The position numbers and the translations under genes were made by a program. Below are positions 1 to 64,000 of a stretch of 64,000 bases of DNA, piece by piece. How positions within the stretch are numbered: position 1 is the first letter of the stretch; the number at the start of each line of letters is the position of its first letter. Origin of the DNA: Candidatus Bathyarchaeota archaeon (GTDB lineage Archaea > Thermoproteota > Bathyarchaeia > Bathyarchaeales > Bathycorpusculaceae); NCBI GenBank assembly GCA_963767735.1, contig CAVYES010000006.1, forward strand, positions 192,001 to 256,000, in the 5' to 3' direction. The notes below the pieces were generated by a model. The model made no database searches. It saw nothing but the letters and a program-made list of their open reading frames with translations, and was not told the DNA's origin.

Positions 1-447
1 CGCAGCATCAACGCCCATTTGCTTGAGCGCTGGCAAAAGCACGTATCGCATGTAGTTGATGGTTGGGGCGTGAGTGGTGTCTGTTCCGCCTTTAGCCACA
101 TGCAAACGCACAGGATTATCAGCGAACAAACAAATAGGCAACGTCGCCAACAGCAGCATTGGGATGCTTCCAGCAGTTTGGATTTCTGCTTCAATATTGC
201 CGCCTTTTATTTGCTGAGGCGTAAACCAAAGCTCCCTTGAACCTAAGGTTGCTCCTTGCACTTTGGCGTTGCAGAGTTTGGCCGCCGTCAACACTGCTTC
301 CAAATGCTGATGTTTTAAGCCTGGTTGAGGACGGTTTTGTCTAATGTTAAAGATGTGCAGTGGCTGTTTTATGATGGCTGCTAAAGCTACGGAAAGGCGA
401 AGTATTGTGCCGCTTCCGCTTTTTTGGCTTCCGTCAATTTCAATCAT
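1..447 (-). CDS. rtcA: RNA 3'-terminal phosphate cyclase, 5' part (runs off window start)
   Basis: Manual translation MIEIDGSQKSGSGTILRLSVALAAIIKQPLHIFNIRQNRPQPGLKHQHL...GGTDTTHAP matches the RtcA N-terminus; absent from the ORF track because it is truncated. Confidence 0.9.
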   Translation of the reverse strand, partial: MIEIDGSQKSGSGTILRLSVALAAIIKQPLHIFNIRQNRPQPGLKHQHLEAVLTAAKLCNAKVQGATLGSRELWFTPQQIKGGNIEAEIQTAGSIPMLLLATLPICLFADNPVRLHVAKGGTDTTHAPTINYMRYVLLPALKQMGVDAA

Positions 448-539
448 GCTCTTTTTTCTTCCAGACTTAAGCTATTGTGTGTATTGCAAATAATTAATAA
501 GCGTCTTGGGATTATTTAGGAGTTTAAGGGAGCGTTTGG

Positions 540-940
540 ATGAGTACTGACAAAGAAAAGCTCAATGAGCTAATCGGAAAGGTTGACAAAATTCTTAAAG
601 CTTTAAGCGACATTTCAGAAGAAATGCGTTCCGTTTCAGCATCAATGAAATCTCTTGCACGGAGGTCAAATTACTCAGCCACCCGTTACTCAAGCGCCAG
701 CACCGCACTGAGGCTGGTGCAAAACAGAGGTCGCTTGATGAAATTCGCATGTCATTTCCTGAGGAGCTTGAAGCCCGATTAAGCTTTGAGGAGAAGGGCG
801 ATTACATAATAATTAAACCTAAGCAGTTTTTGGGTTCAGAAAACTTTGCAAAAATCGCTTCCGCAGTACGAGGCATGGGCGGAGAATACATCAGCGCTGG
901 AAAAGATTCACATTTTAGGGTGCCAAAGAAAAAAGCGTAA
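540..940 (+). CDS. Conserved archaeal hypothetical protein (coiled-coil N-terminus), split by a frameshift
   Basis: ORFs 540..782 and 749..940 overlap in different frames and read as one protein ending [34 protein letters not shown]. Confidence 0.6.
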
Positions 941-944
941 CTTA

Positions 945-1221
945 CTATAGCGTCTCGAAATCTGCTAAATTCTCCACGATAAGGCTCCCATAAAACATCA
1001 ACGTTTGTTACTCTTGCAGAAGAAGGACCATGATGGCAATATTCCACAAGCGCTTTAACCGCTTCTTCTTCGCCTTCAAAAACTGCTTCAACTCTGCCAT
1101 CAGGTAAATTTCTAACCCAACCATTAACGCCTAAGCTTTCTGCTTGCTGCTTAGTTTTTTGCCTAAAGAAAACACCTTGAACTCTGCCGCTTACAAACAC
1201 ATGAACTCTAGCTTTAACCAT
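945..1221 (-). CDS. acyP: Acylphosphatase
   Basis: [11 protein letters not shown] and [12 protein letters not shown] signatures; the long tail in the ORF track is probably a frameshift artefact, true stop near 945. Confidence 0.9.
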
Positions 1222-1295
1222 TAGCTTTCTCAAGTAAAATTAAACGGATTCAAATTTAAAAATCTAATTTTAATAAAAAAAGAAAAAATGGAGTT

Positions 1296-1734
1296 TTAAT
1301 CCCAAACACTGATTTTTTCTCCAACAGTGTACAAGAAAATGCTTGCTGAAGATGGCCCTAACCACTTGAATTTGTTGACTAAATCTTTAACTACGTTTTC
1401 ATAGTTGTTTGATTTATCTAGGCTGTCAAGGTATTTTTGGAATGAACCGTATTGTTTTTCTATGGCTTTGAAGTTTTGTGCGTTTTGTATGATTGCTTGA
1501 ATTTTGCCTTTATTTCTGAATAATTTCTGGGTCTTTCATAAGTCTTTCAACGTCAGCGTTGGTGAAGCATGCGACTTTTTCGATTTTGAAATTTGAAAAT
1601 GCTTTCTTGATTGATGGCCATTTATTGTCAATTACATGCCAGTTTAAGCCTGCTTGAAAAATAACTCGGCACATGTTTTCAAAGTATTCTTCGTCGGTGC
1701 TTGGGCGCTTCTCTCGGTACCACCATTCAGGCAT
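1296..1734 (-). CDS. tag: DNA-3-methyladenine glycosylase I family, frameshift near 1515
   Basis: FQAGLNW..I..K...IKKAF; continues in another frame as RNKGKIQAIIQNA...FKWLGPSSASIFLYTVG. Confidence 0.8.
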
Positions 1735-1775
1735 CTGCCAATGTTCTGTTCTTGCATAAAATCAGCTCTTAAAGT

Positions 1776-2201
1776 TTACTTCCATTCCCAGATTGCAATG
1801 TTGAGTTCAGTCCACATTGGGTCTGTCGCTTCAAAAGTGACAACAGCAATCGTGTCGTTGAGCCAGCCTAGTTTCTCTGACATCGTCATGAAAGTCCATA
1901 ACCCTACGCTTGTCGGGTTCTTGCCCATCGCCATCTTCATCAAGCTAACTCCTTTCACTATGCCCATATCACCAGTCATCGTCATCATCATTCCTTGATC
2001 TTTCGACCAAGCGATGCCTTTAGGAGGAGTCATGCTTTTTCCTGTCACGTTGAGGTTGCAGTCTACGCCTTTAGCTTTCCCCATGCCTTTCATTTGAGCC
2101 GTCCACGTATAGATTGAAGTAACGCCTTCCATTCCAACTGATTTTATGAAGCCTGCTCCACTTTTGCCTTTGCCTTCCCATAATTTTTCGCCAATCGCCA
2201 T
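1776..2201 (-). CDS. Hypothetical protein, Met/Gly-rich, predicted beta-rich
   Basis: ORF MAIGEKLWEGKGK...IWEWK with a GAGGTG SD upstream of the ATG at 2201. Confidence 0.7.
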   Translation of the reverse strand: MAIGEKLWEGKGKSGAGFIKSVGMEGVTSIYTWTAQMKGMGKAKGVDCNLNVTGKSMTPPKGIAWSKDQGMMMTMTGDMGIVKGVSLMKMAMGKNPTSVGLWTFMTMSEKLGWLNDTIAVVTFEATDPMWTELNIAIWEWK

Positions 2202-2388
2202 TTTTTTCACCTCACACATAAGAATGGATTTTTTATCGAATTTAAGCAGTTGTGGTTGCCCGTACACAACAACATTTTAAGCGTTTTGTACGGTTCACTT
2301 TCACTCACCCCTCCCCTGCTTGAAACAGTCGTTTCATGACTTGTTTTAAAAGAGTTTTTTCGCATACTGCGGTGTTGGTGAGTATGTC

Positions 2389-2728
2389 ATGTTCAAAGGA
2401 AACAGTGGGAAACTGATGGTTTATGCGTCAACTGGCGTTCCAGGCAGGAAACGGTTGGAATCAGTTAGAACTGCCACACAGGAAACGGCTAAGCGTTTAA
2501 ATTTAGATTTTGAAGATGGTGAAGTTGGATAGGGCTGGTTCGCCGATTTACGTTTACTATGAAGAAACCGGCGGTGAGGAACCTATTCCGCTGTATTGTG
2601 ATGAAGGAAAAATGTCTGATTTAGAGGGAATAAGTTCAGCGTTGAGAAGCATGATGTTTGTTTTGTCTTTTCATCCTAAGCATTCAGCGCTGAGGCAGAT
2701 GAGAAAAGAAATCCTTAAACTTTCCTGA
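2389..2728 (+). CDS. Hypothetical protein, frameshift near 2512
   Basis: MFKGNSGKLMVYASTG...RLNLDFE joins ORF 2510..2728 (MVKLDRAGSPIYVYY...FHPKH). Confidence 0.6.
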
Positions 2729-3057
2729 AACGGATCGCTTGGTTTTCCAGTATTACTTCGTAAACTTGGTTTACATCAAAGCTGATGCCTAAGCTGTCGT
2801 ATTCATGCTCAGTTAAGAACAGGATTATTTTTGGTGTTGCAAGCTGGGTTTTTTGCGGCAGGAAGGGCATTTGCTGTTGGAGTGCTTGCATGATGTCCTG
2901 CGCCATTTTTGCTTCATCTGATTGTGGTCTTAGCACGTAGGGGTTGACTTCTCTGCTCTTCAAGCAGCTCGATTCTTTTTCCAAGGTTACCGTCTAAATC
3001 GCGGGTTGACTCAATTTTGTTTACTCTCACGCGGAACATTTCGGGTTCACTTCTCAT
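2715..3057 (-). CDS. Arcadin-1 homolog, frameshift near 2955
   Basis: Joined sequence MFRVRVNKIESTRDLDGNLGKRIELLEE/REVNP...PKIILFLTEHEYDSLGISFDVNQVYEVILENQAIRF resembles crenarchaeal arcadin-1 (P.I.L.LTE.E...G...V..V.E...EN.AI). Confidence 0.7.
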
Positions 3058-3088
3058 TTAGGAAATATTAAGTCACAGATTTAATTCT

Positions 3089-3523
3089 TTACACTAACTG
3101 CCTAGTATTTCTTCATCGAGGTATTTTCTTATTCCAAAGCGACGCAAAGATCCAATCACTTTAACAAGTTCTTCTTTCGATTCGGGATTAGCGATTTCCC
3201 GAAAATTGTTGAACCTTATGAAAGTCATCATTAATCTTCCGTCGCGAAGTTTTTGTATTCTTCAAACGATTCAAAATAGCTTTCACTGCCAAACTTTTCC
3301 CACAAACCCTGAAAATTGCCAATTAAACGCTCAAGAAAATTCGCGGCACCTAAACCTGGCTTTTTCTTGTAACATAAAACAGTAGCTGCTCAGCCTTTGT
3401 GGGGGCAACCCGGTTTTTTCTGATAAAAACGTGCGTTCCCATATGTGCGCTGTTGCGCTGACATAATCGGTTCCAATATTTTTCGTCAACCGTTAATATG
3501 TACGCATAGTGTTCATTGGTCAT
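3089..3523 (-). CDS. PUA/ASCH-like (DUF365-like) protein with several frameshifts
   Basis: Manual translation MTNEHYAYILTVDEKYWNRL...LLFYVTRK.Q/..GAANF...LWEKFGSESYFESFEEYKNF; its ATG overlaps the PadR stop (ATGA). Confidence 0.45.
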
Positions 3524-4176
3524 AGCATTGAGCTTCCTTGACTGCTGTTAGAAGCGGTTGCCAAATAACAGTTTCGCTTGTTCCCTATGCTGGCGCTTGG
3601 GGCGAATTGACGTGTTGCTTGTTTCTTTATTTCTTTAATTCTTTTGTCGATTTGTTTAAGTCGTTCCTGCATCATTTTGACTGTTTCATAAGCGTGTTTT
3701 CGTTCATGTTCCAAGTGCTTCAGGTTTTCTTCGCTGTTTGCATTTTCTTCAAGGAACGGACTAAAAGGAGAAGGCATGCTCGGCATAGACGCGGTAGTCT
3801 CGATGTTTAAGACGTCTCTGGAGAATTCTCGGAAAAGATTGCCGATATTATTGAATATTTCAGCTTGTTTTACAATGGCTCGTCTGAGAATAAGCTCTCC
3901 TGACTCAGTGATATTGTAAACTTTGAGCCTGCGGTTTTTCTGTTTTTCCCAATGTCCCTTAATGTACCCTGATTTTTCCAAGTCGCGCAGAATTGGGTAG
4001 ACGCCGCCTGCTGTGGGTTGCCAGAAGCCTTTGGTTCGGCTATTGATTTCTTTCATGATTTCGTAGCCATGGGAAGGTTTCTTGTTTAGAAGAATTAGGA
4101 CTCCCATGCGTATGTAGCCTTTTTGGGCTTCTTTCAGCCAGTTTGCAGTTGTCTTTTCTTCTTTTTCTGTTGTCAT
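3520..4176 (-). CDS. PadR-family transcriptional regulator
   Basis: LILLNKKPSHGYEIMKEI...GGVYPILRDLEKSGYI...RRLKVYNITESG winged-helix motif; divergent from ABC genes. Confidence 0.9.
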   Translation of the reverse strand: MTTEKEEKTTANWLKEAQKGYIRMGVLILLNKKPSHGYEIMKEINSRTKGFWQPTAGGVYPILRDLEKSGYIKGHWEKQKNRRLKVYNITESGELILRRAIVKQAEIFNNIGNLFREFSRDVLNIETTASMPSMPSPFSPFLEENANSEENLKHLEHERKHAYETVKMMQERLKQIDKRIKEIKKQATRQFAPSASIGNKRNCYLATASNSSQGSSML

Positions 4177-4202
4177 TGTCTTTCAAATCTATATTGTATT
4201 TG

Positions 4203-4234
4203 GGTAATACTTATATTTTACCGCAATATATTGC
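4203..4234. promoter_or_regulatory. Candidate PadR operator in the divergent promoter
   Basis: Perfect palindrome GCAATATATTGC (4223-4234) next to a GGTAA-N10-TTACC inverted repeat. Confidence 0.4.
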
Positions 4235-4268
4235 AATGAATACTATTCCAAAATTAGAGGTCAACAAA

Positions 4269-5288
4269 ATGGCAAGCGACTCAATAATCGAGGTCAAGGA
4301 CCTTACAAAGATCTTCGGCAAATTTACAGCCGTGGACAATATATCATTTGACGTCAAAAAAGGTGAAATCTTTGGTTTACTCGGTCCCAACGGAGCAGGC
4401 AAAAGCACAACGCTGCGCATGCTTTCTACTTTAGCCCGTCCAACCAGTGGGACGGCCATAATAGGTGGCTATGATATAGTTAAGCACGATACAGACGTGC
4501 GCAAGCTCATCGGTATTGTTTCCGAGAAAATGATAATGTACAATCGCTTAACCGCCAGAGAGAACTTGTGGTTTTTCGGCAGCCTCTTTAACATTCCGAA
4601 AGATGTTTTAACAAAACGAATTGATGAACTTTTGGAACTGGTACAGCTGACCCAGTGGAAGAACGCTCAAGTAGGCACTTTTTCAACTGGTATGCGCCAG
4701 AGGATGAACGTGGTTCGAGCCTTGCTCAATTTGCCTCAGGTGCTGTTTTTGGATGAACCAACCCTAGGTTTAGATCCTCAGTCCTCGGTTGAAATCCGAG
4801 AATTTGTAAGGAAACTGAATAAGGAAAACGGCACAACAGTTGTTTTAACGACTCACATGATGGTTGACGCTGATCTGCTGTGTGACCGCATAGCCATTGT
4901 AGACCACGGTAAAATTGTGGCATTAGATACATCCCCGAACTTGAAAAAAACGATAACTGGAGCGGATACATCCATAATAAAATTAACCATACCTAATCTC
5001 TCCCCAGACCTCTTAGCAAAACTTCAGGCGCTTGAATGCGCGGATGCTGTTACCCAAGAGAGCCCAAATGAGCTTAAAGTTTTGGTGCATGGAAACGAAG
5101 CTTTTGACAACATCATTGATGCCATAAGAACCAACGGTGGAAAAATAAGTTCTATGGAGAATTTGCAACCAACCCTTGAAGACGTGTTCCTTCACATTAC
5201 AGGTCATCAGGTACGAGACAGCGCAACCGAGAAAATCCCCATGGAACACAGGCGTTTTGGTCAACAAGCGCAAAGTAGGATTCGGTGA
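4269..5288 (+). CDS. ABC-2 type (DrrA-like) exporter ATP-binding protein
   Basis: Walker A GPNGAGKST, signature FSTGMRQR, Walker B LFLDEPT. Confidence 0.92.
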   Translation: MASDSIIEVKDLTKIFGKFTAVDNISFDVKKGEIFGLLGPNGAGKSTTLRMLSTLARPTSGTAIIGGYDIVKHDTDVRKLIGIVSEKMIMYNRLTARENLWFFGSLFNIPKDVLTKRIDELLELVQLTQWKNAQVGTFSTGMRQRMNVVRALLNLPQVLFLDEPTLGLDPQSSVEIREFVRKLNKENGTTVVLTTHMMVDADLLCDRIAIVDHGKIVALDTSPNLKKTITGADTSIIKLTIPNLSPDLLAKLQALECADAVTQESPNELKVLVHGNEAFDNIIDAIRTNGGKISSMENLQPTLEDVFLHITGHQVRDSATEKIPMEHRRFGQQAQSRIR

Positions 5289-6481
5289 TAAACATGACAG
5301 CAAAATCTCTAATTTCTCATACTGCCAGAATCGCGTGGAAAGACCTAACTGAACTATTTAGAAACCGACTAGGCTTAATTCTACTCATAGTGATGCCTCT
5401 GTTTATGATGGTTATGGTTGGCTTTATTTATCCATCCGGCAATGTCACGCCGAACAGTATGCCTTTCGGTTTGGTGAATCAAGATTCAGGCTTTAACAAT
5501 AGTACTATTCCAAGCCAAACTTTCATCACGGGCTTTCAAATGATGAACAATCAGACACACATGCTGACGCTGTCCACAAGTTCAAGTATAGCTGACATCA
5601 AAAGCGAGATTCAAAAGGGCACAATAGATGGCGCCGTAATCATACCTAGCAATTTCTCGGAAAGCGTCCTGAGCGGCGAACAGGGAACGCTGATTGTAAT
5701 AACTGACCAGTCTAACCCAACAGTATCATCTGAATTGCAGGCAGCTGTCTCCGATGAAATTAACAGTTTGGGCACACAGCTTGCAGAGCAAAGAGTTCAA
5801 AGCCTATCTTCAAATGTAACTGCGAATAATTCTCTCGCCATTGTTCAACCTTATACTGTTCCGGCCCCTGCGAGTACGAGCTACTTTAGCTTCATTGCAC
5901 CTGGAATGGTTATGTTGACTGTCATGATGAGTGTCATGACGGGGTTGCCTGTTGCGATATCTCAGGAGAGAGAAGTTGGTACGATGGACGGTATGATGGT
6001 CGCTCCAATCAATCGGTTATCTATCATATTGGGAAAAGCTTTAGGCCAGACTGGTCGTGGGTTAATTCAAGGCGTCATAGTAATGGCTTTGGCTCTAGGG
6101 CTATTCGGCGTTGTGATTCATGGAAGCATAGTCCTCGTGTCCGCTTTGCTGCTGCTGGGTGTATTCTCATTCGTTGGTTTAGGTATCGTGTTGACGTCTC
6201 TCGCAAAGGATCAGGAAACGGCGCAGATGATGATGATGACGCTGATGTTTCCAATGATGTTCCTTAGCGGTGTTATGTTCCCACTACAGCAGATGCCTTG
6301 GTACATGCAGGACATTGCAAAATTCCTTCCGTTAACATATGCTGCTGATGCCATGAGAAAAGTCATGGTGCTAGGCGCTGGCGTCGGTGACATCTCTACA
6401 GATCTAATAATCTTGATAGCGTTCGGTGTAATCATGATTGCAATTGCAGTCCCGCTATTCAGAAGAATGATGACAAAGTAG
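5285..6481 (+). CDS. ABC-2 type exporter permease
   Basis: Several TM segments, EREVGT motif, FLSGVMFP..MP.YMQ...FLPLTYA; overlaps the ATPase stop. Confidence 0.9.
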   Translation: MINMTAKSLISHTARIAWKDLTELFRNRLGLILLIVMPLFMMVMVGFIYPSGNVTPNSMPFGLVNQDSGFNNSTIPSQTFITGFQMMNNQTHMLTLSTSSSIADIKSEIQKGTIDGAVIIPSNFSESVLSGEQGTLIVITDQSNPTVSSELQAAVSDEINSLGTQLAEQRVQSLSSNVTANNSLAIVQPYTVPAPASTSYFSFIAPGMVMLTVMMSVMTGLPVAISQEREVGTMDGMMVAPINRLSIILGKALGQTGRGLIQGVIVMALALGLFGVVIHGSIVLVSALLLLGVFSFVGLGIVLTSLAKDQETAQMMMMTLMFPMMFLSGVMFPLQQMPWYMQDIAKFLPLTYAADAMRKVMVLGAGVGDISTDLIILIAFGVIMIAIAVPLFRRMMTK

Positions 6482-6811
6482 AAAACGCTGGGAAGAAAAC
6501 TTGAGTACACTCTGCTCTAAATGCCCTTTCTTTCAACTTGCTCCACTGATAAAGCGTAAGAACGCGCGCAAACGCTGCCGCATTGAACCCCAAAGGCAAC
6601 TGCGAATCTACGAATGCAAAGACTTCCCAAAAAAGAGGTTCTTCTGAATCTAAAGTGGACATTTTTCTTTTTTTCTGTGGCATTAGTCTTAGATTGAATA
6701 TTGACAGCCTAAAACAGCTTTTAATGCTGCGTTGACGGCTGTTTTCATGAAGTTGCCCCCGTTACGGTTTTATATGCTGCAAGCATAGAAATGAAAAGAA
6801 GAGAATAAGCT

Positions 6812-8254
6812 ATGTCAGATACTGGAGTTACCGTAAAGAAAAACCAAGACTTCTCCGAATGGTACGTTCAAGTGGTTCAGAAAGCTGAACTTGCAGATTA
6901 CGCACCCGTTAAAGGCTGCATGATTATCCGCCCAGATGCATACGCCGTTTGGGAAAGAATCCAGGAAATTCTCAACAAAAAAATCAAAGCCACAGGCGTG
7001 CGCAACGTGTATTTTCCTATGTTCATCCCAGAAGCTTTCCTGAAAAAGGAAGCTGAGCATTTTGCGGGTTTTACCCCTGAAGTTGCTTGGGTTACTCAGG
7101 GAGGAGACACACCGCTTGAAGAGAAACTTGCGGTTAGGCCAACCAGCGAAACCATAATGTATGACACCTTCAACAAATGGGTTCGCAGCTGGCGTGACTT
7201 GCCAATTAAGATTAACCAGTGGTGCAACATTGTCCGCTGGGAAACCAAAGCCACAAAACTGTTTCTGCGCACAAGAGAGTTCCTCTGGCAAGAAGGTCAC
7301 ACCGCACATGCAACAAGTGAGGAAGCGGAAGCCGAAGTGATGTATGCGCTTGGTGAATACGAAGACATAATCGAGAACTACCTTGCGATTCCAGTGTTGG
7401 TGGGCACGAAGAGCGATAGCGAAAAGTTTGCGGGCGCACTCTACACAACCGCTCTGGAGTCAATAATGCCTGACGGGAAAGCTTTGCAGATGGGAACCAG
7501 CCATAACCTGGGTCAGCACTTCGCTAAAGTGTTTGAGATAAAATACATCGGCGAAGATAAAGCGGACCATTATGTTTGGCAGACCAGCTGGGGCATAACT
7601 ACAAGGCTCATCGGTGCAATGATTATGGTTCATGGTGACGACAAAGGTTTAATCATGCCTCCGAAAGTAGCGCCGGTCCAGATTGTCATTGTACCAATCC
7701 TCTTCAAAAGCGCCGAGGCAGAAACGATCAACGCCAAAGCAAAAGAAATCTCTGAAACTCTAAAGGCAAAAGGCTTTAGCGTGATTTTAGATGACCGCGA
7801 AGAGTACACGCCAGGCTGGAAATTTAACCAGTGGGAACTCAAAGGCGTGCCAATCAGAATAGAACTTGGACCGCGCGACCTCAAACAAGGCCAAGTCGTA
7901 ATGGTAAGACGGGATACAGGTCAAAAAACACCAGTTAAAGAAGCAGACATCCCCGCTACTGTCGATAAGCTTCTAGCGGAAATTCAGGATAACCTATTTG
8001 CAAAAGCCAAAGCAATACTGCAAGAAAAAACCACCAGCGTGAATAGTTATGAGGAATTCAAAAAGGTCGTTTGCGACAAAGGCGGCTTTTTGAAGGCAGC
8101 ATGGTGCGGCAACGCTGACTGTGAAGCAAAAATTAAAGATGAAACCGGCGCCACCATCAGAGTTCGACCTTTCCAACGGGAAGAGCCTTCAACGAACTGC
8201 GTTTACTGTGGGCAGACGGCTAAGGAAATGGTGTATTTTGCAAGGTCGTATTGA
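6812..8254 (+). CDS. proS: Proline--tRNA ligase, archaeal/eukaryotic type
   Basis: RPTSET, FLRTREFLWQEGHT, QTSWGITTR, C-terminal FARSY. Confidence 0.97.
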   Translation: MSDTGVTVKKNQDFSEWYVQVVQKAELADYAPVKGCMIIRPDAYAVWERIQEILNKKIKATGVRNVYFPMFIPEAFLKKEAEHFAGFTPEVAWVTQGGDTPLEEKLAVRPTSETIMYDTFNKWVRSWRDLPIKINQWCNIVRWETKATKLFLRTREFLWQEGHTAHATSEEAEAEVMYALGEYEDIIENYLAIPVLVGTKSDSEKFAGALYTTALESIMPDGKALQMGTSHNLGQHFAKVFEIKYIGEDKADHYVWQTSWGITTRLIGAMIMVHGDDKGLIMPPKVAPVQIVIVPILFKSAEAETINAKAKEISETLKAKGFSVILDDREEYTPGWKFNQWELKGVPIRIELGPRDLKQGQVVMVRRDTGQKTPVKEADIPATVDKLLAEIQDNLFAKAKAILQEKTTSVNSYEEFKKVVCDKGGFLKAAWCGNADCEAKIKDETGATIRVRPFQREEPSTNCVYCGQTAKEMVYFARSY

Positions 8255-10106
8255 CAAGTGACTCGTTTTCTAATTTAATGTGCGCAGATAGCTGTTTAGC
8301 CTCTTCAGCTAAACCCAGCCGTTCCAGAGTCGACTGCTTTGGTACCCCCTGTTCGTTCCAGCCTCTTTTCTCATAATAAGCCTTCAGCATCCCCTTGTAT
8401 TTGTCTAGGTCAAGCACCGAGCCTTTCAATGCGCCCTGAGTTAATGGTTCTTTAAACCACCTCATAGGCGGAACATCCAACTCTCTGCTCCATTTTTCCC
8501 TGTACTCTCGCACCCAAAAAGCACGAATCAAATTGAGTACTCTATCGCCGATTTGGTTTAGCTGCTCTAAAGAAAATTCTACTCCAGTGGCTGCCTGCAA
8601 GTATTTTTGGTACCATTCAAGCTCAAATCCCAGTTGGTTGTAGGGGAAACGGCAGACGGTTAATGCTTCAAAGACTCCGCCGCGGATAAGCTGGGTTTCA
8701 ATGAGGCGGTCAACCTTTGCTGAATCGTAGTTTGCTCTGCCCGCCTTTATTTCCCACGTTATTAGCCAAGCGTCTTTATGGTGGGCTCCTATGGAGCTGG
8801 TGCCGTAGGCTAAAGCCATTCCGGGCGCGGCGTGGCAGTCGTAAGCGGAAACCTCCAAGCCCTTGACATGCATTGCCCAATCGCTCGACCCACTGCCAAC
8901 AGTTGCAGAAGCGGCTCGGGCTCCATCAGCTAAAACTGCGCCCAAACCACGTCTATACGCAACATCTTCAATCAGTACTTTAATCTCTTCAAACTGGCCC
9001 CAACCAATCTTCTCAGCTATCAGTCCTTTCTCGGAGGCTTCCATGGCGAAGCCAAGCACGTTACCAAGAGAAATAGCATCACAACCAAGTTCATCTGCCA
9101 TGCGGTTCAAAGTCGCTACCTGCGCCAGATTGCCTAAGCCGATGTTGGAGCCAAGCATAACAATGTTTTCGTAATCTAACTCTGAATCTTTTCCTTCACA
9201 GTCTTTAACAACGTTGCCACAGGTCATGTTGCACTGTGGGCACCCGCGGTTTGAAACCTTGATTTTTTCCATGGCAAATCCGCCGATTTCCTCCGCTTTA
9301 TCGAAAACCCCTTCCCTGTAATTGAAAGTGGGAAGAGCACTGTTCTCTTGGGAATATTCTACTGTTGACATGGTTCCCTGCCGCTTCCAAAAAGGATAGA
9401 GCGATTTAGTTTGGAGTTCTCGGTAACCGTCTACTGCCAGCTTTCGCATACCATTTGGGTCTGCAAGCGATATTTGACCTGTGCCTTCAATAACTATGGC
9501 TTTCAGATTTTTGGAGCCCATGACAGCGCCCATTCCAGGTCGCCCGCCGGAGCGTCCCTCCTGCGAAACAACAGTTGCAAACTTTACTTGGTTCTCTCCA
9601 GCCTGACCAATCGAGACTATGCCTGCAGAACGCGAATATTTCTTTACCAGCCCTTCATGAGTTTCAAAAGAGTTCAACCCCCAAAAATCCTTGGCGTCAA
9701 CAAACTCGCAGTCTTTATCTTTGATGTGGAGAATAACTGGTTTGAGAGCTTTGCCCTCGATGATTAATGCGTCGTAACCTGACCTGCGCATATTCACAGA
9801 CGCCATGCTTCCCATGTTTCCGTCGCCGTAACCGCCGGTTAAAGGGCTTTTCGAGGCAACAACAAGCTTGCCGCTGTTCGGTAAACCAACGCCTGTCAGG
9901 GGTCCAGTGGCAAAAATCAGCTTGTTTTCAGGTGAAAGCGGGTCGGTTCCCCGTTTAAGGTGGTCCCAGAGGATTTTAACTGCGAAGCCTCTGCCGCCCA
10001 GAAAATTCAACGCCAAAGCTTCATCATATTTCTCTGAAACAGCCTTACTTTTTGTTAAATCTATATTTAGGAAATTACCTGTCCAGCCAAACAACTTGTT
10101 CACCAA
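8220..10106 (-). CDS. aor: Tungsten-dependent aldehyde:ferredoxin oxidoreductase family
   Basis: KSPLTGG, GRPGMGAVMGSKNLKAI, CPQCNMTC, LGCDAISLG, YYEKRGW. Confidence 0.92.
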   Translation of the reverse strand: MVNKLFGWTGNFLNIDLTKSKAVSEKYDEALALNFLGGRGFAVKILWDHLKRGTDPLSPENKLIFATGPLTGVGLPNSGKLVVASKSPLTGGYGDGNMGSMASVNMRRSGYDALIIEGKALKPVILHIKDKDCEFVDAKDFWGLNSFETHEGLVKKYSRSAGIVSIGQAGENQVKFATVVSQEGRSGGRPGMGAVMGSKNLKAIVIEGTGQISLADPNGMRKLAVDGYRELQTKSLYPFWKRQGTMSTVEYSQENSALPTFNYREGVFDKAEEIGGFAMEKIKVSNRGCPQCNMTCGNVVKDCEGKDSELDYENIVMLGSNIGLGNLAQVATLNRMADELGCDAISLGNVLGFAMEASEKGLIAEKIGWGQFEEIKVLIEDVAYRRGLGAVLADGARAASATVGSGSSDWAMHVKGLEVSAYDCHAAPGMALAYGTSSIGAHHKDAWLITWEIKAGRANYDSAKVDRLIETQLIRGGVFEALTVCRFPYNQLGFELEWYQKYLQAATGVEFSLEQLNQIGDRVLNLIRAFWVREYREKWSRELDVPPMRWFKEPLTQGALKGSVLDLDKYKGMLKAYYEKRGWNEQGVPKQSTLERLGLAEEAKQLSAHIKLENESLVNTTLQNTPFP

Positions 10107-10268
10107 AAATGTTCAATGTACTCAAAGGGGATTCAGAAATAAAAATATGTTGAAAGTGGCATTTGCAATTTAGCTTTTCTAATTAGACGGGAGGTGTAAT
10201 TATGTTGTTTAATCTTAGGAACATTTATTTTTTCCCACTGCAAGTGTTTGGGTAACAGGTAACAAAAC

Positions 10269-11482
10269 TTGGGCATCAAAGTAACAAGCAGAGCCTCAAA
10301 CATCGAATACGCCATACGAGACGTTATAGTGCACACTAAACAGTTAATCAAAGACGGCAAAAAAATCTATTACCTCAACATCGGCGACCCTGCAGCTTTT
10401 GATTTTAAAACCCCACAAAACGTTAAAGATGCCCTATGCGCGGCGATTCAGAAAGATGATAATTACTATTCTCCTTCAGAAGGCAGGTTAGACCTCAGAG
10501 AAGCAATCGTTCGAAAAGAAAAAAAAGTCAACAACGTCAACGTTACAGTAGATGACGTGCTGGTGACTGAGGGGATTTCTGAGGGCATTCAGATGATTCT
10601 TGGCGCTCTCGTCGAAAAAGGTGATGAAATCCTTTTTCCAGGTCCAACTTATCCGCCCTACATTTCTTATACACGATTTTTTGACGGAAACCTGTCTCCT
10701 ACGAAACAATCGAGGATGAAGCTTGGCATCCAAACATAGATGATTTAAGGAGCAAAATTACCAATAAGACACGTGCCATAGTAATCATTAACCCTAACAA
10801 TCCAACAGGTTCAGTTTATGATCGAAAAACAATTAAAGCGATTCTTGATATTGCGGGCGAACATAATTTGCCTGTGCTGTCGGATGAGATTTATGACCAG
10901 TTAACATACGAGAAAGAATTCGTCAGCGCAGCACACATATCTAAAGATGTTCCCGTTGTCGGGTTAAACGGGTTCTCCAAAGTTTACTCCATGACAGGGT
11001 TGCGTTTAGGCTACATGTACTTCAAAGGCGAAGGCAAAAGGCTTGAAGCACTTAAGGCGGGCGTTGAAAAAGAATGCCGAATCCGCATTTGCGCCAATAC
11101 ACCTGTGCAGATAGCGGCAACTGCGGCGCTCAATGGACCCCAAGACTGCATTAAAGACATCGTTGACCGCCTCCGAGAGAGACGCGACTTCTCGTGGAAA
11201 CGACTAAATGAAATCGAAGGCATAAGCACCACCAAACCCGAAGGCGCATTCTACATATTCCCAAAAATCCAAGGCATCGGCACAAGATGGAAAACCGACA
11301 TGGACTTCGTCGTTGAATTGCTCAAAGAAACAGGCGTACTCATCGTTAACGGCTCAGGCTTCGACCCAGTCTACGGCAAAGGACACGCAAGAATAGTATT
11401 CCTGCCGCCGATTGAAGAGTTGGATGAAGCCTACAACGCCCTAGAAACATTCATGAAGAAAAACAAAAGCAAAAAGCCCTAA
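10269..11482 (+). CDS. Class I/II PLP aminotransferase (AlaA-like), frameshift near 10690
   Basis: YAIRD, LNIGDP, INPNNPTG (in the gap frame), SDEIYD, NGFSKVYSMTGLRLGY. Confidence 0.85.
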
Positions 11483-11641
11483 TATCATGCTCACGTTCGC
11501 TTTTCTCATTCACATTCTGACCATAAAAAGAAGACCCTCCCTTCTGCTTCAATTTAGATAGCGAAATCCGCCAGCTAAATTGATACCCTATCCCCGGATA
11601 AAGCTAAAGCAACAAATCAGTTTTTTTAAAGAAATAGAGAA

Positions 11642-12553
11642 TTAAATTTTGATGCCTTGTGTTGGGTCTTCGATTACTTTTTGGAACTCCGCCATGAGCT
11701 TCTTTGTGATTGGTCCGGGTTTGCCTGTGCCGATTTGGCGTTTGTTGACTTCTCGTATGGGCACCATTTCCATTGCTGTTCCAGTGAAGAAGGCTTCGTC
11801 AGCAGTGAACACCATAAACGGCGTTAGGTTGGTTACTGTTAGTTTTATGCCAAGTTTTGCCGCAATTTTCTCTGTGACTTCAGCGGTGATGCCTGCAAGG
11901 GCGCCTGTTGAGGTAGGCGGGGTTAATAATTCGCCGTTTTTCACGATGAAAATGTTTTCGCCTACGCCTTCAGCTACGCAACCGTTGCTTTCAAGGCAGA
12001 TGGCTTCGTCCACGCCGTTTGCGTTTGCCTCGATTTTTGCCAGGACGCTGTTTAGGTAGTTGAGTGATTTTATTTCGTGCGAGGTTGCGTCCACGGGGTT
12101 TCGTCTCACCCACGAGAACATCGTGGTGATTCCGTTCTCTTTCGCACCAGTTACATGCAGCACAATTTTGTCGGTTATGATTATTACTGAGGGTTTGGGG
12201 CATTTGCGCGGGTCCAATCCAAGGTCGCCGACGCCTCTGGTAACTACTAAGCGAATGTATGAGTCTTTCAGCTTGTTTTTTCGCAGGGTTTCAACGACGG
12301 CTTGGGTCATTTCCTCTTTAGTTAAGGGAATCTTCAGCATCAGCACGTGTGCTGAACGGTACAGGCGGTCAATGTGCTCTTTAAGTTTAAAGACAACGCA
12401 GTTGTATTCGCGGATTCCCTCAAAAACGCCGTCGCCGTAGAGGAGTCCATGGTCAAACACGGATATTTTAGCCTCTGATTTAGGATAATATTCGCCGTCA
12501 ACGTAAACTACCAATTCACTCCATACGTTCTCACTCGTCACTAGCTGTTTCAT
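11642..12553 (-). CDS. ilvE: Branched-chain amino acid aminotransferase
   Basis: DHGLLYGDGVFEGIR, KSLNYLN, EGVGENIF, GALAGIT. Confidence 0.93.
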   Translation of the reverse strand: MKQLVTSENVWSELVVYVDGEYYPKSEAKISVFDHGLLYGDGVFEGIREYNCVVFKLKEHIDRLYRSAHVLMLKIPLTKEEMTQAVVETLRKNKLKDSYIRLVVTRGVGDLGLDPRKCPKPSVIIITDKIVLHVTGAKENGITTMFSWVRRNPVDATSHEIKSLNYLNSVLAKIEANANGVDEAICLESNGCVAEGVGENIFIVKNGELLTPPTSTGALAGITAEVTEKIAAKLGIKLTVTNLTPFMVFTADEAFFTGTAMEMVPIREVNKRQIGTGKPGPITKKLMAEFQKVIEDPTQGIKI

Positions 12554-12605
12554 ATTATTCGATTATTTGATATAGTTTACGTCAATGATACGTATAATTC
12601 GTTTA

Positions 12606-14507
12606 TCAACCGTGAAACTGTGGTCTTTTGGATAGGTAAAGCGGCAGCGGCAAAGGCTTGAAAGGTTTGCCAGCGATTTTCTCAGACACTTTCGCTATTA
12701 ACTGTTCAGTGGTCATGTTTAGCTGTTGACCCTTAAGCTCACGGTCACGAACCGAAAGCATCCCTGACTCAACTTCTTTTTCGCCGACAACAACAATGTA
12801 TGGAACCCATTCCTGCTCGGCTTCACGGATCTTCTTCTGCAACGTCGATGCGCTATCGTCAATGTCAACGCGGATGCAGTGAGACGCAATTTGCTTGGCA
12901 AGTTCCTCCAGCTTATCCAGAAACTTGTCTGATATTGGAATAAGCCTCACCTGCGTTGGGGAAAGCCAAAGCGGAAGCATCGGTGCTTTACCCGCCATCT
13001 GTTCACGGTAAGCCTTCTCCAGCAGCGCGTAGATGTCTCGTTCGATGGCGCCGCTCGGGCTGAACAGTGCAGAATCAGCGGGTACTGTTTTTCGCCTTTC
13101 TCGTCAACATAGGTTATTTCGTAGCGTTTGGCGTTTTCCACGTCGATTTGGTCTGTTGCTCAGTGCAGCGGCTTTGTCTTGGTTGTCGACGAAGTTGAGG
13201 TCCCATTTGAGCACGAAGTAGAAGAAGCGTTCGTTCCATACTTCAGCCAGCATAGGTTTGCCATATGCTTTTGCGATTTCAGTGATGAACTCTTTATGTT
13301 CATCGTAGAAGCTTCTTGTGAAGCGCATGGCTATTTCGTAGTCATCTTTTACAAGTCCAATGTTGCCTAGAACGTCTATGCAGAGGTTAAAGCGAACCAT
13401 GAATTCTTTCTTTGCTTGATCAAGGTCAGCGCACAAGGCATGGCAGTCCGGCATTGTAAAGGCTCTTAGGCGTTTTAAGCCAACAACTTCGCCGCTTTTC
13501 TCGCGCCTAAAACTGTAACGCGTCAACTCGTAGAGTTTGATAGGTAGCTGTTTGTAGCTTATTTGAGCGTCGTGAGCCATGAGGAATTGGCCGAAGCATG
13601 CGGCAAAACGCAGGAAAAGCTCTTTATCTTCAGATTTAAGCGTGTACTGGCGCGCTGGGAAACGGTTTAAGTAGCTTTTGAGGCTAGGATGGTTGAAGTC
13701 ATACATGATGGGTGTTTCAACTTCCATGCCGCCGTAAGCAGCCACCCGCAAGGTAACGTATTGCTCCAGCAGAGACTTAATCATGCGTCCTTTGGGGTAC
13801 CACCGAATGTTGCCCGGGTCACTTCCCGGCTCATAATCCGCTATTTCCAGCCTCTTCATCAAAGGCACATGCGGAGGCATCTGAGTCACTGCCCGAGCCT
13901 TCTTAATTTCATACTGAGAAAACTTTTGCAGATTAGTATGTCCTTTGAATTTGAATTCTTCAATCGGCACCAGTGAGCCGTCAGGCAAAAGAACATGCCA
14001 GAAAGACTGCATTTTATCCTCAGCTTTCAACGCTGCCGAAACAGGTTCTTCCTCTTTTTTGCATACGCCCTCAGCTTTCGCCTCGGATTCAATTGGCGTT
14101 GGCGCGTAGGAACGTGCTTGTTCAGCAAGCGGGTGCCCCTTTATGGAGATGGTGAATTGCTTGTTCCAGCCAAATGGAGCGCGGTACGTTTCGATTCCTT
14201 TTTCTTTAGCGTAGGCTTCCATGGCTTTTATGGTTTTGAGGGCTTCGCTTGGGTTGCTGAGGTTGCTGCTTAAATGAGCAAAGGGGTAAATTAGGATGCG
14301 GTTGGTTTTCTGTTTACCCAGAAAAGCCCGGATATCGTCGACGGCTTTCTGCGCCGTCTGAATGTTGTCGCCTTCTTCTACGGCGACGAATAGTACTACG
14401 ACTTCCTCTATGCGGGTTTCTTTTTGTTCCGCTTCTTCGGCAATAGTAATTTCTTTTTGGACGGGTTTGAAAACTATAAAGTTAGAGTGTAATTGAAGTA
14501 TTCGCAT
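12606..14507 (-). CDS. thrS: Threonine--tRNA ligase, archaeal type with N-terminal editing domain; frameshifts near 13155 and 13060
   Basis: [63 protein letters not shown] spread over three frames. Confidence 0.95.
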
Positions 14508-14519
14508 AGCATATCACTC

Positions 14520-14729
14520 TTATGGGTGACCGTAACGCCACTTATCAATCGTTTTGTCTTTTTTCGTCTTTTTCTTGTATTCTTTATAGTGCTCTTTGCA
14601 AATGTAGGCACGCTTTTCTTTGCTGCTAACGCTCAAAACAGCTTTGGCTTTGTCAACAGATATTGAACGGGCAGCTTCCCTGCCGCAGCCTGACACACTG
14701 CATTTAACTCCCTTTTCCACGCGACCCAC
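14520..14729 (-). CDS. Small basic Zn-binding archaeal protein
   Basis: CSVSGC...YICKEHYKEYKK; GTG start, co-oriented upstream of thrS. Confidence 0.65.
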   Translation of the reverse strand: MGRVEKGVKCSVSGCGREAARSISVDKAKAVLSVSSKEKRAYICKEHYKEYKKKTKKDKTIDKWRYGHP

Positions 14730-14771
14730 AGTTAAAGCCTCATGCATTTTAGTTTACTACGTAAATATACA

Positions 14772-15695
14772 CTATTGCTTAAGTTCCTTTTCATACAAGG
14801 TTTTGGCTCTCCGATAAATTTCTTCTTTCGTGCCGAAATAAGTCGGCCCGATTCCTTCAACGACCAACGAAGCCGCCGCTGATCCGACGCAAGCACACCA
14901 CACCGAGTCTTTTTGGCGAAGGTACTCATTTAAGAAGCCGCCCATGAAAACGTCCCCTGCGCCTGTTGGGTCAACTACAACTTGTGAAGGACAAGCAGCA
15001 ATATTGAATTGAGCTCCCTCAACTGAGAGCACGGACCCTTTAGTGCCCATGGTGACGATGACGGTTTCAACCCCAACGTCGTGGATCGCCTTTATCGCTG
15101 CCTTCAATTCGGGTTCGCCCGTCAACGTGTAGATTTCGTTCAGTGATGACTTGTAAATGTTGATTAAACTAAATATCCTCGTGTCTAAGGAAGCGTTTTC
15201 TGTCACATTTCCTGCTTCGTCGAAGCTTCGAAGTAAACCCTGGGGATCAAGCGATAAAACTTCAGCGCAATGCTTGAGGTGCTCAACTACTTCGAACGAT
15301 ACTTCGTTAGCAATAGGGGCAATATGAATAGCTTTAGCCTGCAAATCAACTGGCACATCTGCCAAGCATATCGGGGAGCCTTTACTTTTCAATTTCAGCA
15401 CTCTTTCAGACAAATCCGCACTATAACTCAGCTCAAAACTCGTGGTGGATGCATCTTCAAGTTTAGTTACGCCTGAAACGTCGATTCCTTCCTGCCTTAG
15501 CCACCAAAGATAAGCTTCTGGAAAATTCCCGCCCACTTTGGAGATTATAGAAGCCGTTGCTCGCAAACGTTTAGCGGCAAATGAAGTGTACGCGGCAGAT
15601 CCGCCTAAAACAACAAACGGGGTTGTTCTGCTGGGCAACAGAATAGTGTCAATTGAGAGGTGACCAATAATCGCTACATCTACGTTTTGAATCAC
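14772..15695 (-). CDS. PfkB/ribokinase-family carbohydrate kinase
   Basis: LGGSAAY and VDPTGAGDVF signatures. Confidence 0.9.
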   Translation of the reverse strand: MIQNVDVAIIGHLSIDTILLPSRTTPFVVLGGSAAYTSFAAKRLRATASIISKVGGNFPEAYLWWLRQEGIDVSGVTKLEDASTTSFELSYSADLSERVLKLKSKGSPICLADVPVDLQAKAIHIAPIANEVSFEVVEHLKHCAEVLSLDPQGLLRSFDEAGNVTENASLDTRIFSLINIYKSSLNEIYTLTGEPELKAAIKAIHDVGVETVIVTMGTKGSVLSVEGAQFNIAACPSQVVVDPTGAGDVFMGGFLNEYLRQKDSVWCACVGSAAASLVVEGIGPTYFGTKEEIYRRAKTLYEKELKQ

Positions 15696-15754
15696 TGCCC
15701 AGCTCCCTTCATGACTAATAGGACATCGATGAGATATAAATAAAGATTAACAAA

Positions 15755-16135
15755 TCAAGATTGAAGTAGCAGTATAGCTTTCGCCAAATCTCCCTGGCAC
15801 CCTGAAAGAGCCTCTTTCGCCTTCTCTAAACTTTTGCCAGTTTGATCCGCCACCAACCTCACATCCTCCTCAGAAAACGCCGGCTGCACTGCCTTAGCGG
15901 TTTGGCGTTGAGACGAAGCTTGCTCTGAAACTTGACCGCCGATAACCTGATACATTTTTTGCCCTTGCACTTCCAAAATTGCCACTTCGGGTTCATCGAT
16001 AACTATGTCTTTGCCGCTTGTTTTAATCACGACTTGCTGAACGTCGGGAACCGAATCCATGTTCATTCCCATACGTTGCATCATTCGTTTTTGCTCCCTA
16101 GGATTCATACGTTTATGCGTAACCTTCACATCCAC
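15755..16135 (-). CDS. nac: Nascent polypeptide-associated complex protein
   Basis: MNPREQKRMMQRMGM NAC domain plus UBA-like tail EEDVRLVADQTG...GDLAKAIL. Confidence 0.92.
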   Translation of the reverse strand: MDVKVTHKRMNPREQKRMMQRMGMNMDSVPDVQQVVIKTSGKDIVIDEPEVAILEVQGQKMYQVIGGQVSEQASSQRQTAKAVQPAFSEEDVRLVADQTGKSLEKAKEALSGCQGDLAKAILLLQS

Positions 16136-16328
16136 CCAAGTATTCTACAGTAGAACTTCATAAACTTAACTTTCCTAAGCTGCCTTATCTGGGGAAAAAC
16201 AAAATTCAAACATAAATCAATCAAGGTGAACCTTACAGATTTTACTTCTTTATCTTAACGATGATAAAATTGGTACAGTTCTGGGGGAAAATTTAAGAGA
16301 AACCTAAACACCATTAAGGAACAAACTA

Positions 16329-17411
16329 TTGGTGGATAATGTGTATTGTCAAAATTGTGGTGCTCAACTCCCGGACGGCACAGCGTTCTGCAGTAAATGT
16401 GGAAAAAGCACGTCATTAAACGCTTCTAAGCCAACTTCGACGGCATCTGCCGGACCAGTGATTGCGCCTTCTGGAGTAGCATCGTTGAAGTGCCCTAGTT
16501 GCGGTGCGCCTATCGCGCCTAAGTTTGGGGAGATGGTTATAACTTGCCAATATTGTGGCAGCGGAGTTACCTTGGGAAGTCAAGGTTGGACTAACCTGCA
16601 GAAGCAGACAGTGCTCACCTTGAAGGTTGCAAACGTTGACCAAGCGAAAGCAATAATCAAACCTTTAGTGAACAAGGGTCTTTTGAACAGGCACCGCCTT
16701 GAGGACTCCAAGGAGGAGGAAATGAGCCTCACCTACGTGCCTTACTGGATAGTTAGCGTTTCTGCCCGCACAAGCATCACTGTTCCAAATCAAACCGCAC
16801 AGCTTGCACAGACCGCCACAAGCGCCGCGTTGATGGGCGTGATACTGGGCGGGTTGGCTGGCGGAGGAGGAGGCGGAGGAAGACGGGGCGGCGGCAGGGG
16901 AGGTAGACGCGCTTATGAAGGAGAATTTAGAGTAAGCGACTCGTTTGCCGGCATTCTTGGGTTGAAGCGGATAAGAATAATGGCTTTCGGAATGGGAATG
17001 GGCCGAGGCGGAGGACAAGGAAAAGCAGAGCAGATGGATGAGAACTATAATTTTCCTGTGATTGCGCTAAAGGCTATGCCTGATTATCAGCCACGAGACT
17101 TCCAGTTTAATCTCGAAGGCAGAGAACTGTTTGACATTTCTAAGCTACCTAAAAGCGTTAAAATCCTCAACGGCGACATCAGCGAAGACGGAGCTAAATC
17201 TCAAGCAAAAACGCTGGTTGATCAACTTCAATCACAAAAGGCACATGCAAAATATCAAACAATCTCGTCGATAAAAACTGATTGTGACGTTGGCGATGTA
17301 GAGTTGCTTCACGTTCCAGTATGGTTCGCAAAGTACGACCACAAAGGAAAAAAGATTGTGCTGGTTATCGACGCTAACTCTGGCAGAGTAATCAACAGCC
17401 TCGGACTATAA
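16329..17411 (+). CDS. Double zinc-ribbon protein with a Gly/Arg-rich low-complexity insert
   Basis: CQNC-CSKC and CPSC-CQYC ribbons; YVPYW and HVPVW motifs; GGGGGGGRRGGGRGGRR. Confidence 0.7.
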   Translation: MVDNVYCQNCGAQLPDGTAFCSKCGKSTSLNASKPTSTASAGPVIAPSGVASLKCPSCGAPIAPKFGEMVITCQYCGSGVTLGSQGWTNLQKQTVLTLKVANVDQAKAIIKPLVNKGLLNRHRLEDSKEEEMSLTYVPYWIVSVSARTSITVPNQTAQLAQTATSAALMGVILGGLAGGGGGGGRRGGGRGGRRAYEGEFRVSDSFAGILGLKRIRIMAFGMGMGRGGGQGKAEQMDENYNFPVIALKAMPDYQPRDFQFNLEGRELFDISKLPKSVKILNGDISEDGAKSQAKTLVDQLQSQKAHAKYQTISSIKTDCDVGDVELLHVPVWFAKYDHKGKKIVLVIDANSGRVINSLGL

Positions 17412-17459
17412 CACCGCTGTTTACAGATGTCTGCTTATTGAAAAGCTCCAGCTAAACGT

Positions 17460-17496
17460 AGAAGAAGAAAAATGGTTTTTTCGGTCTTCTTCTTTT
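17460..17496. terminator. Inverted repeat between convergent genes
   Basis: AGAAGAAGA...TCTTCTTCT followed by a T-run. Confidence 0.4.
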
Positions 17497-17501
17497 GATG
17501 T

Positions 17502-17969
17502 TCAACTTTCCCTGCAGCCATGCCGCACCTTAACGGCTACGCCTGTTTTAAAAGCAGTCATCTCCACGCTTGAAAGCAAAGCGCGCCCAACAGCCAAAAC
17601 GTTTCCTGCCTCGTCTTCGACAACCACTTCCTCTTTGGCGCGAATTTCATCGTCAACTTTGACCACATGAACGGCAAAAACATCGCCGCCCTGGGCGATG
17701 AACTTTGAAACGCCGTTTTGCACCGTCACGAAGCATGGGGTGGAAGACAAATTTTCAGCTATAAACTTGGCTGCTTTGATGCTGAGTGAAAGCATCCCAT
17801 CGGTGGGGCGCAACGTGGCTAATCTTTCGCCGTTTAAGTTAATGAAGCGTATTCTGCCTGTTCGCGGTGAAAGCTGTATTTCAACGTTTTCTGGGAACAG
17901 TTTTTCGCCGACTCCTTTTCCAAACTGGTAGTCGGCAATTGTCCTTACTTTGCCAAGTATGTTCTCCAC
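17502..17969 (-). CDS. PUA-domain protein related to the archaeosine TGT C-terminal region
   Basis: IADYQFGKG, GRIRFI..GERLATLRPTDG, DVFAVHV, LAVGRALLS..EM..FKTGVAVKVR. Confidence 0.85.
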   Translation of the reverse strand: MENILGKVRTIADYQFGKGVGEKLFPENVEIQLSPRTGRIRFINLNGERLATLRPTDGMLSLSIKAAKFIAENLSSTPCFVTVQNGVSKFIAQGGDVFAVHVVKVDDEIRAKEEVVVEDEAGNVLAVGRALLSSVEMTAFKTGVAVKVRHGCRES

Positions 17970-18051
17970 GTTTTCACCATCGTTTGCTTTTTGTTTTCGA
18001 CAAGTATAAACATAACAAGATAATAAAGAAAGTGAAAGGTGAAAGTTTACA

Positions 18052-18582
18052 TTGAGATGTGAAGTCTGCGGACACAAAATTCATGATGAACCAATAACGG
18101 CAGTAATTGAAGGAGCCAGACTAACCGTATGCGTGGAGTGCTCAAAGCATGGTAAAATAATCCATCAAGAAGAGGTAGCTGTTCCTCAAAAAAACCTCAA
18201 AAAATCACAGGTTCCTGTTTCCATGGTTCAAAGAAAACCTGTTGTTGCTAAAGTGGAAATCACACAGGAAATCACCGAGGACTATGCGACTAAAATACGT
18301 GTGGCTCGGGAAAAGCTGGGTCTTACCCATGAGGAGCTGGGCAAGAAAATAAACGAGAAGGCTTCAGTTTTAAGAAATCTTGAAGTTGGCAAAATGTCTC
18401 CAAACAACCAGTTAGCCTCAAAGCTTGAGCACATGTTAAAAATCAAGCTGCTTGTTCCCATCTCAGAAGAAAAAGTTCCCCCTCCAACCTCAAAATCCGC
18501 CAACCAAGAAATAACCTTGGGAGACCTCATCGAGATAGACAGTAAAGACGAGGAGGCGGCTGCCAAACGAAAGCCGTCATAG
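18052..18582 (+). CDS. mbf1: Archaeal multiprotein bridging factor (Zn ribbon + HTH)
   Basis: CEVCG...VCVECSKHG; IRVAREKLGLTHEELGKKINEK; TLGD. Confidence 0.9.
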   Translation: MRCEVCGHKIHDEPITAVIEGARLTVCVECSKHGKIIHQEEVAVPQKNLKKSQVPVSMVQRKPVVAKVEITQEITEDYATKIRVAREKLGLTHEELGKKINEKASVLRNLEVGKMSPNNQLASKLEHMLKIKLLVPISEEKVPPPTSKSANQEITLGDLIEIDSKDEEAAAKRKPS

Positions 18583-19838
18583 TTCAGCGTAGGCTGAACC
18601 GTGAAGAGTCAAGTTTAGATGAGCTTAAAAGATTAGCAGAAGCGGCCGGATACACTGTAGTCGCCACATTGGAACAAACCCGACCGCCAGATGCACGGTA
18701 TCAAATAGGCGCTGGAAAAGTCGAAGAACTCACCCAGATGGTGGATGAAACAGGCGCTCAAAAAGTAATTTTTGACAACCAACTGAAAACTCGCCAAACC
18801 TACAATCTGGCAAAAGCAACCCATGTTGAAGTCATTGATCGATTTCAGCTTATACTTGAGCTCTTCAATAGGAGAGCGACTACAACTGAAGCCCAACTTC
18901 AGATTCAGTTGGCTACACTGCGAAATGAACTCAAGCATGCCAGGGAAAAAGTACGATTAGCGAAAGGAAGCGAGCAGCCTGGTTTTATGGGCCTTGGAGC
19001 ATACGAAGCAGACGTCTATCGTGATGCCATAAAGCGGCAGGTCCAAACCATTCTCCAGAAACTTGAAAAAATTCGCGAAAAAAGGGTTCTGCATCGGGAG
19101 CGGCGAACAGAGCTTGGCTTATTGACTATTTCGCTTGCCGGATACACGAAGTCGGGAAAAAGCTCTTTGTTTAATGCTTTAACCGAAGAAACCGTCGAAG
19201 TTGACAAAGCATTATTCACCACTCTTTCCACAACCACGCGGATGGTAGAGTTTTCGAACCGCAAGTTTCTTTTAACCGATACCGTTGGCTTCATTGACCG
19301 TTTACCCATATCGCTGATTGAAGCGTTTCATTCTACTCTTGAAGAAACAATTTTTTCAGACCTAATAATACTAATGTTAGATTTAAGTGAGCCAATAGAA
19401 AAAATTGAAAAGAAACTCAATGTTTGCAATGAAACAATCGACCGTCTTGGAGCATCAGGTATACCAACCATAACTGCTCTAAACAAAATTGACTTAATTA
19501 ACGAAGCTGAAGTAAATCAAAAACTCGAAGCCCTCAAAGACAAAATTAAGAAGCCGATTCTCATGTCAGCAAAATGCAGAACAAACCTCGATCTGCTGAG
19601 AGAGGAAATACTGAGAATTCTGGAAAAATATGTTCAAGCCCAGTTTTCGGTTCCGCTAACCAACAGTGCCATGCCGTTTATTTCTTGGGTTCATGGAAAA
19701 ACAGAAGTCAAAAAAGAAGACTACACCAACGATTCAATCCAAGTGGTCTTTGAAGCTACCCCCGAGTTAACTGAGCAAGTGAGAAGAAAAGTGGAAGAGT
19801 TAAATGGCAAATTCACAACCAACCCAAAAACCAAGTGA
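18564..19838 (+). CDS. hflX: GTPase HflX (start uncertain)
   Basis: LAEAAGY upstream of the called start, QIGAGKVEEL, AGYTKSGKSS, LFTTL, DTVGFI, NKID. Confidence 0.92.
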   Translation, partial: QTKAVIVQRRLNREESSLDELKRLAEAAGYTVVATLEQTRPPDARYQIGAGKVEELTQMVDETGAQKVIFDNQLKTRQTYNLAKATHVEVIDRFQLILELFNRRATTTEAQLQIQLATLRNELKHAREKVRLAKGSEQPGFMGLGAYEADVYRDAIKRQVQTILQKLEKIREKRVLHRERRTELGLLTISLAGYTKSGKSSLFNALTEETVEVDKALFTTLSTTTRMVEFSNRKFLLTDTVGFIDRLPISLIEAFHSTLEETIFSDLIILMLDLSEPIEKIEKKLNVCNETIDRLGASGIPTITALNKIDLINEAEVNQKLEALKDKIKKPILMSAKCRTNLDLLREEILRILEKYVQAQFSVPLTNSAMPFISWVHGKTEVKKEDYTNDSIQVVFEATPELTEQVRRKVEELNGKFTTNPKTK

Positions 19839-20391
19839 CCCGCCCAAAATCGTGGTTTTAAGATGGGGGCACAGACCGCAGCGGGATGTGCGGTTAACTA
19901 CTCATGTCGCTTTAACTGCCCGGGCACTTTGCGCTTCAGGCTTTATACTTTCAGACGTAGAAGACTCAAGTATAGAGCAAACGGTAAAGAAGATAACCGC
20001 GCGTTGGGGCGGCACTTTCCAGTTTGAAATGGGCACTCTATGGAAAACCGTTATTCGCAACTGGAAAGCAAACGGCGGCGTCATCGTTCATTTAACGGCT
20101 TACGGCGAAAACATCCAAACAAGCGACGCTCTAAACAGAATAAAAAATTTAAACAAAGATGTCTTAGTCCTTGTTGGAAGCCAGAAAGTTCCAGGCGAAT
20201 TCTACTCAAGGGACGTATCAGACTTCAACGTCTCCATCGGGAATCAACCCCATTCAGAATGCTCAGCGCTTGCAATATTTTTGGACAGGTTTTTTGAGGG
20301 TAAAGAGCTTTCAAAGGATTTTGAAAAAGCCAAAATACGGATTGTTCCACAAGAAAGGGGAAAAGAAATCAAAACCGATGATGAATTTTAA
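19804..20391 (+). CDS. trm56: tRNA (cytidine56-2'-O)-methyltransferase
   Basis: LRWGHRPQRDVRLTTHVALTARA, VHLTAYG, GNQPHSE. Confidence 0.93.
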   Translation: MANSQPTQKPSDPPKIVVLRWGHRPQRDVRLTTHVALTARALCASGFILSDVEDSSIEQTVKKITARWGGTFQFEMGTLWKTVIRNWKANGGVIVHLTAYGENIQTSDALNRIKNLNKDVLVLVGSQKVPGEFYSRDVSDFNVSIGNQPHSECSALAIFLDRFFEGKELSKDFEKAKIRIVPQERGKEIKTDDEF

Positions 20392-20457
20392 TTTAAAAAG
20401 TAAGAAGAGTTTTATGGCAGCATGTTCCAATATTAGGGTATTAAAGGAACATAGAGT

Positions 20458-20970
20458 ATGTTATCGACTATTGATGATGCAACTTTAATTAAAGTAGCTA
20501 TGGCTTTAGGTGATGAAGAAGCTGTCCGATTAATTGAGTTCCTCAAAGGCGTAGAAGAAATAACGGACGACGAAATCGCCAACAAAACGGGTATCCGTCT
20601 AAACACCGTCCGCAAAATCCTCTACAAACTCTACGATCATTCGCTTGTAAGCCTCCGAAGAACACGGGACCCAAAAACAGGCTGGTTTATTTTTCACTGG
20701 AGACTTCAACCAGACCAGCTGGAAGGCTTTATTTTAAGCCAAAAACGTAGGGTTCTAGAGAAGCTAAATGTCCGCTTAGAATACGAAAAGAACCATGACT
20801 TCTACTATTGCGGCAGCCCAGAATGCAAACGAGTGCCTTTTGAAGAGGCTGTTGAACTAGTTTTTCACTGTTCCACCTGCAGCAAACCACTGGTGCATTC
20901 TGCAAACGAAAAAATGATAAGCAAACTATCTGAGAAAGTTGATACTTTAAGGAAGGAACTTGGTGAGTAA
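20458..20970 (+). CDS. tfe: Transcription factor E
   Basis: TDDEIA..TGIRLNTVRKILYKLY, TGWFIFHW, C-terminal Zn ribbon. Confidence 0.93.
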   Translation: MLSTIDDATLIKVAMALGDEEAVRLIEFLKGVEEITDDEIANKTGIRLNTVRKILYKLYDHSLVSLRRTRDPKTGWFIFHWRLQPDQLEGFILSQKRRVLEKLNVRLEYEKNHDFYYCGSPECKRVPFEEAVELVFHCSTCSKPLVHSANEKMISKLSEKVDTLRKELGE

Positions 20971-21484
20971 AGGGCTTCCTTCAAGGGAGCAAGCAATCGA
21001 GCTTCTACGCAAATACAACTCTTCACCCAAAGTCATCAAGCATTGCGAAGCCGTCGCAGACCTCGCTTTAGAAATCGGAGGCAAACTAGAAAACAAAGGC
21101 ATAACGGTTGACTTAAAACTCGTTGAAGCAGGTGCTCTTTTGCATGATATTGGCCGTTCAAAAAGCCACGCTGTTGACCACGGGGTTGCCGGCGCTAAGA
21201 TAGCTGAATCAGAAGGTTTACCCGAAGCGTTGGCTAGAATAATTAGGCGGCATGTTGGAGGCGGAATCACGGCTCAAGAAGCTGAGATGTTTGGTTGGCC
21301 AAAAGATGTTTATGAACCTGTGACTTTGGAGGAGAAAATTGTTTCCTACGCCGACAAGCTAATTGACGGCTCAAAAATAGTGTCGATTGACTTGGAGATT
21401 GAGCGACTTCAAGTAGAGCATAGGGATGCTGCGGAAAGAGTTAGAAAGCTCCATGAAGAAATAACCCGTCTGCTGGGAGATTAG
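20960..21484 (+). CDS. HD-domain protein (TIGR00295-like)
   Basis: HC..V, GALLHDIGRS, HVGGGI, TLEEKIVSYADKL. Confidence 0.85.
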   Translation: MVSKGLPSREQAIELLRKYNSSPKVIKHCEAVADLALEIGGKLENKGITVDLKLVEAGALLHDIGRSKSHAVDHGVAGAKIAESEGLPEALARIIRRHVGGGITAQEAEMFGWPKDVYEPVTLEEKIVSYADKLIDGSKIVSIDLEIERLQVEHRDAAERVRKLHEEITRLLGD

Positions 21485-21486
21485 AA

Positions 21487-22248
21487 ATGGCTACCTTAAC
21501 TTTGCTGGTTAAAGCTTCCAATGGTGGGCAACTAAAAAAGATTGATGACATGTTGAAATCTGAGTTTGAGAATTTGGATTTAGAAGTAAAAGTTTTAGGC
21601 AACTCCGTTAACAGGTGGGTTCAAGTTTCCTTTTCGGGAGAGGACGAAGTCATAGCTACAAGTTACATCAACAAGAACATAGGCACCTGCCCCGTGAACA
21701 TAAAAAACGTAGACAAATTTTCGGTTTTAAGGGGATACATTTCTAAAGTTGACGCTGACAAACAAGAATTAAAGGTAGATGTAGGCGTCTTTGAGCCAAA
21801 CATAATCCAAGCAACCATTCCTTTAGCTTATTTGCAAGCACAACTTGCAGATGGCAAAAACGTTGATTTAAAGAAAATCTCAGAAGTCTTTGGCTTCTAC
21901 GCGAATTTACCATTAAGCATCAAAATAACTTCCTTAAACGATAAAGATAAGTGGTTGCAATCGGAATTATCGACGGCTCAAATCGAAAAAATCCGTCTGT
22001 GGCATCAATCTCTTTTAGACAGGCTCATTGTGTTGGGTTCATCTATCAGCGAGATCGAGAATGTTCTTGAGCGGACCAGGCTAAACAGGGACGTTATTAG
22101 CACGGAGACGTTAGGGTTATTTGAGCATGCTTTAACCTGTAAACTTGGAACTGACGCGGCTGGTTTAATTCCGAAAATCGGAAGATACATGAAAAACTCA
22201 ACTTTTATTGTTTTTAGTCCAAAGAAGCTTGACAGGATTTATCGGTGA
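21487..22248 (+). CDS. DUF2110-family protein
   Basis: V...GEDE..A..Y, LGLFEH..TCK.GTDA.G.I..IG; usual neighbour of tfe. Confidence 0.75.
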   Translation: MATLTLLVKASNGGQLKKIDDMLKSEFENLDLEVKVLGNSVNRWVQVSFSGEDEVIATSYINKNIGTCPVNIKNVDKFSVLRGYISKVDADKQELKVDVGVFEPNIIQATIPLAYLQAQLADGKNVDLKKISEVFGFYANLPLSIKITSLNDKDKWLQSELSTAQIEKIRLWHQSLLDRLIVLGSSISEIENVLERTRLNRDVISTETLGLFEHALTCKLGTDAAGLIPKIGRYMKNSTFIVFSPKKLDRIYR

Positions 22249-22337
22249 GTCGTCATTAAACTTATTAATAATTTCATTACTAGTTATCACAACTATTATC
22301 CGAAAAAAGGATTATAGGAAGAGAGGGATAAGTTCAA

Positions 22338-22499
22338 ATGAGTCAAGGCGACGAAAGAGAGAGAAAAAAATACAGAATTGATATAGGGGCTTATGGCAGC
22401 ATAGGCATTGAAGCGCCAACAAAGAGAGAGTGTTTGGAGCTCTTCAAAGAAGTCACAAGAACTAAACGTGACTCAAGAATAGACGAAGCAATAAGATAA
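22338..22499 (+). CDS. Small hypothetical protein (53 aa)
   Basis: MSQGDERERKKYRIDIGAYGSIGIEAPTKRECLELFKEVTRTKRDSRIDEAIR with a purine-rich GAGAGGGA upstream. Confidence 0.5.
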   Translation: MSQGDERERKKYRIDIGAYGSIGIEAPTKRECLELFKEVTRTKRDSRIDEAIR

Positions 22500-22898
22500 T
22501 ATCAAGCACTAAATCAATTCTCCTGCTATATTTGCCAAAAATAAAGGCAAATTATAGCTTTTACAGATGCAATTTTAGAGCACATCGTGCTCTTCTTTGC
22601 AATGCCTCTCGTAATCCTCTTTGTTATCGTATATAGATTGGTCCAGAGGGCACTTGAACTTTTTATGTGGTGTCATTTCAGGCTTTGGTATAGTAATTTT
22701 CGGTTCTTTTCTAGCAGGGTCTTCTTTCAAAAAATTCACCTCCAACCAAAAAACGTTCTACAAAACAATTACTAGAAATGCGAGACAATTATTAAAACTA
22801 TGTGATTGTGCATGTCTACCAATTAGCACTCATCCAAAAAATCAATTGTCCCTCTAAATCTAATAACTGAATAAAATTAAAAATTGGTGAATAGACAC

Positions 22899-23318
22899 CT
22901 ATTGAATTTTTTTCAGTGCATCTTCAAGTTGATTGAGACTTTTAACAATCACGTCGGAATGCGCGACAATCCAGGGGCTCAAGCACTCTATTTCCGAAAC
23001 CACTATGATTTTCTTGCCTTTACGCTTGGCGTAAAACAGCTCCATACATGCTCCTGCCGACAGCATTGGCAAATAAACAACCATTATGTCGCATCTGTCA
23101 GCGTCATCTAAATCTCTTTGAATAAAATCAAACGTAGGAACCTTATTCCACCAGCATCTTTCGTTCCCTTTATAGAGGACTTTTTCTCTATTCCACGGAT
23201 CAATAACGTCAAAACCCATCCCAACACAGATTTCAGTAATTTTTCCACGATACTCTTGATTGTTTTCCATGCCCAGAATGGGACCTGATATGAAAACTTG
23301 TTTTTTCATCTCATCCAA
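22899..23318 (-). CDS. Nucleoside 2-deoxyribosyltransferase-like protein
   Basis: VFISGPI, RDLDDADRCDIMVVY, SAGACMELFYAK..GK. Confidence 0.8.
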   Translation of the reverse strand: MDEMKKQVFISGPILGMENNQEYRGKITEICVGMGFDVIDPWNREKVLYKGNERCWWNKVPTFDFIQRDLDDADRCDIMVVYLPMLSAGACMELFYAKRKGKKIIVVSEIECLSPWIVAHSDVIVKSLNQLEDALKKIQ

Positions 23319-23348
23319 CCAAACTGTAGACTATTGAGGGTTTGGAAT

Positions 23349-23403
23349 GTGCCGAGCTTGATTTGAACCCCGAACCTTTGCTCGTAAAGATAGACATCCT
23401 ACA
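23349..23403 (-). pseudogene. Degenerate tRNA-like fragment (Val-TAC-like)
   Basis: Minus strand GTAGGATGTCTATCTTTACGAGCAAAGGTTCGGGGTTCAAATC has a TTACGA anticodon loop and a GGTTCAAATC T-loop, but the stems do not pair. Confidence 0.35.
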
Positions 23404-23669
23404 GTTTTCTTAACCTTTCCCCGACTAGTCTGAAAACTGGATGAGTCAGGGCTATCAGAAGTAGGAACAAAACCCATGAAGCGCAAGGAGGTAACTAATC
23501 GTTGTAGTTAAGATTTTACTGCCTGATTTATGTCGCGCGCTGCTCTGTCTCTAATTTTTGGTGTGTTATTGTTTGTGCAGAATACATTGTTGTGTCGCAA
23601 ATTTTTGTTCAGGCTGTTTTGGGTTGCTTTTTTAATTTAGGCTTGGTTTTGTTTGCAGGTTGTGTTCAT

Positions 23670-23723
23670 TTTTGTGTAAATTTGTGTCGAATTGTGCGGA
23701 TTTGTGCCGGATTGTGCCGGATT
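23670..23723. repeat. About five imperfect 10-bp tandem repeats (TTGTGCCGGA-like)
   Basis: tttgtgtaaa tttgtgtcga attgtgcgga tttgtgccgg attgtgccgg att. Confidence 0.55.
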
Positions 23724-24066
23724 ATTGAAGAGTCGCTCTGCGTAGTTTTGCGGCAAATTTTGAACAAGCCGTTCTAAGCTGCTTTTTTGGTTTAGGGTTT
23801 AAACTGTTTGTAAGTTGCGTCGCTAAAAGTCTGGAAAAGTCCAAATTCGTACAAAAAAGTCTGAAGGTCATTCTCGTTTATGAACCTACAAGGGTGAAAA
23901 CCATCTTACAAAGCAGGAAACGAATGAGGCTAAAAAATGCTAATTCATTGATGATAAAATTGTTGCTAATATAAAGTTAAACACCTCCAAATGAGGGTAT
24001 GGCATATTGGTTAAGCCAGCTTGCGAACAAACATTTATGTGACGTTACTGGGCGCCAAGGAAAAAA

Positions 24067-25374
24067 TTAAGATTGGTTAGGTGCGAATTCCCAAGCGATA
24101 TTTCCTTTCCAGATCTCCCCTAACTTTGTTATTCTAACCTCTTTGTCGTCAATTTCAATTAATCCTTTATCTTTTAGTTTTTGAAGCTGCTTTGGAAAAA
24201 CTTTTTCTGGTGTGGTGCCGAATTTTTGCATAAATTCTTTTTTGCTAACTGGCAGCCGTAGGTATAATCGGGTCATTGTCCGTCTCATCATATCTTCGGT
24301 AGTTGACTCTGAAAGTCTACTTATGGGTAGTTTTCCTTCTTTTACAGCTGTCATGTAATCGTTTATGTTTTCAATGTTAGAGTAAGAAAACTTTTGCAGA
24401 TACCCCATGAAGCAGCCTGCGCCCGTTGTCAGTATGCCTCCCCATGGCCAACCGTTTAGGCAGTTCTCTCGCATGTGCCACTCTACTCTGCTGAAGCGGT
24501 CATGACCAACTGCCTTGTAGCCTGCTTCAGTCAGCATTTTGTAGGCGGTAAGGTACATTTGCTTTTCATATTCTGCACCGCCAGTAGGCGGAGAAACTCC
24601 AGTCTTAATCATTTTTTCAAGTGCGGTGCCTGAATCAACATGTAACGAATAAGTATCGATCTCGACATCGAGTTCAATCGTCTTCTTTAGCGTGCTGATC
24701 CAGCTTTCCATTGTCTGTCCTGGAAGATTGTACATGAGGTCCACGCATACGCACAGGTTCAGTTTTCGTGCGTGCCGAATGGCTTTTTCAACGTCAGCTG
24801 CACTGTCGGGTAAGCAAAGCATTTTTCGTAGTCGGTCGTCAAATGTTTGCGCCCCCATATCCACTTGATACACGCCGTACTCGGCGAGTTTATCAATTTT
24901 CTTAAGCGCAAGCGTCTTTGAGGAACCGGTCACCTTGATAAAATATTCCTTATTAATATTGAAATTTGCTTTGCAGAAGTCAATGAGGTCAATCATCTGC
25001 TCAGCAGCCAAGACACTAGGTGTTCCACCCCCTAAAACTATTTCATCAAATACGCTTGTCTTCACATATTTGGTTTTGGCGTACATTTCGAGCTCTTTCT
25101 TGAGGAGTTCAAGATACGGCTCTATCTTCACTTTGCTTGTGGCGGTGGTTGGAAAATAGCAGAAAGCGCATCTTGAGTCGCAAACAGAAATCCACGGTTG
25201 AAGCTCCATTAATCTTCCTGACGTATTCTCAGTAGTCAAGAACTCCATGAACGCTTTATACGTTTCAGGTTTAATGCCTGGATAATCCCTATACGTGTAA
25301 GGCGGCCAATTTTCACGCGAGGCGTAAACTTCTGACTTGCCTTTTTCAAGCTCAGAGTTTTTTTCCATCAACAA
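24067..25374 (-). CDS. HemN-like (class C) radical SAM protein
   Basis: CDSRCAFC, LGGGTPS, GAQTFDD, DLMYNLPGQT, C-terminal HemN_C-like region. Confidence 0.85.
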   Translation of the reverse strand: MLMEKNSELEKGKSEVYASRENWPPYTYRDYPGIKPETYKAFMEFLTTENTSGRLMELQPWISVCDSRCAFCYFPTTATSKVKIEPYLELLKKELEMYAKTKYVKTSVFDEIVLGGGTPSVLAAEQMIDLIDFCKANFNINKEYFIKVTGSSKTLALKKIDKLAEYGVYQVDMGAQTFDDRLRKMLCLPDSAADVEKAIRHARKLNLCVCVDLMYNLPGQTMESWISTLKKTIELDVEIDTYSLHVDSGTALEKMIKTGVSPPTGGAEYEKQMYLTAYKMLTEAGYKAVGHDRFSRVEWHMRENCLNGWPWGGILTTGAGCFMGYLQKFSYSNIENINDYMTAVKEGKLPISRLSESTTEDMMRRTMTRLYLRLPVSKKEFMQKFGTTPEKVFPKQLQKLKDKGLIEIDDKEVRITKLGEIWKGNIAWEFAPNQS

Positions 25375-25508
25375 TCCCCTTGATTGTCTTTTTAAAACGG
25401 TTTGATAACATAATAAAGATTACGTTAAAACGCCAAATTAACTAAAAAAGTGCCAGTTAACATCTTTAGCCAAAAGTGCACCGCTCCGACAAGACAAGAT
25501 CTATGTTG

Positions 25509-26612
25509 CTATTTGCTTCTTTTCCTGAAAACCCATGCAGCTACGGCTATAGCAGTTATTGTTATTGCAGCGGCTCCAACAGTTAGACTTGTGTCAAATG
25601 AAGCCGCATTTTTGTTCGGTTGCGATGGCGAAGCCGTGGGAAGTGATGATGGCGGGGTGTTAGATATTTCCAAATAGCCCATTATTGTGCAGTACGCTAT
25701 TTGTCCATTGTCTGCCCAGACCCCCACTTCGACGCCGTTAGCAGGAACGTTGACCGTACCATTATTCGAGTAAAATTGGATCACCCAGATTGGTCGCAAC
25801 GTAAGATTGTCAACATCTCCAATCAATGCCGCTTGAGGATTATCAGTCAAAGTAACGGTGACGTTTGGGTCATCTGTGTTGGCTGCATTCCACGCGAGGT
25901 TTTCAGCTTTCTGCTCTGGCACGTTTATACTTAAGCTGTTGCTTGTTTGATAAAAGCTCCACTTATCGCTGAAAGATGTTAGAATTCCGCTTGAAAACAC
26001 CAAGCTAAGGCACTTCTGGTCGTAGTCAACTCCATCAGCCACGTAATGCCAATTTAGCGTTGTCGAACCGTCATCGACCTCTATTGTGCACTTAAGATTA
26101 CCCGTGGTTACGGTGGCGTTGTTCAAACCGTTCAGGCTTGGATTGGTATCCAACATATTTAGCATCGGCTGCACGTAGGCTGCTTCATTGTAGTTCTCAT
26201 AACTTTGCAGAACCCACTTGACTTCCCCAAGAACGGTCGAGGGTTCTGCCTGAGAATAAAGAGGCGAAACAGTGGAACCGTCATAAGTCCATAATCCGCA
26301 AAGTTCCAAAGTGCCGTTTACGAACGTGAAAGTTGCTGCTAAGCTGTGAGTAGACGTCAACGTCAGGTTGACAGTGATGCTTTCCACTGGTAATCCTTCA
26401 AAACCCGTGTTAGGAGGAGCCGCTGAACTTGGGGCATAAGCAACTACTGTTTTATCGTAACTGGACATGTTAAAATCAAGCACGTTGGCCAAAAAGGAAT
26501 AAGCCTGATTTTGCGCCGTTGCTTCAATCGAGTAGACTCTAGGCACACCTGCGAATAATAGAATTGAAGCTATTAGCAGAATCAAAATCAGACGGCAGTT
26601 TTTTTTATCCAT
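25509..26612 (-). CDS. Secreted, C-terminally anchored protein with a PepSY-like segment
   Basis: Signal peptide; EQKAENLA...LRPIWVIQF...VGVWADNGQI; Pro/Ser linker, TM helix and RKRSK tail. Confidence 0.65.
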   Translation of the reverse strand: MDKKNCRLILILLIASILLFAGVPRVYSIEATAQNQAYSFLANVLDFNMSSYDKTVVAYAPSSAAPPNTGFEGLPVESITVNLTLTSTHSLAATFTFVNGTLELCGLWTYDGSTVSPLYSQAEPSTVLGEVKWVLQSYENYNEAAYVQPMLNMLDTNPSLNGLNNATVTTGNLKCTIEVDDGSTTLNWHYVADGVDYDQKCLSLVFSSGILTSFSDKWSFYQTSNSLSINVPEQKAENLAWNAANTDDPNVTVTLTDNPQAALIGDVDNLTLRPIWVIQFYSNNGTVNVPANGVEVGVWADNGQIAYCTIMGYLEISNTPPSSLPTASPSQPNKNAASFDTSLTVGAAAITITAIAVAAWVFRKRSK

Positions 26613-26625
26613 AATTTAGGCTCTC

Positions 26626-27549
26626 CTAGCTAACGTTTGGGAGCACCAAGTTGCCATCACCTATAACAACCATTACGCCTGGAAAATACGTCCATGCCCC
26701 GTTCATTTGCTGGTATTCCATGTATCCCTCGTATAGAGGGTTCATGCTGAACAAAGGTTGCGTCGCATTCAACGCGTTTGACGCATAGTTAAGAGCCATA
26801 GTTACAGAGGTGCCGCAGTCGACGAAGTAATAATAAAAGTAATCGACAAAGGTAGCATAAGTTTCTCCAACTACGTTCTCGTAGGGGTCAGAGAGGTTTT
26901 TAGCGCAACCGTTGAAGCCTATGTAGCATATTCCACTGTTGTCGGCGCCGGCGCCATAGCCGTTAAGGCTAAGTCCGGTAGTTTGGGTGAATGCGTATGG
27001 CATTCCGACTGGGCCCGTATTGTTTTGTGTATCCCAGTATCCGTAGATTGTTTTGCCGTTTTGGGTCCATTCGTCTCCGTTCATGCATGTCCAAATGAAA
27101 GTGAACTTATTTTTTGAGCCGTTAGCAATGTTGTAAATTTTGGAGTCTTGAATGGCGTTGGAGACAGCGCCAGAGTTGCTTCCGTAATAGTAAAAGTGCC
27201 AAGTATTGCATGTTGGTTGATATTGAAAGCCGTTGCCGGTGGAAAACCACGCTAGAAAATCATCGGCACTGCTGTTATCAACGTTACTCATGCAAGCATA
27301 TGCATTAGTGGCGGTAGTTTGGTTTGCTGAAAACCACAAGCTGTCCCAATTAGCAGAGAGCGAGTTGAAAGTGCTGTTTATGTAATTGCACACCGCATCT
27401 TCGGCGTTCTGTTCGCCACTGGGCTGCAAGTAATATGTCTCCCAGACAGTGTTAACATGCATTCCTTGCACACGTTGCTGGGTTAGCGAAGCTACTAAGA
27501 AACTAAGCAACATAAGGACGCATATTATAGTCACGTAGGTTCTTTTCAC
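26626..27549 (-). CDS. Secreted protein, possibly caspase/gingipain-like fold (DUF6345-like)
   Basis: Signal peptide; DFLAWFSTGNG...FTFIWTC...CYIGF...VVIGD. Confidence 0.55.
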   Translation of the reverse strand: MKRTYVTIICVLMLLSFLVASLTQQRVQGMHVNTVWETYYLQPSGEQNAEDAVCNYINSTFNSLSANWDSLWFSANQTTATNAYACMSNVDNSSADDFLAWFSTGNGFQYQPTCNTWHFYYYGSNSGAVSNAIQDSKIYNIANGSKNKFTFIWTCMNGDEWTQNGKTIYGYWDTQNNTGPVGMPYAFTQTTGLSLNGYGAGADNSGICYIGFNGCAKNLSDPYENVVGETYATFVDYFYYYFVDCGTSVTMALNYASNALNATQPLFSMNPLYEGYMEYQQMNGAWTYFPGVMVVIGDGNLVLPNVS

Positions 27550-27845
27550 ATGCTTTGCTCCATATGTTTGTTATCTTTATGCTCTTCCTTAGTGGCTTGG
27601 CGGCGGCATGCTCAAAGGACAGTCAACTCGGGCTCCACTAACATTATTGAGTATTGCGTAAGCGTTAGAACTAAGAAGTACCGTTACTAGAATCGCTTAT
27701 AAATGCTATTATATTTAGGACATAACCAGTTGAAATGTTGCAGCAGGAACTTTTGGCTTTAGACTTGGCAGAACTTATCTTTGTGCAAGAGCTGCTTGTA
27801 ATTGCAGGTATTTTTCTCTTAAAAACCGGGTCTAATCTCAAACTA

Positions 27846-30086
27846 CTATCTCTTATGCTTCTTTTTAAATAGCACAATTGCCGATGCCACAGACGATGCT
27901 GTAATTACCGCTAAAATTGCCGAAATGGGGACTGCATTTGATGACGAATAAGTCTGTTTGCTTGATAAGGAACCAAACGCATAGAGTATATGGTTGTATG
28001 AGCCAACGTAAACTATGCTGTTGGCTATGGCGGGTGAAGAGACAACCATTCCTCCTGTTCCATAACTCCAAATGCAAGCGCCCGTCAAAGCGTCCAAGGC
28101 ATAAATTTTGCCATCGTAGGAACCAACGTAAACTATTCCACTTGCTACTGCAGGCGAAGAAGCAACCTCTCCTCCGGTTTCGTAACCCCACAGGAATTTT
28201 CCGTTAGATGCGTCCAGAGCATAAACCTTGTTGTCCCCTGAACCCACATAGACCTCGCCATTAGCTATGGCAGGTGAAGAAGCTACAACTCCGCTCGTGG
28301 AATAATTCCAAACCAGCAGCCCTGTTACAGCATTTAAAGCGTAAATATTGTGGTCATATGAACCCACGTAAACTATGCCATTGGCAACCGCAGGAGATGA
28401 AACCACATAACCGTTCGTATTGAACTTCCAAATTAAAGCTCCATTCAAAGCATTCAACGAATATACATTATCATCATTAGAGCCAATGTAAATTCTGCCG
28501 TCGTAAACTGCAGGAGATGAAACTGTTATTTGCCCGCCTGTAGTATACTTCCAAACAAAAGCTCCATTCGAGGCATCCAAAGCGTAAACACTGCCGTCTT
28601 CTGAACCCACATAAACTACGTCGTTATTCACTGAAGGAGAAGAAATCACTGGACCGCCCGTTTTATAACTCCAAATGTACTGTCCCGTTGTAGCGTTTAA
28701 GGCATAGACGTAACTGTTATATGAGCCTACGTAAACTGCTCCGTCAGCAACCGCCGGAGAAGAGAACATTATCATGCCACCAGTAGAATAGCTCCACACA
28801 ACATTGTTATGAAGCTCCAAATTGAAACCAACCATACCCGTCGACGCATTCAAGGCATAAACCACTCCATCATGAGAACCAACATATGCTAAACCACCCG
28901 CTACAGTCGGGGACGAATCAATCTCGCCGCCAGTAGCATAGCTCCAAACAAAGCCGCCGTCCGTTGCGTTCAAAGCATAAAGCTTTCCGTCCCACGATCC
29001 CACATAAACCATGCCATTGGCAACGGCTGGACGAGAAACCACAATATCATCTGTCACGTAGTTCCACATTAGCTCGCCGTTTGACGTATTCAGAGCATAA
29101 ACTTTGTTATCCTCTGAACCAACGTAAACCACGCCACCCGATACCGTTGGAGAAGATGCCACAACACCACCCGTTGTGTAGTTCCAAACGTATTTGCCGT
29201 TAGAGGCGTTCAAAGCGTAAACCCTATTGTCTGCTGATCCTATGAAAACTAAACCGTCAAGAACGTCTGGAGACGAGTAAACCGCACCGCCAGTGGTGAA
29301 GTTCCACAAAGACTTGCCACTTGAAGCGTCTAAGGCGTACACCTTATCATCTGATGAACCCACGTAAACTATGCCGTTGAAGACCGCTGGGGAAGAAGAT
29401 ATTTCGCCGTCCGTCAAGTAGTTCCAAACGAGTTTGCCGTCTGTCGAGTTTAGCGCGTAAATCTTGTCGTCTAATGAGCCAACATAGGTTATGCCTTCAC
29501 TCACGACAACTGAAGATAACATTATTCTGTCGCCAGTCGCATAGTTCCATATGTAAGCTCCCGTGGTGGCGTTCAAAGCGTAAACACTGTCGTCTTCTGA
29601 ACCAAAATAAACGATTCCGTTTGCAACAATTGGGTCTGAATCAACATAATATCCTGTTGTGTAGTTCCACAGTTCGTCGCCATTAACTGCGTTAAAGGCG
29701 TAAAGGTTATGGTCCTCTGAACCAACGTAAACTACGCCGTCAACCACAGCGGGACGAGAAATCACTATGCCGCCGGTAGGTGAATCCCATATTATTTCCC
29801 CCGTGGAGGCGTTAAAAGCGTAAACCTCACGGTCATACGACCCTACATACACCACGCCGTCAACTACCGAGGGTGAACCCACTTGACCACCAGTATTAAA
29901 TGTCCACAAAGTCTGGTTCGTTTCCGGCCCTAGCGAATTTGAATATCCCACATGAGCTACATCATCTTGAAACATGGGCCATGAATCCATGCTCACCTGG
30001 TTTCCCGCGGAAGCGACACTTTCTAAAATGCCTGAGGCTAAAAATAGCGCAATCAAGACAAGGCAAACACTAGCGGTTCTTTTCAT
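27846..30086 (-). CDS. Membrane-anchored PQQ-like (BamB/AfsK-type) beta-propeller protein with 16 repeats
   Basis: WPMFQ.D..H.G followed by 16 copies of SSPAV.NG.VYVGS.D..VYALNA.TG..VWNY.TGG; signal peptide; TM helix and KKKHKR tail. Confidence 0.9.
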   Translation of the reverse strand: MKRTASVCLVLIALFLASGILESVASAGNQVSMDSWPMFQDDVAHVGYSNSLGPETNQTLWTFNTGGQVGSPSVVDGVVYVGSYDREVYAFNASTGEIIWDSPTGGIVISRPAVVDGVVYVGSEDHNLYAFNAVNGDELWNYTTGYYVDSDPIVANGIVYFGSEDDSVYALNATTGAYIWNYATGDRIMLSSVVVSEGITYVGSLDDKIYALNSTDGKLVWNYLTDGEISSSPAVFNGIVYVGSSDDKVYALDASSGKSLWNFTTGGAVYSSPDVLDGLVFIGSADNRVYALNASNGKYVWNYTTGGVVASSPTVSGGVVYVGSEDNKVYALNTSNGELMWNYVTDDIVVSRPAVANGMVYVGSWDGKLYALNATDGGFVWSYATGGEIDSSPTVAGGLAYVGSHDGVVYALNASTGMVGFNLELHNNVVWSYSTGGMIMFSSPAVADGAVYVGSYNSYVYALNATTGQYIWSYKTGGPVISSPSVNNDVVYVGSEDGSVYALDASNGAFVWKYTTGGQITVSSPAVYDGRIYIGSNDDNVYSLNALNGALIWKFNTNGYVVSSPAVANGIVYVGSYDHNIYALNAVTGLLVWNYSTSGVVASSPAIANGEVYVGSGDNKVYALDASNGKFLWGYETGGEVASSPAVASGIVYVGSYDGKIYALDALTGACIWSYGTGGMVVSSPAIANSIVYVGSYNHILYAFGSLSSKQTYSSSNAVPISAILAVITASSVASAIVLFKKKHKR

Positions 30087-30169
30087 TTTTACTCTTATCT
30101 ATCTTCGGCTCTTATCCGCTTAAAGACATTTTCTTTTATAGTCTAATAAATGAGAAACGAGAAGTTGCG

Positions 30170-31243
30170 CTATTTCTTGCGAAGACTTTCAGGTACATAC
30201 ACGCATGCTGGATCAGATTCGTAAATGTCCTCCGTGTAAGCGAATGCTCTGTTTCTGCAGCCTCCACAAAGTTCTCGATATTCGCAGACTCCGCATTTCC
30301 CCTTCAGAACATTTCTATCCTGGAAGCTCCTGTAATACTTCGATTCCTGAATTTCTTTCCATGCCGTCGTAAGGCTTTTTTCTCTAATGTTTCCCAGCAT
30401 CATTGGTTCTGAAGGCCGAAGATCGGTGTAGAAGCACGGTATTAAATCGCCATTCTCAGTTACACTCAAGTATCCGCCAAAAGCAAAATAGGTGCATTTG
30501 CCGTGAAACTTATGTTCGTACCACTCGTCAAAATTCGCGGGGTTCCTTTGTTTCACAACACGCGCATAATGTGGGCAATGTACATGAATTTCAAATTTGC
30601 CTTCGTACTTCTGAGTTAAATCCCATATGTGATTAAGCGTCCACTCGTACTGCTCAGGAGTCGGGGTTAACTCCATTGTTTCTTTTGCTCTTCCGCTAGG
30701 AACAAGATGGTTAAACCAAACAAAGTTCGCATGGTATTGCTCAGCTAACTCTGCGACGTGGTCTAAATGCTTATAGTTTATGGTTGTAATTGCGCATGCT
30801 AAACCGTTTAGAATTTTACCTTTCGATAACTTCTCGATAGCTGCCAACGCCTTTTTGTATGATCCTTTTCCTCTTAATTGATCGTTGATTTCTTCTGGTC
30901 CATCTATGCTTACAGATGTCCAAACTTGATTTTTTACCAAGTTATCGTAAATTTTTCCATCCACAAAGCATCCGTTAGTTAACAAGCACACGTTGAGACC
31001 TAGACTTTTTGCGTGATCTACAATTTCGAAGATGTCTTCACGCATTAGGGGTTCGCCGCCTTTTATGCCGAACCATCTTACGCCGAAGTTATGAACCTCA
31101 TCCACTAACTGTAGCGCCTCTTTTGTGGTCATTTCTCGTGGGGCATGCTTACCAGTAGCGTCAACATTGCAGTATTTGCAACGGGCATTGCAAGCGCCTG
31201 TTGCCCTCCAAGAAGTCATAAGTAACGGACCTTTACTTGTCAA
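30170..31243 (-). CDS. Radical SAM/SPASM protein (PqqE/NirJ/AhbD-like)
   Basis: CNARCKYC, GGEPLMR, SPASM C..C.Y...CGGCRNRA...DPAC. Confidence 0.9.
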   Translation of the reverse strand: MTSKGPLLMTSWRATGACNARCKYCNVDATGKHAPREMTTKEALQLVDEVHNFGVRWFGIKGGEPLMREDIFEIVDHAKSLGLNVCLLTNGCFVDGKIYDNLVKNQVWTSVSIDGPEEINDQLRGKGSYKKALAAIEKLSKGKILNGLACAITTINYKHLDHVAELAEQYHANFVWFNHLVPSGRAKETMELTPTPEQYEWTLNHIWDLTQKYEGKFEIHVHCPHYARVVKQRNPANFDEWYEHKFHGKCTYFAFGGYLSVTENGDLIPCFYTDLRPSEPMMLGNIREKSLTTAWKEIQESKYYRSFQDRNVLKGKCGVCEYRELCGGCRNRAFAYTEDIYESDPACVYVPESLRKK

Positions 31244-31498
31244 AGTTTAAAATCCACCCTCAAATTCTCTTCGCTGACTCATCATTTATCTTAACGTTTC
31301 TTTTCAACTTAAAAAAGATTGTGCGAGGCTATCTTGTTTTGTTTTTTGCGTTATCTTTGCAATTTTTCTGTCTCAACGTAGCTGAAATTAGGGAATTATA
31401 AGTTTCCGTAAGGTTTATAGTGAAAATCATCATCATACCATTATCGGGTGGCAAGGCTTTAACCTCTTAATTGGAAATATCTCTATCATAAATAATGG

Positions 31499-34042
31499 GT
31501 GGTTGTAATTCCCAAAAAAATGTTAGTTATAGCTATTTTGGTTCTATTGCTTGCTTCATTGGTTTTTGCTTCCACCTTTCAGACAAATGCAACTGCACAA
31601 GTGAACACTAACACAACCTCCAACCTTGGCAATTTGAATTCGTACGATTGGCCCGAGTTTCAAGGTGATTCTTCTTTTGCGCGGTTCTCAGTGGGACCAG
31701 CTCCTGACACATCAAATATACTTTGGAAAGCTAAGGTAACGGGAATACAGCCCTACCTCGCAGCCTTTGACGGAATGATTTTCGCTTGCACCAACACTTC
31801 AGTCGTTGCACTTGACCAATCAGGAAACATCGTTTGGAAAACAGCAATTCCGATGAATAGAACTTGGCCGATAGCGTACGAAATCGATAGTTCACACATG
31901 ATCGTGGAAGGTACTTGTCTTGATCCAAACACGGGAAGTATATTGTGGACTAGCACTTCGTTCAGCGCAGATACTGGTATTTTCAGCGCCAACGTCTACA
32001 GTCCAGAAGAGCAAATGTTTTACGTAAAGACCAATTCCTATATTTACGCCTGGAGCTTTTCTGATCCATCAAAGCCGCCCACTTTGGCTTGGGAAACCTA
32101 CATTCCAGGTGGAGGCATAACTGGCATCGGAACAACATACGGTGACGGCATGGTGTTCCCAGGATCTTTCGAAAATCAACAAATGGCGCTTAACGCCACG
32201 ACAGGCGCAATTCTGTGGGAAACACCTACGAAAGGACCCATGATCTTCAGCGGCTCCTACTATGACGGCAGATTCTTAAGAGGAGGAACAGATGACAATA
32301 CAATGTACTGTTTCAACGCCACAAACGGCCAAATCCTCTGGACATACACGCCAGACACGAACGGATACTTCTGTATCAGCTGTGCTGTAGCGTACGGAAT
32401 GGTTTACGAACTCAATAAAGACGGATACATGTACGCCATCAATATAGAAACCGGCAATCTGGTATGGACATACAAAGGACCCGGTAGTGCACTTATCTTC
32501 CCGGGAAGCCCTACAGTTGCGGACGGCATGGTCTATGCAACGACAGGGCAGTCCGCGGAATATCTTGGTCAGCTTGGTGTCTCTCAGTTTGCATGTTTGA
32601 ACGCTTACACTGGGCAACTCATTTGGGCACTTCCTATGGAGGCATTAGCTCCACGGGAATCAGCCATTGTTGCATACGGCGACTTATACATCATTCCAGG
32701 TGATGTGACAACAGCGGTTGATACTACTTCAGGAGACGAATACAATACGGATAACCAATTGTGGGCTATAGGATCAACTTCAATTCCAGTTAGTAACTGG
32801 TCTTCATTTCGGGCTGATCCAACGCACTCCTCAACCGCTCAAGTAGGTCCTTCAAACCTCACTTTGGATTGGAAATTCACGACTGGCGGGGCAGTTATCT
32901 CTTCGCCAACCGTTGTAGACGGAATAGTCTATGTTGGCTCACAGGACAAAAACATCTACGCCATTGGAGCGTGGAGCGGCAACCTCATCTGGAACTTTAC
33001 CACTAAAGCTGCCATTGCATCTTCACCTGCCGTGGCAAACGGCCTAGTTTACACGGGAGGCGATGACGGATACGTTTATTGCCTAAACGCTTACACAGGT
33101 GCCCTAGTCTGGCAAACATTTGTCAATAGCGACCTGCCTATCACATATGCAACGATAGTGCTTTCATCTTCACCAGTGGTATCGGGAGGCGTAGTCTACA
33201 TTGGATCCTTAGACGGCTACATGTACGCACTTAACGCAGACAACGGCAACACCATCTGGCAAACTAAAACCAACGGACCCATAGAATGTTCTCCCGCCGT
33301 TTCTGATGGCGCAGTCTACTTCACCTCGCAAGAACCCACGGCAGGCGCTCTCTACAAACTAGACGCCAACACTGGAAAAGTAATTTGGAACCTAACACTT
33401 CCCTATCAAATTTCATTCCAAGGCGGCACAGAGATGCTTGGTTCTCCATCAGTTGCAGACGGCATGGTCTTTGCCACCTCCGACTGGGGAGCTTATTACG
33501 CCGTAAACGTTACCTCGGGCAACGTTGTGTGGAAATTCATAGATCCAGCCGCCTCCGAGTTCATAATTTCTTCTCCGATTTATGTAAACGGTGACCTTTT
33601 CATCATCGATAAATTCAACATAGATTGCCTCAATGCAATGAACGGTGACACCCTTTGGAGCTACTTCACGGGGGACGAGTTATACGTTTCACCCTCTTAC
33701 GCTGACGGCAAAATCTATGTCACTACCAGTCAACGCGACATTTTCGTCCTCAACACGGCAGAAAACGGCACAACAATAGCAACCGTCACCACGCCTTCCA
33801 GCAGTTGGTCTTCACCAACCATAGCCAACGGAATGTTATACATCGGATGCAACGACTGGAACATTTACTGCTTCTCGGAAGATGTAACTAATCAAGCTCC
33901 AACTCCAACGCCGACTCCAGCGCCATCAAATAATTTGACTCTAGGATCTGCATTGATGGGCGCAATCGTTTTTATAGCTACTGCTTTGGTTGTTGCAATT
34001 CTTGCACTCAGCTATTTGGTGCTAAAAAAGCCCAAAAAATAG
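31499..34042 (+). CDS. Membrane-anchored tandem PQQ-like beta-propeller protein
   Basis: Two WPEFQGD/WSSFRAD starts, SSP.V.DG.VY repeats, PTPTPTP linker, TM helix and KKPKK tail. Confidence 0.88.
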   Translation: MVVIPKKMLVIAILVLLLASLVFASTFQTNATAQVNTNTTSNLGNLNSYDWPEFQGDSSFARFSVGPAPDTSNILWKAKVTGIQPYLAAFDGMIFACTNTSVVALDQSGNIVWKTAIPMNRTWPIAYEIDSSHMIVEGTCLDPNTGSILWTSTSFSADTGIFSANVYSPEEQMFYVKTNSYIYAWSFSDPSKPPTLAWETYIPGGGITGIGTTYGDGMVFPGSFENQQMALNATTGAILWETPTKGPMIFSGSYYDGRFLRGGTDDNTMYCFNATNGQILWTYTPDTNGYFCISCAVAYGMVYELNKDGYMYAINIETGNLVWTYKGPGSALIFPGSPTVADGMVYATTGQSAEYLGQLGVSQFACLNAYTGQLIWALPMEALAPRESAIVAYGDLYIIPGDVTTAVDTTSGDEYNTDNQLWAIGSTSIPVSNWSSFRADPTHSSTAQVGPSNLTLDWKFTTGGAVISSPTVVDGIVYVGSQDKNIYAIGAWSGNLIWNFTTKAAIASSPAVANGLVYTGGDDGYVYCLNAYTGALVWQTFVNSDLPITYATIVLSSSPVVSGGVVYIGSLDGYMYALNADNGNTIWQTKTNGPIECSPAVSDGAVYFTSQEPTAGALYKLDANTGKVIWNLTLPYQISFQGGTEMLGSPSVADGMVFATSDWGAYYAVNVTSGNVVWKFIDPAASEFIISSPIYVNGDLFIIDKFNIDCLNAMNGDTLWSYFTGDELYVSPSYADGKIYVTTSQRDIFVLNTAENGTTIATVTTPSSSWSSPTIANGMLYIGCNDWNIYCFSEDVTNQAPTPTPTPAPSNNLTLGSALMGAIVFIATALVVAILALSYLVLKKPKK

Positions 34043-34136
34043 ACGTACTTTTGCAAGTGTTGCATTTTCTTTAACAGCTTTTTTCTTTGGTGGAATGTGC
34101 TCTGATTCCAAAATGTTTTAAACATGTCTGCTGAAC

Positions 34137-35606
34137 TTAATCTTGTTGGTCTTTGCTTGGGGTGCTGTGTCCGCCTGGGCTCTTTTTTGTGGGTCTAACT
34201 TTGCCTAATTGTCTGAAAGCCCATCTAGTAGACCTGTATTTCCAAACGAGATGGTTTAGTGCCATGCGTGCCATGATTTGGCTATGGAAGTCTCCTCTGT
34301 GTCTCATTTGCAGGTAATACGTTGGCGTGAATATGTTGTCGTAAACCTTTTTCTTGGATTGTTCAAGGTTTTCAAGGGGTAGCAGCATGTTTTTGAAAAC
34401 TTGCATCTGCTCATGATACAGGTTCCAGTTCTCTGAGAACTCTAATCCTAATTCCTTCACGTAATCGTACAGCTGTGTGCCTGGGTAAGGAACGGCTTCA
34501 CACATGTAAACGTAGTTAGGCTTCGTTTTGTGAATGAAGTCGATTGTTTGCTGAAGCATCTCGGGGGTCTCGCCTGGGTACCCGATTACAAGCGAAATGG
34601 CTACTAGAACATCTGACTCTTTTGCCAGCTTTATGGCGTTTGCGTTCTGCTCAACCGTTGTACCCTTGCGCATAACATTTAGTAATTGTTGGCTGCCTGA
34701 CTCAACGCCAAAGTGGATTAGCTGGCAGTTCGTGCTTCTGAGCTTAGTTAAAAGCTGCTTGGACACTTTGTCCACTCTTGTTCGGCAGTCCCATGGCATA
34801 TCAAACTTTCTTGCCTTCATTTCATCGCAGATCGCTATTGCCCTTGGCACATCAAAGGTGAACGTATCGTCGTAGAAAGCGAAGGCTCCTGCTCCGAACG
34901 TGTCTCTTAGCCATTCAAGCTCGTCGACAACTTTGCTTGGTTTTCTTGCTCTGAAGCCTTTGCCGCACATTTTAGATGCTAAGCAGAAGGCGCAGTTAAA
35001 TGGGCATCCCCTGCTGGTTATGATGGGCATGTAAAGTTTCCCGTTAATCCTATACCTGCTCACGTCAAAGTGCTTATGAGCAGGGTAAGGAAGCACATCG
35101 ATGTCTTCCAAAAAAGGCCTGTCAGGCGTACGATAAACTTGACCGTTCTTTTTGAAAGTGATGCCGGCAACTTCGCCAAGGCTTTTGAGGTTACCCTCAG
35201 ATATTAAGCGTGCAAACTCCAGCATAGTTTGCTCCCCTTCGCCTCGTACCACAATATCTACATCTGAGCTTTCAGTGAAGGTTCGCTCATCCAAAACCGT
35301 AACGTGGGGTCCACCAATCATGGTTATGCAGTTGGAGAGGGCGGCTTTGGCGGCTTTCAAGATTTGCAGTGCTGGAAAGTAAGTGACTGTTGCGGCGGTT
35401 ACGCCGATGATGTCAGGGTTGAGGCTCTTGAACTTGTCTTCGAGGTCTTTTTGGCTTAGTCTGGAAACTTGGCAGTCAACAACGTCCACTTCGTACCCGT
35501 TTTGCTCAAGCACCGCCACCAGATAGCTGATGCCGAGTGGGATAAAGACGGCTTGCGGCACATCCTCTGGATAAGGTGGATTTGCAAGCACTACATGAGC
35601 TTTCAC
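34137..35606 (-). CDS. B12-binding radical SAM protein (class B)
   Basis: PLGISYL, GGPHVT, RGEGE, SRGCPFNCAFC, GVESGS, GYPGET. Confidence 0.92.
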   Translation of the reverse strand: MKAHVVLANPPYPEDVPQAVFIPLGISYLVAVLEQNGYEVDVVDCQVSRLSQKDLEDKFKSLNPDIIGVTAATVTYFPALQILKAAKAALSNCITMIGGPHVTVLDERTFTESSDVDIVVRGEGEQTMLEFARLISEGNLKSLGEVAGITFKKNGQVYRTPDRPFLEDIDVLPYPAHKHFDVSRYRINGKLYMPIITSRGCPFNCAFCLASKMCGKGFRARKPSKVVDELEWLRDTFGAGAFAFYDDTFTFDVPRAIAICDEMKARKFDMPWDCRTRVDKVSKQLLTKLRSTNCQLIHFGVESGSQQLLNVMRKGTTVEQNANAIKLAKESDVLVAISLVIGYPGETPEMLQQTIDFIHKTKPNYVYMCEAVPYPGTQLYDYVKELGLEFSENWNLYHEQMQVFKNMLLPLENLEQSKKKVYDNIFTPTYYLQMRHRGDFHSQIMARMALNHLVWKYRSTRWAFRQLGKVRPTKKSPGGHSTPSKDQQD

Positions 35607-35951
35607 GTTGTTTCCCCGACTTTAATATGGAAAACGGTTAAGCCAACTATTATGTGTTTTGCAAACGACACCGAATCGGCAAGTTTTGATGTAGAATGAT
35701 GTTTTGCCTTTTATCAGCATTTATTTATGGTTATTTTTGTTGAACAGGGCTTATTTTGGGCTCTTCTAGCATTTCAAGAAAGTACATTGTTACTAGTCAC
35801 GCATGTTCAAGATCATGCCTCACATGTCACTTTTGTTTGCGTCTTCAGGTAAGGCGTTTTTTCGAAGCATGGCATCTTTGCTTAGGCGTGTAAAGCAAGG
35901 GTTTTTATGGAATGTATTCAATAGGCGAAGTGTAGCCGCCTTGGAGAAAAC

Positions 35952-37523
35952 ATGAGGTTGTCAGCCGATTTAGCCATTATCAACGCAAATGTTCGAACAA
36001 TGAACCCGAACCAGCATTTTGCTCAAGCAGTCGCCATAAAGAGAAACAGAATCATCCTAGTCGGCACAAACCAGGAAATAAATAATGTAGTCGGCGAAAA
36101 AACCAAAGTAATCAACCTAGACGGCAAAACCGTCATCCCCGGATTAATTGACACTCATATTCACGTGGCAGACTTTGGCAGATGCCTGTTATGGCTTGAC
36201 TTGACCAGCGCGGACTCCATCGAGAACCTGAAACGTCTGGTAAGTGAAAAGGCAAAGCAAACGCCGGCTGGCAAATGGATTATCGGTCGCGGATGGAACG
36301 AGAACCGCTTCAAGGAAAAACGCTTGCCCAATCTTTCAGATCTAAACAAGGCTTCACCCGACAACCCTGTAATTCTGTACCGTGAGGCAGCAATGATATG
36401 CGCCACAAACGGAAAAGCCTTAACTTTAGCTGGAGTCACAACGCAAACGGCTGCGCCCCCCAGCGGAGCCATTGACAAAAACCCTCAGACGGGCGAGCTT
36501 ACGGGAATTTTACGGGACACCGCCACCAGCCTAATCTGGCAAGTGGTTCCCGAGCCAACCGTCGATGAGCTTGTAGACGCAGCGGCGGTGGCTTGCCAAA
36601 AAATCGTTGAAGCAGGAATAAGCAGCATCCATTGGATATTGACCTCGCAAAACGAGCTTCAGATAGTTCAAAGGCTTCAAGCAGAAAGAAAGATCCCGAT
36701 AAGGGTTAACATTGTAGTTCCCTATGAGTTCTTAAAAGAAATAGAGGAGTTTCATTCAACTGACAGTTCAATGCTGCATGTCGATGGAGTTTTCATCACA
36801 ACAGACGGGTACCTGGATTCTAAAACAGCCGCTTTGATGCAGCCCTACAGCGATGATCCAGATAACAACGGCAAAATGCTGCTGACTCAGCAAGAATTGG
36901 CGTCTTCAGTTGCCCACGTTTTAGAGTTGGGTCTTCAGCCAGTTATACATGCCATGGGCGACAAAGCTATTGACACAGCGCTGAAAGTAATCGAGCAGAC
37001 AGCATCACCCGCGGTTCGTTTTCGAATGGAGCAAGCAGCAGTTCTAAACAAGCAATTAATCAAGCGCCTCAAAGCCTCAAACGTCATAGTCACGGTTCAG
37101 CCCACTGTTATTGCAACCGAATTCGCGGTTTGGTCAGCTGCGGCGCGGCTTGGCAGGGGAAGGGCTAGCCTGATTCATCCGCTTAAAACCCTGCTGAGCG
37201 CAGGCGTTAAGGTTGCTGGCGGCTCCGATTGCCCAATGGAGCCTCTAAGCCCGATGCTTGGCATGCAAGAAGCAGTGCAAAGAACCAGTTTTCCCGAGCA
37301 ACGCTTAACCGTTGAGGAAGCTACTTGCATGTACACTGCTGATGCAGCTTACTGTTCTGGGGAGGAAAACTTGAAAGGTTCAATTGAAGAGGGCAAGCTT
37401 GCGGATTTAACGGTGCTATCGGAAGACCCATTTACTGTTGGCGCAAAAAAAATCAAAGGCATCAGCATTGAAATAACTATTATTAATGGAAAAATTGTTT
37501 TTCGCAAGGCATTAAATCACTAG
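35952..37523 (+). CDS. Metal-dependent amidohydrolase (YtcJ-like, Amidohydro_3)
   Basis: PGLIDTHIH, HAMGD, GGSDCP, GSIEEGKLADLTVL. Confidence 0.88.
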   Translation: MRLSADLAIINANVRTMNPNQHFAQAVAIKRNRIILVGTNQEINNVVGEKTKVINLDGKTVIPGLIDTHIHVADFGRCLLWLDLTSADSIENLKRLVSEKAKQTPAGKWIIGRGWNENRFKEKRLPNLSDLNKASPDNPVILYREAAMICATNGKALTLAGVTTQTAAPPSGAIDKNPQTGELTGILRDTATSLIWQVVPEPTVDELVDAAAVACQKIVEAGISSIHWILTSQNELQIVQRLQAERKIPIRVNIVVPYEFLKEIEEFHSTDSSMLHVDGVFITTDGYLDSKTAALMQPYSDDPDNNGKMLLTQQELASSVAHVLELGLQPVIHAMGDKAIDTALKVIEQTASPAVRFRMEQAAVLNKQLIKRLKASNVIVTVQPTVIATEFAVWSAAARLGRGRASLIHPLKTLLSAGVKVAGGSDCPMEPLSPMLGMQEAVQRTSFPEQRLTVEEATCMYTADAAYCSGEENLKGSIEEGKLADLTVLSEDPFTVGAKKIKGISIEITIINGKIVFRKALNH

Positions 37524-37852
37524 TCAATTTGCGCTTTGCTGTTTTCAACTTTCATTAGTTCAGCGACAACTCTCCAAATGAAGAATCCGAAAGCGCTGAC
37601 AAAAAACATAATGATGGTGAAGGTGTCTGTTCTCACGTTTATAAGATGAGAGACAGGCATCGGCAGCCAGCTGGGATGGGTAAACTGTATAACTACGCCG
37701 TCGAGCCACGCGAGCAAACCAAAAAAGAACAGCATCTGCCCAACAACCTTAACGACGACAAGCACTAATCGGCTGGAAGAAGCATTCATGTCCATGACGG
37801 AACTTAAAACGGCATAATAAAACTTGCGAGAAAGCCGAAAGATTTTCGACAT
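37520..37852 (-). CDS. Small two-TM membrane protein
   Basis: Two hydrophobic segments flanking HPSWLPMPVSH; start probably internal. Confidence 0.6.
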   Translation of the reverse strand: MSKIFRLSRKFYYAVLSSVMDMNASSSRLVLVVVKVVGQMLFFFGLLAWLDGVVIQFTHPSWLPMPVSHLINVRTDTFTIIMFFVSAFGFFIWRVVAELMKVENSKAQID

Positions 37853-38099
37853 ATAAAGTTAAAGAAGTCATTACACCATAGCGCTCTGCGCTTGTCTATT
37901 AGGCTCTTCTAGATGTCCCTATTAGGCTTCCTGTGCAGCTACCCCATGTTTCTGCCATTTAGTTCCAACTCACTGTAGGTGGTTCAAGCCCTAAACCGAA
38001 AAAGCAACCCAAACAAGCCTTGACCCTAAACCACCTACCCATAGACCTACCCTAATATTTGTGCCAAAAAGCCGTCACAAAAATGGGGCGGTCTTGTCT

Positions 38100-39548
38100 C
38101 TATTTCATTTTGAGAAGTATCTTGGCTGTTTTCTTCGGGTGGCGAAAAGCCCTCCCAATTTTGGTTCTTGTAAACGTTGGGTTCGCCATGTTTGCCCTCA
38201 TGCATAGCTGTTGCAGGTCTTGGGCTGAGAACTCCGGCGTCTCAATCAACGGCTCCGTGGCTGCCAAGGCGTAGTCGCAGAAGCCTTCTCTTAGAAAACC
38301 GCCTTCTTTTGCCTGTTCGTATAATTGTGTTCCGTAAAGTGGCATGGCGATGCTGAATATGAGGCTGTCAGCGCCTAAGCGTCTAAGTTTATACGCAAAC
38401 TTTATGGTCTCTTCGATGTCTGCTTTGGTTTCTCCAATCAACCCCAAAACGAAGAAGCAGCCAACTTTAATCCCGACTTTCTTGCATAAAACAACCGCTT
38501 GCTCGACGCACTTCAAATCCAAATTCTTGCCAATAACATCGTTCACAACACGTTGTACTCCAGATTCAGGAGCCACACGGATTTTTTTGCAGCCAGACTT
38601 CTTCATCTTTCGCAACAGTGGTTCATCAAGTGTGTCTGCCCTAACACCATTAGGCGTAAACCAATCAACATGCAAGCCTCGCTCGATAATTAAGTCGCAT
38701 ATATCGGCCATGCGTTTTTTATCCAACGTCATGTTCTCGTCATAAAAATCGATCTGCTTAACCCCGTAAGTCTTCACGACTTGTTCAAGCTCATCAACCA
38801 CGTTTTTTGGGCTTCTGGCACGCCAGATTCTACCCCAAACGATACAGGTTGTGCAGAAAACACAGTTGTACGGGCAGCCTCTGCTGGTCGTTATGATAGT
38901 CCATGGTTTGCTTATCTCGCCGCGCAACGGATTTTCCTTAACTGCTTCGTAGTAAACTTTCATTGGAAGTAAATGCCTTGCGGGAAACGGCAAAGAATCC
39001 ATATCCTTAATAATAGCGCGTTTACCGGTGAGAACGGGTTTCCCATTTTTCTTGAAGCCTAAACCCTCTATGGTTGCGAAATCTTGTTTTCTTGATTCAA
39101 GCGCATCAACCAACTCGAAAATCGTGTTCTCAGGTTCGCCGATAACAACAAAATCCACCTCAGAATCCGAAAGACAAGCTTCCGGTCTAGCTGACGGATG
39201 TTGACCCATCAACACGACAGCAATCTTCTTGTTAACGGCCTTTACTGCATAGACTACTTCAAACGCGGTTTTTGACCAACCCGAAAAGGGAATCTCAACA
39301 ACAACCACATCAGGATTCCATTGCCTCACGCGTTCAGCAATCGTTTGTGCACTTAAACCAACACGGTACTTGGTTTCATCCATTTCCTCAAGGTTCTTCC
39401 AGCCTTCCGTTGGAGCATCAATAATGCTGACACTGTACTTTTTTTCTAAAACAGCGGCGACTGACGCTAAGACTATTGGTGGAAAAACGTTTGGTTTTCC
39501 CCAAGCTTTAGGCTGAATTCGAGGCGGATTAATCAAGCAAACACGCAT
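38100..39548 (-). CDS. B12-binding radical SAM protein (class B)
   Basis: CLINPP, GQHPS, GEPE, SRGCPYNCVFC, APESG, GLIGET. Confidence 0.92.
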   Translation of the reverse strand: MRVCLINPPRIQPKAWGKPNVFPPIVLASVAAVLEKKYSVSIIDAPTEGWKNLEEMDETKYRVGLSAQTIAERVRQWNPDVVVVEIPFSGWSKTAFEVVYAVKAVNKKIAVVLMGQHPSARPEACLSDSEVDFVVIGEPENTIFELVDALESRKQDFATIEGLGFKKNGKPVLTGKRAIIKDMDSLPFPARHLLPMKVYYEAVKENPLRGEISKPWTIITTSRGCPYNCVFCTTCIVWGRIWRARSPKNVVDELEQVVKTYGVKQIDFYDENMTLDKKRMADICDLIIERGLHVDWFTPNGVRADTLDEPLLRKMKKSGCKKIRVAPESGVQRVVNDVIGKNLDLKCVEQAVVLCKKVGIKVGCFFVLGLIGETKADIEETIKFAYKLRRLGADSLIFSIAMPLYGTQLYEQAKEGGFLREGFCDYALAATEPLIETPEFSAQDLQQLCMRANMANPTFTRTKIGRAFRHPKKTAKILLKMK

Positions 39549-39603
39549 CTGAACTGTGCACTTCTAAACCAGAATACCATAATGCTTCGATTAAAACTTT
39601 GCA

Positions 39604-40593
39604 CTAAAACGGCAAAAAGAACAAACGCACACCGACAATGACGCCGACACACATCAACACCCACAACACGATCGTGACATCTCTTATCCGCAAAGCACCC
39701 AAAATCTTGTCCCCAGTCAACGGCTCCAAACTGTCCCCAAGAATGTACTGTCCAGGCTTCTCCAACTGAATCCGCAATGCACCAGCCATAGCCGCCATTG
39801 GCCACCCATGATTTCGGCTTGGCGTTTTTTTGTGGTCTCTGCGGGCGATTTTCCAAGCGTTTTTTGCGTCTTTGCCAAGGATAGCGGCAGACACAATCAT
39901 GAATAGCGCAGTTAATCTTGTAGGTATGTAGTTGACGACGGTGTCTAGGTTTGCGCTAAACCACCCTGTGTTTATGTGTTCTTTATCTTTGAAGCCTACC
40001 ATGCCGTCAAGCGTGTTTATAGCTCGAAAAGCGATTGCTCCAGTAACACCGAACAAAGCGAACGACAGCATAGGTGAGAGTTTGAAGTCAATTAGGTTTT
40101 CAGCCATCGATTCGATAACCGCGCTGCTCATCTGTGACCCGTTTAGGTTTGTTGAGTCTCTTCTTGAAAAATGACTATATTTCTTTGATTCATCAACCTC
40201 GTTTGCTTGGATGGCTTTGGCTGCAGCTTTCGCCCAATCAGTCTCAAGCTTAATGCAAATAGTCATCTTCAACAGAATAATGCCGATGAAAGCGTAAACA
40301 AAGATGCTAATGTAAGTGTAAATCGCCCATAAACCAAAATAGACTGGAAGCGTAAACGCACAAATCACCGTCAGCGCCAAGAGAACGCCTAAGAGTTTTT
40401 CGATTTTTGGATTTGGATTTTTGAAGACGGGCTCGATTTTTTTAGTAAATTTGCCCATTAGAACGGTTGGGTGAAGCTTGAAAAACCACCTGTCAGGAAA
40501 ATTGGGTGAAGGGTCACCAAGAACCAAATCTAACATTATCGCCAGAATTAGCACGATGATTGCGACTAAGCTATTTAAGAGGTTTAGCACCAA
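39604..40593 (-). CDS. cbiB: Adenosylcobinamide-phosphate synthase
   Basis: DLVLGDP..HP, IESMAEN..D, RAINTLDGMVG, N.IPTRL, S.N.GWPMAAMAGAL...LEKPG.Y. Confidence 0.92.
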   Translation of the reverse strand: MVLNLLNSLVAIIVLILAIMLDLVLGDPSPNFPDRWFFKLHPTVLMGKFTKKIEPVFKNPNPKIEKLLGVLLALTVICAFTLPVYFGLWAIYTYISIFVYAFIGIILLKMTICIKLETDWAKAAAKAIQANEVDESKKYSHFSRRDSTNLNGSQMSSAVIESMAENLIDFKLSPMLSFALFGVTGAIAFRAINTLDGMVGFKDKEHINTGWFSANLDTVVNYIPTRLTALFMIVSAAILGKDAKNAWKIARRDHKKTPSRNHGWPMAAMAGALRIQLEKPGQYILGDSLEPLTGDKILGALRIRDVTIVLWVLMCVGVIVGVRLFFLPF

Positions 40594-40775
40594 GAGTTAC
40601 CCAAGCATTGCTTTTCGAGATAAGTATAAACGGTTTATATCAATTGCGGTTTTCAGAACCACTATGCTTTTACGTTATGGCTCTTAGTAATTTCAAAATG
40701 TTCTTGCAGTTCAGAACCGCTTTTCTATTTCTGTAAAAAGTTCGGCGGGAAGACAGACATCAATTTTCCAGATGT

Positions 40776-42173
40776 CTAATTTTTTTGGCGAAGTTTCAGT
40801 TTTGCCGAACCTTTGAGATGTACCAGAATTGTTAATGCTGTCGAGATTGTCCAGAATTTTCTTTTGCGGTAGTTTCGGAAGAAGTAGCCTGGGCGCAAGT
40901 AGAAGTGATGGTAAGCTGCCTCGTCCAGAATTGCCAGTTCTTTCATGCTTAGCTGGGGGGTCTCAAAAATGGGTCTTTTCGTATCGTACTTGTCAAAGTC
41001 GGTTACTTTCAGCCACCCTTTCTCTTTAACCAAGTCATACAATGGCGTTCCTGGGAAAGGTGTTGCCACATGGAACCAGCTACTGTCGTCGGGAGAGATT
41101 TTCTCCACGAATTTGATGGTTTTCCACACACTTTTCTTTGTCTCGCCTGGAAAGCCAAGGATAACGTTTGAAATGGGCTTCAAACCGAGCTCTCTTACCC
41201 AACCGAAAACTTTCATTGTTAATTCAGGAGAAATTCCTTTTTTCATATCGTCTAAAACCTGTTGCGTGCCGGATTCAACTCCGAACCACACCGAGATGCA
41301 TCCAGCATCCTTCATCTTCGCAAGCAGCTCTTTTGTCAGCATATCAACGCGTGTACCACAGTTCCATTCGATTTTCAATCCGCGCTTTAGGATTTCATCG
41401 CAAAGTGCAACTGTTCTTGGCTGGTCAACCGTAAAAGCGTCATCACAAAACGTAAACGTGTTAATGCCGTAAGTTTTATTCAAAAACTCTAACTCGTCTA
41501 CGACGTTTTTGGGGCTTCGCATGCGGTACCTGCGTCCATGCATTCTAACTGTTGTGCAGAATTCGCACCAGTATACGCAGCCTCTGCTCGTTGTCAAGTA
41601 AAGTATATTTTCATATTTGCGTAGGGTCTCCATTGGCCAAAGATGGCGAGCTGGAAACGGCAAAGCATCCAACTCTTCAATGTATGGTCTATCTGGATTC
41701 CGCGTGATTTTGCCGTTTTTCCTGCAAGTGGTGCCAGCTACATCGGAGTAGCTTTTGCCTGCTTCAATCCTCTGAACAAGCTCCAACAGCGTATTTTCTC
41801 CTTCTTTCCTCACGACAACGTCTAATTCTGGGCACTCTTCGAGTGCTTTGTTATCCCAGAAGGTAACATGTGGACCACCTGCAACGGTTATGCAGTTTGG
41901 GCAAGCATCTTTTGCAATCTTTAACAATTTGAGCGAAGACTGATATGTAAGAGTGGAAGATGTGGCCCCAACAATGTCTGGTTTACGCTTACTAATCTCG
42001 CTCTTAAAATCTTCTAACGAAAGCCTTAGTATTTGGCAATCAATTACATCAACTTGATAGTTGTTTTTCTCTAAAACAGCCGCCAAATATCCTAAACCTA
42101 ACAGTGCAAAGGGCATGTGAGTTTCTGTGCCCGCTGGAGCGGCAGGATTAACTAAGGTTACATGGGGCTTCAT
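40776..42173 (-). CDS. B12-binding radical SAM protein (class B)
   Basis: LGLGYLAAVL, GGPHVT, SRGCVYWCEFC, GVESGT, GFPGET, TPFPGT. Confidence 0.92.
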   Translation of the reverse strand: MKPHVTLVNPAAPAGTETHMPFALLGLGYLAAVLEKNNYQVDVIDCQILRLSLEDFKSEISKRKPDIVGATSSTLTYQSSLKLLKIAKDACPNCITVAGGPHVTFWDNKALEECPELDVVVRKEGENTLLELVQRIEAGKSYSDVAGTTCRKNGKITRNPDRPYIEELDALPFPARHLWPMETLRKYENILYLTTSRGCVYWCEFCTTVRMHGRRYRMRSPKNVVDELEFLNKTYGINTFTFCDDAFTVDQPRTVALCDEILKRGLKIEWNCGTRVDMLTKELLAKMKDAGCISVWFGVESGTQQVLDDMKKGISPELTMKVFGWVRELGLKPISNVILGFPGETKKSVWKTIKFVEKISPDDSSWFHVATPFPGTPLYDLVKEKGWLKVTDFDKYDTKRPIFETPQLSMKELAILDEAAYHHFYLRPGYFFRNYRKRKFWTISTALTILVHLKGSAKLKLRQKN

Positions 42174-42299
42174 TTTTCTGCTTCACAGCTTCCTATTTAT
42201 TCTTCAAAAAAGAGATGCATGAAGCGCTTAAACATTTCGCATTTTTTGCCTAAAATGGAAACGAATAAAAATTTGGTAAATAAATAATTTAGTCCTCTT

Positions 42300-43341
42300 T
42301 TATTCCGCTTTCGTGGTTTCAGTAGGCCAGTATTTTGGTTGAATGGCTGCATTTTCTAGCAATGATGGGAACAAGTTTAGAGGCCATGAAGGAGGCATTT
42401 TTGTCAAGTACAACAATACCGTTTCAAGCCCGTTTATTCTTCTAATTTTCTCGTTAGCCTCAAACAACTTGTCGAAATCTTCTAGTGCAACTGCACAGTA
42501 CAAGTCATAAGATCCTATAAGCCTTATAATCACTATCAAGTTTGGAATTTGAAGCAGTTGAGAGTATATTTCTGGCATTTTGCTTCGGTTTGAAACTCTG
42601 ATGTATATGTTGGCAAGAGCTTTGTATCCGAGTTTATTCAGGTTAAGAGTTATTGTAGAAAGAGTTAACAGGTTTCCTCGAAGTTTCTTGTATCTTTGAA
42701 TTACCGTCTTAGTGGATATGTCTAGTTGCAAAGCAATTTTTTTAAAAGGAACGCGTGATTTTTCTGAAAGAATTTTCGCGATTTTTCTGTCTATTTCATC
42801 GATTTGTAATGACGGCTTTATCCAAATTAGTCAAATTAGGATTACGGCTGATTGGACTATCATTTCCTTCTAACTGTTTGATGATTAAGTTTTGAGGAAA
42901 TTCTATGTTTACCGCTTCTGCCCAGATTAAAGCATCAACATGTTTGATGATGCTGTTCGACTCTAAATCTTCAATTATCTCATGTAACTTGTTAAGGTCT
43001 CTTAAGGCTACTTTTCCAAAGAAGTTATAGTTGCCAAATGGGCCTATCAACCCAGCGATGTACGGTTTGCTTTCAAGCAACTTAGCAACTTCTTTTTCGT
43101 TTTCAACAGAGGTTATTATGCCTAAATCAACGATATGGCGATATCCCAAGCAATGAGGGTTAATGAGCATTTTTTCGCCGTTAATTATTTCTTTTTTCCA
43201 CAATTGTTTATAACGCATTGTGACTGCAGTTACTGTAATTTTGCATTCTTTGGCAATATCAGTAAAACTAGTGCGAGATTCAGATAAGAGTATCTTCAAA
43301 ATTTTTGCGTCAATTGCATCAATTTTTACCCGATCTGCCAA
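42300..43341 (-). CDS. Tandem two-unit Lrp/AsnC regulator, frameshift near 42800
   Basis: IDAIDAKILKILLSESRTSFTDIA; second unit IDRKIAKILSEKSRVPFKKIA..L.IS..TV..RY in another frame. Confidence 0.8.
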
Positions 43342-43609
43342 AATCGTTACCCTTTAGACCTTGAAATCTGAGTAGAAAACATCATGGCATTTTATATATA
43401 TTTCTCATTCAAAATCTATCAAAGAATTCCCGTATTAGCCTCTTTATTTTTCTATTTTATTTTTTTGTTTCTTAAATTGGAAAAACGGCGGTTCCCAGTA
43501 AAACGATGTTCAGCTTATTGAGTATTTGTTGTAGGCTTAAGCCTGTGACAATTAAAAAAATGACATTTTTTCTCATAATTAAGCTATATTTTGAATAGAT
43601 AGGCATAAC

Positions 43610-43617
43610 TTTATAAA
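43610..43617 (+). promoter_or_regulatory. TATA box of the large surface protein gene
   Basis: TTTATAAA about 25-30 nt upstream of the ATG at 43639. Confidence 0.5.
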
Positions 43618-43638
43618 TAAAATTCATTTAAATGTTAT

Positions 43639-46452
43639 ATGCAACTTATAAGGAGAAAAAGAAAAATGCAAATTGCAAAACATAAAACTGCAGCAATTGC
43701 GATTGCTATATTCTTAACATTTTCCATGATAGCTTCAATGGAGCTAGTGCCAATAACTAGTGCCAGTGCACAACAAGCAGATAACCTACCAACATATGCC
43801 TACATTAGTGCGGCACCAAACCCGGCTGGTGTCGGTCAATCGGTGCTCGTCATCATGTGGTTAACCAACGTCTTTTCTATAGACTCAACGTTGGCAAACG
43901 ACTACAGGTTCCACAACTATGAACTCACCATTACATCACCTAGCGGCGCAACAACGACAACAACGTTTTCTATTGTCCAAGACCCTACATCGGACCAAGA
44001 CTATACCTTCACTCCTAGCGTGGCTGGCACATACACTTTGAACTTTACTTTCCCAGGACAACCATACGACGAATATGCCCATGACACAACTTACATCAAC
44101 CCGCTTTTCGGTCCCCCAGCCGTGCCTGAACCATACTTTAACGACACTTATCTTCCCAGCAGCGCACAAACAACCCTCACTGTCCTGTCAACACCAGTAC
44201 CTGCATATCCAACGACTCCGCTTCCAACTGCATACTGGACTCGCCCGATATACGGTTATAACTCTAACTGGTACACAGTTTCGTCAAACTGGCTAGGTTC
44301 AGGTGCACCCGTTGAATCTTGCGTAGGTTCAGGTGCCATCGGTGCCTTCGGAGCAAACGGTGTCTTTACTGGTGCAGGCCTCAATAGATATCCAGGTGAT
44401 GCTGTAGGTTCTTTAACCAGTCACATCATGTGGACAAAGCCGCTTGACCAAGGAGGCATAGTCGGAGGAAGCAATTTCCAAGTTGCAGGAGATAGTTACT
44501 TCGAAGGTTCCGCATACGTTCAACGATACACCAATCCGATAATAATGGATGGAATACTCTACTATCAAGCACCGCTAGGATACGATTACCCTGCTGGATT
44601 AGGTACATCTGGCGGATCGGGCGGTGGAACTTACGCCGTTAATCTGCAAACAGGACAGCAAATTTGGGAAAACAGTGCAATACCTGCTGGAGCACTATCA
44701 TTTGGTTACATCTATGACGCTCAAAACCCCAACCAAAAAGGAGTTGAACAGCCAGTTCTATTCACATCCAACTTTGCCCAAGCTTATGATGCATGGACAG
44801 GACAGTATCTGTTCAACGTTACCAACATCCCAAGCGGTGGTCCCATAACTATGGGTCCAAACGGTGAAACATTAGACTACATCATTGCAAACGGACAGCT
44901 GGCTGAATGGAATTCATCGAACCTTTGGAACTGGAACATAGTTGTCGGCGGAGGTTCACCAGCTCCTGCCACAAGCACTTTCAGCGTTACAACATCCAAT
45001 GAGCCATTTGCTCCAGGTTTCACCACAACTACCTATACCAACACGGTCAATGGCGGCGTTGGCAGTATGTACGATTCTATAGGACCTAACGGGGCGCAAA
45101 ACGCTACGTTACCAACAGGCCTCCCCGCTTCATTTACTCAAATTGCAGCCTTCTACGGAAATATGATACTTTGCGAAAGTGGCGTTCTGCCTAATACCGA
45201 AATTACCGTTCTAAACAGCGCTATCACTTCCGCGCCATACGAATACTTTGCGCTCAATCTCAACTCATCAAGAGGTGCAGTAGGTTCATTAATGTGGACA
45301 AACGTAGTTGACGCGCCACCAGGCAACTTGACTGTCTTAGAAGGTCCGGTTGATCCAGCGACAGGCGTCTTTATTGAAGGTTGGCAGCAAACTATGCAAT
45401 GGGTAGGATACAACCTGTACACAGGCGCGAAGATATGGGGTCCAACTCCATCCCAAGCACCACTTGACTACTATGGCAACCCAATCACACCCCTGATACA
45501 AGGACAATGTGCATACGGTAATCTCTACAGCATGGGATACGCAGGAATAATGTACTGTTATGATGATAAAACTGGAAAACTACTGTGGACCTACGGTAAC
45601 GGTGGCGAAGGCAACAGCACCTATGCCGGTCCCAACTCGCCTTTCGGTGATTATCCGACATTCATAAATTGCGTTGGTAACGGAGTCATATACGTAATTG
45701 CTTCCGAGCACACTATCAACACCCCGATTTACAAGGGAGCTTTAGCACGCGCTATTAACGCTACAAACGGACAAGAAATCTGGACGCTCTCTGATTACAC
45801 TGGCGAATTCTCAGCTATGAGTTACGCTATGGCAGACGGCTACAATACATGGTTCAACGGATATGACAGCTCAATCTACGTAGTCGGCCAAGGACCAAGC
45901 CAAACCACAATACAAGCGCCCCTGACTGCTGTTACAGAAGGCAGCAAAGCAGTTATACAAGGTAGCGTGATGGACATTTCCGCTGGCACGAAGCAAAACG
46001 AACAGGCAGCTGACTTTCCAAATGGCGTTCCATGCGCATCTGACGCTAGCATGACTCAGTGGATGGCATACGTTTACCAGCAACAACCACTACCAACTAA
46101 TTTCACAGGCGTAACAGTAACGTTAACCGCTATCGATCCGAACCACAATTTCGTCACTCTCGGCACTGCTACAACCAATCAATACGGCGTATTCGACCTC
46201 ACTTGGACTGCTCCAAGCGTTCCAGGCACCTACTCTATCACCGCAACATTCGCTGGCAACAACGGATACTATGGATCAAGCGCATATACTGGCATGGTAG
46301 TATCAGCAGCAGCAGCCACTCCAGCACCAACAGCCGTACCCCCCGCATCGAATACTAACACTTACGTTTTAGGCGCAGCAATCGCAATAATAATAGTGAT
46401 AATCATAATCGGCGCAGTTTTAGCGCTGCTAATGGTTCGAAAACGACCATAA
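43639..46452 (+). CDS. Large secreted, membrane-anchored protein with Ig-like domains and a divergent PQQ-like propeller
   Basis: Signal peptide; PNPAGVGQ..V; YAVNLQTGQQIW and CYDDKTGKLLW blades; PGTYSITATFAG; TM helix and RKRP tail. Confidence 0.8.
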   Translation: MQLIRRKRKMQIAKHKTAAIAIAIFLTFSMIASMELVPITSASAQQADNLPTYAYISAAPNPAGVGQSVLVIMWLTNVFSIDSTLANDYRFHNYELTITSPSGATTTTTFSIVQDPTSDQDYTFTPSVAGTYTLNFTFPGQPYDEYAHDTTYINPLFGPPAVPEPYFNDTYLPSSAQTTLTVLSTPVPAYPTTPLPTAYWTRPIYGYNSNWYTVSSNWLGSGAPVESCVGSGAIGAFGANGVFTGAGLNRYPGDAVGSLTSHIMWTKPLDQGGIVGGSNFQVAGDSYFEGSAYVQRYTNPIIMDGILYYQAPLGYDYPAGLGTSGGSGGGTYAVNLQTGQQIWENSAIPAGALSFGYIYDAQNPNQKGVEQPVLFTSNFAQAYDAWTGQYLFNVTNIPSGGPITMGPNGETLDYIIANGQLAEWNSSNLWNWNIVVGGGSPAPATSTFSVTTSNEPFAPGFTTTTYTNTVNGGVGSMYDSIGPNGAQNATLPTGLPASFTQIAAFYGNMILCESGVLPNTEITVLNSAITSAPYEYFALNLNSSRGAVGSLMWTNVVDAPPGNLTVLEGPVDPATGVFIEGWQQTMQWVGYNLYTGAKIWGPTPSQAPLDYYGNPITPLIQGQCAYGNLYSMGYAGIMYCYDDKTGKLLWTYGNGGEGNSTYAGPNSPFGDYPTFINCVGNGVIYVIASEHTINTPIYKGALARAINATNGQEIWTLSDYTGEFSAMSYAMADGYNTWFNGYDSSIYVVGQGPSQTTIQAPLTAVTEGSKAVIQGSVMDISAGTKQNEQAADFPNGVPCASDASMTQWMAYVYQQQPLPTNFTGVTVTLTAIDPNHNFVTLGTATTNQYGVFDLTWTAPSVPGTYSITATFAGNNGYYGSSAYTGMVVSAAAATPAPTAVPPASNTNTYVLGAAIAIIIVIIIIGAVLALLMVRKRP

Positions 46453-46459
46453 ACCCAGT

Positions 46460-46493
46460 AAGGGAAAAAACAAATTTCCCCTTTTATTTTTTT
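46460..46493 (+). terminator. Hairpin plus T-tract terminator
   Basis: AAGGGAAA...TTTCCCCTT followed by TTATTTTTTT just after the stop. Confidence 0.55.
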
Positions 46494-46570
46494 GTTAATT
46501 TCTAAATGAGAACTTTTTTCAAATTATTTAAATCTTAAAATGCACCTATTCGCAATGCTTACTCGAAAGA

Positions 46571-47401
46571 ATGAGGAGTAAACAGTTGCAACAGGACCCA
46601 ACGCTTAAGGAAAAAATTCACCAAGCAAACGTTTCCGTTCACCAGCATGAAGCACGATACTATGAACTGCTCCATCCAGAAGTATACGGTAAACAAGAGC
46701 AGAAAAGAATAGTTGCAGAGCTAGAACTGATTAACAAAATTGTGACAGATAACCAAAAAAACGCTCTTGATGTCGGAGCAGGCACCGGCAACTTAACAGG
46801 CAAACTTTTGCACATGGGCTATAAAGTTACCGCCGTAGACATCTCCGCAGAAATGTGTGCCATCCTCCAAACAAAATACAACGTTTACTTGAAAAATAAC
46901 AAATTAACTATAATCAACAAACCAATAGAAAATCTGGCTTTTGATGCTAGAGAATTTGACTTAATAACCTGCTACTCTGTGCTTCATCATCTTCCTGATT
47001 ACGTCAACTCCCTCAGAAGCCTCTCAGTTCTGCTAAAGAAAGGCGGCGTAATCTACATTGACCACGAAGCCTCCCCCTTTTATTGGAAAACTGAACCAAC
47101 CAGCTTATCCAACCTAATCAAAAGCACCTATTTTCATTCGAACCCCGTATTAAACAGCGTATACTTCCAAATTATTGGGCTAAAAGTTCCCTCAATCGAC
47201 TATTCCCTATCGGATTACTGGCACAAAAAAGAACACTCACTGGATCACAAAAGCATAGATGCAGTATTCAAAAAAGAAAAATATGAATTCTCAAAACGCA
47301 CGGACTATTACCAAAACAGCACCTGGATTCCGAATCCTCTATCCATAATTTATCGTCTCGTTTGCAAGCCTGAAATGAGTTATTGGATAGCCAAAAAATA
47401 A
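46571..47401 (+). CDS. Class I SAM-dependent methyltransferase
   Basis: ALDVGAGTG, VTAVDIS, FDLITCYSVLHH, LKKGG. Confidence 0.88.
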   Translation: MRSKQLQQDPTLKEKIHQANVSVHQHEARYYELLHPEVYGKQEQKRIVAELELINKIVTDNQKNALDVGAGTGNLTGKLLHMGYKVTAVDISAEMCAILQTKYNVYLKNNKLTIINKPIENLAFDAREFDLITCYSVLHHLPDYVNSLRSLSVLLKKGGVIYIDHEASPFYWKTEPTSLSNLIKSTYFHSNPVLNSVYFQIIGLKVPSIDYSLSDYWHKKEHSLDHKSIDAVFKKEKYEFSKRTDYYQNSTWIPNPLSIIYRLVCKPEMSYWIAKK

Positions 47402-48778
47402 TCAAGCAATTCCTACGGTTTTTTGTGCGTTGGGATTTAATCTCCTTTTTGCAAAGTTCACAACGCCTTCACGCCTAATTCTCTTCATTATCTGCTTTGG
47501 TGACCTGTGAAATTCTTTGAAAAATCTTCTTTGAATCGCCATAAGCGAGTTATAGTCAAATTCGTCAGTTTTTACGCTTAGCAAAAACTCGTCAAGACGG
47601 ACGTAATTTTTCGACTCCAAAACTTCTTGGTAGAGCTTGCTGTCTGGATTAGCAATAAAAATGTTGAATAGACACCAGTCAGGATTTAGTTTTTTAGCGA
47701 ATTTTAACGAGGTTTCCATGTCCTTTAACGTTTCATCTGGAACGCCGAGCATGAATGAGCACGCAGTTTTTATTCCGTTTTTGCTGCAAAGTTTGAACGC
47801 GCTTTCTATCTGCTCAAGCGTGGTATTTCTGCCGATCCGCTGTAAAATTTTCTGTGAACCTGATTCAACTCCAAACCAAATGGTTTTGCAACCAGCTTCC
47901 CTCATTTTTTCTAAAAGTTCTTGATCTACCAAATCCACACGTGTATCGCAGACCCATTCTAAATCCATCTTGTTTTTTATCATGAGATTGCATAATTCAA
48001 TTGTTTCTTTTTTTCTAATAGTAAAGTTGTCATTGATAAAGTAAAGACCCTTTGTGCCATATTTGCTTTGTAAATCTTGGATTTCGTCAATAACTCTCTG
48101 CGGACTGAAGGCGCGGCAAATGTTTCCCCACAGTTTCTTTGTTTCGCAAAAACCACAGCTAAATACGCATCCACGTGAGATGCTCATGACATCGGCGGGT
48201 TTAACGCTCAAATACTCTATAGTTCTATCGTAGAGTTCAAGCGGCAATAAGTGCCTTGCTGGATAAGGGATTTCGTCAAGGTTTTCGATAAATTTTGGTG
48301 GATTTTTGATGTTTTTTCCTTTGCGTCTGCATGCAACGCCTGGGATAGTTGCGGCAGCAGACTCATTGTTGTTAGTGATGCATGTTGCGAGTTGTGTTAT
48401 GGCTCTCTCGCCTTCACCCATAACCACATAATCGATTTCTGGGTTCGCCAGTAAACTATCAGGCACATAGGAAGCGTGCCAACCACCAACAACTATTCTG
48501 CAGTTAGGCAGGGCTTCTTTGATGGCCCTCGCGGTCTCTACACATCGCGCATAGGTGGCTGAGCCACATGTAATGCCTACAATTTGCGGGTTAAGGTTTG
48601 TGACTAACTGCTTGATTTCACCGATTGATTTTTTCATGAGATAGTTGTCGAGCATTTGCACTTCGAAACCTGCTTTTTCGAGTGCGGCGGCAACGTACAT
48701 TAAGCCTATCGGAGGCAACCGTTTGCCAAGATACCATGCGCCGTTTTCGGGCGGAGCAGTAGTCATTAAGAGAATCAA
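47402..48778 (-). CDS. B12-binding radical SAM protein (class B)
   Basis: PPIGLMYVAA, GGWHAS, GEGE, SRGCVFSCGFC, GVESGS. Confidence 0.92.
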   Translation of the reverse strand: MILLMTTAPPENGAWYLGKRLPPIGLMYVAAALEKAGFEVQMLDNYLMKKSIGEIKQLVTNLNPQIVGITCGSATYARCVETARAIKEALPNCRIVVGGWHASYVPDSLLANPEIDYVVMGEGERAITQLATCITNNNESAAATIPGVACRRKGKNIKNPPKFIENLDEIPYPARHLLPLELYDRTIEYLSVKPADVMSISRGCVFSCGFCETKKLWGNICRAFSPQRVIDEIQDLQSKYGTKGLYFINDNFTIRKKETIELCNLMIKNKMDLEWVCDTRVDLVDQELLEKMREAGCKTIWFGVESGSQKILQRIGRNTTLEQIESAFKLCSKNGIKTACSFMLGVPDETLKDMETSLKFAKKLNPDWCLFNIFIANPDSKLYQEVLESKNYVRLDEFLLSVKTDEFDYNSLMAIQRRFFKEFHRSPKQIMKRIRREGVVNFAKRRLNPNAQKTVGIA

Positions 48779-49020
48779 TTGAGGATTTTCTCCTGTTTGC
48801 AGAATTGTTTGTTCCGTAGTTTATTGTGCACGTTTTGTCTCTCTGTGAACGTTTGCTTATTTTGATTAATTGCGAGTTTATAGGTTTAACTGAACTTGGT
48901 GATGATGCATGTTTCTTTTGTGTTTTGCTGTTTTTGAGATTAACCTCTTCGTGGGGAATGGGTTAAAGAAAAGGTTTATAGCCCTTTCAAGTGCCTTTTC
49001 CAGAAGGATGAGGTTTCAAA

Positions 49021-49737
49021 ATGAAAGTTGTTGTCCACTGGAGTGGGGGCAAAGAATGCGGCTTAGCTTACCACAAAGTTATCAAACAGGGACATCAGGT
49101 TGCTTATCTTCTCACCTTTGAGTATATGAAACCGTATGTTTTTCACAGTTTTCCAATGATGGAACTCCAATCCCAAACTTTGGGGACTCCCTTGAAGCGG
49201 GTTAGAATCAAAAAAGCATACGAGGACATCCTCAAAACTTTGACAACGTTACATGACGAAGAAGGAATCGAAGGCATCGTAACGGGCGACATAGTTGGAG
49301 CAGGATGCGCAGTTGTCCACTCCAGCTACTACGAGAGCATGTGCAAACAGTTAGGCATGGCTTTTATGATGCCTTTAGAAAACCCTTCAGGAGACACTTA
49401 TGATGTGTTGAAAGAAGTGGTTCAGACCGGCTTAAGACCAGTGTTAAACTGCATTAATACTAATTTCTTTGGTGAAGAATGGTTGGGGCGAGCCATAGAC
49501 AGCAACTCTATCAAAGAACTAAAAGAGTTAGCCGACGAAAAAAACATAGATGTTTCCAGCGAAGACGGACAAGGCTACCACAGCACAGTTGTCGACGCTC
49601 CGCTTTTCAAAGAATCCATCGGAATAGGCAAATTCAATAAGAAAACCAAGAAGGAAAAGTCGAAGAATTGGAAGAGAAATTGGCTGTATATGGACATCAA
49701 AGAAGCATATTTAAAACCCAAAGAAACACCCAAATGA
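49021..49737 (+). CDS. DUF71/diphthamide-synthase-like PP-loop protein, divergent
   Basis: WSGGKEC, GIVTGDI, WLGR, YHSTVVDAPLF. Confidence 0.82.
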   Translation: MKVVVHWSGGKECGLAYHKVIKQGHQVAYLLTFEYMKPYVFHSFPMMELQSQTLGTPLKRVRIKKAYEDILKTLTTLHDEEGIEGIVTGDIVGAGCAVVHSSYYESMCKQLGMAFMMPLENPSGDTYDVLKEVVQTGLRPVLNCINTNFFGEEWLGRAIDSNSIKELKELADEKNIDVSSEDGQGYHSTVVDAPLFKESIGIGKFNKKTKKEKSKNWKRNWLYMDIKEAYLKPKETPK

Positions 49738-49888
49738 TCAGCAAATCAAAATCCTCATTATTTACTCCTAACTTTTCCCAGTTATCTCTGGTGATTCGCG
49801 CAGTTTGGGAAAAATCTAAATTTTGCATAAAGTAAATGAACCTGAACGCGCTTATGGGGTACAAAACTCTATTGTTTCAGGGAAGAAC

Positions 49889-51301
49889 ATGAAAACTCGC
49901 GTAACCCTTGTGAATCCACCCTACCCTGTCGGTTCCCATCAGCATCCACCTTTTATGCCCTTAGGTCTCGGGTACTTGGGTGCGGTGTTGTACAAGAATC
50001 ATTTTGAAGTTAACGTGATTGATTGTCAAGCGCAAAAACTCACTCATAAACAGTTTAGAGAAGAAATCGGTAAAGTCCAGCCTGACATCGTTGGAGTCAC
50101 CTCAACCACTCTCACATACAAGTCTGCCCTTCGAATAGTAAAAATCTGCAAAGAAGTTTGGCCAAACTGCATAACTGCAATCGGAGGTCCACATGTTACC
50201 TTCTGGGATGACCAGGCATTGCAAGAAGAGCCATCCTTAGATGTTGTTGTCAGACGGGAGGGCGAAAACACCATGTTGGAGCTTGCACAGCGAGTGGAGA
50301 GCGGTCAATCTTTCTTTGACCTTGTAGGTACTACTTGCAGGAAGGGTACAGAAGTAGTGAAGAACCCTGATCGACCTTTCTTGGAAGACCTCGACAGCTT
50401 GCCTTATCCAGCGCTTCATCTTTGGCAGCACACTGCGAATCTGCGGAAGTACGGAACGATACCTTATCCTGTGATGACCAGTCGAGGTTGCGTGTACTGG
50501 TGTAACTTCTGCACAGCCGTCAGAATGTTCGGCAGAAGGTACCGCATGAGAAGCCCCAAAAATGTGGTTGACGAGTTAGAGTTTCTCCACAAAAACTACT
50601 ATGCAAACCAGTTCACGTTCTACGACGATGCATTTACCGTGGATCAAGATAGAACGGCAAAAATATGCGATGAAATTCAGCGAAGAGGACTCAAAATCAA
50701 ATGGGACTGTGAAACCCGAGTAGACATGGTTAGTAAAGAGCTCTTCGTAAAAATGAGGGCGGCGGGCTGTATAGCTGTTTGGTTCGGTGTGGAATCAGGT
50801 TCAAAGAAAGTGTTAACCAGCATGGGCAAAGGCTTCTCGCTTACCCAAACTAGAAGAGCGTTTAAGTGGGCGAAAGAAGCAGGGTTAATGACGGTTGCAG
50901 GCGTTATTTTGGGTTTTCCTGGAGAAACAAAAGAAAGCGCTTGGGAAACAGTTCAGTTTGTAAAGGAATTGAACCCTAACGATGTCGGTTTCTACATAGC
51001 TACACCTTACCCCGGAACACCTATGTATGAAGAAGTCAAAGCTAACGGCTCCCTCAAAATAACTAACTTCGACAAATATGACACTGCGACACCAACCTTT
51101 GAGATTCCAAACATGACCATGCAAGAACTCACAGAAATTAGAGAACAAGCATTCCAAAGCTTCTACCTAAGCCCAGCCTACTTCGTCAGTGCGTTAGGCA
51201 TGTTCAGGCAAGGAAAAATGTGGGGTCTAGGCGCCACCCGTCTAATAATGGCGCATGCTCGAAGGGCAATCATTGCAAAAGCAAACAACCTGCTGAAGTA
51301 A
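49889..51301 (+). CDS. B12-binding radical SAM protein (class B)
   Basis: NPPYP..PLGLGYL, GGPHVT, SRGCVYWCNFC, GVESGS, TPYPGT. Confidence 0.92.
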   Translation: MKTRVTLVNPPYPVGSHQHPPFMPLGLGYLGAVLYKNHFEVNVIDCQAQKLTHKQFREEIGKVQPDIVGVTSTTLTYKSALRIVKICKEVWPNCITAIGGPHVTFWDDQALQEEPSLDVVVRREGENTMLELAQRVESGQSFFDLVGTTCRKGTEVVKNPDRPFLEDLDSLPYPALHLWQHTANLRKYGTIPYPVMTSRGCVYWCNFCTAVRMFGRRYRMRSPKNVVDELEFLHKNYYANQFTFYDDAFTVDQDRTAKICDEIQRRGLKIKWDCETRVDMVSKELFVKMRAAGCIAVWFGVESGSKKVLTSMGKGFSLTQTRRAFKWAKEAGLMTVAGVILGFPGETKESAWETVQFVKELNPNDVGFYIATPYPGTPMYEEVKANGSLKITNFDKYDTATPTFEIPNMTMQELTEIREQAFQSFYLSPAYFVSALGMFRQGKMWGLGATRLIMAHARRAIIAKANNLLK

Positions 51302-51329
51302 AAAGAGGGCGCAAGGAGAAAGCCAACCG

Positions 51330-52700
51330 TTGATTTTATTGATGACCACCGCTCCACCATTAAAGTCACCTTGGGGGATGGCGGGAAGACTGCCGCCGTT
51401 AGGCTTAGCCTATGTTGCTGCGGTCCTGGAGAAAAATGGCTTTCAAGTTGAAATTTACGATAATTACCTGCTTGAGAGACCCATTGAAGAAGTTAAATCG
51501 GAAATAAGAAAGCGGTCGCCCGAAATAGTTGGTATAACCTGTAATTCTTTGGCTTATGAACGCTGCATAGAGTTGGCCAAAGCAGTCAAGGCGGCCTGTC
51601 CGTCTTGTCGGGTGGTTGTTGGTGGTCCACATGCTTCGTATATGCCCCAAACTCTATTGGAGCACTCAGAAATAGATTTCGTAGTTATTGGCGAGGGCGA
51701 ACAGGCAATGGTTAAGCTTGCCTCTAGCATCATAAAAGGTGAACCAGCCGAGTCAGCAACATTAATTCCTGGTGTCGCATGTAAAATCGGCAGCGGGATA
51801 GTCAAGATTGCGCCTCAATTTATTAGCGATTTGGATTCGATTCCGTTTCCAGCTCGACATTTGTTGCCTATGCGAATGTATGATCGTGCGTTGAGCTATT
51901 TGACTGTTAAACCCGTTGACACCATGAGTGTACATCGCGGTTGCCCTTACAAATGTGCGTACTGTGAAACTAGAGAGCTTTGGGGGACAGCTTGCCGAGC
52001 GTTTTCACCTCAAAGAGTCATCGACGAAATAAAGCACATGACAAAAACCTTTGGCACTAAGGGCATCTATTTTGTAGGCGACAACTTTACCATAAACAAA
52101 AAACGCACCACCGAGATATGCCAACTAATCAAAAGCAACAAGATAGACCTGAAATGGACCTGCGAAACCAGAGCGGACCTAGTCTCCAAAGAATTGCTCT
52201 CTGAAATGAAATCTTCAGGCTGCCAAACCATGTTTTTCGGGGTCGAGTCAGGTTCGCCTAGAATTCAGCAGAAACTCAACAAAGGCATTGACCTGCAGGA
52301 GATCCCTCGCACTTTTGAGCTTTGCAGGCAAGTGGGCATACAGACTGCAACTTCTTTCATGCTCGGCATTCCTGGAGAAACAGTAGCTGACATGAATGCT
52401 ACCTTCGAGTTCGCGAAAAAGCTGAAGGCGGACTGGTGCATGTTCAACATTTACATTGCCTGTCCAGGCAGCGCATTGTATGATGAAGTGATTAGCCAAG
52501 GCCTCTACGACCAGTTGGATAATTATCTGGCAAGAGTCAAAACCAAAGAGTTCGATTATGATATGCTGGTGAAGATTCAGCGGGATTTCCAGCGGCAATG
52601 TCAAAAATCGTCGTCATCGAAGCTTATGCGGGTTGTCAAGCAGGAAGGCTTGGGCAGCGCAGTTAAGAAGAGTGCAAAAGTGGTTTTTCACCGCTCATAA
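51330..52700 (+). CDS. B12-binding radical SAM protein (class B)
   Basis: PPLGLAYVAA, GGPHAS, HRGCPYKCAYC, GVESGS. Confidence 0.92.
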   Translation: MILLMTTAPPLKSPWGMAGRLPPLGLAYVAAVLEKNGFQVEIYDNYLLERPIEEVKSEIRKRSPEIVGITCNSLAYERCIELAKAVKAACPSCRVVVGGPHASYMPQTLLEHSEIDFVVIGEGEQAMVKLASSIIKGEPAESATLIPGVACKIGSGIVKIAPQFISDLDSIPFPARHLLPMRMYDRALSYLTVKPVDTMSVHRGCPYKCAYCETRELWGTACRAFSPQRVIDEIKHMTKTFGTKGIYFVGDNFTINKKRTTEICQLIKSNKIDLKWTCETRADLVSKELLSEMKSSGCQTMFFGVESGSPRIQQKLNKGIDLQEIPRTFELCRQVGIQTATSFMLGIPGETVADMNATFEFAKKLKADWCMFNIYIACPGSALYDEVISQGLYDQLDNYLARVKTKEFDYDMLVKIQRDFQRQCQKSSSSKLMRVVKQEGLGSAVKKSAKVVFHRS

Positions 52701-52797
52701 TTGGAGTTTGATTACCTCAGGCGTGTTGACGGGGGCGGATTGCTTTTTACTTGTCAGAGTGAGGTGTTAATAGTGGAGCGAGGGGAGCTTGGTTTTG

Positions 52798-53094
52798 TTA
52801 TATGGTTATGTTAATTGTTTTTAGAATGTCACGGTAAGCCTTAAGAGGCGTTTCCTTGTCGCTGACATTTTTTATCAGCATTCGCCCACCATCAAATAAG
52901 CTAACGTCAAGCTTCATGTAATCAAACATCAAAACCATCGGAGATTTCACTCGGATTTTGCAGTGCTGCTTTTTGATTTTTTCGGATGCCTCGTTCATAT
53001 TGAACTTTAGAGGTTGCGCTGGAGTTATATCCGCAGTTGTACCTCCGCAGAGCCAAACAACATGCAGGTTGCCCACAACTTCTTTTTCAACCAT
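52798..53094 (-). CDS. Standalone protein resembling the C-terminal domain of MoeB/ThiF-type E1 enzymes
   Basis: WLCGGTTADITP...DVSLFDGGRMLIKNV pattern. Confidence 0.55.
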   Translation of the reverse strand: MVEKEVVGNLHVVWLCGGTTADITPAQPLKFNMNEASEKIKKQHCKIRVKSPMVLMFDYMKLDVSLFDGGRMLIKNVSDKETPLKAYRDILKTINITI

Positions 53095-53174
53095 TCAGCT
53101 TTTGCTCCAGCATTGCTATTTTAGGCGTATGTTTGCTTTATCAACATTGCCATAAAACGATTGAATGCGACGAC

Positions 53175-53924
53175 TTATTGGGTTGGGCTGCCTGCCTCTT
53201 TGGGTTTAAGAACCGCTTCTTCAATATCCATATACAAAAAGTTTCCCTCCCGATACGGTGACCCGCCGAAATCGACGACTCGGCTTTGCTTTGTGTACTT
53301 GACGATTTCGACGCGTTGCTTGAACAGCGGAGCATCAAGCGATGTGGAGTGGTACTCTCCGGGTTCCCCCGACACATCTATTCCCTTACCCGCTGGTCCA
53401 ACTAGCGGTTGCATGTCTTCGATGCATTTTCGGTCTATTTGCCTACCCAGCCACTCTTCGGTGAAGTATCTTTGGTCAATGCAGCTTAGAATCGCTTTAA
53501 CGCCGGTTGACTGCTCCATTTCCATGATGCGTTTGCGGTGTCGATTGCCTGGAATCAGGTTCAACGGGCGATCCCACAGCGGCATCATAAGTTCAACACC
53601 TAATTTTTTGCATGCATCCTTCCATACGCGCCTGTGATGCACGTTGTCAATGTCGCCTGTCACTATGGCGTTGGCGCCCTCTTCCTTATGCAGCCGCTCA
53701 AGAGTTCCCATGATGTCGTCATAGCGGTTATCGGTGATTTTCACAAACTGGTGAGGCATGCCAAGGGCTTTGGCTTGTTGCTCTATAACTTTGAAACTGT
53801 GAAAAACATAGGGCTCCATATAGATGTAGGTAACTAAACATGCTACCTCGTGACCCTGCTCTACCACTTTGTGAAGTGCCGTACAGCAATCTTTTCCCCC
53901 ACTCCAATGGACAATCACCTTCAT
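53175..53924 (-). CDS. DUF71/diphthamide-synthase-like PP-loop ATPase
   Basis: WSGGKDC, IVTGDI, MPLW, WLGR, GEPGEYHSTSLDAPLF. Confidence 0.85.
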   Translation of the reverse strand: MKVIVHWSGGKDCCTALHKVVEQGHEVACLVTYIYMEPYVFHSFKVIEQQAKALGMPHQFVKITDNRYDDIMGTLERLHKEEGANAIVTGDIDNVHHRRVWKDACKKLGVELMMPLWDRPLNLIPGNRHRKRIMEMEQSTGVKAILSCIDQRYFTEEWLGRQIDRKCIEDMQPLVGPAGKGIDVSGEPGEYHSTSLDAPLFKQRVEIVKYTKQSRVVDFGGSPYREGNFLYMDIEEAVLKPKEAGSPTQ

Positions 53925-54066
53925 TCCGACTCAACATCCATGGTGCACTTTGGAATCTTCGATGATGGATAAACACATGAACTTATAAGCGTTTACGGAA
54001 ACCCGCCATCACACTGCAATTAGCTCAAAGAATTTATCTATCTTAGTGCACGCTTAAATTTAGTGT

Positions 54067-55183
54067 TCAGCATTTTCCAAGAATTTGTTTTATTGTTTCA
54101 GTTAGTTTTTGGTTGTCTTTAGCTGACCTGACTGTGACTCTAAAGTAACTGTTGTCTAAGCCCATGAAGGTGCAGCAGTCTCGGATTAGAATGTGCTCTT
54201 TAGTCAGCAAATCTTTAAGTTTGGTGGACGTGATTTTTTGGTTTAGAATTTTTACAAGCACAAAGTTTGTCACTGACGGGTAAACGTGCAGGCATTCGAT
54301 TTCGTTTAGGTTCTTGGTAAGCTGAGTCCTTTCCTTGGCAATTGTTTGTTTAGTATTTTGTATGAATTCCGTGTCGTTAAACGCTGCAGACGTCGCTACG
54401 CCTGCTATACAATTAATGCTCCACGGCAGCTTAACTGTCTCAAGCTTCTTGATTAGCTTTGGTGCTGCAATGCCGTAGCCTAGTCGTATGCCAGCCATAC
54501 CGTAAAATTTTGTTACCGACCTGATCACAAAGAGGTTCTCATACTCCTTTACTATGCCTGCCAGCGTAGTGTCTTCCCCCTTATCGGCAAATTCGATGTA
54601 GTTCTCATCTACGCTAAAGATTATTTCTTTTTTGCGGCAGAAATCAACAAGATCTACCAAGTTTTCCTTGCTGTACAATGTTCCTGAGGGACTATGCGGG
54701 TTGCATATACACATTATTTTTGTGTTGCCTAGTTACCGCCTTCTTGATTTTGTCTGGCTCTAACGCAAAATTTTCTGGTAACTGAACAAACACTGGCTTA
54801 CCGTCGACCCTCAAAGCCGCTTTCTCGTACTCTGAGAATGAAGGTACAGGAATTACTGCGTTTAAGCCTCGGGGTAAAATTTCAGTAATCGCGTAGATTA
54901 GCTCAATTGAGCCGTTGCCTAAAACAATGTTTTCTTCTTCAACGCCGTGCCCCACGTACTTGGCAACTTCCTCTTTAAACTCTATCGGGTTTGGGTCAGG
55001 ATAGAACTTAATCAACTTGGCATATTGCTTAACAGCTTCAACGGCTTTAGGTGAAGGACCAAGAAAATTGATGGGTCCGCTGAACTCAAGCACCTCTTCA
55101 AGTGGAACGTTGTATTTTCTGCTAAAACCCCAAATGTCTCCGCCATGACTAACAAACCTGCGTTCCTTACATGTGTCCGACAG
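54067..55183 (-). CDS. cobD: L-threonine-O-3-phosphate decarboxylase (CobD/HisC family), frameshift near 54725
   Basis: HGGDIW, EFSGPINFLG, YPDP, GNGSIELI, CNPHSPSG, RSVTKFYGMAGIRLGY, IRDC..F.GL; cobamide gene context. Confidence 0.8.
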
Positions 55184-55721
55184 CTTTCCTTTCCTCCATT
55201 AACCTACCTGCTTCTTTTTCAACTTGCAACTGAGCTTTAAAGTGAGCGTTATACAGGTTAACAACCTTGTATAGCCAGTAAACTGACCCGATGCCCAGCG
55301 TAACAATTGTAATTAAAACATAAGTTTTTATCGGTATCGTCTGGGTCATAAACATCCGTTCTGGAAAAGCAGCCGCAAGAAACTTTTCCTGATTTCTCTC
55401 ATGCACCACTAAATCCCTAGACAATAAGTAAAGGATGACAAAAACCGGAATAACCAAAATGATGCTGACCGCCCAAGCCTTCGCATTCCTGTCTATAAAA
55501 TGTTCGCTCGTTGCCGGGGGCTCCTTTCCCTGGCTCCTCAGATAGGTGGCAACCTGATTTTCAAGTTTTGCTTCACGCTGAAAATGCTTATTTCTTCCCT
55601 CGATTAGTCGGTAGAACATGGGGAAAAACGCCAATCCAAAGGTAACGATCGCCGCCAGGAACCACATGGAAAACCAAATTTTCCTGTCGCTTCCAACTTT
55701 ACTCTGCATAGCGGTTTCCAT
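55167..55721 (-). CDS. DUF4234-like membrane protein
   Basis: Repeated L.IVT.G....YW/FY...N.HF motif; overlaps the cobD start. Confidence 0.65.
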   Translation of the reverse strand: METAMQSKVGSDRKIWFSMWFLAAIVTFGLAFFPMFYRLIEGRNKHFQREAKLENQVATYLRSQGKEPPATSEHFIDRNAKAWAVSIILVIPVFVILYLLSRDLVVHERNQEKFLAAAFPERMFMTQTIPIKTYVLITIVTLGIGSVYWLYKVVNLYNAHFKAQLQVEKEAGRLMEERKAVGHM

Positions 55722-55788
55722 GTAAATCCCGAACTGGCCCTTAAAGTGCTAACAAGGTTGGAGCACCCAAACTTTATAAGCTCTTCCA

Positions 55789-56505
55789 TTGGCATCTAAA
55801 AGTAAAATGAGCCGAAATGAAATGCTGCTTTCCATAATAATTCCCGTTTACAACGAGGAATTAACAATAGGTGACATAATCGAACGTGTAAAAAAGTCAG
55901 TGCAGCAAACAGGATTAAAAAGTGAAATTATAGTGGTGGATGACCGCTCTTATGATCGATCGCTTGAAGTTGCCAAAAAACATGGCATCAAAATCTATAC
56001 CCTAAAAGAACATTTGGGCAAGGGCTATGCTCTTCGTGCTGGTTTTGCCAAGGCAAAAGGCGACATTATAGTCACCATTGACTCAGATGGTTCACATCGA
56101 CCCGAAGAATTGCCAGAAGTCTTGGAGCCAATCCTGCAAGATCGAGCTGACCTAGTTATCGGTTCAAGGTATCAAAATCACAAGCATGTGGCTGCAAGGT
56201 GGCTGAACGCTTTCGGCGTGCGCCTATTCAATTATTTTATCCAGATGCTGACGGGCGTAGCCATTACTGATTCTCAATCAGGCTATCGTGCTATGAAACG
56301 CGAAGTCCTGAAAAGCCAGAAACCAAAGTCAGGAGGATACGAGATAGAGTCAGAGATGCTGGTCAAGACGGCGAAAAAAAAATTCCGAATCACTGAGGTT
56401 CCGATAAGTTTTGAGCAGCGAACCTACGGGAGGTCTGGAGTAGACCCGTTGGTTGATGGGTTCAAAATTATAATATCTATAGTTTCAGCTTACGTGAGGG
56501 GTTAA
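55789..56505 (+). CDS. GT2 glycosyltransferase, DPM-synthase-like
   Basis: IIPVYNEE, VDD.S.D, GKGYA, DSDGSH.P, DSQSGYRA. Confidence 0.9.
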   Translation: MASKSKMSRNEMLLSIIIPVYNEELTIGDIIERVKKSVQQTGLKSEIIVVDDRSYDRSLEVAKKHGIKIYTLKEHLGKGYALRAGFAKAKGDIIVTIDSDGSHRPEELPEVLEPILQDRADLVIGSRYQNHKHVAARWLNAFGVRLFNYFIQMLTGVAITDSQSGYRAMKREVLKSQKPKSGGYEIESEMLVKTAKKKFRITEVPISFEQRTYGRSGVDPLVDGFKIIISIVSAYVRG

Positions 56506-56509
56506 GCAA

Positions 56510-57514
56510 GTGGCTGGCAACGCGCTTCGTGAAGTTTCAATCATTGTTGCAGCCTACAATAATGAGCAAACAATTGAGGAGTGCCTAAAATCGATTCTGA
56601 CGCTAGATTATCCCTCGGGCTTCATTGAAGTTATCGTCATGGACGGAGGCTCAAAAGACGCTACGGTCAAAATAGCCCAAAATTTCCCAGTCAAAGTCGT
56701 TTCTATTCGTTTAAACGCTCCCGCAGCCTATAATTACGCCATGAAAATCGCTGCGCATTCGGTTCTGGGCTTCATAGATGCAGATGCTAAAGTCGAATCA
56801 GGATGGCTAAGAAAACTCGTACCTCACTTGGAAGAGCCTAAAGCGGCAGGAGTCAGCGGTAGCATAGAAACTTGGAATGCACAAAACCCGTGGGCAAAAA
56901 GCATCGGTTACGAACTTAAAAACCGATACAGCCGCATAGGAAAATACACAAGCCGCATAGCCACCATGAACCTGCTGTTGAAAAAAGAGGTTATCGAAGA
57001 GGCTGGCGGATGGGACGAAAACTTGCCAAGCCAATATGACACAGACTTAGGCTTCAGAATAAGCGCGAGGGGCTACAAAATCGCTTACGAACCAAACGCC
57101 GTCTGCTACCACTACAACAGACCTACGCTTCGGGCTTATTACAGGCAGCAGCTGCAGTACGGAAAAAACACTTTAAAACTATACTTTAAACACGGAAGCT
57201 TAGCCAAAGGCGATGAAATCACCGATTTTGGCATGAACATCCAGCCTGTGCTGCTGTTGGCAGTCATCGCCTTTTTCCTTGTCGGAATCATTCCAGCGCT
57301 CCGGCTGTTATGGCTCGGTTCAGGCTTAATCCTAGCGTTCATGCTCGTTTACTTCGTTTATTCCGCCGGCAAAATTGCCTTTAAGTTTCATGATAACGTG
57401 GCTTTTCGGTTAGTGGCGCTTTATTTTGTGAGAGCGTTCGCTTGGTTTGTCGGCGCAGTAACAACCACCATCAACTATGCTAGAGGCAAAGGGAGGAAAA
57501 CACTCGATGCGTAG
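56510..57514 (+). CDS. GT2 glycosyltransferase with C-terminal TM helices
   Basis: IVAAYNNE, DGGSKD, FIDAD, GGWDE, RQQ..YG. Confidence 0.88.
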   Translation: MAGNALREVSIIVAAYNNEQTIEECLKSILTLDYPSGFIEVIVMDGGSKDATVKIAQNFPVKVVSIRLNAPAAYNYAMKIAAHSVLGFIDADAKVESGWLRKLVPHLEEPKAAGVSGSIETWNAQNPWAKSIGYELKNRYSRIGKYTSRIATMNLLLKKEVIEEAGGWDENLPSQYDTDLGFRISARGYKIAYEPNAVCYHYNRPTLRAYYRQQLQYGKNTLKLYFKHGSLAKGDEITDFGMNIQPVLLLAVIAFFLVGIIPALRLLWLGSGLILAFMLVYFVYSAGKIAFKFHDNVAFRLVALYFVRAFAWFVGAVTTTINYARGKGRKTLDA

Positions 57515-58700
57515 CGTCTGCTTTGTTTCGCCTGAGTATTGGCCTCTTTCTGGTGGAACAGGCGCCTACGTTTACTATCTGTCAAACGAGCTTATGAAAA
57601 ACGGCTACAAAATCATCGTAGTCACAGGCTCTGACCAAACGTTAGACGTAGAAGTCAACGAGCAATTAAAGGTGTTTTTCCTAAAAATCCCCAAAGCACC
57701 CGTTATAAAATCGTTTATGCTTGCAGCCTCCAGCTACCGCAAACTAAACAGCGTCCGCGGAACCGTTAACGTGGATATCACGCATGCCAACTTGCCGTTA
57801 ACGCCGAACTTTGCAGTGCCGCCGAACTTTGGAAAAACACTCGTTTGCACCGTTCACTCAACATGGAAAGGCGAAGCACAAGCTATACGAGGCGAACCCT
57901 ACAGCAGGCTTAACGCCAACGAAAAGTTTATGGTAAGTTTCAACTGGTTTTTGCGGATTTTCGAAGAAAAAATGCTTGAGAACGTAAGAAAAATTATCGC
58001 TGTCAGCCACTTCACAAAACGCGAACTGCTTGACTACTACAAAGTGCCCGAAGAAAAAATCCGAGTCATCCACAACGGCGTCAACACAAGCAAGTTCCAG
58101 CCGGCAAAAGATAAGCGCAAAATCAAGGAAGAGCTCGGCTTTAACCCAAACGATTTAGCTATAGTGTCAGTGGGTAGGCTCTACGCACGCAAAGGTTTAT
58201 TCACGCTTATTGAAAGCATGCCCGCCATCATTAAGCGGTTCAAAAACGCCAAATTTATAATTTCAGGCAAAGGACAAAGCGACGAAATGCATAAACTCAT
58301 CGTCTATGCCGAAAAAATCGGCGTAAAAGACAACATAATCTTCACTGGTTACTATCCCGACAAGAAACTGCCCAAACTCTACCAAGCTGCAGACGTATTC
58401 GCTTTCTCCACATTCTATGAGCACCACCCCTTCGCTGTCCTCGAAGCTCTTTCAACAGGGTTGCCCGTGGTAACAACAAATGTTGGCGGAATTCCAGAAA
58501 CGATTGAAAATGGCAAAAACGGGTTCTTGGTTGAGCCGTTCAATCCAAAACAATTCGGCGACAAGATACTGTATTTGCTTGATCACCCATCTGAAGCGTC
58601 GGAAATGGGGGTTCTTGCCAGAAAAAGCATTTTAGAACGTTTTGATTGGCGCATCGTCGTTAAAGACGCCATGAAAGTTTATGATGAAGCGCTTGGCTAA
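57507..58700 (+). CDS. GT4 glycosyltransferase
   Basis: EYWP..GG, IHNGV, VGRL..RKG, EHHPFAVLEALSTGLPVV. Confidence 0.9.
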   Translation: MRSVCFVSPEYWPLSGGTGAYVYYLSNELMKNGYKIIVVTGSDQTLDVEVNEQLKVFFLKIPKAPVIKSFMLAASSYRKLNSVRGTVNVDITHANLPLTPNFAVPPNFGKTLVCTVHSTWKGEAQAIRGEPYSRLNANEKFMVSFNWFLRIFEEKMLENVRKIIAVSHFTKRELLDYYKVPEEKIRVIHNGVNTSKFQPAKDKRKIKEELGFNPNDLAIVSVGRLYARKGLFTLIESMPAIIKRFKNAKFIISGKGQSDEMHKLIVYAEKIGVKDNIIFTGYYPDKKLPKLYQAADVFAFSTFYEHHPFAVLEALSTGLPVVTTNVGGIPETIENGKNGFLVEPFNPKQFGDKILYLLDHPSEASEMGVLARKSILERFDWRIVVKDAMKVYDEALG

Positions 58701-59659
58701 GCGATTTGTACTGGTTCTCGCCTGTAAGCCACCGTTACTTTCTGGAAAAGCTTTACTACATCAAGAGAGCAAAACAGCAGCTTCGTTAAGTACTCATGCT
58801 GATAAATTGTCATCTGGGCTTTTACCGGCAAATCAATCCGCGGTGGCTCAAATTTGTGCTCAACCATGGCAATCGGCAAACCTTCAACACTAAGGTCCCC
58901 TTCTCGTAGACCCGTTTTGTCGGCGATGTACCCCAGATAGGTTTCCTTCCAGTTCAACATCATAACTTTGGCGGCAGTTACGTCAACGGCTAACGCGTCG
59001 CTGCCTGACAGCATTAACCCCATTTTGACTGGTTTGCCTTTAGTTGGACCATTGCCTTCGATGCCTATCCTTGCATCCATAATCGTTAATTGTGGCCTAA
59101 GCAGGTTGTATAATCGATAGAGCACTTCCGGTAAGTAAGGATGTAAATAGATGCGTTTGTTGCTGGGAACGCAGCCGAAGAGGTTTTTGATGGCGCCGCT
59201 GAAAGCCATAAACTCATGCGTTTTCATCAAAGGCAAATCCACCACAGCATCCGCATCCAACAAGGTTTTAGGTAGAAACAGCCGCTTCAATGGAGTGCTG
59301 CCTTGAAATTTTACTTCGACAACTTTATCTTCGGAGAGGTTGATGACGCTGCCACCTGCCGCTTTTACTGCGGCTTCGACGCCTGTTTTATCGAACGCTG
59401 TCCAGCAGGGATAGTTAAAGCCATTTGATTCGCCCACAATGACTTCGCTGTTTCCGTCGCGGAGCAAGCCGACGAGTTGCTGCATCAATTCAGGGCTCGT
59501 AACAACGCCCGGCAGGTATTCTGGGTGACTTAAGTTTGGCTTAATGAAAATTTTGCGTTTGCCATGTAACCCTGAATTATCGACGGCTTCCTTTACAATC
59601 TCGCTTACGTCATCTTTTGCACGGAAAATTTTAACTGTTTTCTGCTCTACGCGTGGCAT
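58697..59659 (-). CDS. DUF362-family protein
   Basis: IKPN, VVTSPE, LP.MKTH, GAIKNLFG, GIEGNGP, DALAVD. Confidence 0.85.
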   Translation of the reverse strand: MPRVEQKTVKIFRAKDDVSEIVKEAVDNSGLHGKRKIFIKPNLSHPEYLPGVVTSPELMQQLVGLLRDGNSEVIVGESNGFNYPCWTAFDKTGVEAAVKAAGGSVINLSEDKVVEVKFQGSTPLKRLFLPKTLLDADAVVDLPLMKTHEFMAFSGAIKNLFGCVPSNKRIYLHPYLPEVLYRLYNLLRPQLTIMDARIGIEGNGPTKGKPVKMGLMLSGSDALAVDVTAAKVMMLNWKETYLGYIADKTGLREGDLSVEGLPIAMVEHKFEPPRIDLPVKAQMTIYQHEYLTKLLFCSLDVVKLFQKVTVAYRREPVQIA

Positions 59660-59661
59660 AA

Positions 59662-61087
59662 CTATGCACCCTTCACTTGTTTTCCCATTATGCAGCCTGG
59701 GTCAGAATTGAGCATGTCACCGTTATGGTATGCAGCTGACCGTGCTCTGCACCCGCCGCAAATGTACTTGTAGTCGCATTTTCCGCAGGCTCCTTTTAGG
59801 TTGCCTCTGTTGCGTAAAGATTTAAAGAGTGGCGAGTTCAGCCAGATATCCTGAAACTTTTCCGTTTTCAGGTTTCCAACGTTTACCGGGAGAAAGACGC
59901 ATGGGTGAACATCGCCTTGAGGCGAGAGAGAACAGTATAATCTTCCTGCGCCGCAGCCGCCAATGAAATCCGCCAGCGGCACGGCTTTCTTGGTGACTTT
60001 GACGGTTTGCATGTGCGCCATAGACATAGTTACTTCGCCTGTGCCTTGCTGGTCCTTGACATTGCAAGCCAACGCGGGCTAGCTGGGGCGCCGTGGTGAG
60101 AATGGTTGTTTTGCAGCCCTTCGACATCCTTGCAAGCAGGTACCGCATGAGTTTTTCGCGTTCTTCAGGAGAGAGGTCTTGGTCGTAGTGTGCTTTGCCT
60201 CTGCCTGTTGGAATGAAGTTGAAGTAAGTGAACCGCTCCGCACCTACGTCTTCGGCTAAATCGATAATTGCCGGCATTTCTTCAAGGTTATTTTTAGTAG
60301 CCGTGGTAGCTATGCATACGCATAAATCAGCTTCAACACAGTTCTTCAACCCCGCAACTGCCCTATCAAAAGCGCCCGGTACACCTCGAAACTCGTCATG
60401 TGTTTTGGCGGATGCGCCGTCTATGCTGATGTCTAAATAGTTAACTTTGGCTTGCTTTAGCTTCTGCACAGTTTCCTTGGTAAGCAGGGTGCCGTTTGTA
60501 GCGACCGACACGTAGAGCCCGCGGTCGGCGGCATGCCTTGCAACTTCAAAGAAGTCTTTTCGGCTCAGTGGTTCACCGCCTGAAAAAGCCAGCGCTGTCA
60601 CTCCGGCATCGGCAAGCTGATCAACCACCGCCAAGGCTTCTTTGGTTGTTAATTCTTCCTCGTTGACTGCGCCACTGTTTGAGTAGCAGTGCTTGCAGCT
60701 CAAGTTACATTTATGCGTGAAATCCCAAACAATCAAGAAAGGCGCATAAAGCGAGATTGGCTTTTTAATTCCCATGTAAGCGAAGGACTTTGTCAAGTTG
60801 GTTATTGCTCTTCGCGCATATGGGTCAGCTAAGAGCTTTTCAACTTTTTCCCGCTTAATGTTTAGGCTTCTTCTTAGAAATTCAACCCAAAAACCAATAA
60901 CCTGCGAGTACAAAGCGCTGCATTTCTCACAGTTCTGCTCGGTTTTTCCAGAATAAGAGTCCAATGCTGCTTCAAGAACCGTTCTGCCGCAAGCAGGGCA
61001 TTTTTTTAGAGATAGCCGCAGCATTTTTTTTGTCATGGGCAGAGTTATCACTGCGTTCCAGAAGCTATCATGACTCAATAGACTCAT
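59662..61087 (-). CDS. Radical SAM/SPASM protein with N-terminal Cys motifs, GMGT-synthase (Gms)-like; frameshift near 60055
   Basis: CPACG..LE.ALD.Y...CEKC, APFLIVWDFTHKCNLSCKHCY, FNFIPTGRG, TTAPQLARV, ADFIGGCGAGR, CGKCDYKYICGGCRAR, DPGC. Confidence 0.85.
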
Positions 61088-61235
61088 CCGCGGTCGGACT
61101 CCTGAATCAGCAACAGTTGTAGAGTAGGTTACGTGGGGATGTTAAAGATTTCTCCGCAACGGCTTAAATCGAGGATTTTTAAAACTTATTCTGCCGAGAG
61201 TTTTATAAGTCAAAAAATCATATAGCCCGAAGGAT

Positions 61236-62304
61236 ATGCTTCCCACCTTCAAACAGGACTTACCGTTAATAACCATAGGGATAGTGGTTTTCAATAGGGA
61301 ATGGATATTGAAAAAATGCTTGCTTCAGTGCAAAGCCAAACTTATCCTCATGATAAACTCTTTGTGTTGGTGGTGGATGGGAAAAGCAAAGACAACACCG
61401 TAAAGATTGCCGAGCAAGTTTTAGCTAAATCCGATTTTAACGGTTGTCAAGTCATCGTTAAAGAATCAAATATTCCTGAGGCTAGAAACATCTGCATTCA
61501 AAACATGAGGGGCGATTTTCTTCTTTTTTGGGACAGCGACGTGATAATGGAATCAACAGCCGTCGCTCACTCACTTGAAACACTCAAAAAAGAAAACGCC
61601 GACATGGTCCAATCAACAATCACCCAGGTAACCGTTGACTCAGCGGATGAAATAGCTGAAAAATGGAGAGCGTGGGAAACAAAATATCCTCGACAAGAAA
61701 AAACCAGAATCGTTAACTTAACTGGAACCGGTAATCTTCTAATCTCAAAAAAAGTATTAACGCAGTTATCCTTTGACCCAGATTTAACTTTTTTTGAAGA
61801 CCAAGATTTCACGTCACGTGCAACAAAGCAAGGCTTCAAAGTATTGGAGACAAAAAACGTCATTGGTTTTGACGTTAATTCAAATAAGCCCTACAGTAGC
61901 ATCTACGCATTTGATATGCCCCTAAAAGAAGCGTTGCGGGGGATTCGCAAAAAGGAAAATTTCAAGCGCAAAACGTCACAGCCAACTCCTCTTCAATCAG
62001 CAAAGCAACGATAGAATTCTTTTTGGCAAACAAACGCTACATATTTTACGTTGGCTACATCCCAATCATAATCTTAACGTTTGTTGGAGTTTTGATTCAG
62101 AATTTGTGGTTGAGTCTGATTTTTCCAGTTTACTTTTTGCTCTACGTAGGTGTTCAGCTGGCGAGAAGAGGATTTGCCAAAGGGCTCAACGTTGCAGTTA
62201 GAAGCTTTATTGTCGGAATCCCCACAACTTGCAGCCTCCTCTACTACTGCATAAAGTTAAGCGTCAAAAATCAAAAAAAGCTTAGCAATAAACCCGCAGC
62301 TTAA
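61236..62304 (+). CDS. GT2 glycosyltransferase with C-terminal TMs; frameshifts near 61305 and 61960
   Basis: ITIGIVVFNRE, VDGKSKDNT, ARN, FWDSD, FDP....FED.DF. Confidence 0.8.
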
Positions 62305-62308
62305 CCAG

Positions 62309-62932
62309 TCACCTTTTCAGGTTTCTGTTCATTATTTTTTCTGCAATTTCCAAATCCTTAAGCGTGTTAATGTTTAGAAGAACTTCAACCTCTTCTGTGA
62401 TAAGGGCGCTTGTTTCAATTTTGCCGACGCCTTGAATTTTGGCGCCGTTAACAATGTTGACTCCCGAAACGGCATACCATTCGCCCATGTACTCGTCAGT
62501 AGAGTCAACGGAGAGTCCTAGAGCTTCACGGGCTGATACTGGGACGAAAACGGCGTAGAAGTCTTTACCGCAGGCTTCAAACTGTCTGATGATTCTGTCA
62601 AGAAATTTACCCGTGACAGCAGGAGAATCAGCTGGAATCGTCAAGACAGGACCCATCAAATCAGCCATAGCTGCCGCCTGCTTCAAATCATTATGATAGC
62701 CTTTGGCGTCTGTACGCAGCACATTCCACCCATTGCTTAGGCAGTGTTTCTCCGTTTCAGGCGTGTTTGCACTGGTCACAACGTAAAACTCTAAAACTTT
62801 CTCCGCGCTCGCAACCGCCTCAGCAACCCAATCAATCAGCGGTTTACCTAAAAAAAGCAAAAGTGGCTTCTCCACTGGCAAACCCATGCGTTTGCCTTTT
62901 CCGCCAGCCATAATCAAAGCGGGAACTTTCAT
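62309..62932 (-). CDS. cobY: Adenosylcobinamide-phosphate guanylyltransferase
   Basis: ALIMAGGKGKRMG..EKPL, SANTPET, GY..DL, NINT..DL; adjacent to cobS. Confidence 0.88.
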   Translation of the reverse strand: MKVPALIMAGGKGKRMGLPVEKPLLLFLGKPLIDWVAEAVASAEKVLEFYVVTSANTPETEKHCLSNGWNVLRTDAKGYHNDLKQAAAMADLMGPVLTIPADSPAVTGKFLDRIIRQFEACGKDFYAVFVPVSAREALGLSVDSTDEYMGEWYAVSGVNIVNGAKIQGVGKIETSALITEEVEVLLNINTLKDLEIAEKIMNRNLKR

Positions 62933-63759
62933 ATCAGCATCAACACTCCTGCAATCAAAATAAGCGTAACTGCCCTAGCCACCTCGTTGGTTGCCCCAAT
63001 CATGTCGCCTGAAACTCCGCCGAAAACGTTTTCCGCAACTTTCTCCATAACGAGCGCCACTGGAATGCTGACTAAAACCAATCCGACGGCAACTAAACCT
63101 AAAAACGGTTTACCCGTCAAACCAAAAAACGGGTAGACAATCAAAATAGAAAGCGCGTAAGCGATAATATTGAGTTTCTTTTTGGCTTTTTGAAGGAAAA
63201 TAGAACCTAACCCTTTATGTGTAGGTTTCCCCACCCAAACAATCGTAACCATAGCTAATTTCGCTGAGAGTTCAGCCGCAACTATACCTCCGAAAGCATA
63301 AAGCGGGTTAATTAAAAATAAGCCTGCGAAAGCGGCAAACTCGACAATAATCGCGAGCAGTGCTCCCCAGTAAGTTACCGTCCAAGCGTGGGCAACCATT
63401 TTGCGGTCATGCAAATTTCTAAGCCCAAACGCGTTGCCTAAATCGATTAAGCCGTCAAAATGTTGGAGTCCAGTTACGACAAGCAGAAAAGCCACGGTCA
63501 TCGCGGAAACCGCTAGCTTTGTCAATAAGTCAGTTGGCAAGGCAATGATCGGGTTAACTAGGTTGAGTAGGAAATGAACGATGATGCTTGCGCCGATGAA
63601 GTAAGCGCCGGCCAGTATGCCTATGATAGCGCCAATAAATGGGAAAAGGTACATGTGCTCGGCTGTGGTGAAAATGAAATCTTCCTTTCCGCCCACGGGG
63701 ATTATTGTTAGGAAAGACAGTAAATCCCTAAAAGTTTTTATAGCTTTCAGCGGCGACAT
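62929..63759 (-). CDS. cobS: Adenosylcobinamide-GDP ribazoletransferase
   Basis: FLTIIP, TGLQHFDGLIDLGNA, GLG..F, FGGVSGDMIGATNE. Confidence 0.92.
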   Translation of the reverse strand: MSPLKAIKTFRDLLSFLTIIPVGGKEDFIFTTAEHMYLFPFIGAIIGILAGAYFIGASIIVHFLLNLVNPIIALPTDLLTKLAVSAMTVAFLLVVTGLQHFDGLIDLGNAFGLRNLHDRKMVAHAWTVTYWGALLAIIVEFAAFAGLFLINPLYAFGGIVAAELSAKLAMVTIVWVGKPTHKGLGSIFLQKAKKKLNIIAYALSILIVYPFFGLTGKPFLGLVAVGLVLVSIPVALVMEKVAENVFGGVSGDMIGATNEVARAVTLILIAGVLMLI

Positions 63760-63805
63760 ATACCCTACAACTATCTAAAGATAATATAGACTTTGTCGTG
63801 ATTAT

Positions 63806-64000
63806 ATGGGGGAACTTAAAGAGAAAAAAATACTAGTCACTGGCGGCGCGGGGTTTATCGGCTTTCATTTGTGTAGTAGGCTATCGGGACTAACGTCCGA
63901 CTTAACAATTTATGATAACTTATCAAGCGGCAAAAAAGAAAACGTAAAAGACGTCCCAAACGCCAAATTCATTAAAGGCGACATTTTGGACCTCAAAAAA
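63806..64000 (+). CDS. NAD-dependent NDP-sugar epimerase/dehydratase, 5' part (runs off window end)
   Basis: MGELKEKKILVTGGAGFIG...YDNLSSGKKEN...FIKGDILD. Confidence 0.88.
   Translation, partial: MGELKEKKILVTGGAGFIGFHLCSRLSGLTSDLTIYDNLSSGKKENVKDVPNAKFIKGDILDLKK

Follow-up and report, generated by a model that had tools for sequence, protein, structure and literature searches.

Why should an archaeon of the Bathyarchaeia crowd nine radical SAM genes together with genes for finishing a cobamide? The question is raised by the window, the whole 64,000-nucleotide stretch of DNA analysed, in which an earlier note had seen nine such genes in about 37 kb (six B12-binding, two SPASM, one HemN-like), interleaved with cbiB, cobD, cobY, cobS, two DUF71 genes, GT2 and GT4 glycosyltransferases and DUF362, and accompanied by a SAM methyltransferase and an NDP-sugar epimerase. 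Pfam and NCBIfam scans bear this inventory out: radical SAM domains are present in nine window ORFs, six of them also B12-binding, and the CX3CX2C motif is kept in all nine.

Could it be a chance pile-up? The whole genome (3.04 Mb) has 51 Radical_SAM matches, representing 49 genes once split ones are merged, and 17 B12-binding matches. Among 20,000 random placements none was as dense as nine radical SAM genes within 37 kb, and none as dense as six B12-binding genes within 20 kb, with local duplication adding to the radical SAM density (of the B12-binding enzymes, lettered here ‘A’ to ‘F’, ‘D’ and ‘F’ are 53% identical and ‘C’ and ‘E’ 59%). The island extends over about 53 kb (contig C6, C6:216067-269285), most of it in the window and about 13 kb beyond the window's end, and its conserved form is carried by Bathyarchaeia of the Bathy-6/Bathy-8 order. 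Six of eight same-genus loci have 17-22 island genes, rearrangements notwithstanding; co-located genus-wide are a block of Gms, DUF362, GT, CobD-CobY-CobS, Tes2 and UbiA genes and, with it, at least two B12-binding types, SPASM, HemN-like, a DUF71, the amidohydrolase and one beta-propeller. A Bathyarchaeum (Bathy-8) genome has a compact version, in which 35 kb contain 26 matching genes (31-65% identity). For the ORFs at 25509-27549 no counterparts were found in relatives' clusters. The locus is a conserved unit rather than a chance pile-up, judged by co-conservation in same-genus loci, in 13 Bathyarchaeia Gms loci and in Bathyarchaeum, though the synteny is drawn from one order only and therefore partly reflects shared descent.

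What might the unit act on? Membrane lipids or the envelope had been suggested, and it is the Gms/Tes2/UbiA/GT core for which the lipid reading is supported. A radical SAM/SPASM gene at 59662-61087 (minus strand; the radical SAM ORF in the window is 59822-61087) is a candidate GMGT synthase. It is split by a 1-nt insertion near 60050, a base that contigs of three other runs lack, and because of this frameshift its SPASM domain is not seen in the window; orthologues are 472-477 amino acids long and have SPASM. An AF2 model of the protein (pLDDT 89.8) predicts six N-terminal helices, the RS domain, a helix/beta-hairpin bridge and SPASM, an architecture agreeing with that of Gms as in PMC11186832. 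Full-length homologues at 36-49% identity occur in Methanomicrobia, Methanomethylicia, Archaeoglobi, Thermoplasmata/DHVE2, Thermococcus, Ignisphaera, Methanobacteriaceae, Hadarchaeota, Acidobacteriota and Planctomycetes, the taxa given for Gms in PMC11214058. The gene is a candidate Gms by architecture and taxon range. In three genomes of one family (f26) the homologue adjoins the single Tes, and in 10 of 67 loci that are not of Bathy-6/8 type a B12-binding radical SAM gene lies directly beside it, with Tes present in some. In all 13 Bathyarchaeia loci the Gms homologue has the DUF362 gene (58697-59659, minus; Pfam 167.7 bits) as its immediate neighbour.

On the other side of DUF362 lie GT2, GT2 and GT4 genes (55789-56505, 56510-57514 and 57477-58700, all plus; Pfam and NCBIfam), the first GT2 being AglJ/Dol-P-hexose-like. 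The order GT4-GT2b-GT2a is kept in 10 of the 13 Bathyarchaeia Gms loci, including that of Bathyarchaeum at 43-49% identity, and the run continues in 10 of 13 through a small DUF4234/DUF6693-like membrane protein with three hydrophobic segments (55167-55721, minus), placed between CobD' and GT2, to CobD. All of the three GT2 and one GT4 genes previously listed are present, with the qualification that the GT2 at 61301-62014 (plus) is truncated and matches part of C6:30917-31981 at 84% identity; it is an insertion peculiar to this genome, no GT2 copy between Gms and CobY having been found in relatives' loci. The epimerase gene begins at 63806 (plus) and runs off the window to C6:256738 (ORF C6:255806-256738), followed in Pfam annotation by UbiA, Tes2, DUF1616, GT2, GT4, DUF71, CobT, CobS2, CobY2, an AP_endonuc_2 ORF and CbiQ/CbiO. 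The UbiA is a DGGGPS-like prenyltransferase and Tes2 a second tetraether synthase: it matches the solved GDGT-MAS 7tol (E 2.8e-67), against the NCBIfam Tes model (cut-off 450) an intact orthologue reaches 463.7 bits, and Tes2 is intact (495-498 amino acids) in five of five relatives. In nine of 12 sampled genomes with a Tes2-type gene, no more than 10 kb separate that gene from Gms, and conserved GT2, GT4 and epimerase genes adjoin these tetraether-lipid enzymes. By family membership, UbiA and Tes2 would make a dedicated diether or tetraether core, the Gms-type enzyme would cross-link two biphytanyl chains, and the glycosyltransferases and epimerase would decorate the head group.

The part of the lipid proposal that fares less well concerns the six B12-binding enzymes, ‘A’ (34137-35606, minus), ‘B’ (38100-39548, minus), ‘C’ (40776-42173, minus), ‘D’ (47402-48778, minus), ‘E’ (49823-51301, plus) and ‘F’ (51330-52700, plus). 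None of the six reaches a curated NCBIfam cut-off, the highest scores being 181-241 bits (BchE, HpnJ, ApyD and Sden_1168), where 481-750 would be required. They are 31-41% identical to Gms-adjoining B12-binding enzymes of other archaea, for which ‘C’ and ‘E’ are the best window matches (33-41% for ‘E’). In a tree with poorly supported backbone, built without any characterised Gmm, Ted or Grs sequence, they form three clades, A/C/E, D/F and that of ‘B’, outside the Gms-adjacent (Gmm-type) ones. The genus Methanomassiliicoccus includes a BDGT producer. That a Methanomassiliicoccus MAG has B12-binding enzymes of only 26-32% identity counts against the lipid reading. ‘B’ has orthologues in 18 of 18 same-genus genomes (55-93% identity); its gene follows cbiB' after 55 bp, on the same strand, and the two adjoin directly in four relatives (G003, G014, G001 and G012). 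‘D’, which of all the types shows the tightest linkage to the Gms block, is paired with a class I SAM methyltransferase (46571-47401, plus; Methyltransf_11) and directly follows CobD' in four loci (L071-L074), in L071 and L072 as that pair. Bathyarchaeum has an F-type copy (57% identity) 9 kb from Gms. A lipid role for the six is an argument from association only.

Does the locus carry the genes that finish its own B12 cofactor, as had been claimed? It does carry a paralogous set of its own, distinct from the housekeeping one; that this set feeds the radical SAM enzymes is, again, read from association only. CbiB' (39604-40593, minus), an adenosylcobinamide-phosphate synthase paralogue, scores 237.9 bits on TIGR00380 (cut-off 165.9) and is 44% identical to a second CbiB at C4:73392-74369. 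Both are present in seven of seven genomes tested. In six of these the CbiB'-type is no more than 27 kb away from Gms, Tes2 or other island genes, and in G114 it is found on a different contig. The threonine-phosphate decarboxylase-like CobD' (54067-55093, minus) is in two frames, split by a 1-nt insertion near 54728 that otherwise identical contigs of two other runs lack; on TIGR01140, whose cut-off is 290.55, its two pieces reach 198.7 and 55.4 bits, and the canonical CobD at C4:74397-75509 reaches 313. This frameshift and that in Gms are assembly insertions. CobY' (62309-62932, minus; 116.5 bits, cut-off 174.7) and CobS' (62929-63759, minus; 108.9 bits, cut-off 110) are each 34% identical to their counterparts among CobS2/CobY2 at C6:264319-265697, and CobS1 and CobS2 types (S1, S2) separate already in Bathyarchaeum. 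Canonical cbiB-cobD and cobT-cobS2-cobY2 sit elsewhere in the genome. The island's CbiB and CobS are ancient paralogues of the housekeeping versions, and of cobD and cobY, too, there is a second copy.

Is the substrate then a lipid at all? That it is instead a corrinoid or tetrapyrrole is a serious rival, and the four Cob paralogues fit it as well as they fit a lipid, as do the DUF71 amidation-type enzymes and the amidohydrolase. DUF71 PP-loop ATP pyrophosphatases ‘a’ (49021-49737, plus; Diphthami_syn_2) and ‘b’ (53175-53924, minus; Pfam) score 99.7 and 118 bits as Dph6, below the 197.3 cut-off; the genome's true Dph6, with 285.4 bits, is encoded at C6:392542-393222. ‘b’ is 90% identical in G002, G010 and G012, where a 98-amino-acid ORF (52798-53094, minus), with a weak resemblance to the C-terminal end of MoeB/ThiF adenylyltransferases (NCBIfam PRK12475, E=8e-5), is also found (58-62%). 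The Amidohydro_3 metal hydrolase (35952-37523, plus; Pfam 325.8 bits), between ‘A’ and ‘B’, is kept in six of eight same-genus loci and, at 49%, in Bathyarchaeum. The HemN-like and two SPASM enzymes belong to the same argument, their nearest characterised families, ChuW/HemW and AhbD/NirJ, being tetrapyrrole-acting. The HemN-like, class C-type gene at the island's left edge (24067-25374, minus; Radical_SAM and HemN_C) best matches ChuW/HutW (184.5 bits, cut-off 400), with orthologues at 82-94% in four same-genus clusters and at 49% in Bathyarchaeum beside Gms. The SPASM gene at 30170-31243 (minus; Radical_SAM and SPASM) falls below cut-off both as AhbD (212.7 bits, 500) and as TIGR04053 (205, 395).

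In relatives and Bathyarchaeum that SPASM gene adjoins a beta-propeller surface protein of the type at 31499-34042 (plus; Pfam), at 62-72% in G003, G014, G001 and G012 and 52% in Bathyarchaeum. Of the three surface beta-propellers noted earlier, it is the only type to keep its place there out to Bathy-8. The other two, a PQQ-like protein at 27846-30086 (minus; Pfam Beta-prop_ACSF4/PQQ_2) and a large one at 43639-46452 (plus; weak PQQ_2/Filamin matches), belong to large multi-copy families of at least 15-25 hit ORFs genome-wide, with more than 20 paralogous ORFs genome-wide for the former and at least 15 paralogues (44-55% identity, several beside Lrp-like genes) for the latter, and are probably incidental to the island. 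All three have hydrophobic segments at both N- and C-terminal ends. Two Lrp/AsnC-type regulators (42300-42731 and 42796-43341, minus; HTH_24/AsnC, with a weak LysM-type match) are kept as a pair in the same four relatives.

The explanation we propose, on which our own judgement is evenly balanced, is that tetraether-lipid tailoring and a second, paralogous late cobamide assembly line are coupled in the island. Purely by conserved association, the six class B enzymes of three subfamilies may use cobamide to methylate isoprenoid chains or backbone, and CbiB', CobD', CobY' and CobS' may supply them, possibly with a distinct cobamide form. Alternatively, the six may desaturate or cyclise these, which is what Ted and Grs do. 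The HemN-like and SPASM enzymes, the DUF71s, the amidohydrolase and DUF362 are not explained by the coupling proposed. Gmm, Ted and GDGT methylases are B12-binding radical SAM enzymes and multiple ‘Gmm2’ copies occur in Bathyarchaeota, according to PMC11214058 and bioRxiv 10.1101/2025.10.20.683597; that Bathyarchaeota have many Gmm-like enzymes of this kind, and Gms, is already published in the former. The island in soil Bathyarchaeia is a good test bed for how these archaea make unusual membrane lipids.

The inventory of genes that the earlier note drew up from sequence alone stands after Pfam and NCBIfam profile scans of the 32 ORFs at 24067-63759 of the window (C6:192001-256000). There are nine radical SAM (rSAM) genes, six of them B12-binding (here 'A' to 'F'), one HemN-like, one rSAM/SPASM and one with its SPASM domain in a shifted frame, and all nine keep CX3CX2C. 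With them are cbiB, cobD, cobY and cobS, two DUF71 PP-loop ATPases, three GT2 and one GT4 glycosyltransferases, DUF362, a SAM methyltransferase and three large surface proteins. How unusual is such a gathering in a genome (3.04 Mb in 10 contigs, 95% complete) with 51 Radical_SAM matches, or 49 genes once split ones are merged, and 17 B12-binding matches? Neither nine rSAM genes in 37 kb nor six B12-binding genes in 20 kb arose in any of 20,000 random placements. Judged by sequence identity, part of the rSAM density is local duplication, D and F being 53% identical and C and E 59%.

Some of the genes are broken in this assembly. cobD is split into two frames, 54067-54714 and 54692-55093, and contigs from two other public runs, otherwise the same as the window, have one base fewer at 54728. 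The last rSAM gene, of Gms type, is split into 59822-61087 and a frame at 59662-60072, and contigs from three runs, of a slightly different strain, have one base fewer at 60050. As the extra base is missing from the other runs' contigs, cobD and the Gms-type gene are very probably intact in nature. Tes2, a second tetraether synthase encoded in the stretch directly downstream of the window (L001), is also split, L001:1617-2150 and 2113-3084, and is an open frame of 495-498 aa in all five relatives. The two single-base insertions relative to other runs' contigs suggest systematic indel errors rather than pseudogenes. Split genes are many in this assembly; besides cobD, Gms and Tes2 they include a B12-rSAM in three pieces at C8:8694-10177, on another contig, an aminotransferase and apparently ThrRS (window 10269-11482 and 12606-14507), and Tes1 (C6:22947-24269) looks C-terminally short, with 440 aa against open frames of 501-536 aa in relatives.

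What does the last rSAM gene, 59662-61087, encode? Its orthologues have 472-477 aa with a Pfam SPASM domain, and the cluster motif is CNLSCKHC at residue 127. Among 41 homologues C127, C131, C134, C378, C396, C434 and C443 are invariant, and C437, C446 and C465 nearly so. With a 10-sequence alignment as query, full-length homologues at 36-49% identity were found in Methanomicrobia, Methanomethylicia, Archaeoglobi, Thermoplasmata/DHVE2, a Thermococcus MAG, Ignisphaera, Methanobacteriaceae, Hadarchaeota, Asgard archaea, Acidobacteriota and Planctomycetes, a range matching that reported for Gms in parts of PMC11214058. An AF2 model of one orthologue (P0006, 477 aa; pLDDT 89.8, pTM 0.91) has predicted N-terminal helices at 7-15, 17-26, 37-45, 54-74, 79-86 and 89-105, an RS barrel from 118, a hairpin at 352-356/360-364, bridging helices and a Cys-rich C-terminal domain. 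This predicted four-domain fold corresponds to the architecture described for Gms, i.e., a six-helix N-domain, an RS domain, bridging helices with a beta-hairpin and SPASM, in >420 aa (PMC11186832). Identity is 46% to the protein of the Thermococcus sp. MAG and 39% to that of Ignisphaera sp., both being proxies for characterised Gms; the close relatives of the former include Aciduliprofundum, i.e., DHVE2/Thermoplasmata, not T. guaymasensis or P. furiosus, and a tblastn screen of its locus (L104) found no B12-rSAM. The yardstick for Gms is identity of at least 30%, with E below 1e-50, to an experimentally characterised enzyme (M. okinawensis, T. guaymasensis or P. furiosus). NCBIfam has no Gms model, and the AhbD model gives 314 bits against a cut-off of 500. 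With proxies as the sequences compared, candidate membership of Gms rests on architecture, distribution and context. As to the last, a B12-rSAM is directly beside the Gms homologue, the pattern of the published gms-gmm accounts, in 10 of 67 loci outside those of Bathy-6/8 type, with Tes there in a few; a single Tes adjoins it in three genomes of one family (f26).

The island continues past the window's end. By Pfam and NCBIfam, L001 carries the remainder of the NDP-sugar epimerase and then a UbiA prenyltransferase; Tes2, an rSAM protein with an HMPTM zinc ribbon, in two frames at L001:1617-3084; DUF1616, a GT2, a GT4 and a third DUF71 (DUF71c); and CobT, a second CobS, a second CobY, an AP_endonuc_2 ORF and CbiQ/CbiO. 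Five glycosyltransferases are counted for the island. Like known Tes (GDGT-MAS), Tes2 aligns with the solved structure, PDB 7tol (residues 190-505, E 2.8e-67), and its intact orthologue in a related locus (L071:5094-6560) scores 463.7 bits, above the NCBIfam Tes cut-off (NF045702, 450); the two frames here give 162 and 293 bits, the N-terminal one retaining two CX3CX2C-type motifs. Unlike them it is the genome's second Tes, with 35-43% identity to the canonical Tes1 (562.8 bits), and in a 121-genome class sample its type (at least 46% identity) was seen in no families but f1 and f7, with 12 genomes, this one included. It always adjoins a divergent UbiA, whose best match, DGGGP synthase, is below cut-offs (PRK12882 and PRK12884, 164.5 bits against 296 and 158.9 against 269; an orthologue has 175.4 against 269), while two other UbiA genes of the genome pass PRK12884 with 294 and 297 bits. 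For the 184-aa membrane protein an ESM Atlas search gave only bathyarchaeal DUF4234-like clusters. The GT2 ORF at 61301-62014 lacks the N-terminal part and shares 84% identity with a stretch of the 354-aa GT2 at C6:30917-31981; as it was not found at this position in relatives, it is taken as a recent partial duplication between Gms and cobY'.

Are the six B12-binding enzymes, then, of Gmm type? Each has a B12-binding and an rSAM domain with CX3CX2C, and none passes a curated NCBIfam cut-off, the best scores being 181-241 bits against 360-750 (BchE, HpnJ, HpnR, BzaD, PhpK, MCR Gln-methyltransferase and ladderane B12-rSAM). Identity to the Gms-adjacent (Gmm-type) B12-rSAMs of other archaea is 29-41%, with C and E best. 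A 22-sequence ML tree, built without characterised references and with a poorly supported backbone, gives three well-supported clades, A+C+E with two paralogues from C8, D+F, and B with C6:134310, standing apart from the Gms-adjacent clades; by identity and by this tree the six do not come out as orthologues of the Gmm-type enzymes. D-type genes directly follow the Gms block in four bathyarchaeal loci (L071-L074), F-type and E-type copies are 9-17 kb from Gms in Bathyarchaeum, and in the window the nearest to Gms is F, at 7 kb. Several non-canonical 'Gmm2' copies are described for Bathyarchaeota in PMC11214058, and one bathyarchaeal Gmm homologue is described as a desaturase, not a methylase (bioRxiv 10.1101/2025.10.20.683597); the three-clade placement, tentative as sequence comparison leaves it, fits both. 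No Grs homologue was identified; TIGR04190, tried as a model for Grs, had no match above cut-off either here or in a Sulfolobus control and was dropped. A second paralogous group is at C8:7695-30553 (L024, L025), with a DUF71 (58% to DUF71a), the broken B12-rSAM, two intact ones (43-60% to A/C/E), a SPASM gene (46%), an RnfD-like/ferredoxin protein, a small corrinoid protein with an MtrH-like methyltransferase, and CbiZ; counterparts of it adjoin the main island in three same-genus genomes (G003, G014, G001). A further B12-rSAM (C3:113476-114852) is with another rSAM beside DUF447 and pterin-binding (DUF4346) genes at C3:110987-117350 (L027), a context that is likely methanopterin-related and unrelated to the island.

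Two published loci invite comparison. The gms-gmm-grs cluster of Thermococcus guaymasensis, for GMGT synthase, GMGT methylase and GDGT ring synthase, likewise has an rSAM/SPASM gene of Gms architecture close to B12-rSAM genes in an anaerobic archaeon, and many Gms and 'Gmm2' homologues are reported for Bathyarchaeota, going by the parts of PMC11214058 and PMC11186832 that bear on it. The island differs in that its six B12-rSAMs form three clades, none grouping with the Gmm-type ones, and in its extras: a second Tes, a UbiA paralogue, five glycosyltransferases, DUF362, HemN-like and SPASM rSAMs, DUF71 ATPases and a duplicated late cobamide pathway. In the Ted-Grs-Hgs locus of Candidatus Bathyarchaeota B1_G15 a bathyarchaeal B12-rSAM was also tied to lipids first by genomic context, and Ted, a tetraether desaturase ~31% identical to Gmm, indicates that homologues can do non-methylation chemistry (bioRxiv 10.1101/2025.10.20.683597, as far as its relevant parts go). 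Compared by context, the island has Gms/Tes2/UbiA and Cob paralogues, not Grs/Hgs, and in the annotated regions of the genome no AttH-like hydratase was seen.

CbiB, CobD, CobY and CobS, with CobT, form the archaeal late cobamide pathway. The island-embedded copies (CbiB', CobD', CobY', CobS') resemble it in that CbiB' passes its equivalog (237.9 bits against 165.9) and the best NCBIfam matches of the others are these same families. The set differs from that pathway in being a second one, embedded among lipid and glycosyltransferase genes, with three of its four members below cut-offs: CobS' has 108.9 bits against 110, CobY' 116.5 against 174.7 and the pieces of CobD' 198.7 and 55.4 against 290.55. 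A canonical cbiB-cobD pair is at C4:73392-75509 (CbiB 285.6 bits; CobD 313 against 290.55), and cobT-cobS2-cobY2 is at C6:263-266 kb, 8 kb downstream, with CobS2 at 155.5 bits, above 110. Both CbiB types occur in all seven genomes compared: Bathyarchaeum, a Bathy-6 cMAG, three genomes of this genus and two of family f7. Across these seven, copies of the window type share 58-90% identity, and in six they are close to Gms, Tes2 or another island gene; Bathyarchaeum already has CobS' and CobS2 as separate types. At the level of sequence comparison this shows that a complete second gene set for linker and nucleotide loop has been kept in the lipid/rSAM island since before the split of Bathy-6 and Bathy-8. 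The claim that the cluster carries its own cobamide supply thus proves better founded than a reader of the window could know, these being a duplicated line and not the housekeeping genes. In the Bathy-6 cMAG (G032; loci L075, L190) the CobS1 type is paired with the CobY2 type and the CobS2 type with the CobY1 type, swapped relative to this genome; because the CobY partners are swapped, CobY' is probably still an ordinary guanylyltransferase. Rfam at gathering thresholds had no match in the window, and so gave no riboswitch evidence; a look for RNA data sets that cover 54000-63900 likewise turned up none. Corrin-ring genes are outside the island, at C2:222-237 kb, and CbiZ genes are at C8:29909 and C4:459882. 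Between CobY2 and CbiQ-CbiO, at L001:9752-10630 (C6:265752-266630), there is an AP_endonuc_2/xylose-isomerase-like TIM-barrel ORF. CbiR, a cobamide-remodelling enzyme, has the AP_endonuc_2/TIM-barrel fold, and with that fold in mind the ORF may be a remodelling or salvage gene.

Might the corrinoid be the substrate and not only the cofactor? In the main rival explanation two functions lie side by side, with Gms, Tes2, UbiA and the glycosyltransferases serving lipids, and the other rSAM genes (the six B12-binding, the HemN-like and the SPASM ones) together with the DUF71, amidohydrolase and Cob' genes tailoring or remodelling a corrinoid or other tetrapyrrole, by ring or lower-ligand methylation, side-chain amidation, or exchange of linker and nucleotide loop. 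All four loop and linker steps are in the island as a second, older paralogous set, cbiB' is 55 bp upstream of B on the same strand, a pair kept in four same-genus genomes (G003, G014, G001, G012), and the Amidohydro_3 gene is fixed in position between A and B. The closest characterised families of the HemN-like and SPASM enzymes are tetrapyrrole enzymes, the DUF71 proteins are paralogues of Dph6 (diphthine-ammonia ligase in NCBIfam), and the C8 group ends beside CbiZ. However, every tetrapyrrole-family score is far below cut-off, e.g., BzaD at 103-147 bits against 450 for the B12-rSAMs, and for the HemN-like gene ChuW at 184.5 against 400, HemW at 142.1 against 205.4 and HemN at 135.7 against 325. 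Lipid and glycosyltransferase genes flank CobD'-CobY'-CobS' on both sides, in Bathyarchaeum too, which is unexpected for unrelated pathways, and the corrin-ring genes are on C2. Such a double locus is a serious contender, though we think it unlikely. As candidates for Dph6 itself DUF71a, DUF71b and DUF71c were rejected, with 99.7, 118 and 141.4 bits against the TIGR03679 cut-off of 197.3; the true Dph6 is at C6:392542 (285.4 bits).

The island's genes are kept together well beyond the species, as co-conservation of the proposed system required. Orthologues of B are in all 18 same-genus genomes at 55-93% identity; in 12 genomes of the order's other families the best of the matches listed have 33-40%. 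Six of eight genomes (G003, G014, G001, G002, G010, G012) have 17-22 island genes in rearranged order; the other two (G008, G016) have four B12-rSAMs and DUF71 only within 40 kb around the B orthologue. DUF362 adjoins Gms in all 13 bathyarchaeal Gms loci; GT4-GT2b-GT2a-membrane protein-CobD then follows in 10, the remaining three ending early, and Tes2-UbiA-epimerase-CobS'-CobY' is inside seven. Gms-type matches (E <=1e-60) are in 73 of the 121 class genomes; the window's homologue and its counterpart in the Bathy-6 cMAG share 77% identity, and Gms is within 10 kb of Tes2 in nine of the 12 Tes2 genomes and on a separate contig in three. The 1.56-Mb genome of a Candidatus Bathyarchaeum sp., of a genus in the former subgroup-8 order (PMC10477458), has a compact island at 604379-639414 with 31-65% identity. 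Its order is B12 E-like, CbiB', amidohydrolase, SPASM, B12 F-like, propeller, DUF71, SPASM, HemN-like; Gms, DUF362, GT4, GT2, GT2, membrane protein, CobD', CobY', CobS'; Tes2, UbiA, epimerase, DUF1616, GT2, GT4. Could the region nevertheless have no shared function, being recombination-prone, gathering B12-rSAM paralogues and cobamide genes and persisting by descent among close relatives? Gene order does vary between species, the Tes2 module and the rSAM array are 36 kb apart in G001, and some insertions are specific to the strain (the truncated GT2 at 61301-62014, ORFs at 25509-27549, multi-copy surface genes). Yet the same set is together at Bathyarchaeum's distance, the duplicated CbiB' and CobS' remain inside it, and random placement did not reproduce the density; we regard this explanation as very improbable.

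The surface proteins need a separate word. The three counted with the system are there, but as markers of it they fare less well, the 746-aa propeller having >20 paralogues and the 937-aa protein (43639-46452) at least 15. Members of the latter family are 44-55% identical (e.g., C3:50126-62079, C7:353844-358057, C2:92430-100008), and several adjoin Lrp/AsnC-like regulator genes, as in the window, a recurring module of regulator and surface protein. The two ORFs at 25509-27549 (minus strand; 367 and 307 aa) each carry a hydrophobic segment at the N-terminus and match no family, and were not found in relatives' clusters; paralogues of the 367-aa one, 28-29% identical, are at C5:76735 and C4:409990. 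A 98-aa ORF at 52798-53094 (minus strand), between F and DUF71b, has weak MoeB/ThiF C-terminal similarity (E 8e-5) and is 58-62% identical in three relatives.

Do the rSAM, DUF71 and amidohydrolase products instead modify a peptide or protein, RiPP-like or in maturing the adjacent secreted beta-propeller, or attack lignin-derived aromatics? SPASM and class B rSAMs are commonly peptide maturases, ApyD, 'rSAM_ocin_1' and others being among the sub-threshold matches, and the SPASM gene and a propeller of the 31499-34042 type are adjacent as far as Bathy-8. Against this, the earlier note had seen no RiPP precursor, and a tblastn search with 85 small ORFs from the 15 intergenic gaps >120 bp against eight relatives agrees: no conserved short precursor-like ORF was found, only the 98-aa ThiF-C-like ORF being conserved full-length in several genomes. 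The many paralogues of the PQQ propeller and the 937-aa protein elsewhere also make their proximity to rSAM genes weak evidence. For lignin, the main-text sections of PMC11697101, on Bathy-6 genomes of the same lineage, count 7-20 B12-rSAMs and tens of proteins with PQQ domains in each MAG, where secreted PQQ propellers are numerous and B12 synthesis is spread over several loci; the lignin role is suggested there from gene abundance only, without clustering with Gms, Tes2, UbiA or Cob paralogues. We judge these peptide and lignin readings distinctly unlikely.

The reading that we prefer, a conserved island for lipid tailoring that has a cobamide line of its own, has about even chances. A more specific version is offered tentatively and is itself rather unlikely, namely that the island is the locus for lineage-specific tetraethers of Bathy-6 and Bathy-8, backbone- or chain-methylated, cross-linked and glycosylated, such as BDGT/PDGT or Me-GMGT. 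The dedicated UbiA and Tes2 pair would build the core, Gms and the three class B rSAM subfamilies would tailor it, and CbiB', CobD', CobY' and CobS' would make a second, structurally distinct cobamide, with a different linker or loop, reserved for the tailoring enzymes. The link to BDGT is no more than a lead. PMC12694404 and PMC13003381 cite BDGTs as a reported marker of one Bathy-8 genus; a Methanomassiliicoccus MAG, whose own lipids are not established, has no close homologues of the B12-rSAMs, at 26-32% identity only, so that a shared backbone methylase is unsupported. In the literature searched, the BDGT/PDGT backbone methylase and the role of the 'Gmm2' B12-rSAMs are not assigned, though Dong et al. 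2025 (Nat Microbiol, on BDGT in Bathy-8) may propose genes.

Nor was a description of the supercluster, Tes2/UbiA or the duplicated Cob genes found in that literature, and within it a cobamide linker and loop gene set inside a lipid and rSAM island is an unreported arrangement. Bathyarchaeia are among the most abundant archaea of soils and sediments, and their tetraethers (BDGT, GMGT and methylated forms) serve as biomarkers. The island offers defined, conserved candidates for expression hosts: Tes2 with UbiA, the Gms-type enzyme, the three B12-rSAM subfamilies and the glycosyltransferases. And the second Cob set within it raises a question: is there a dedicated cobamide for class B rSAM enzymes?
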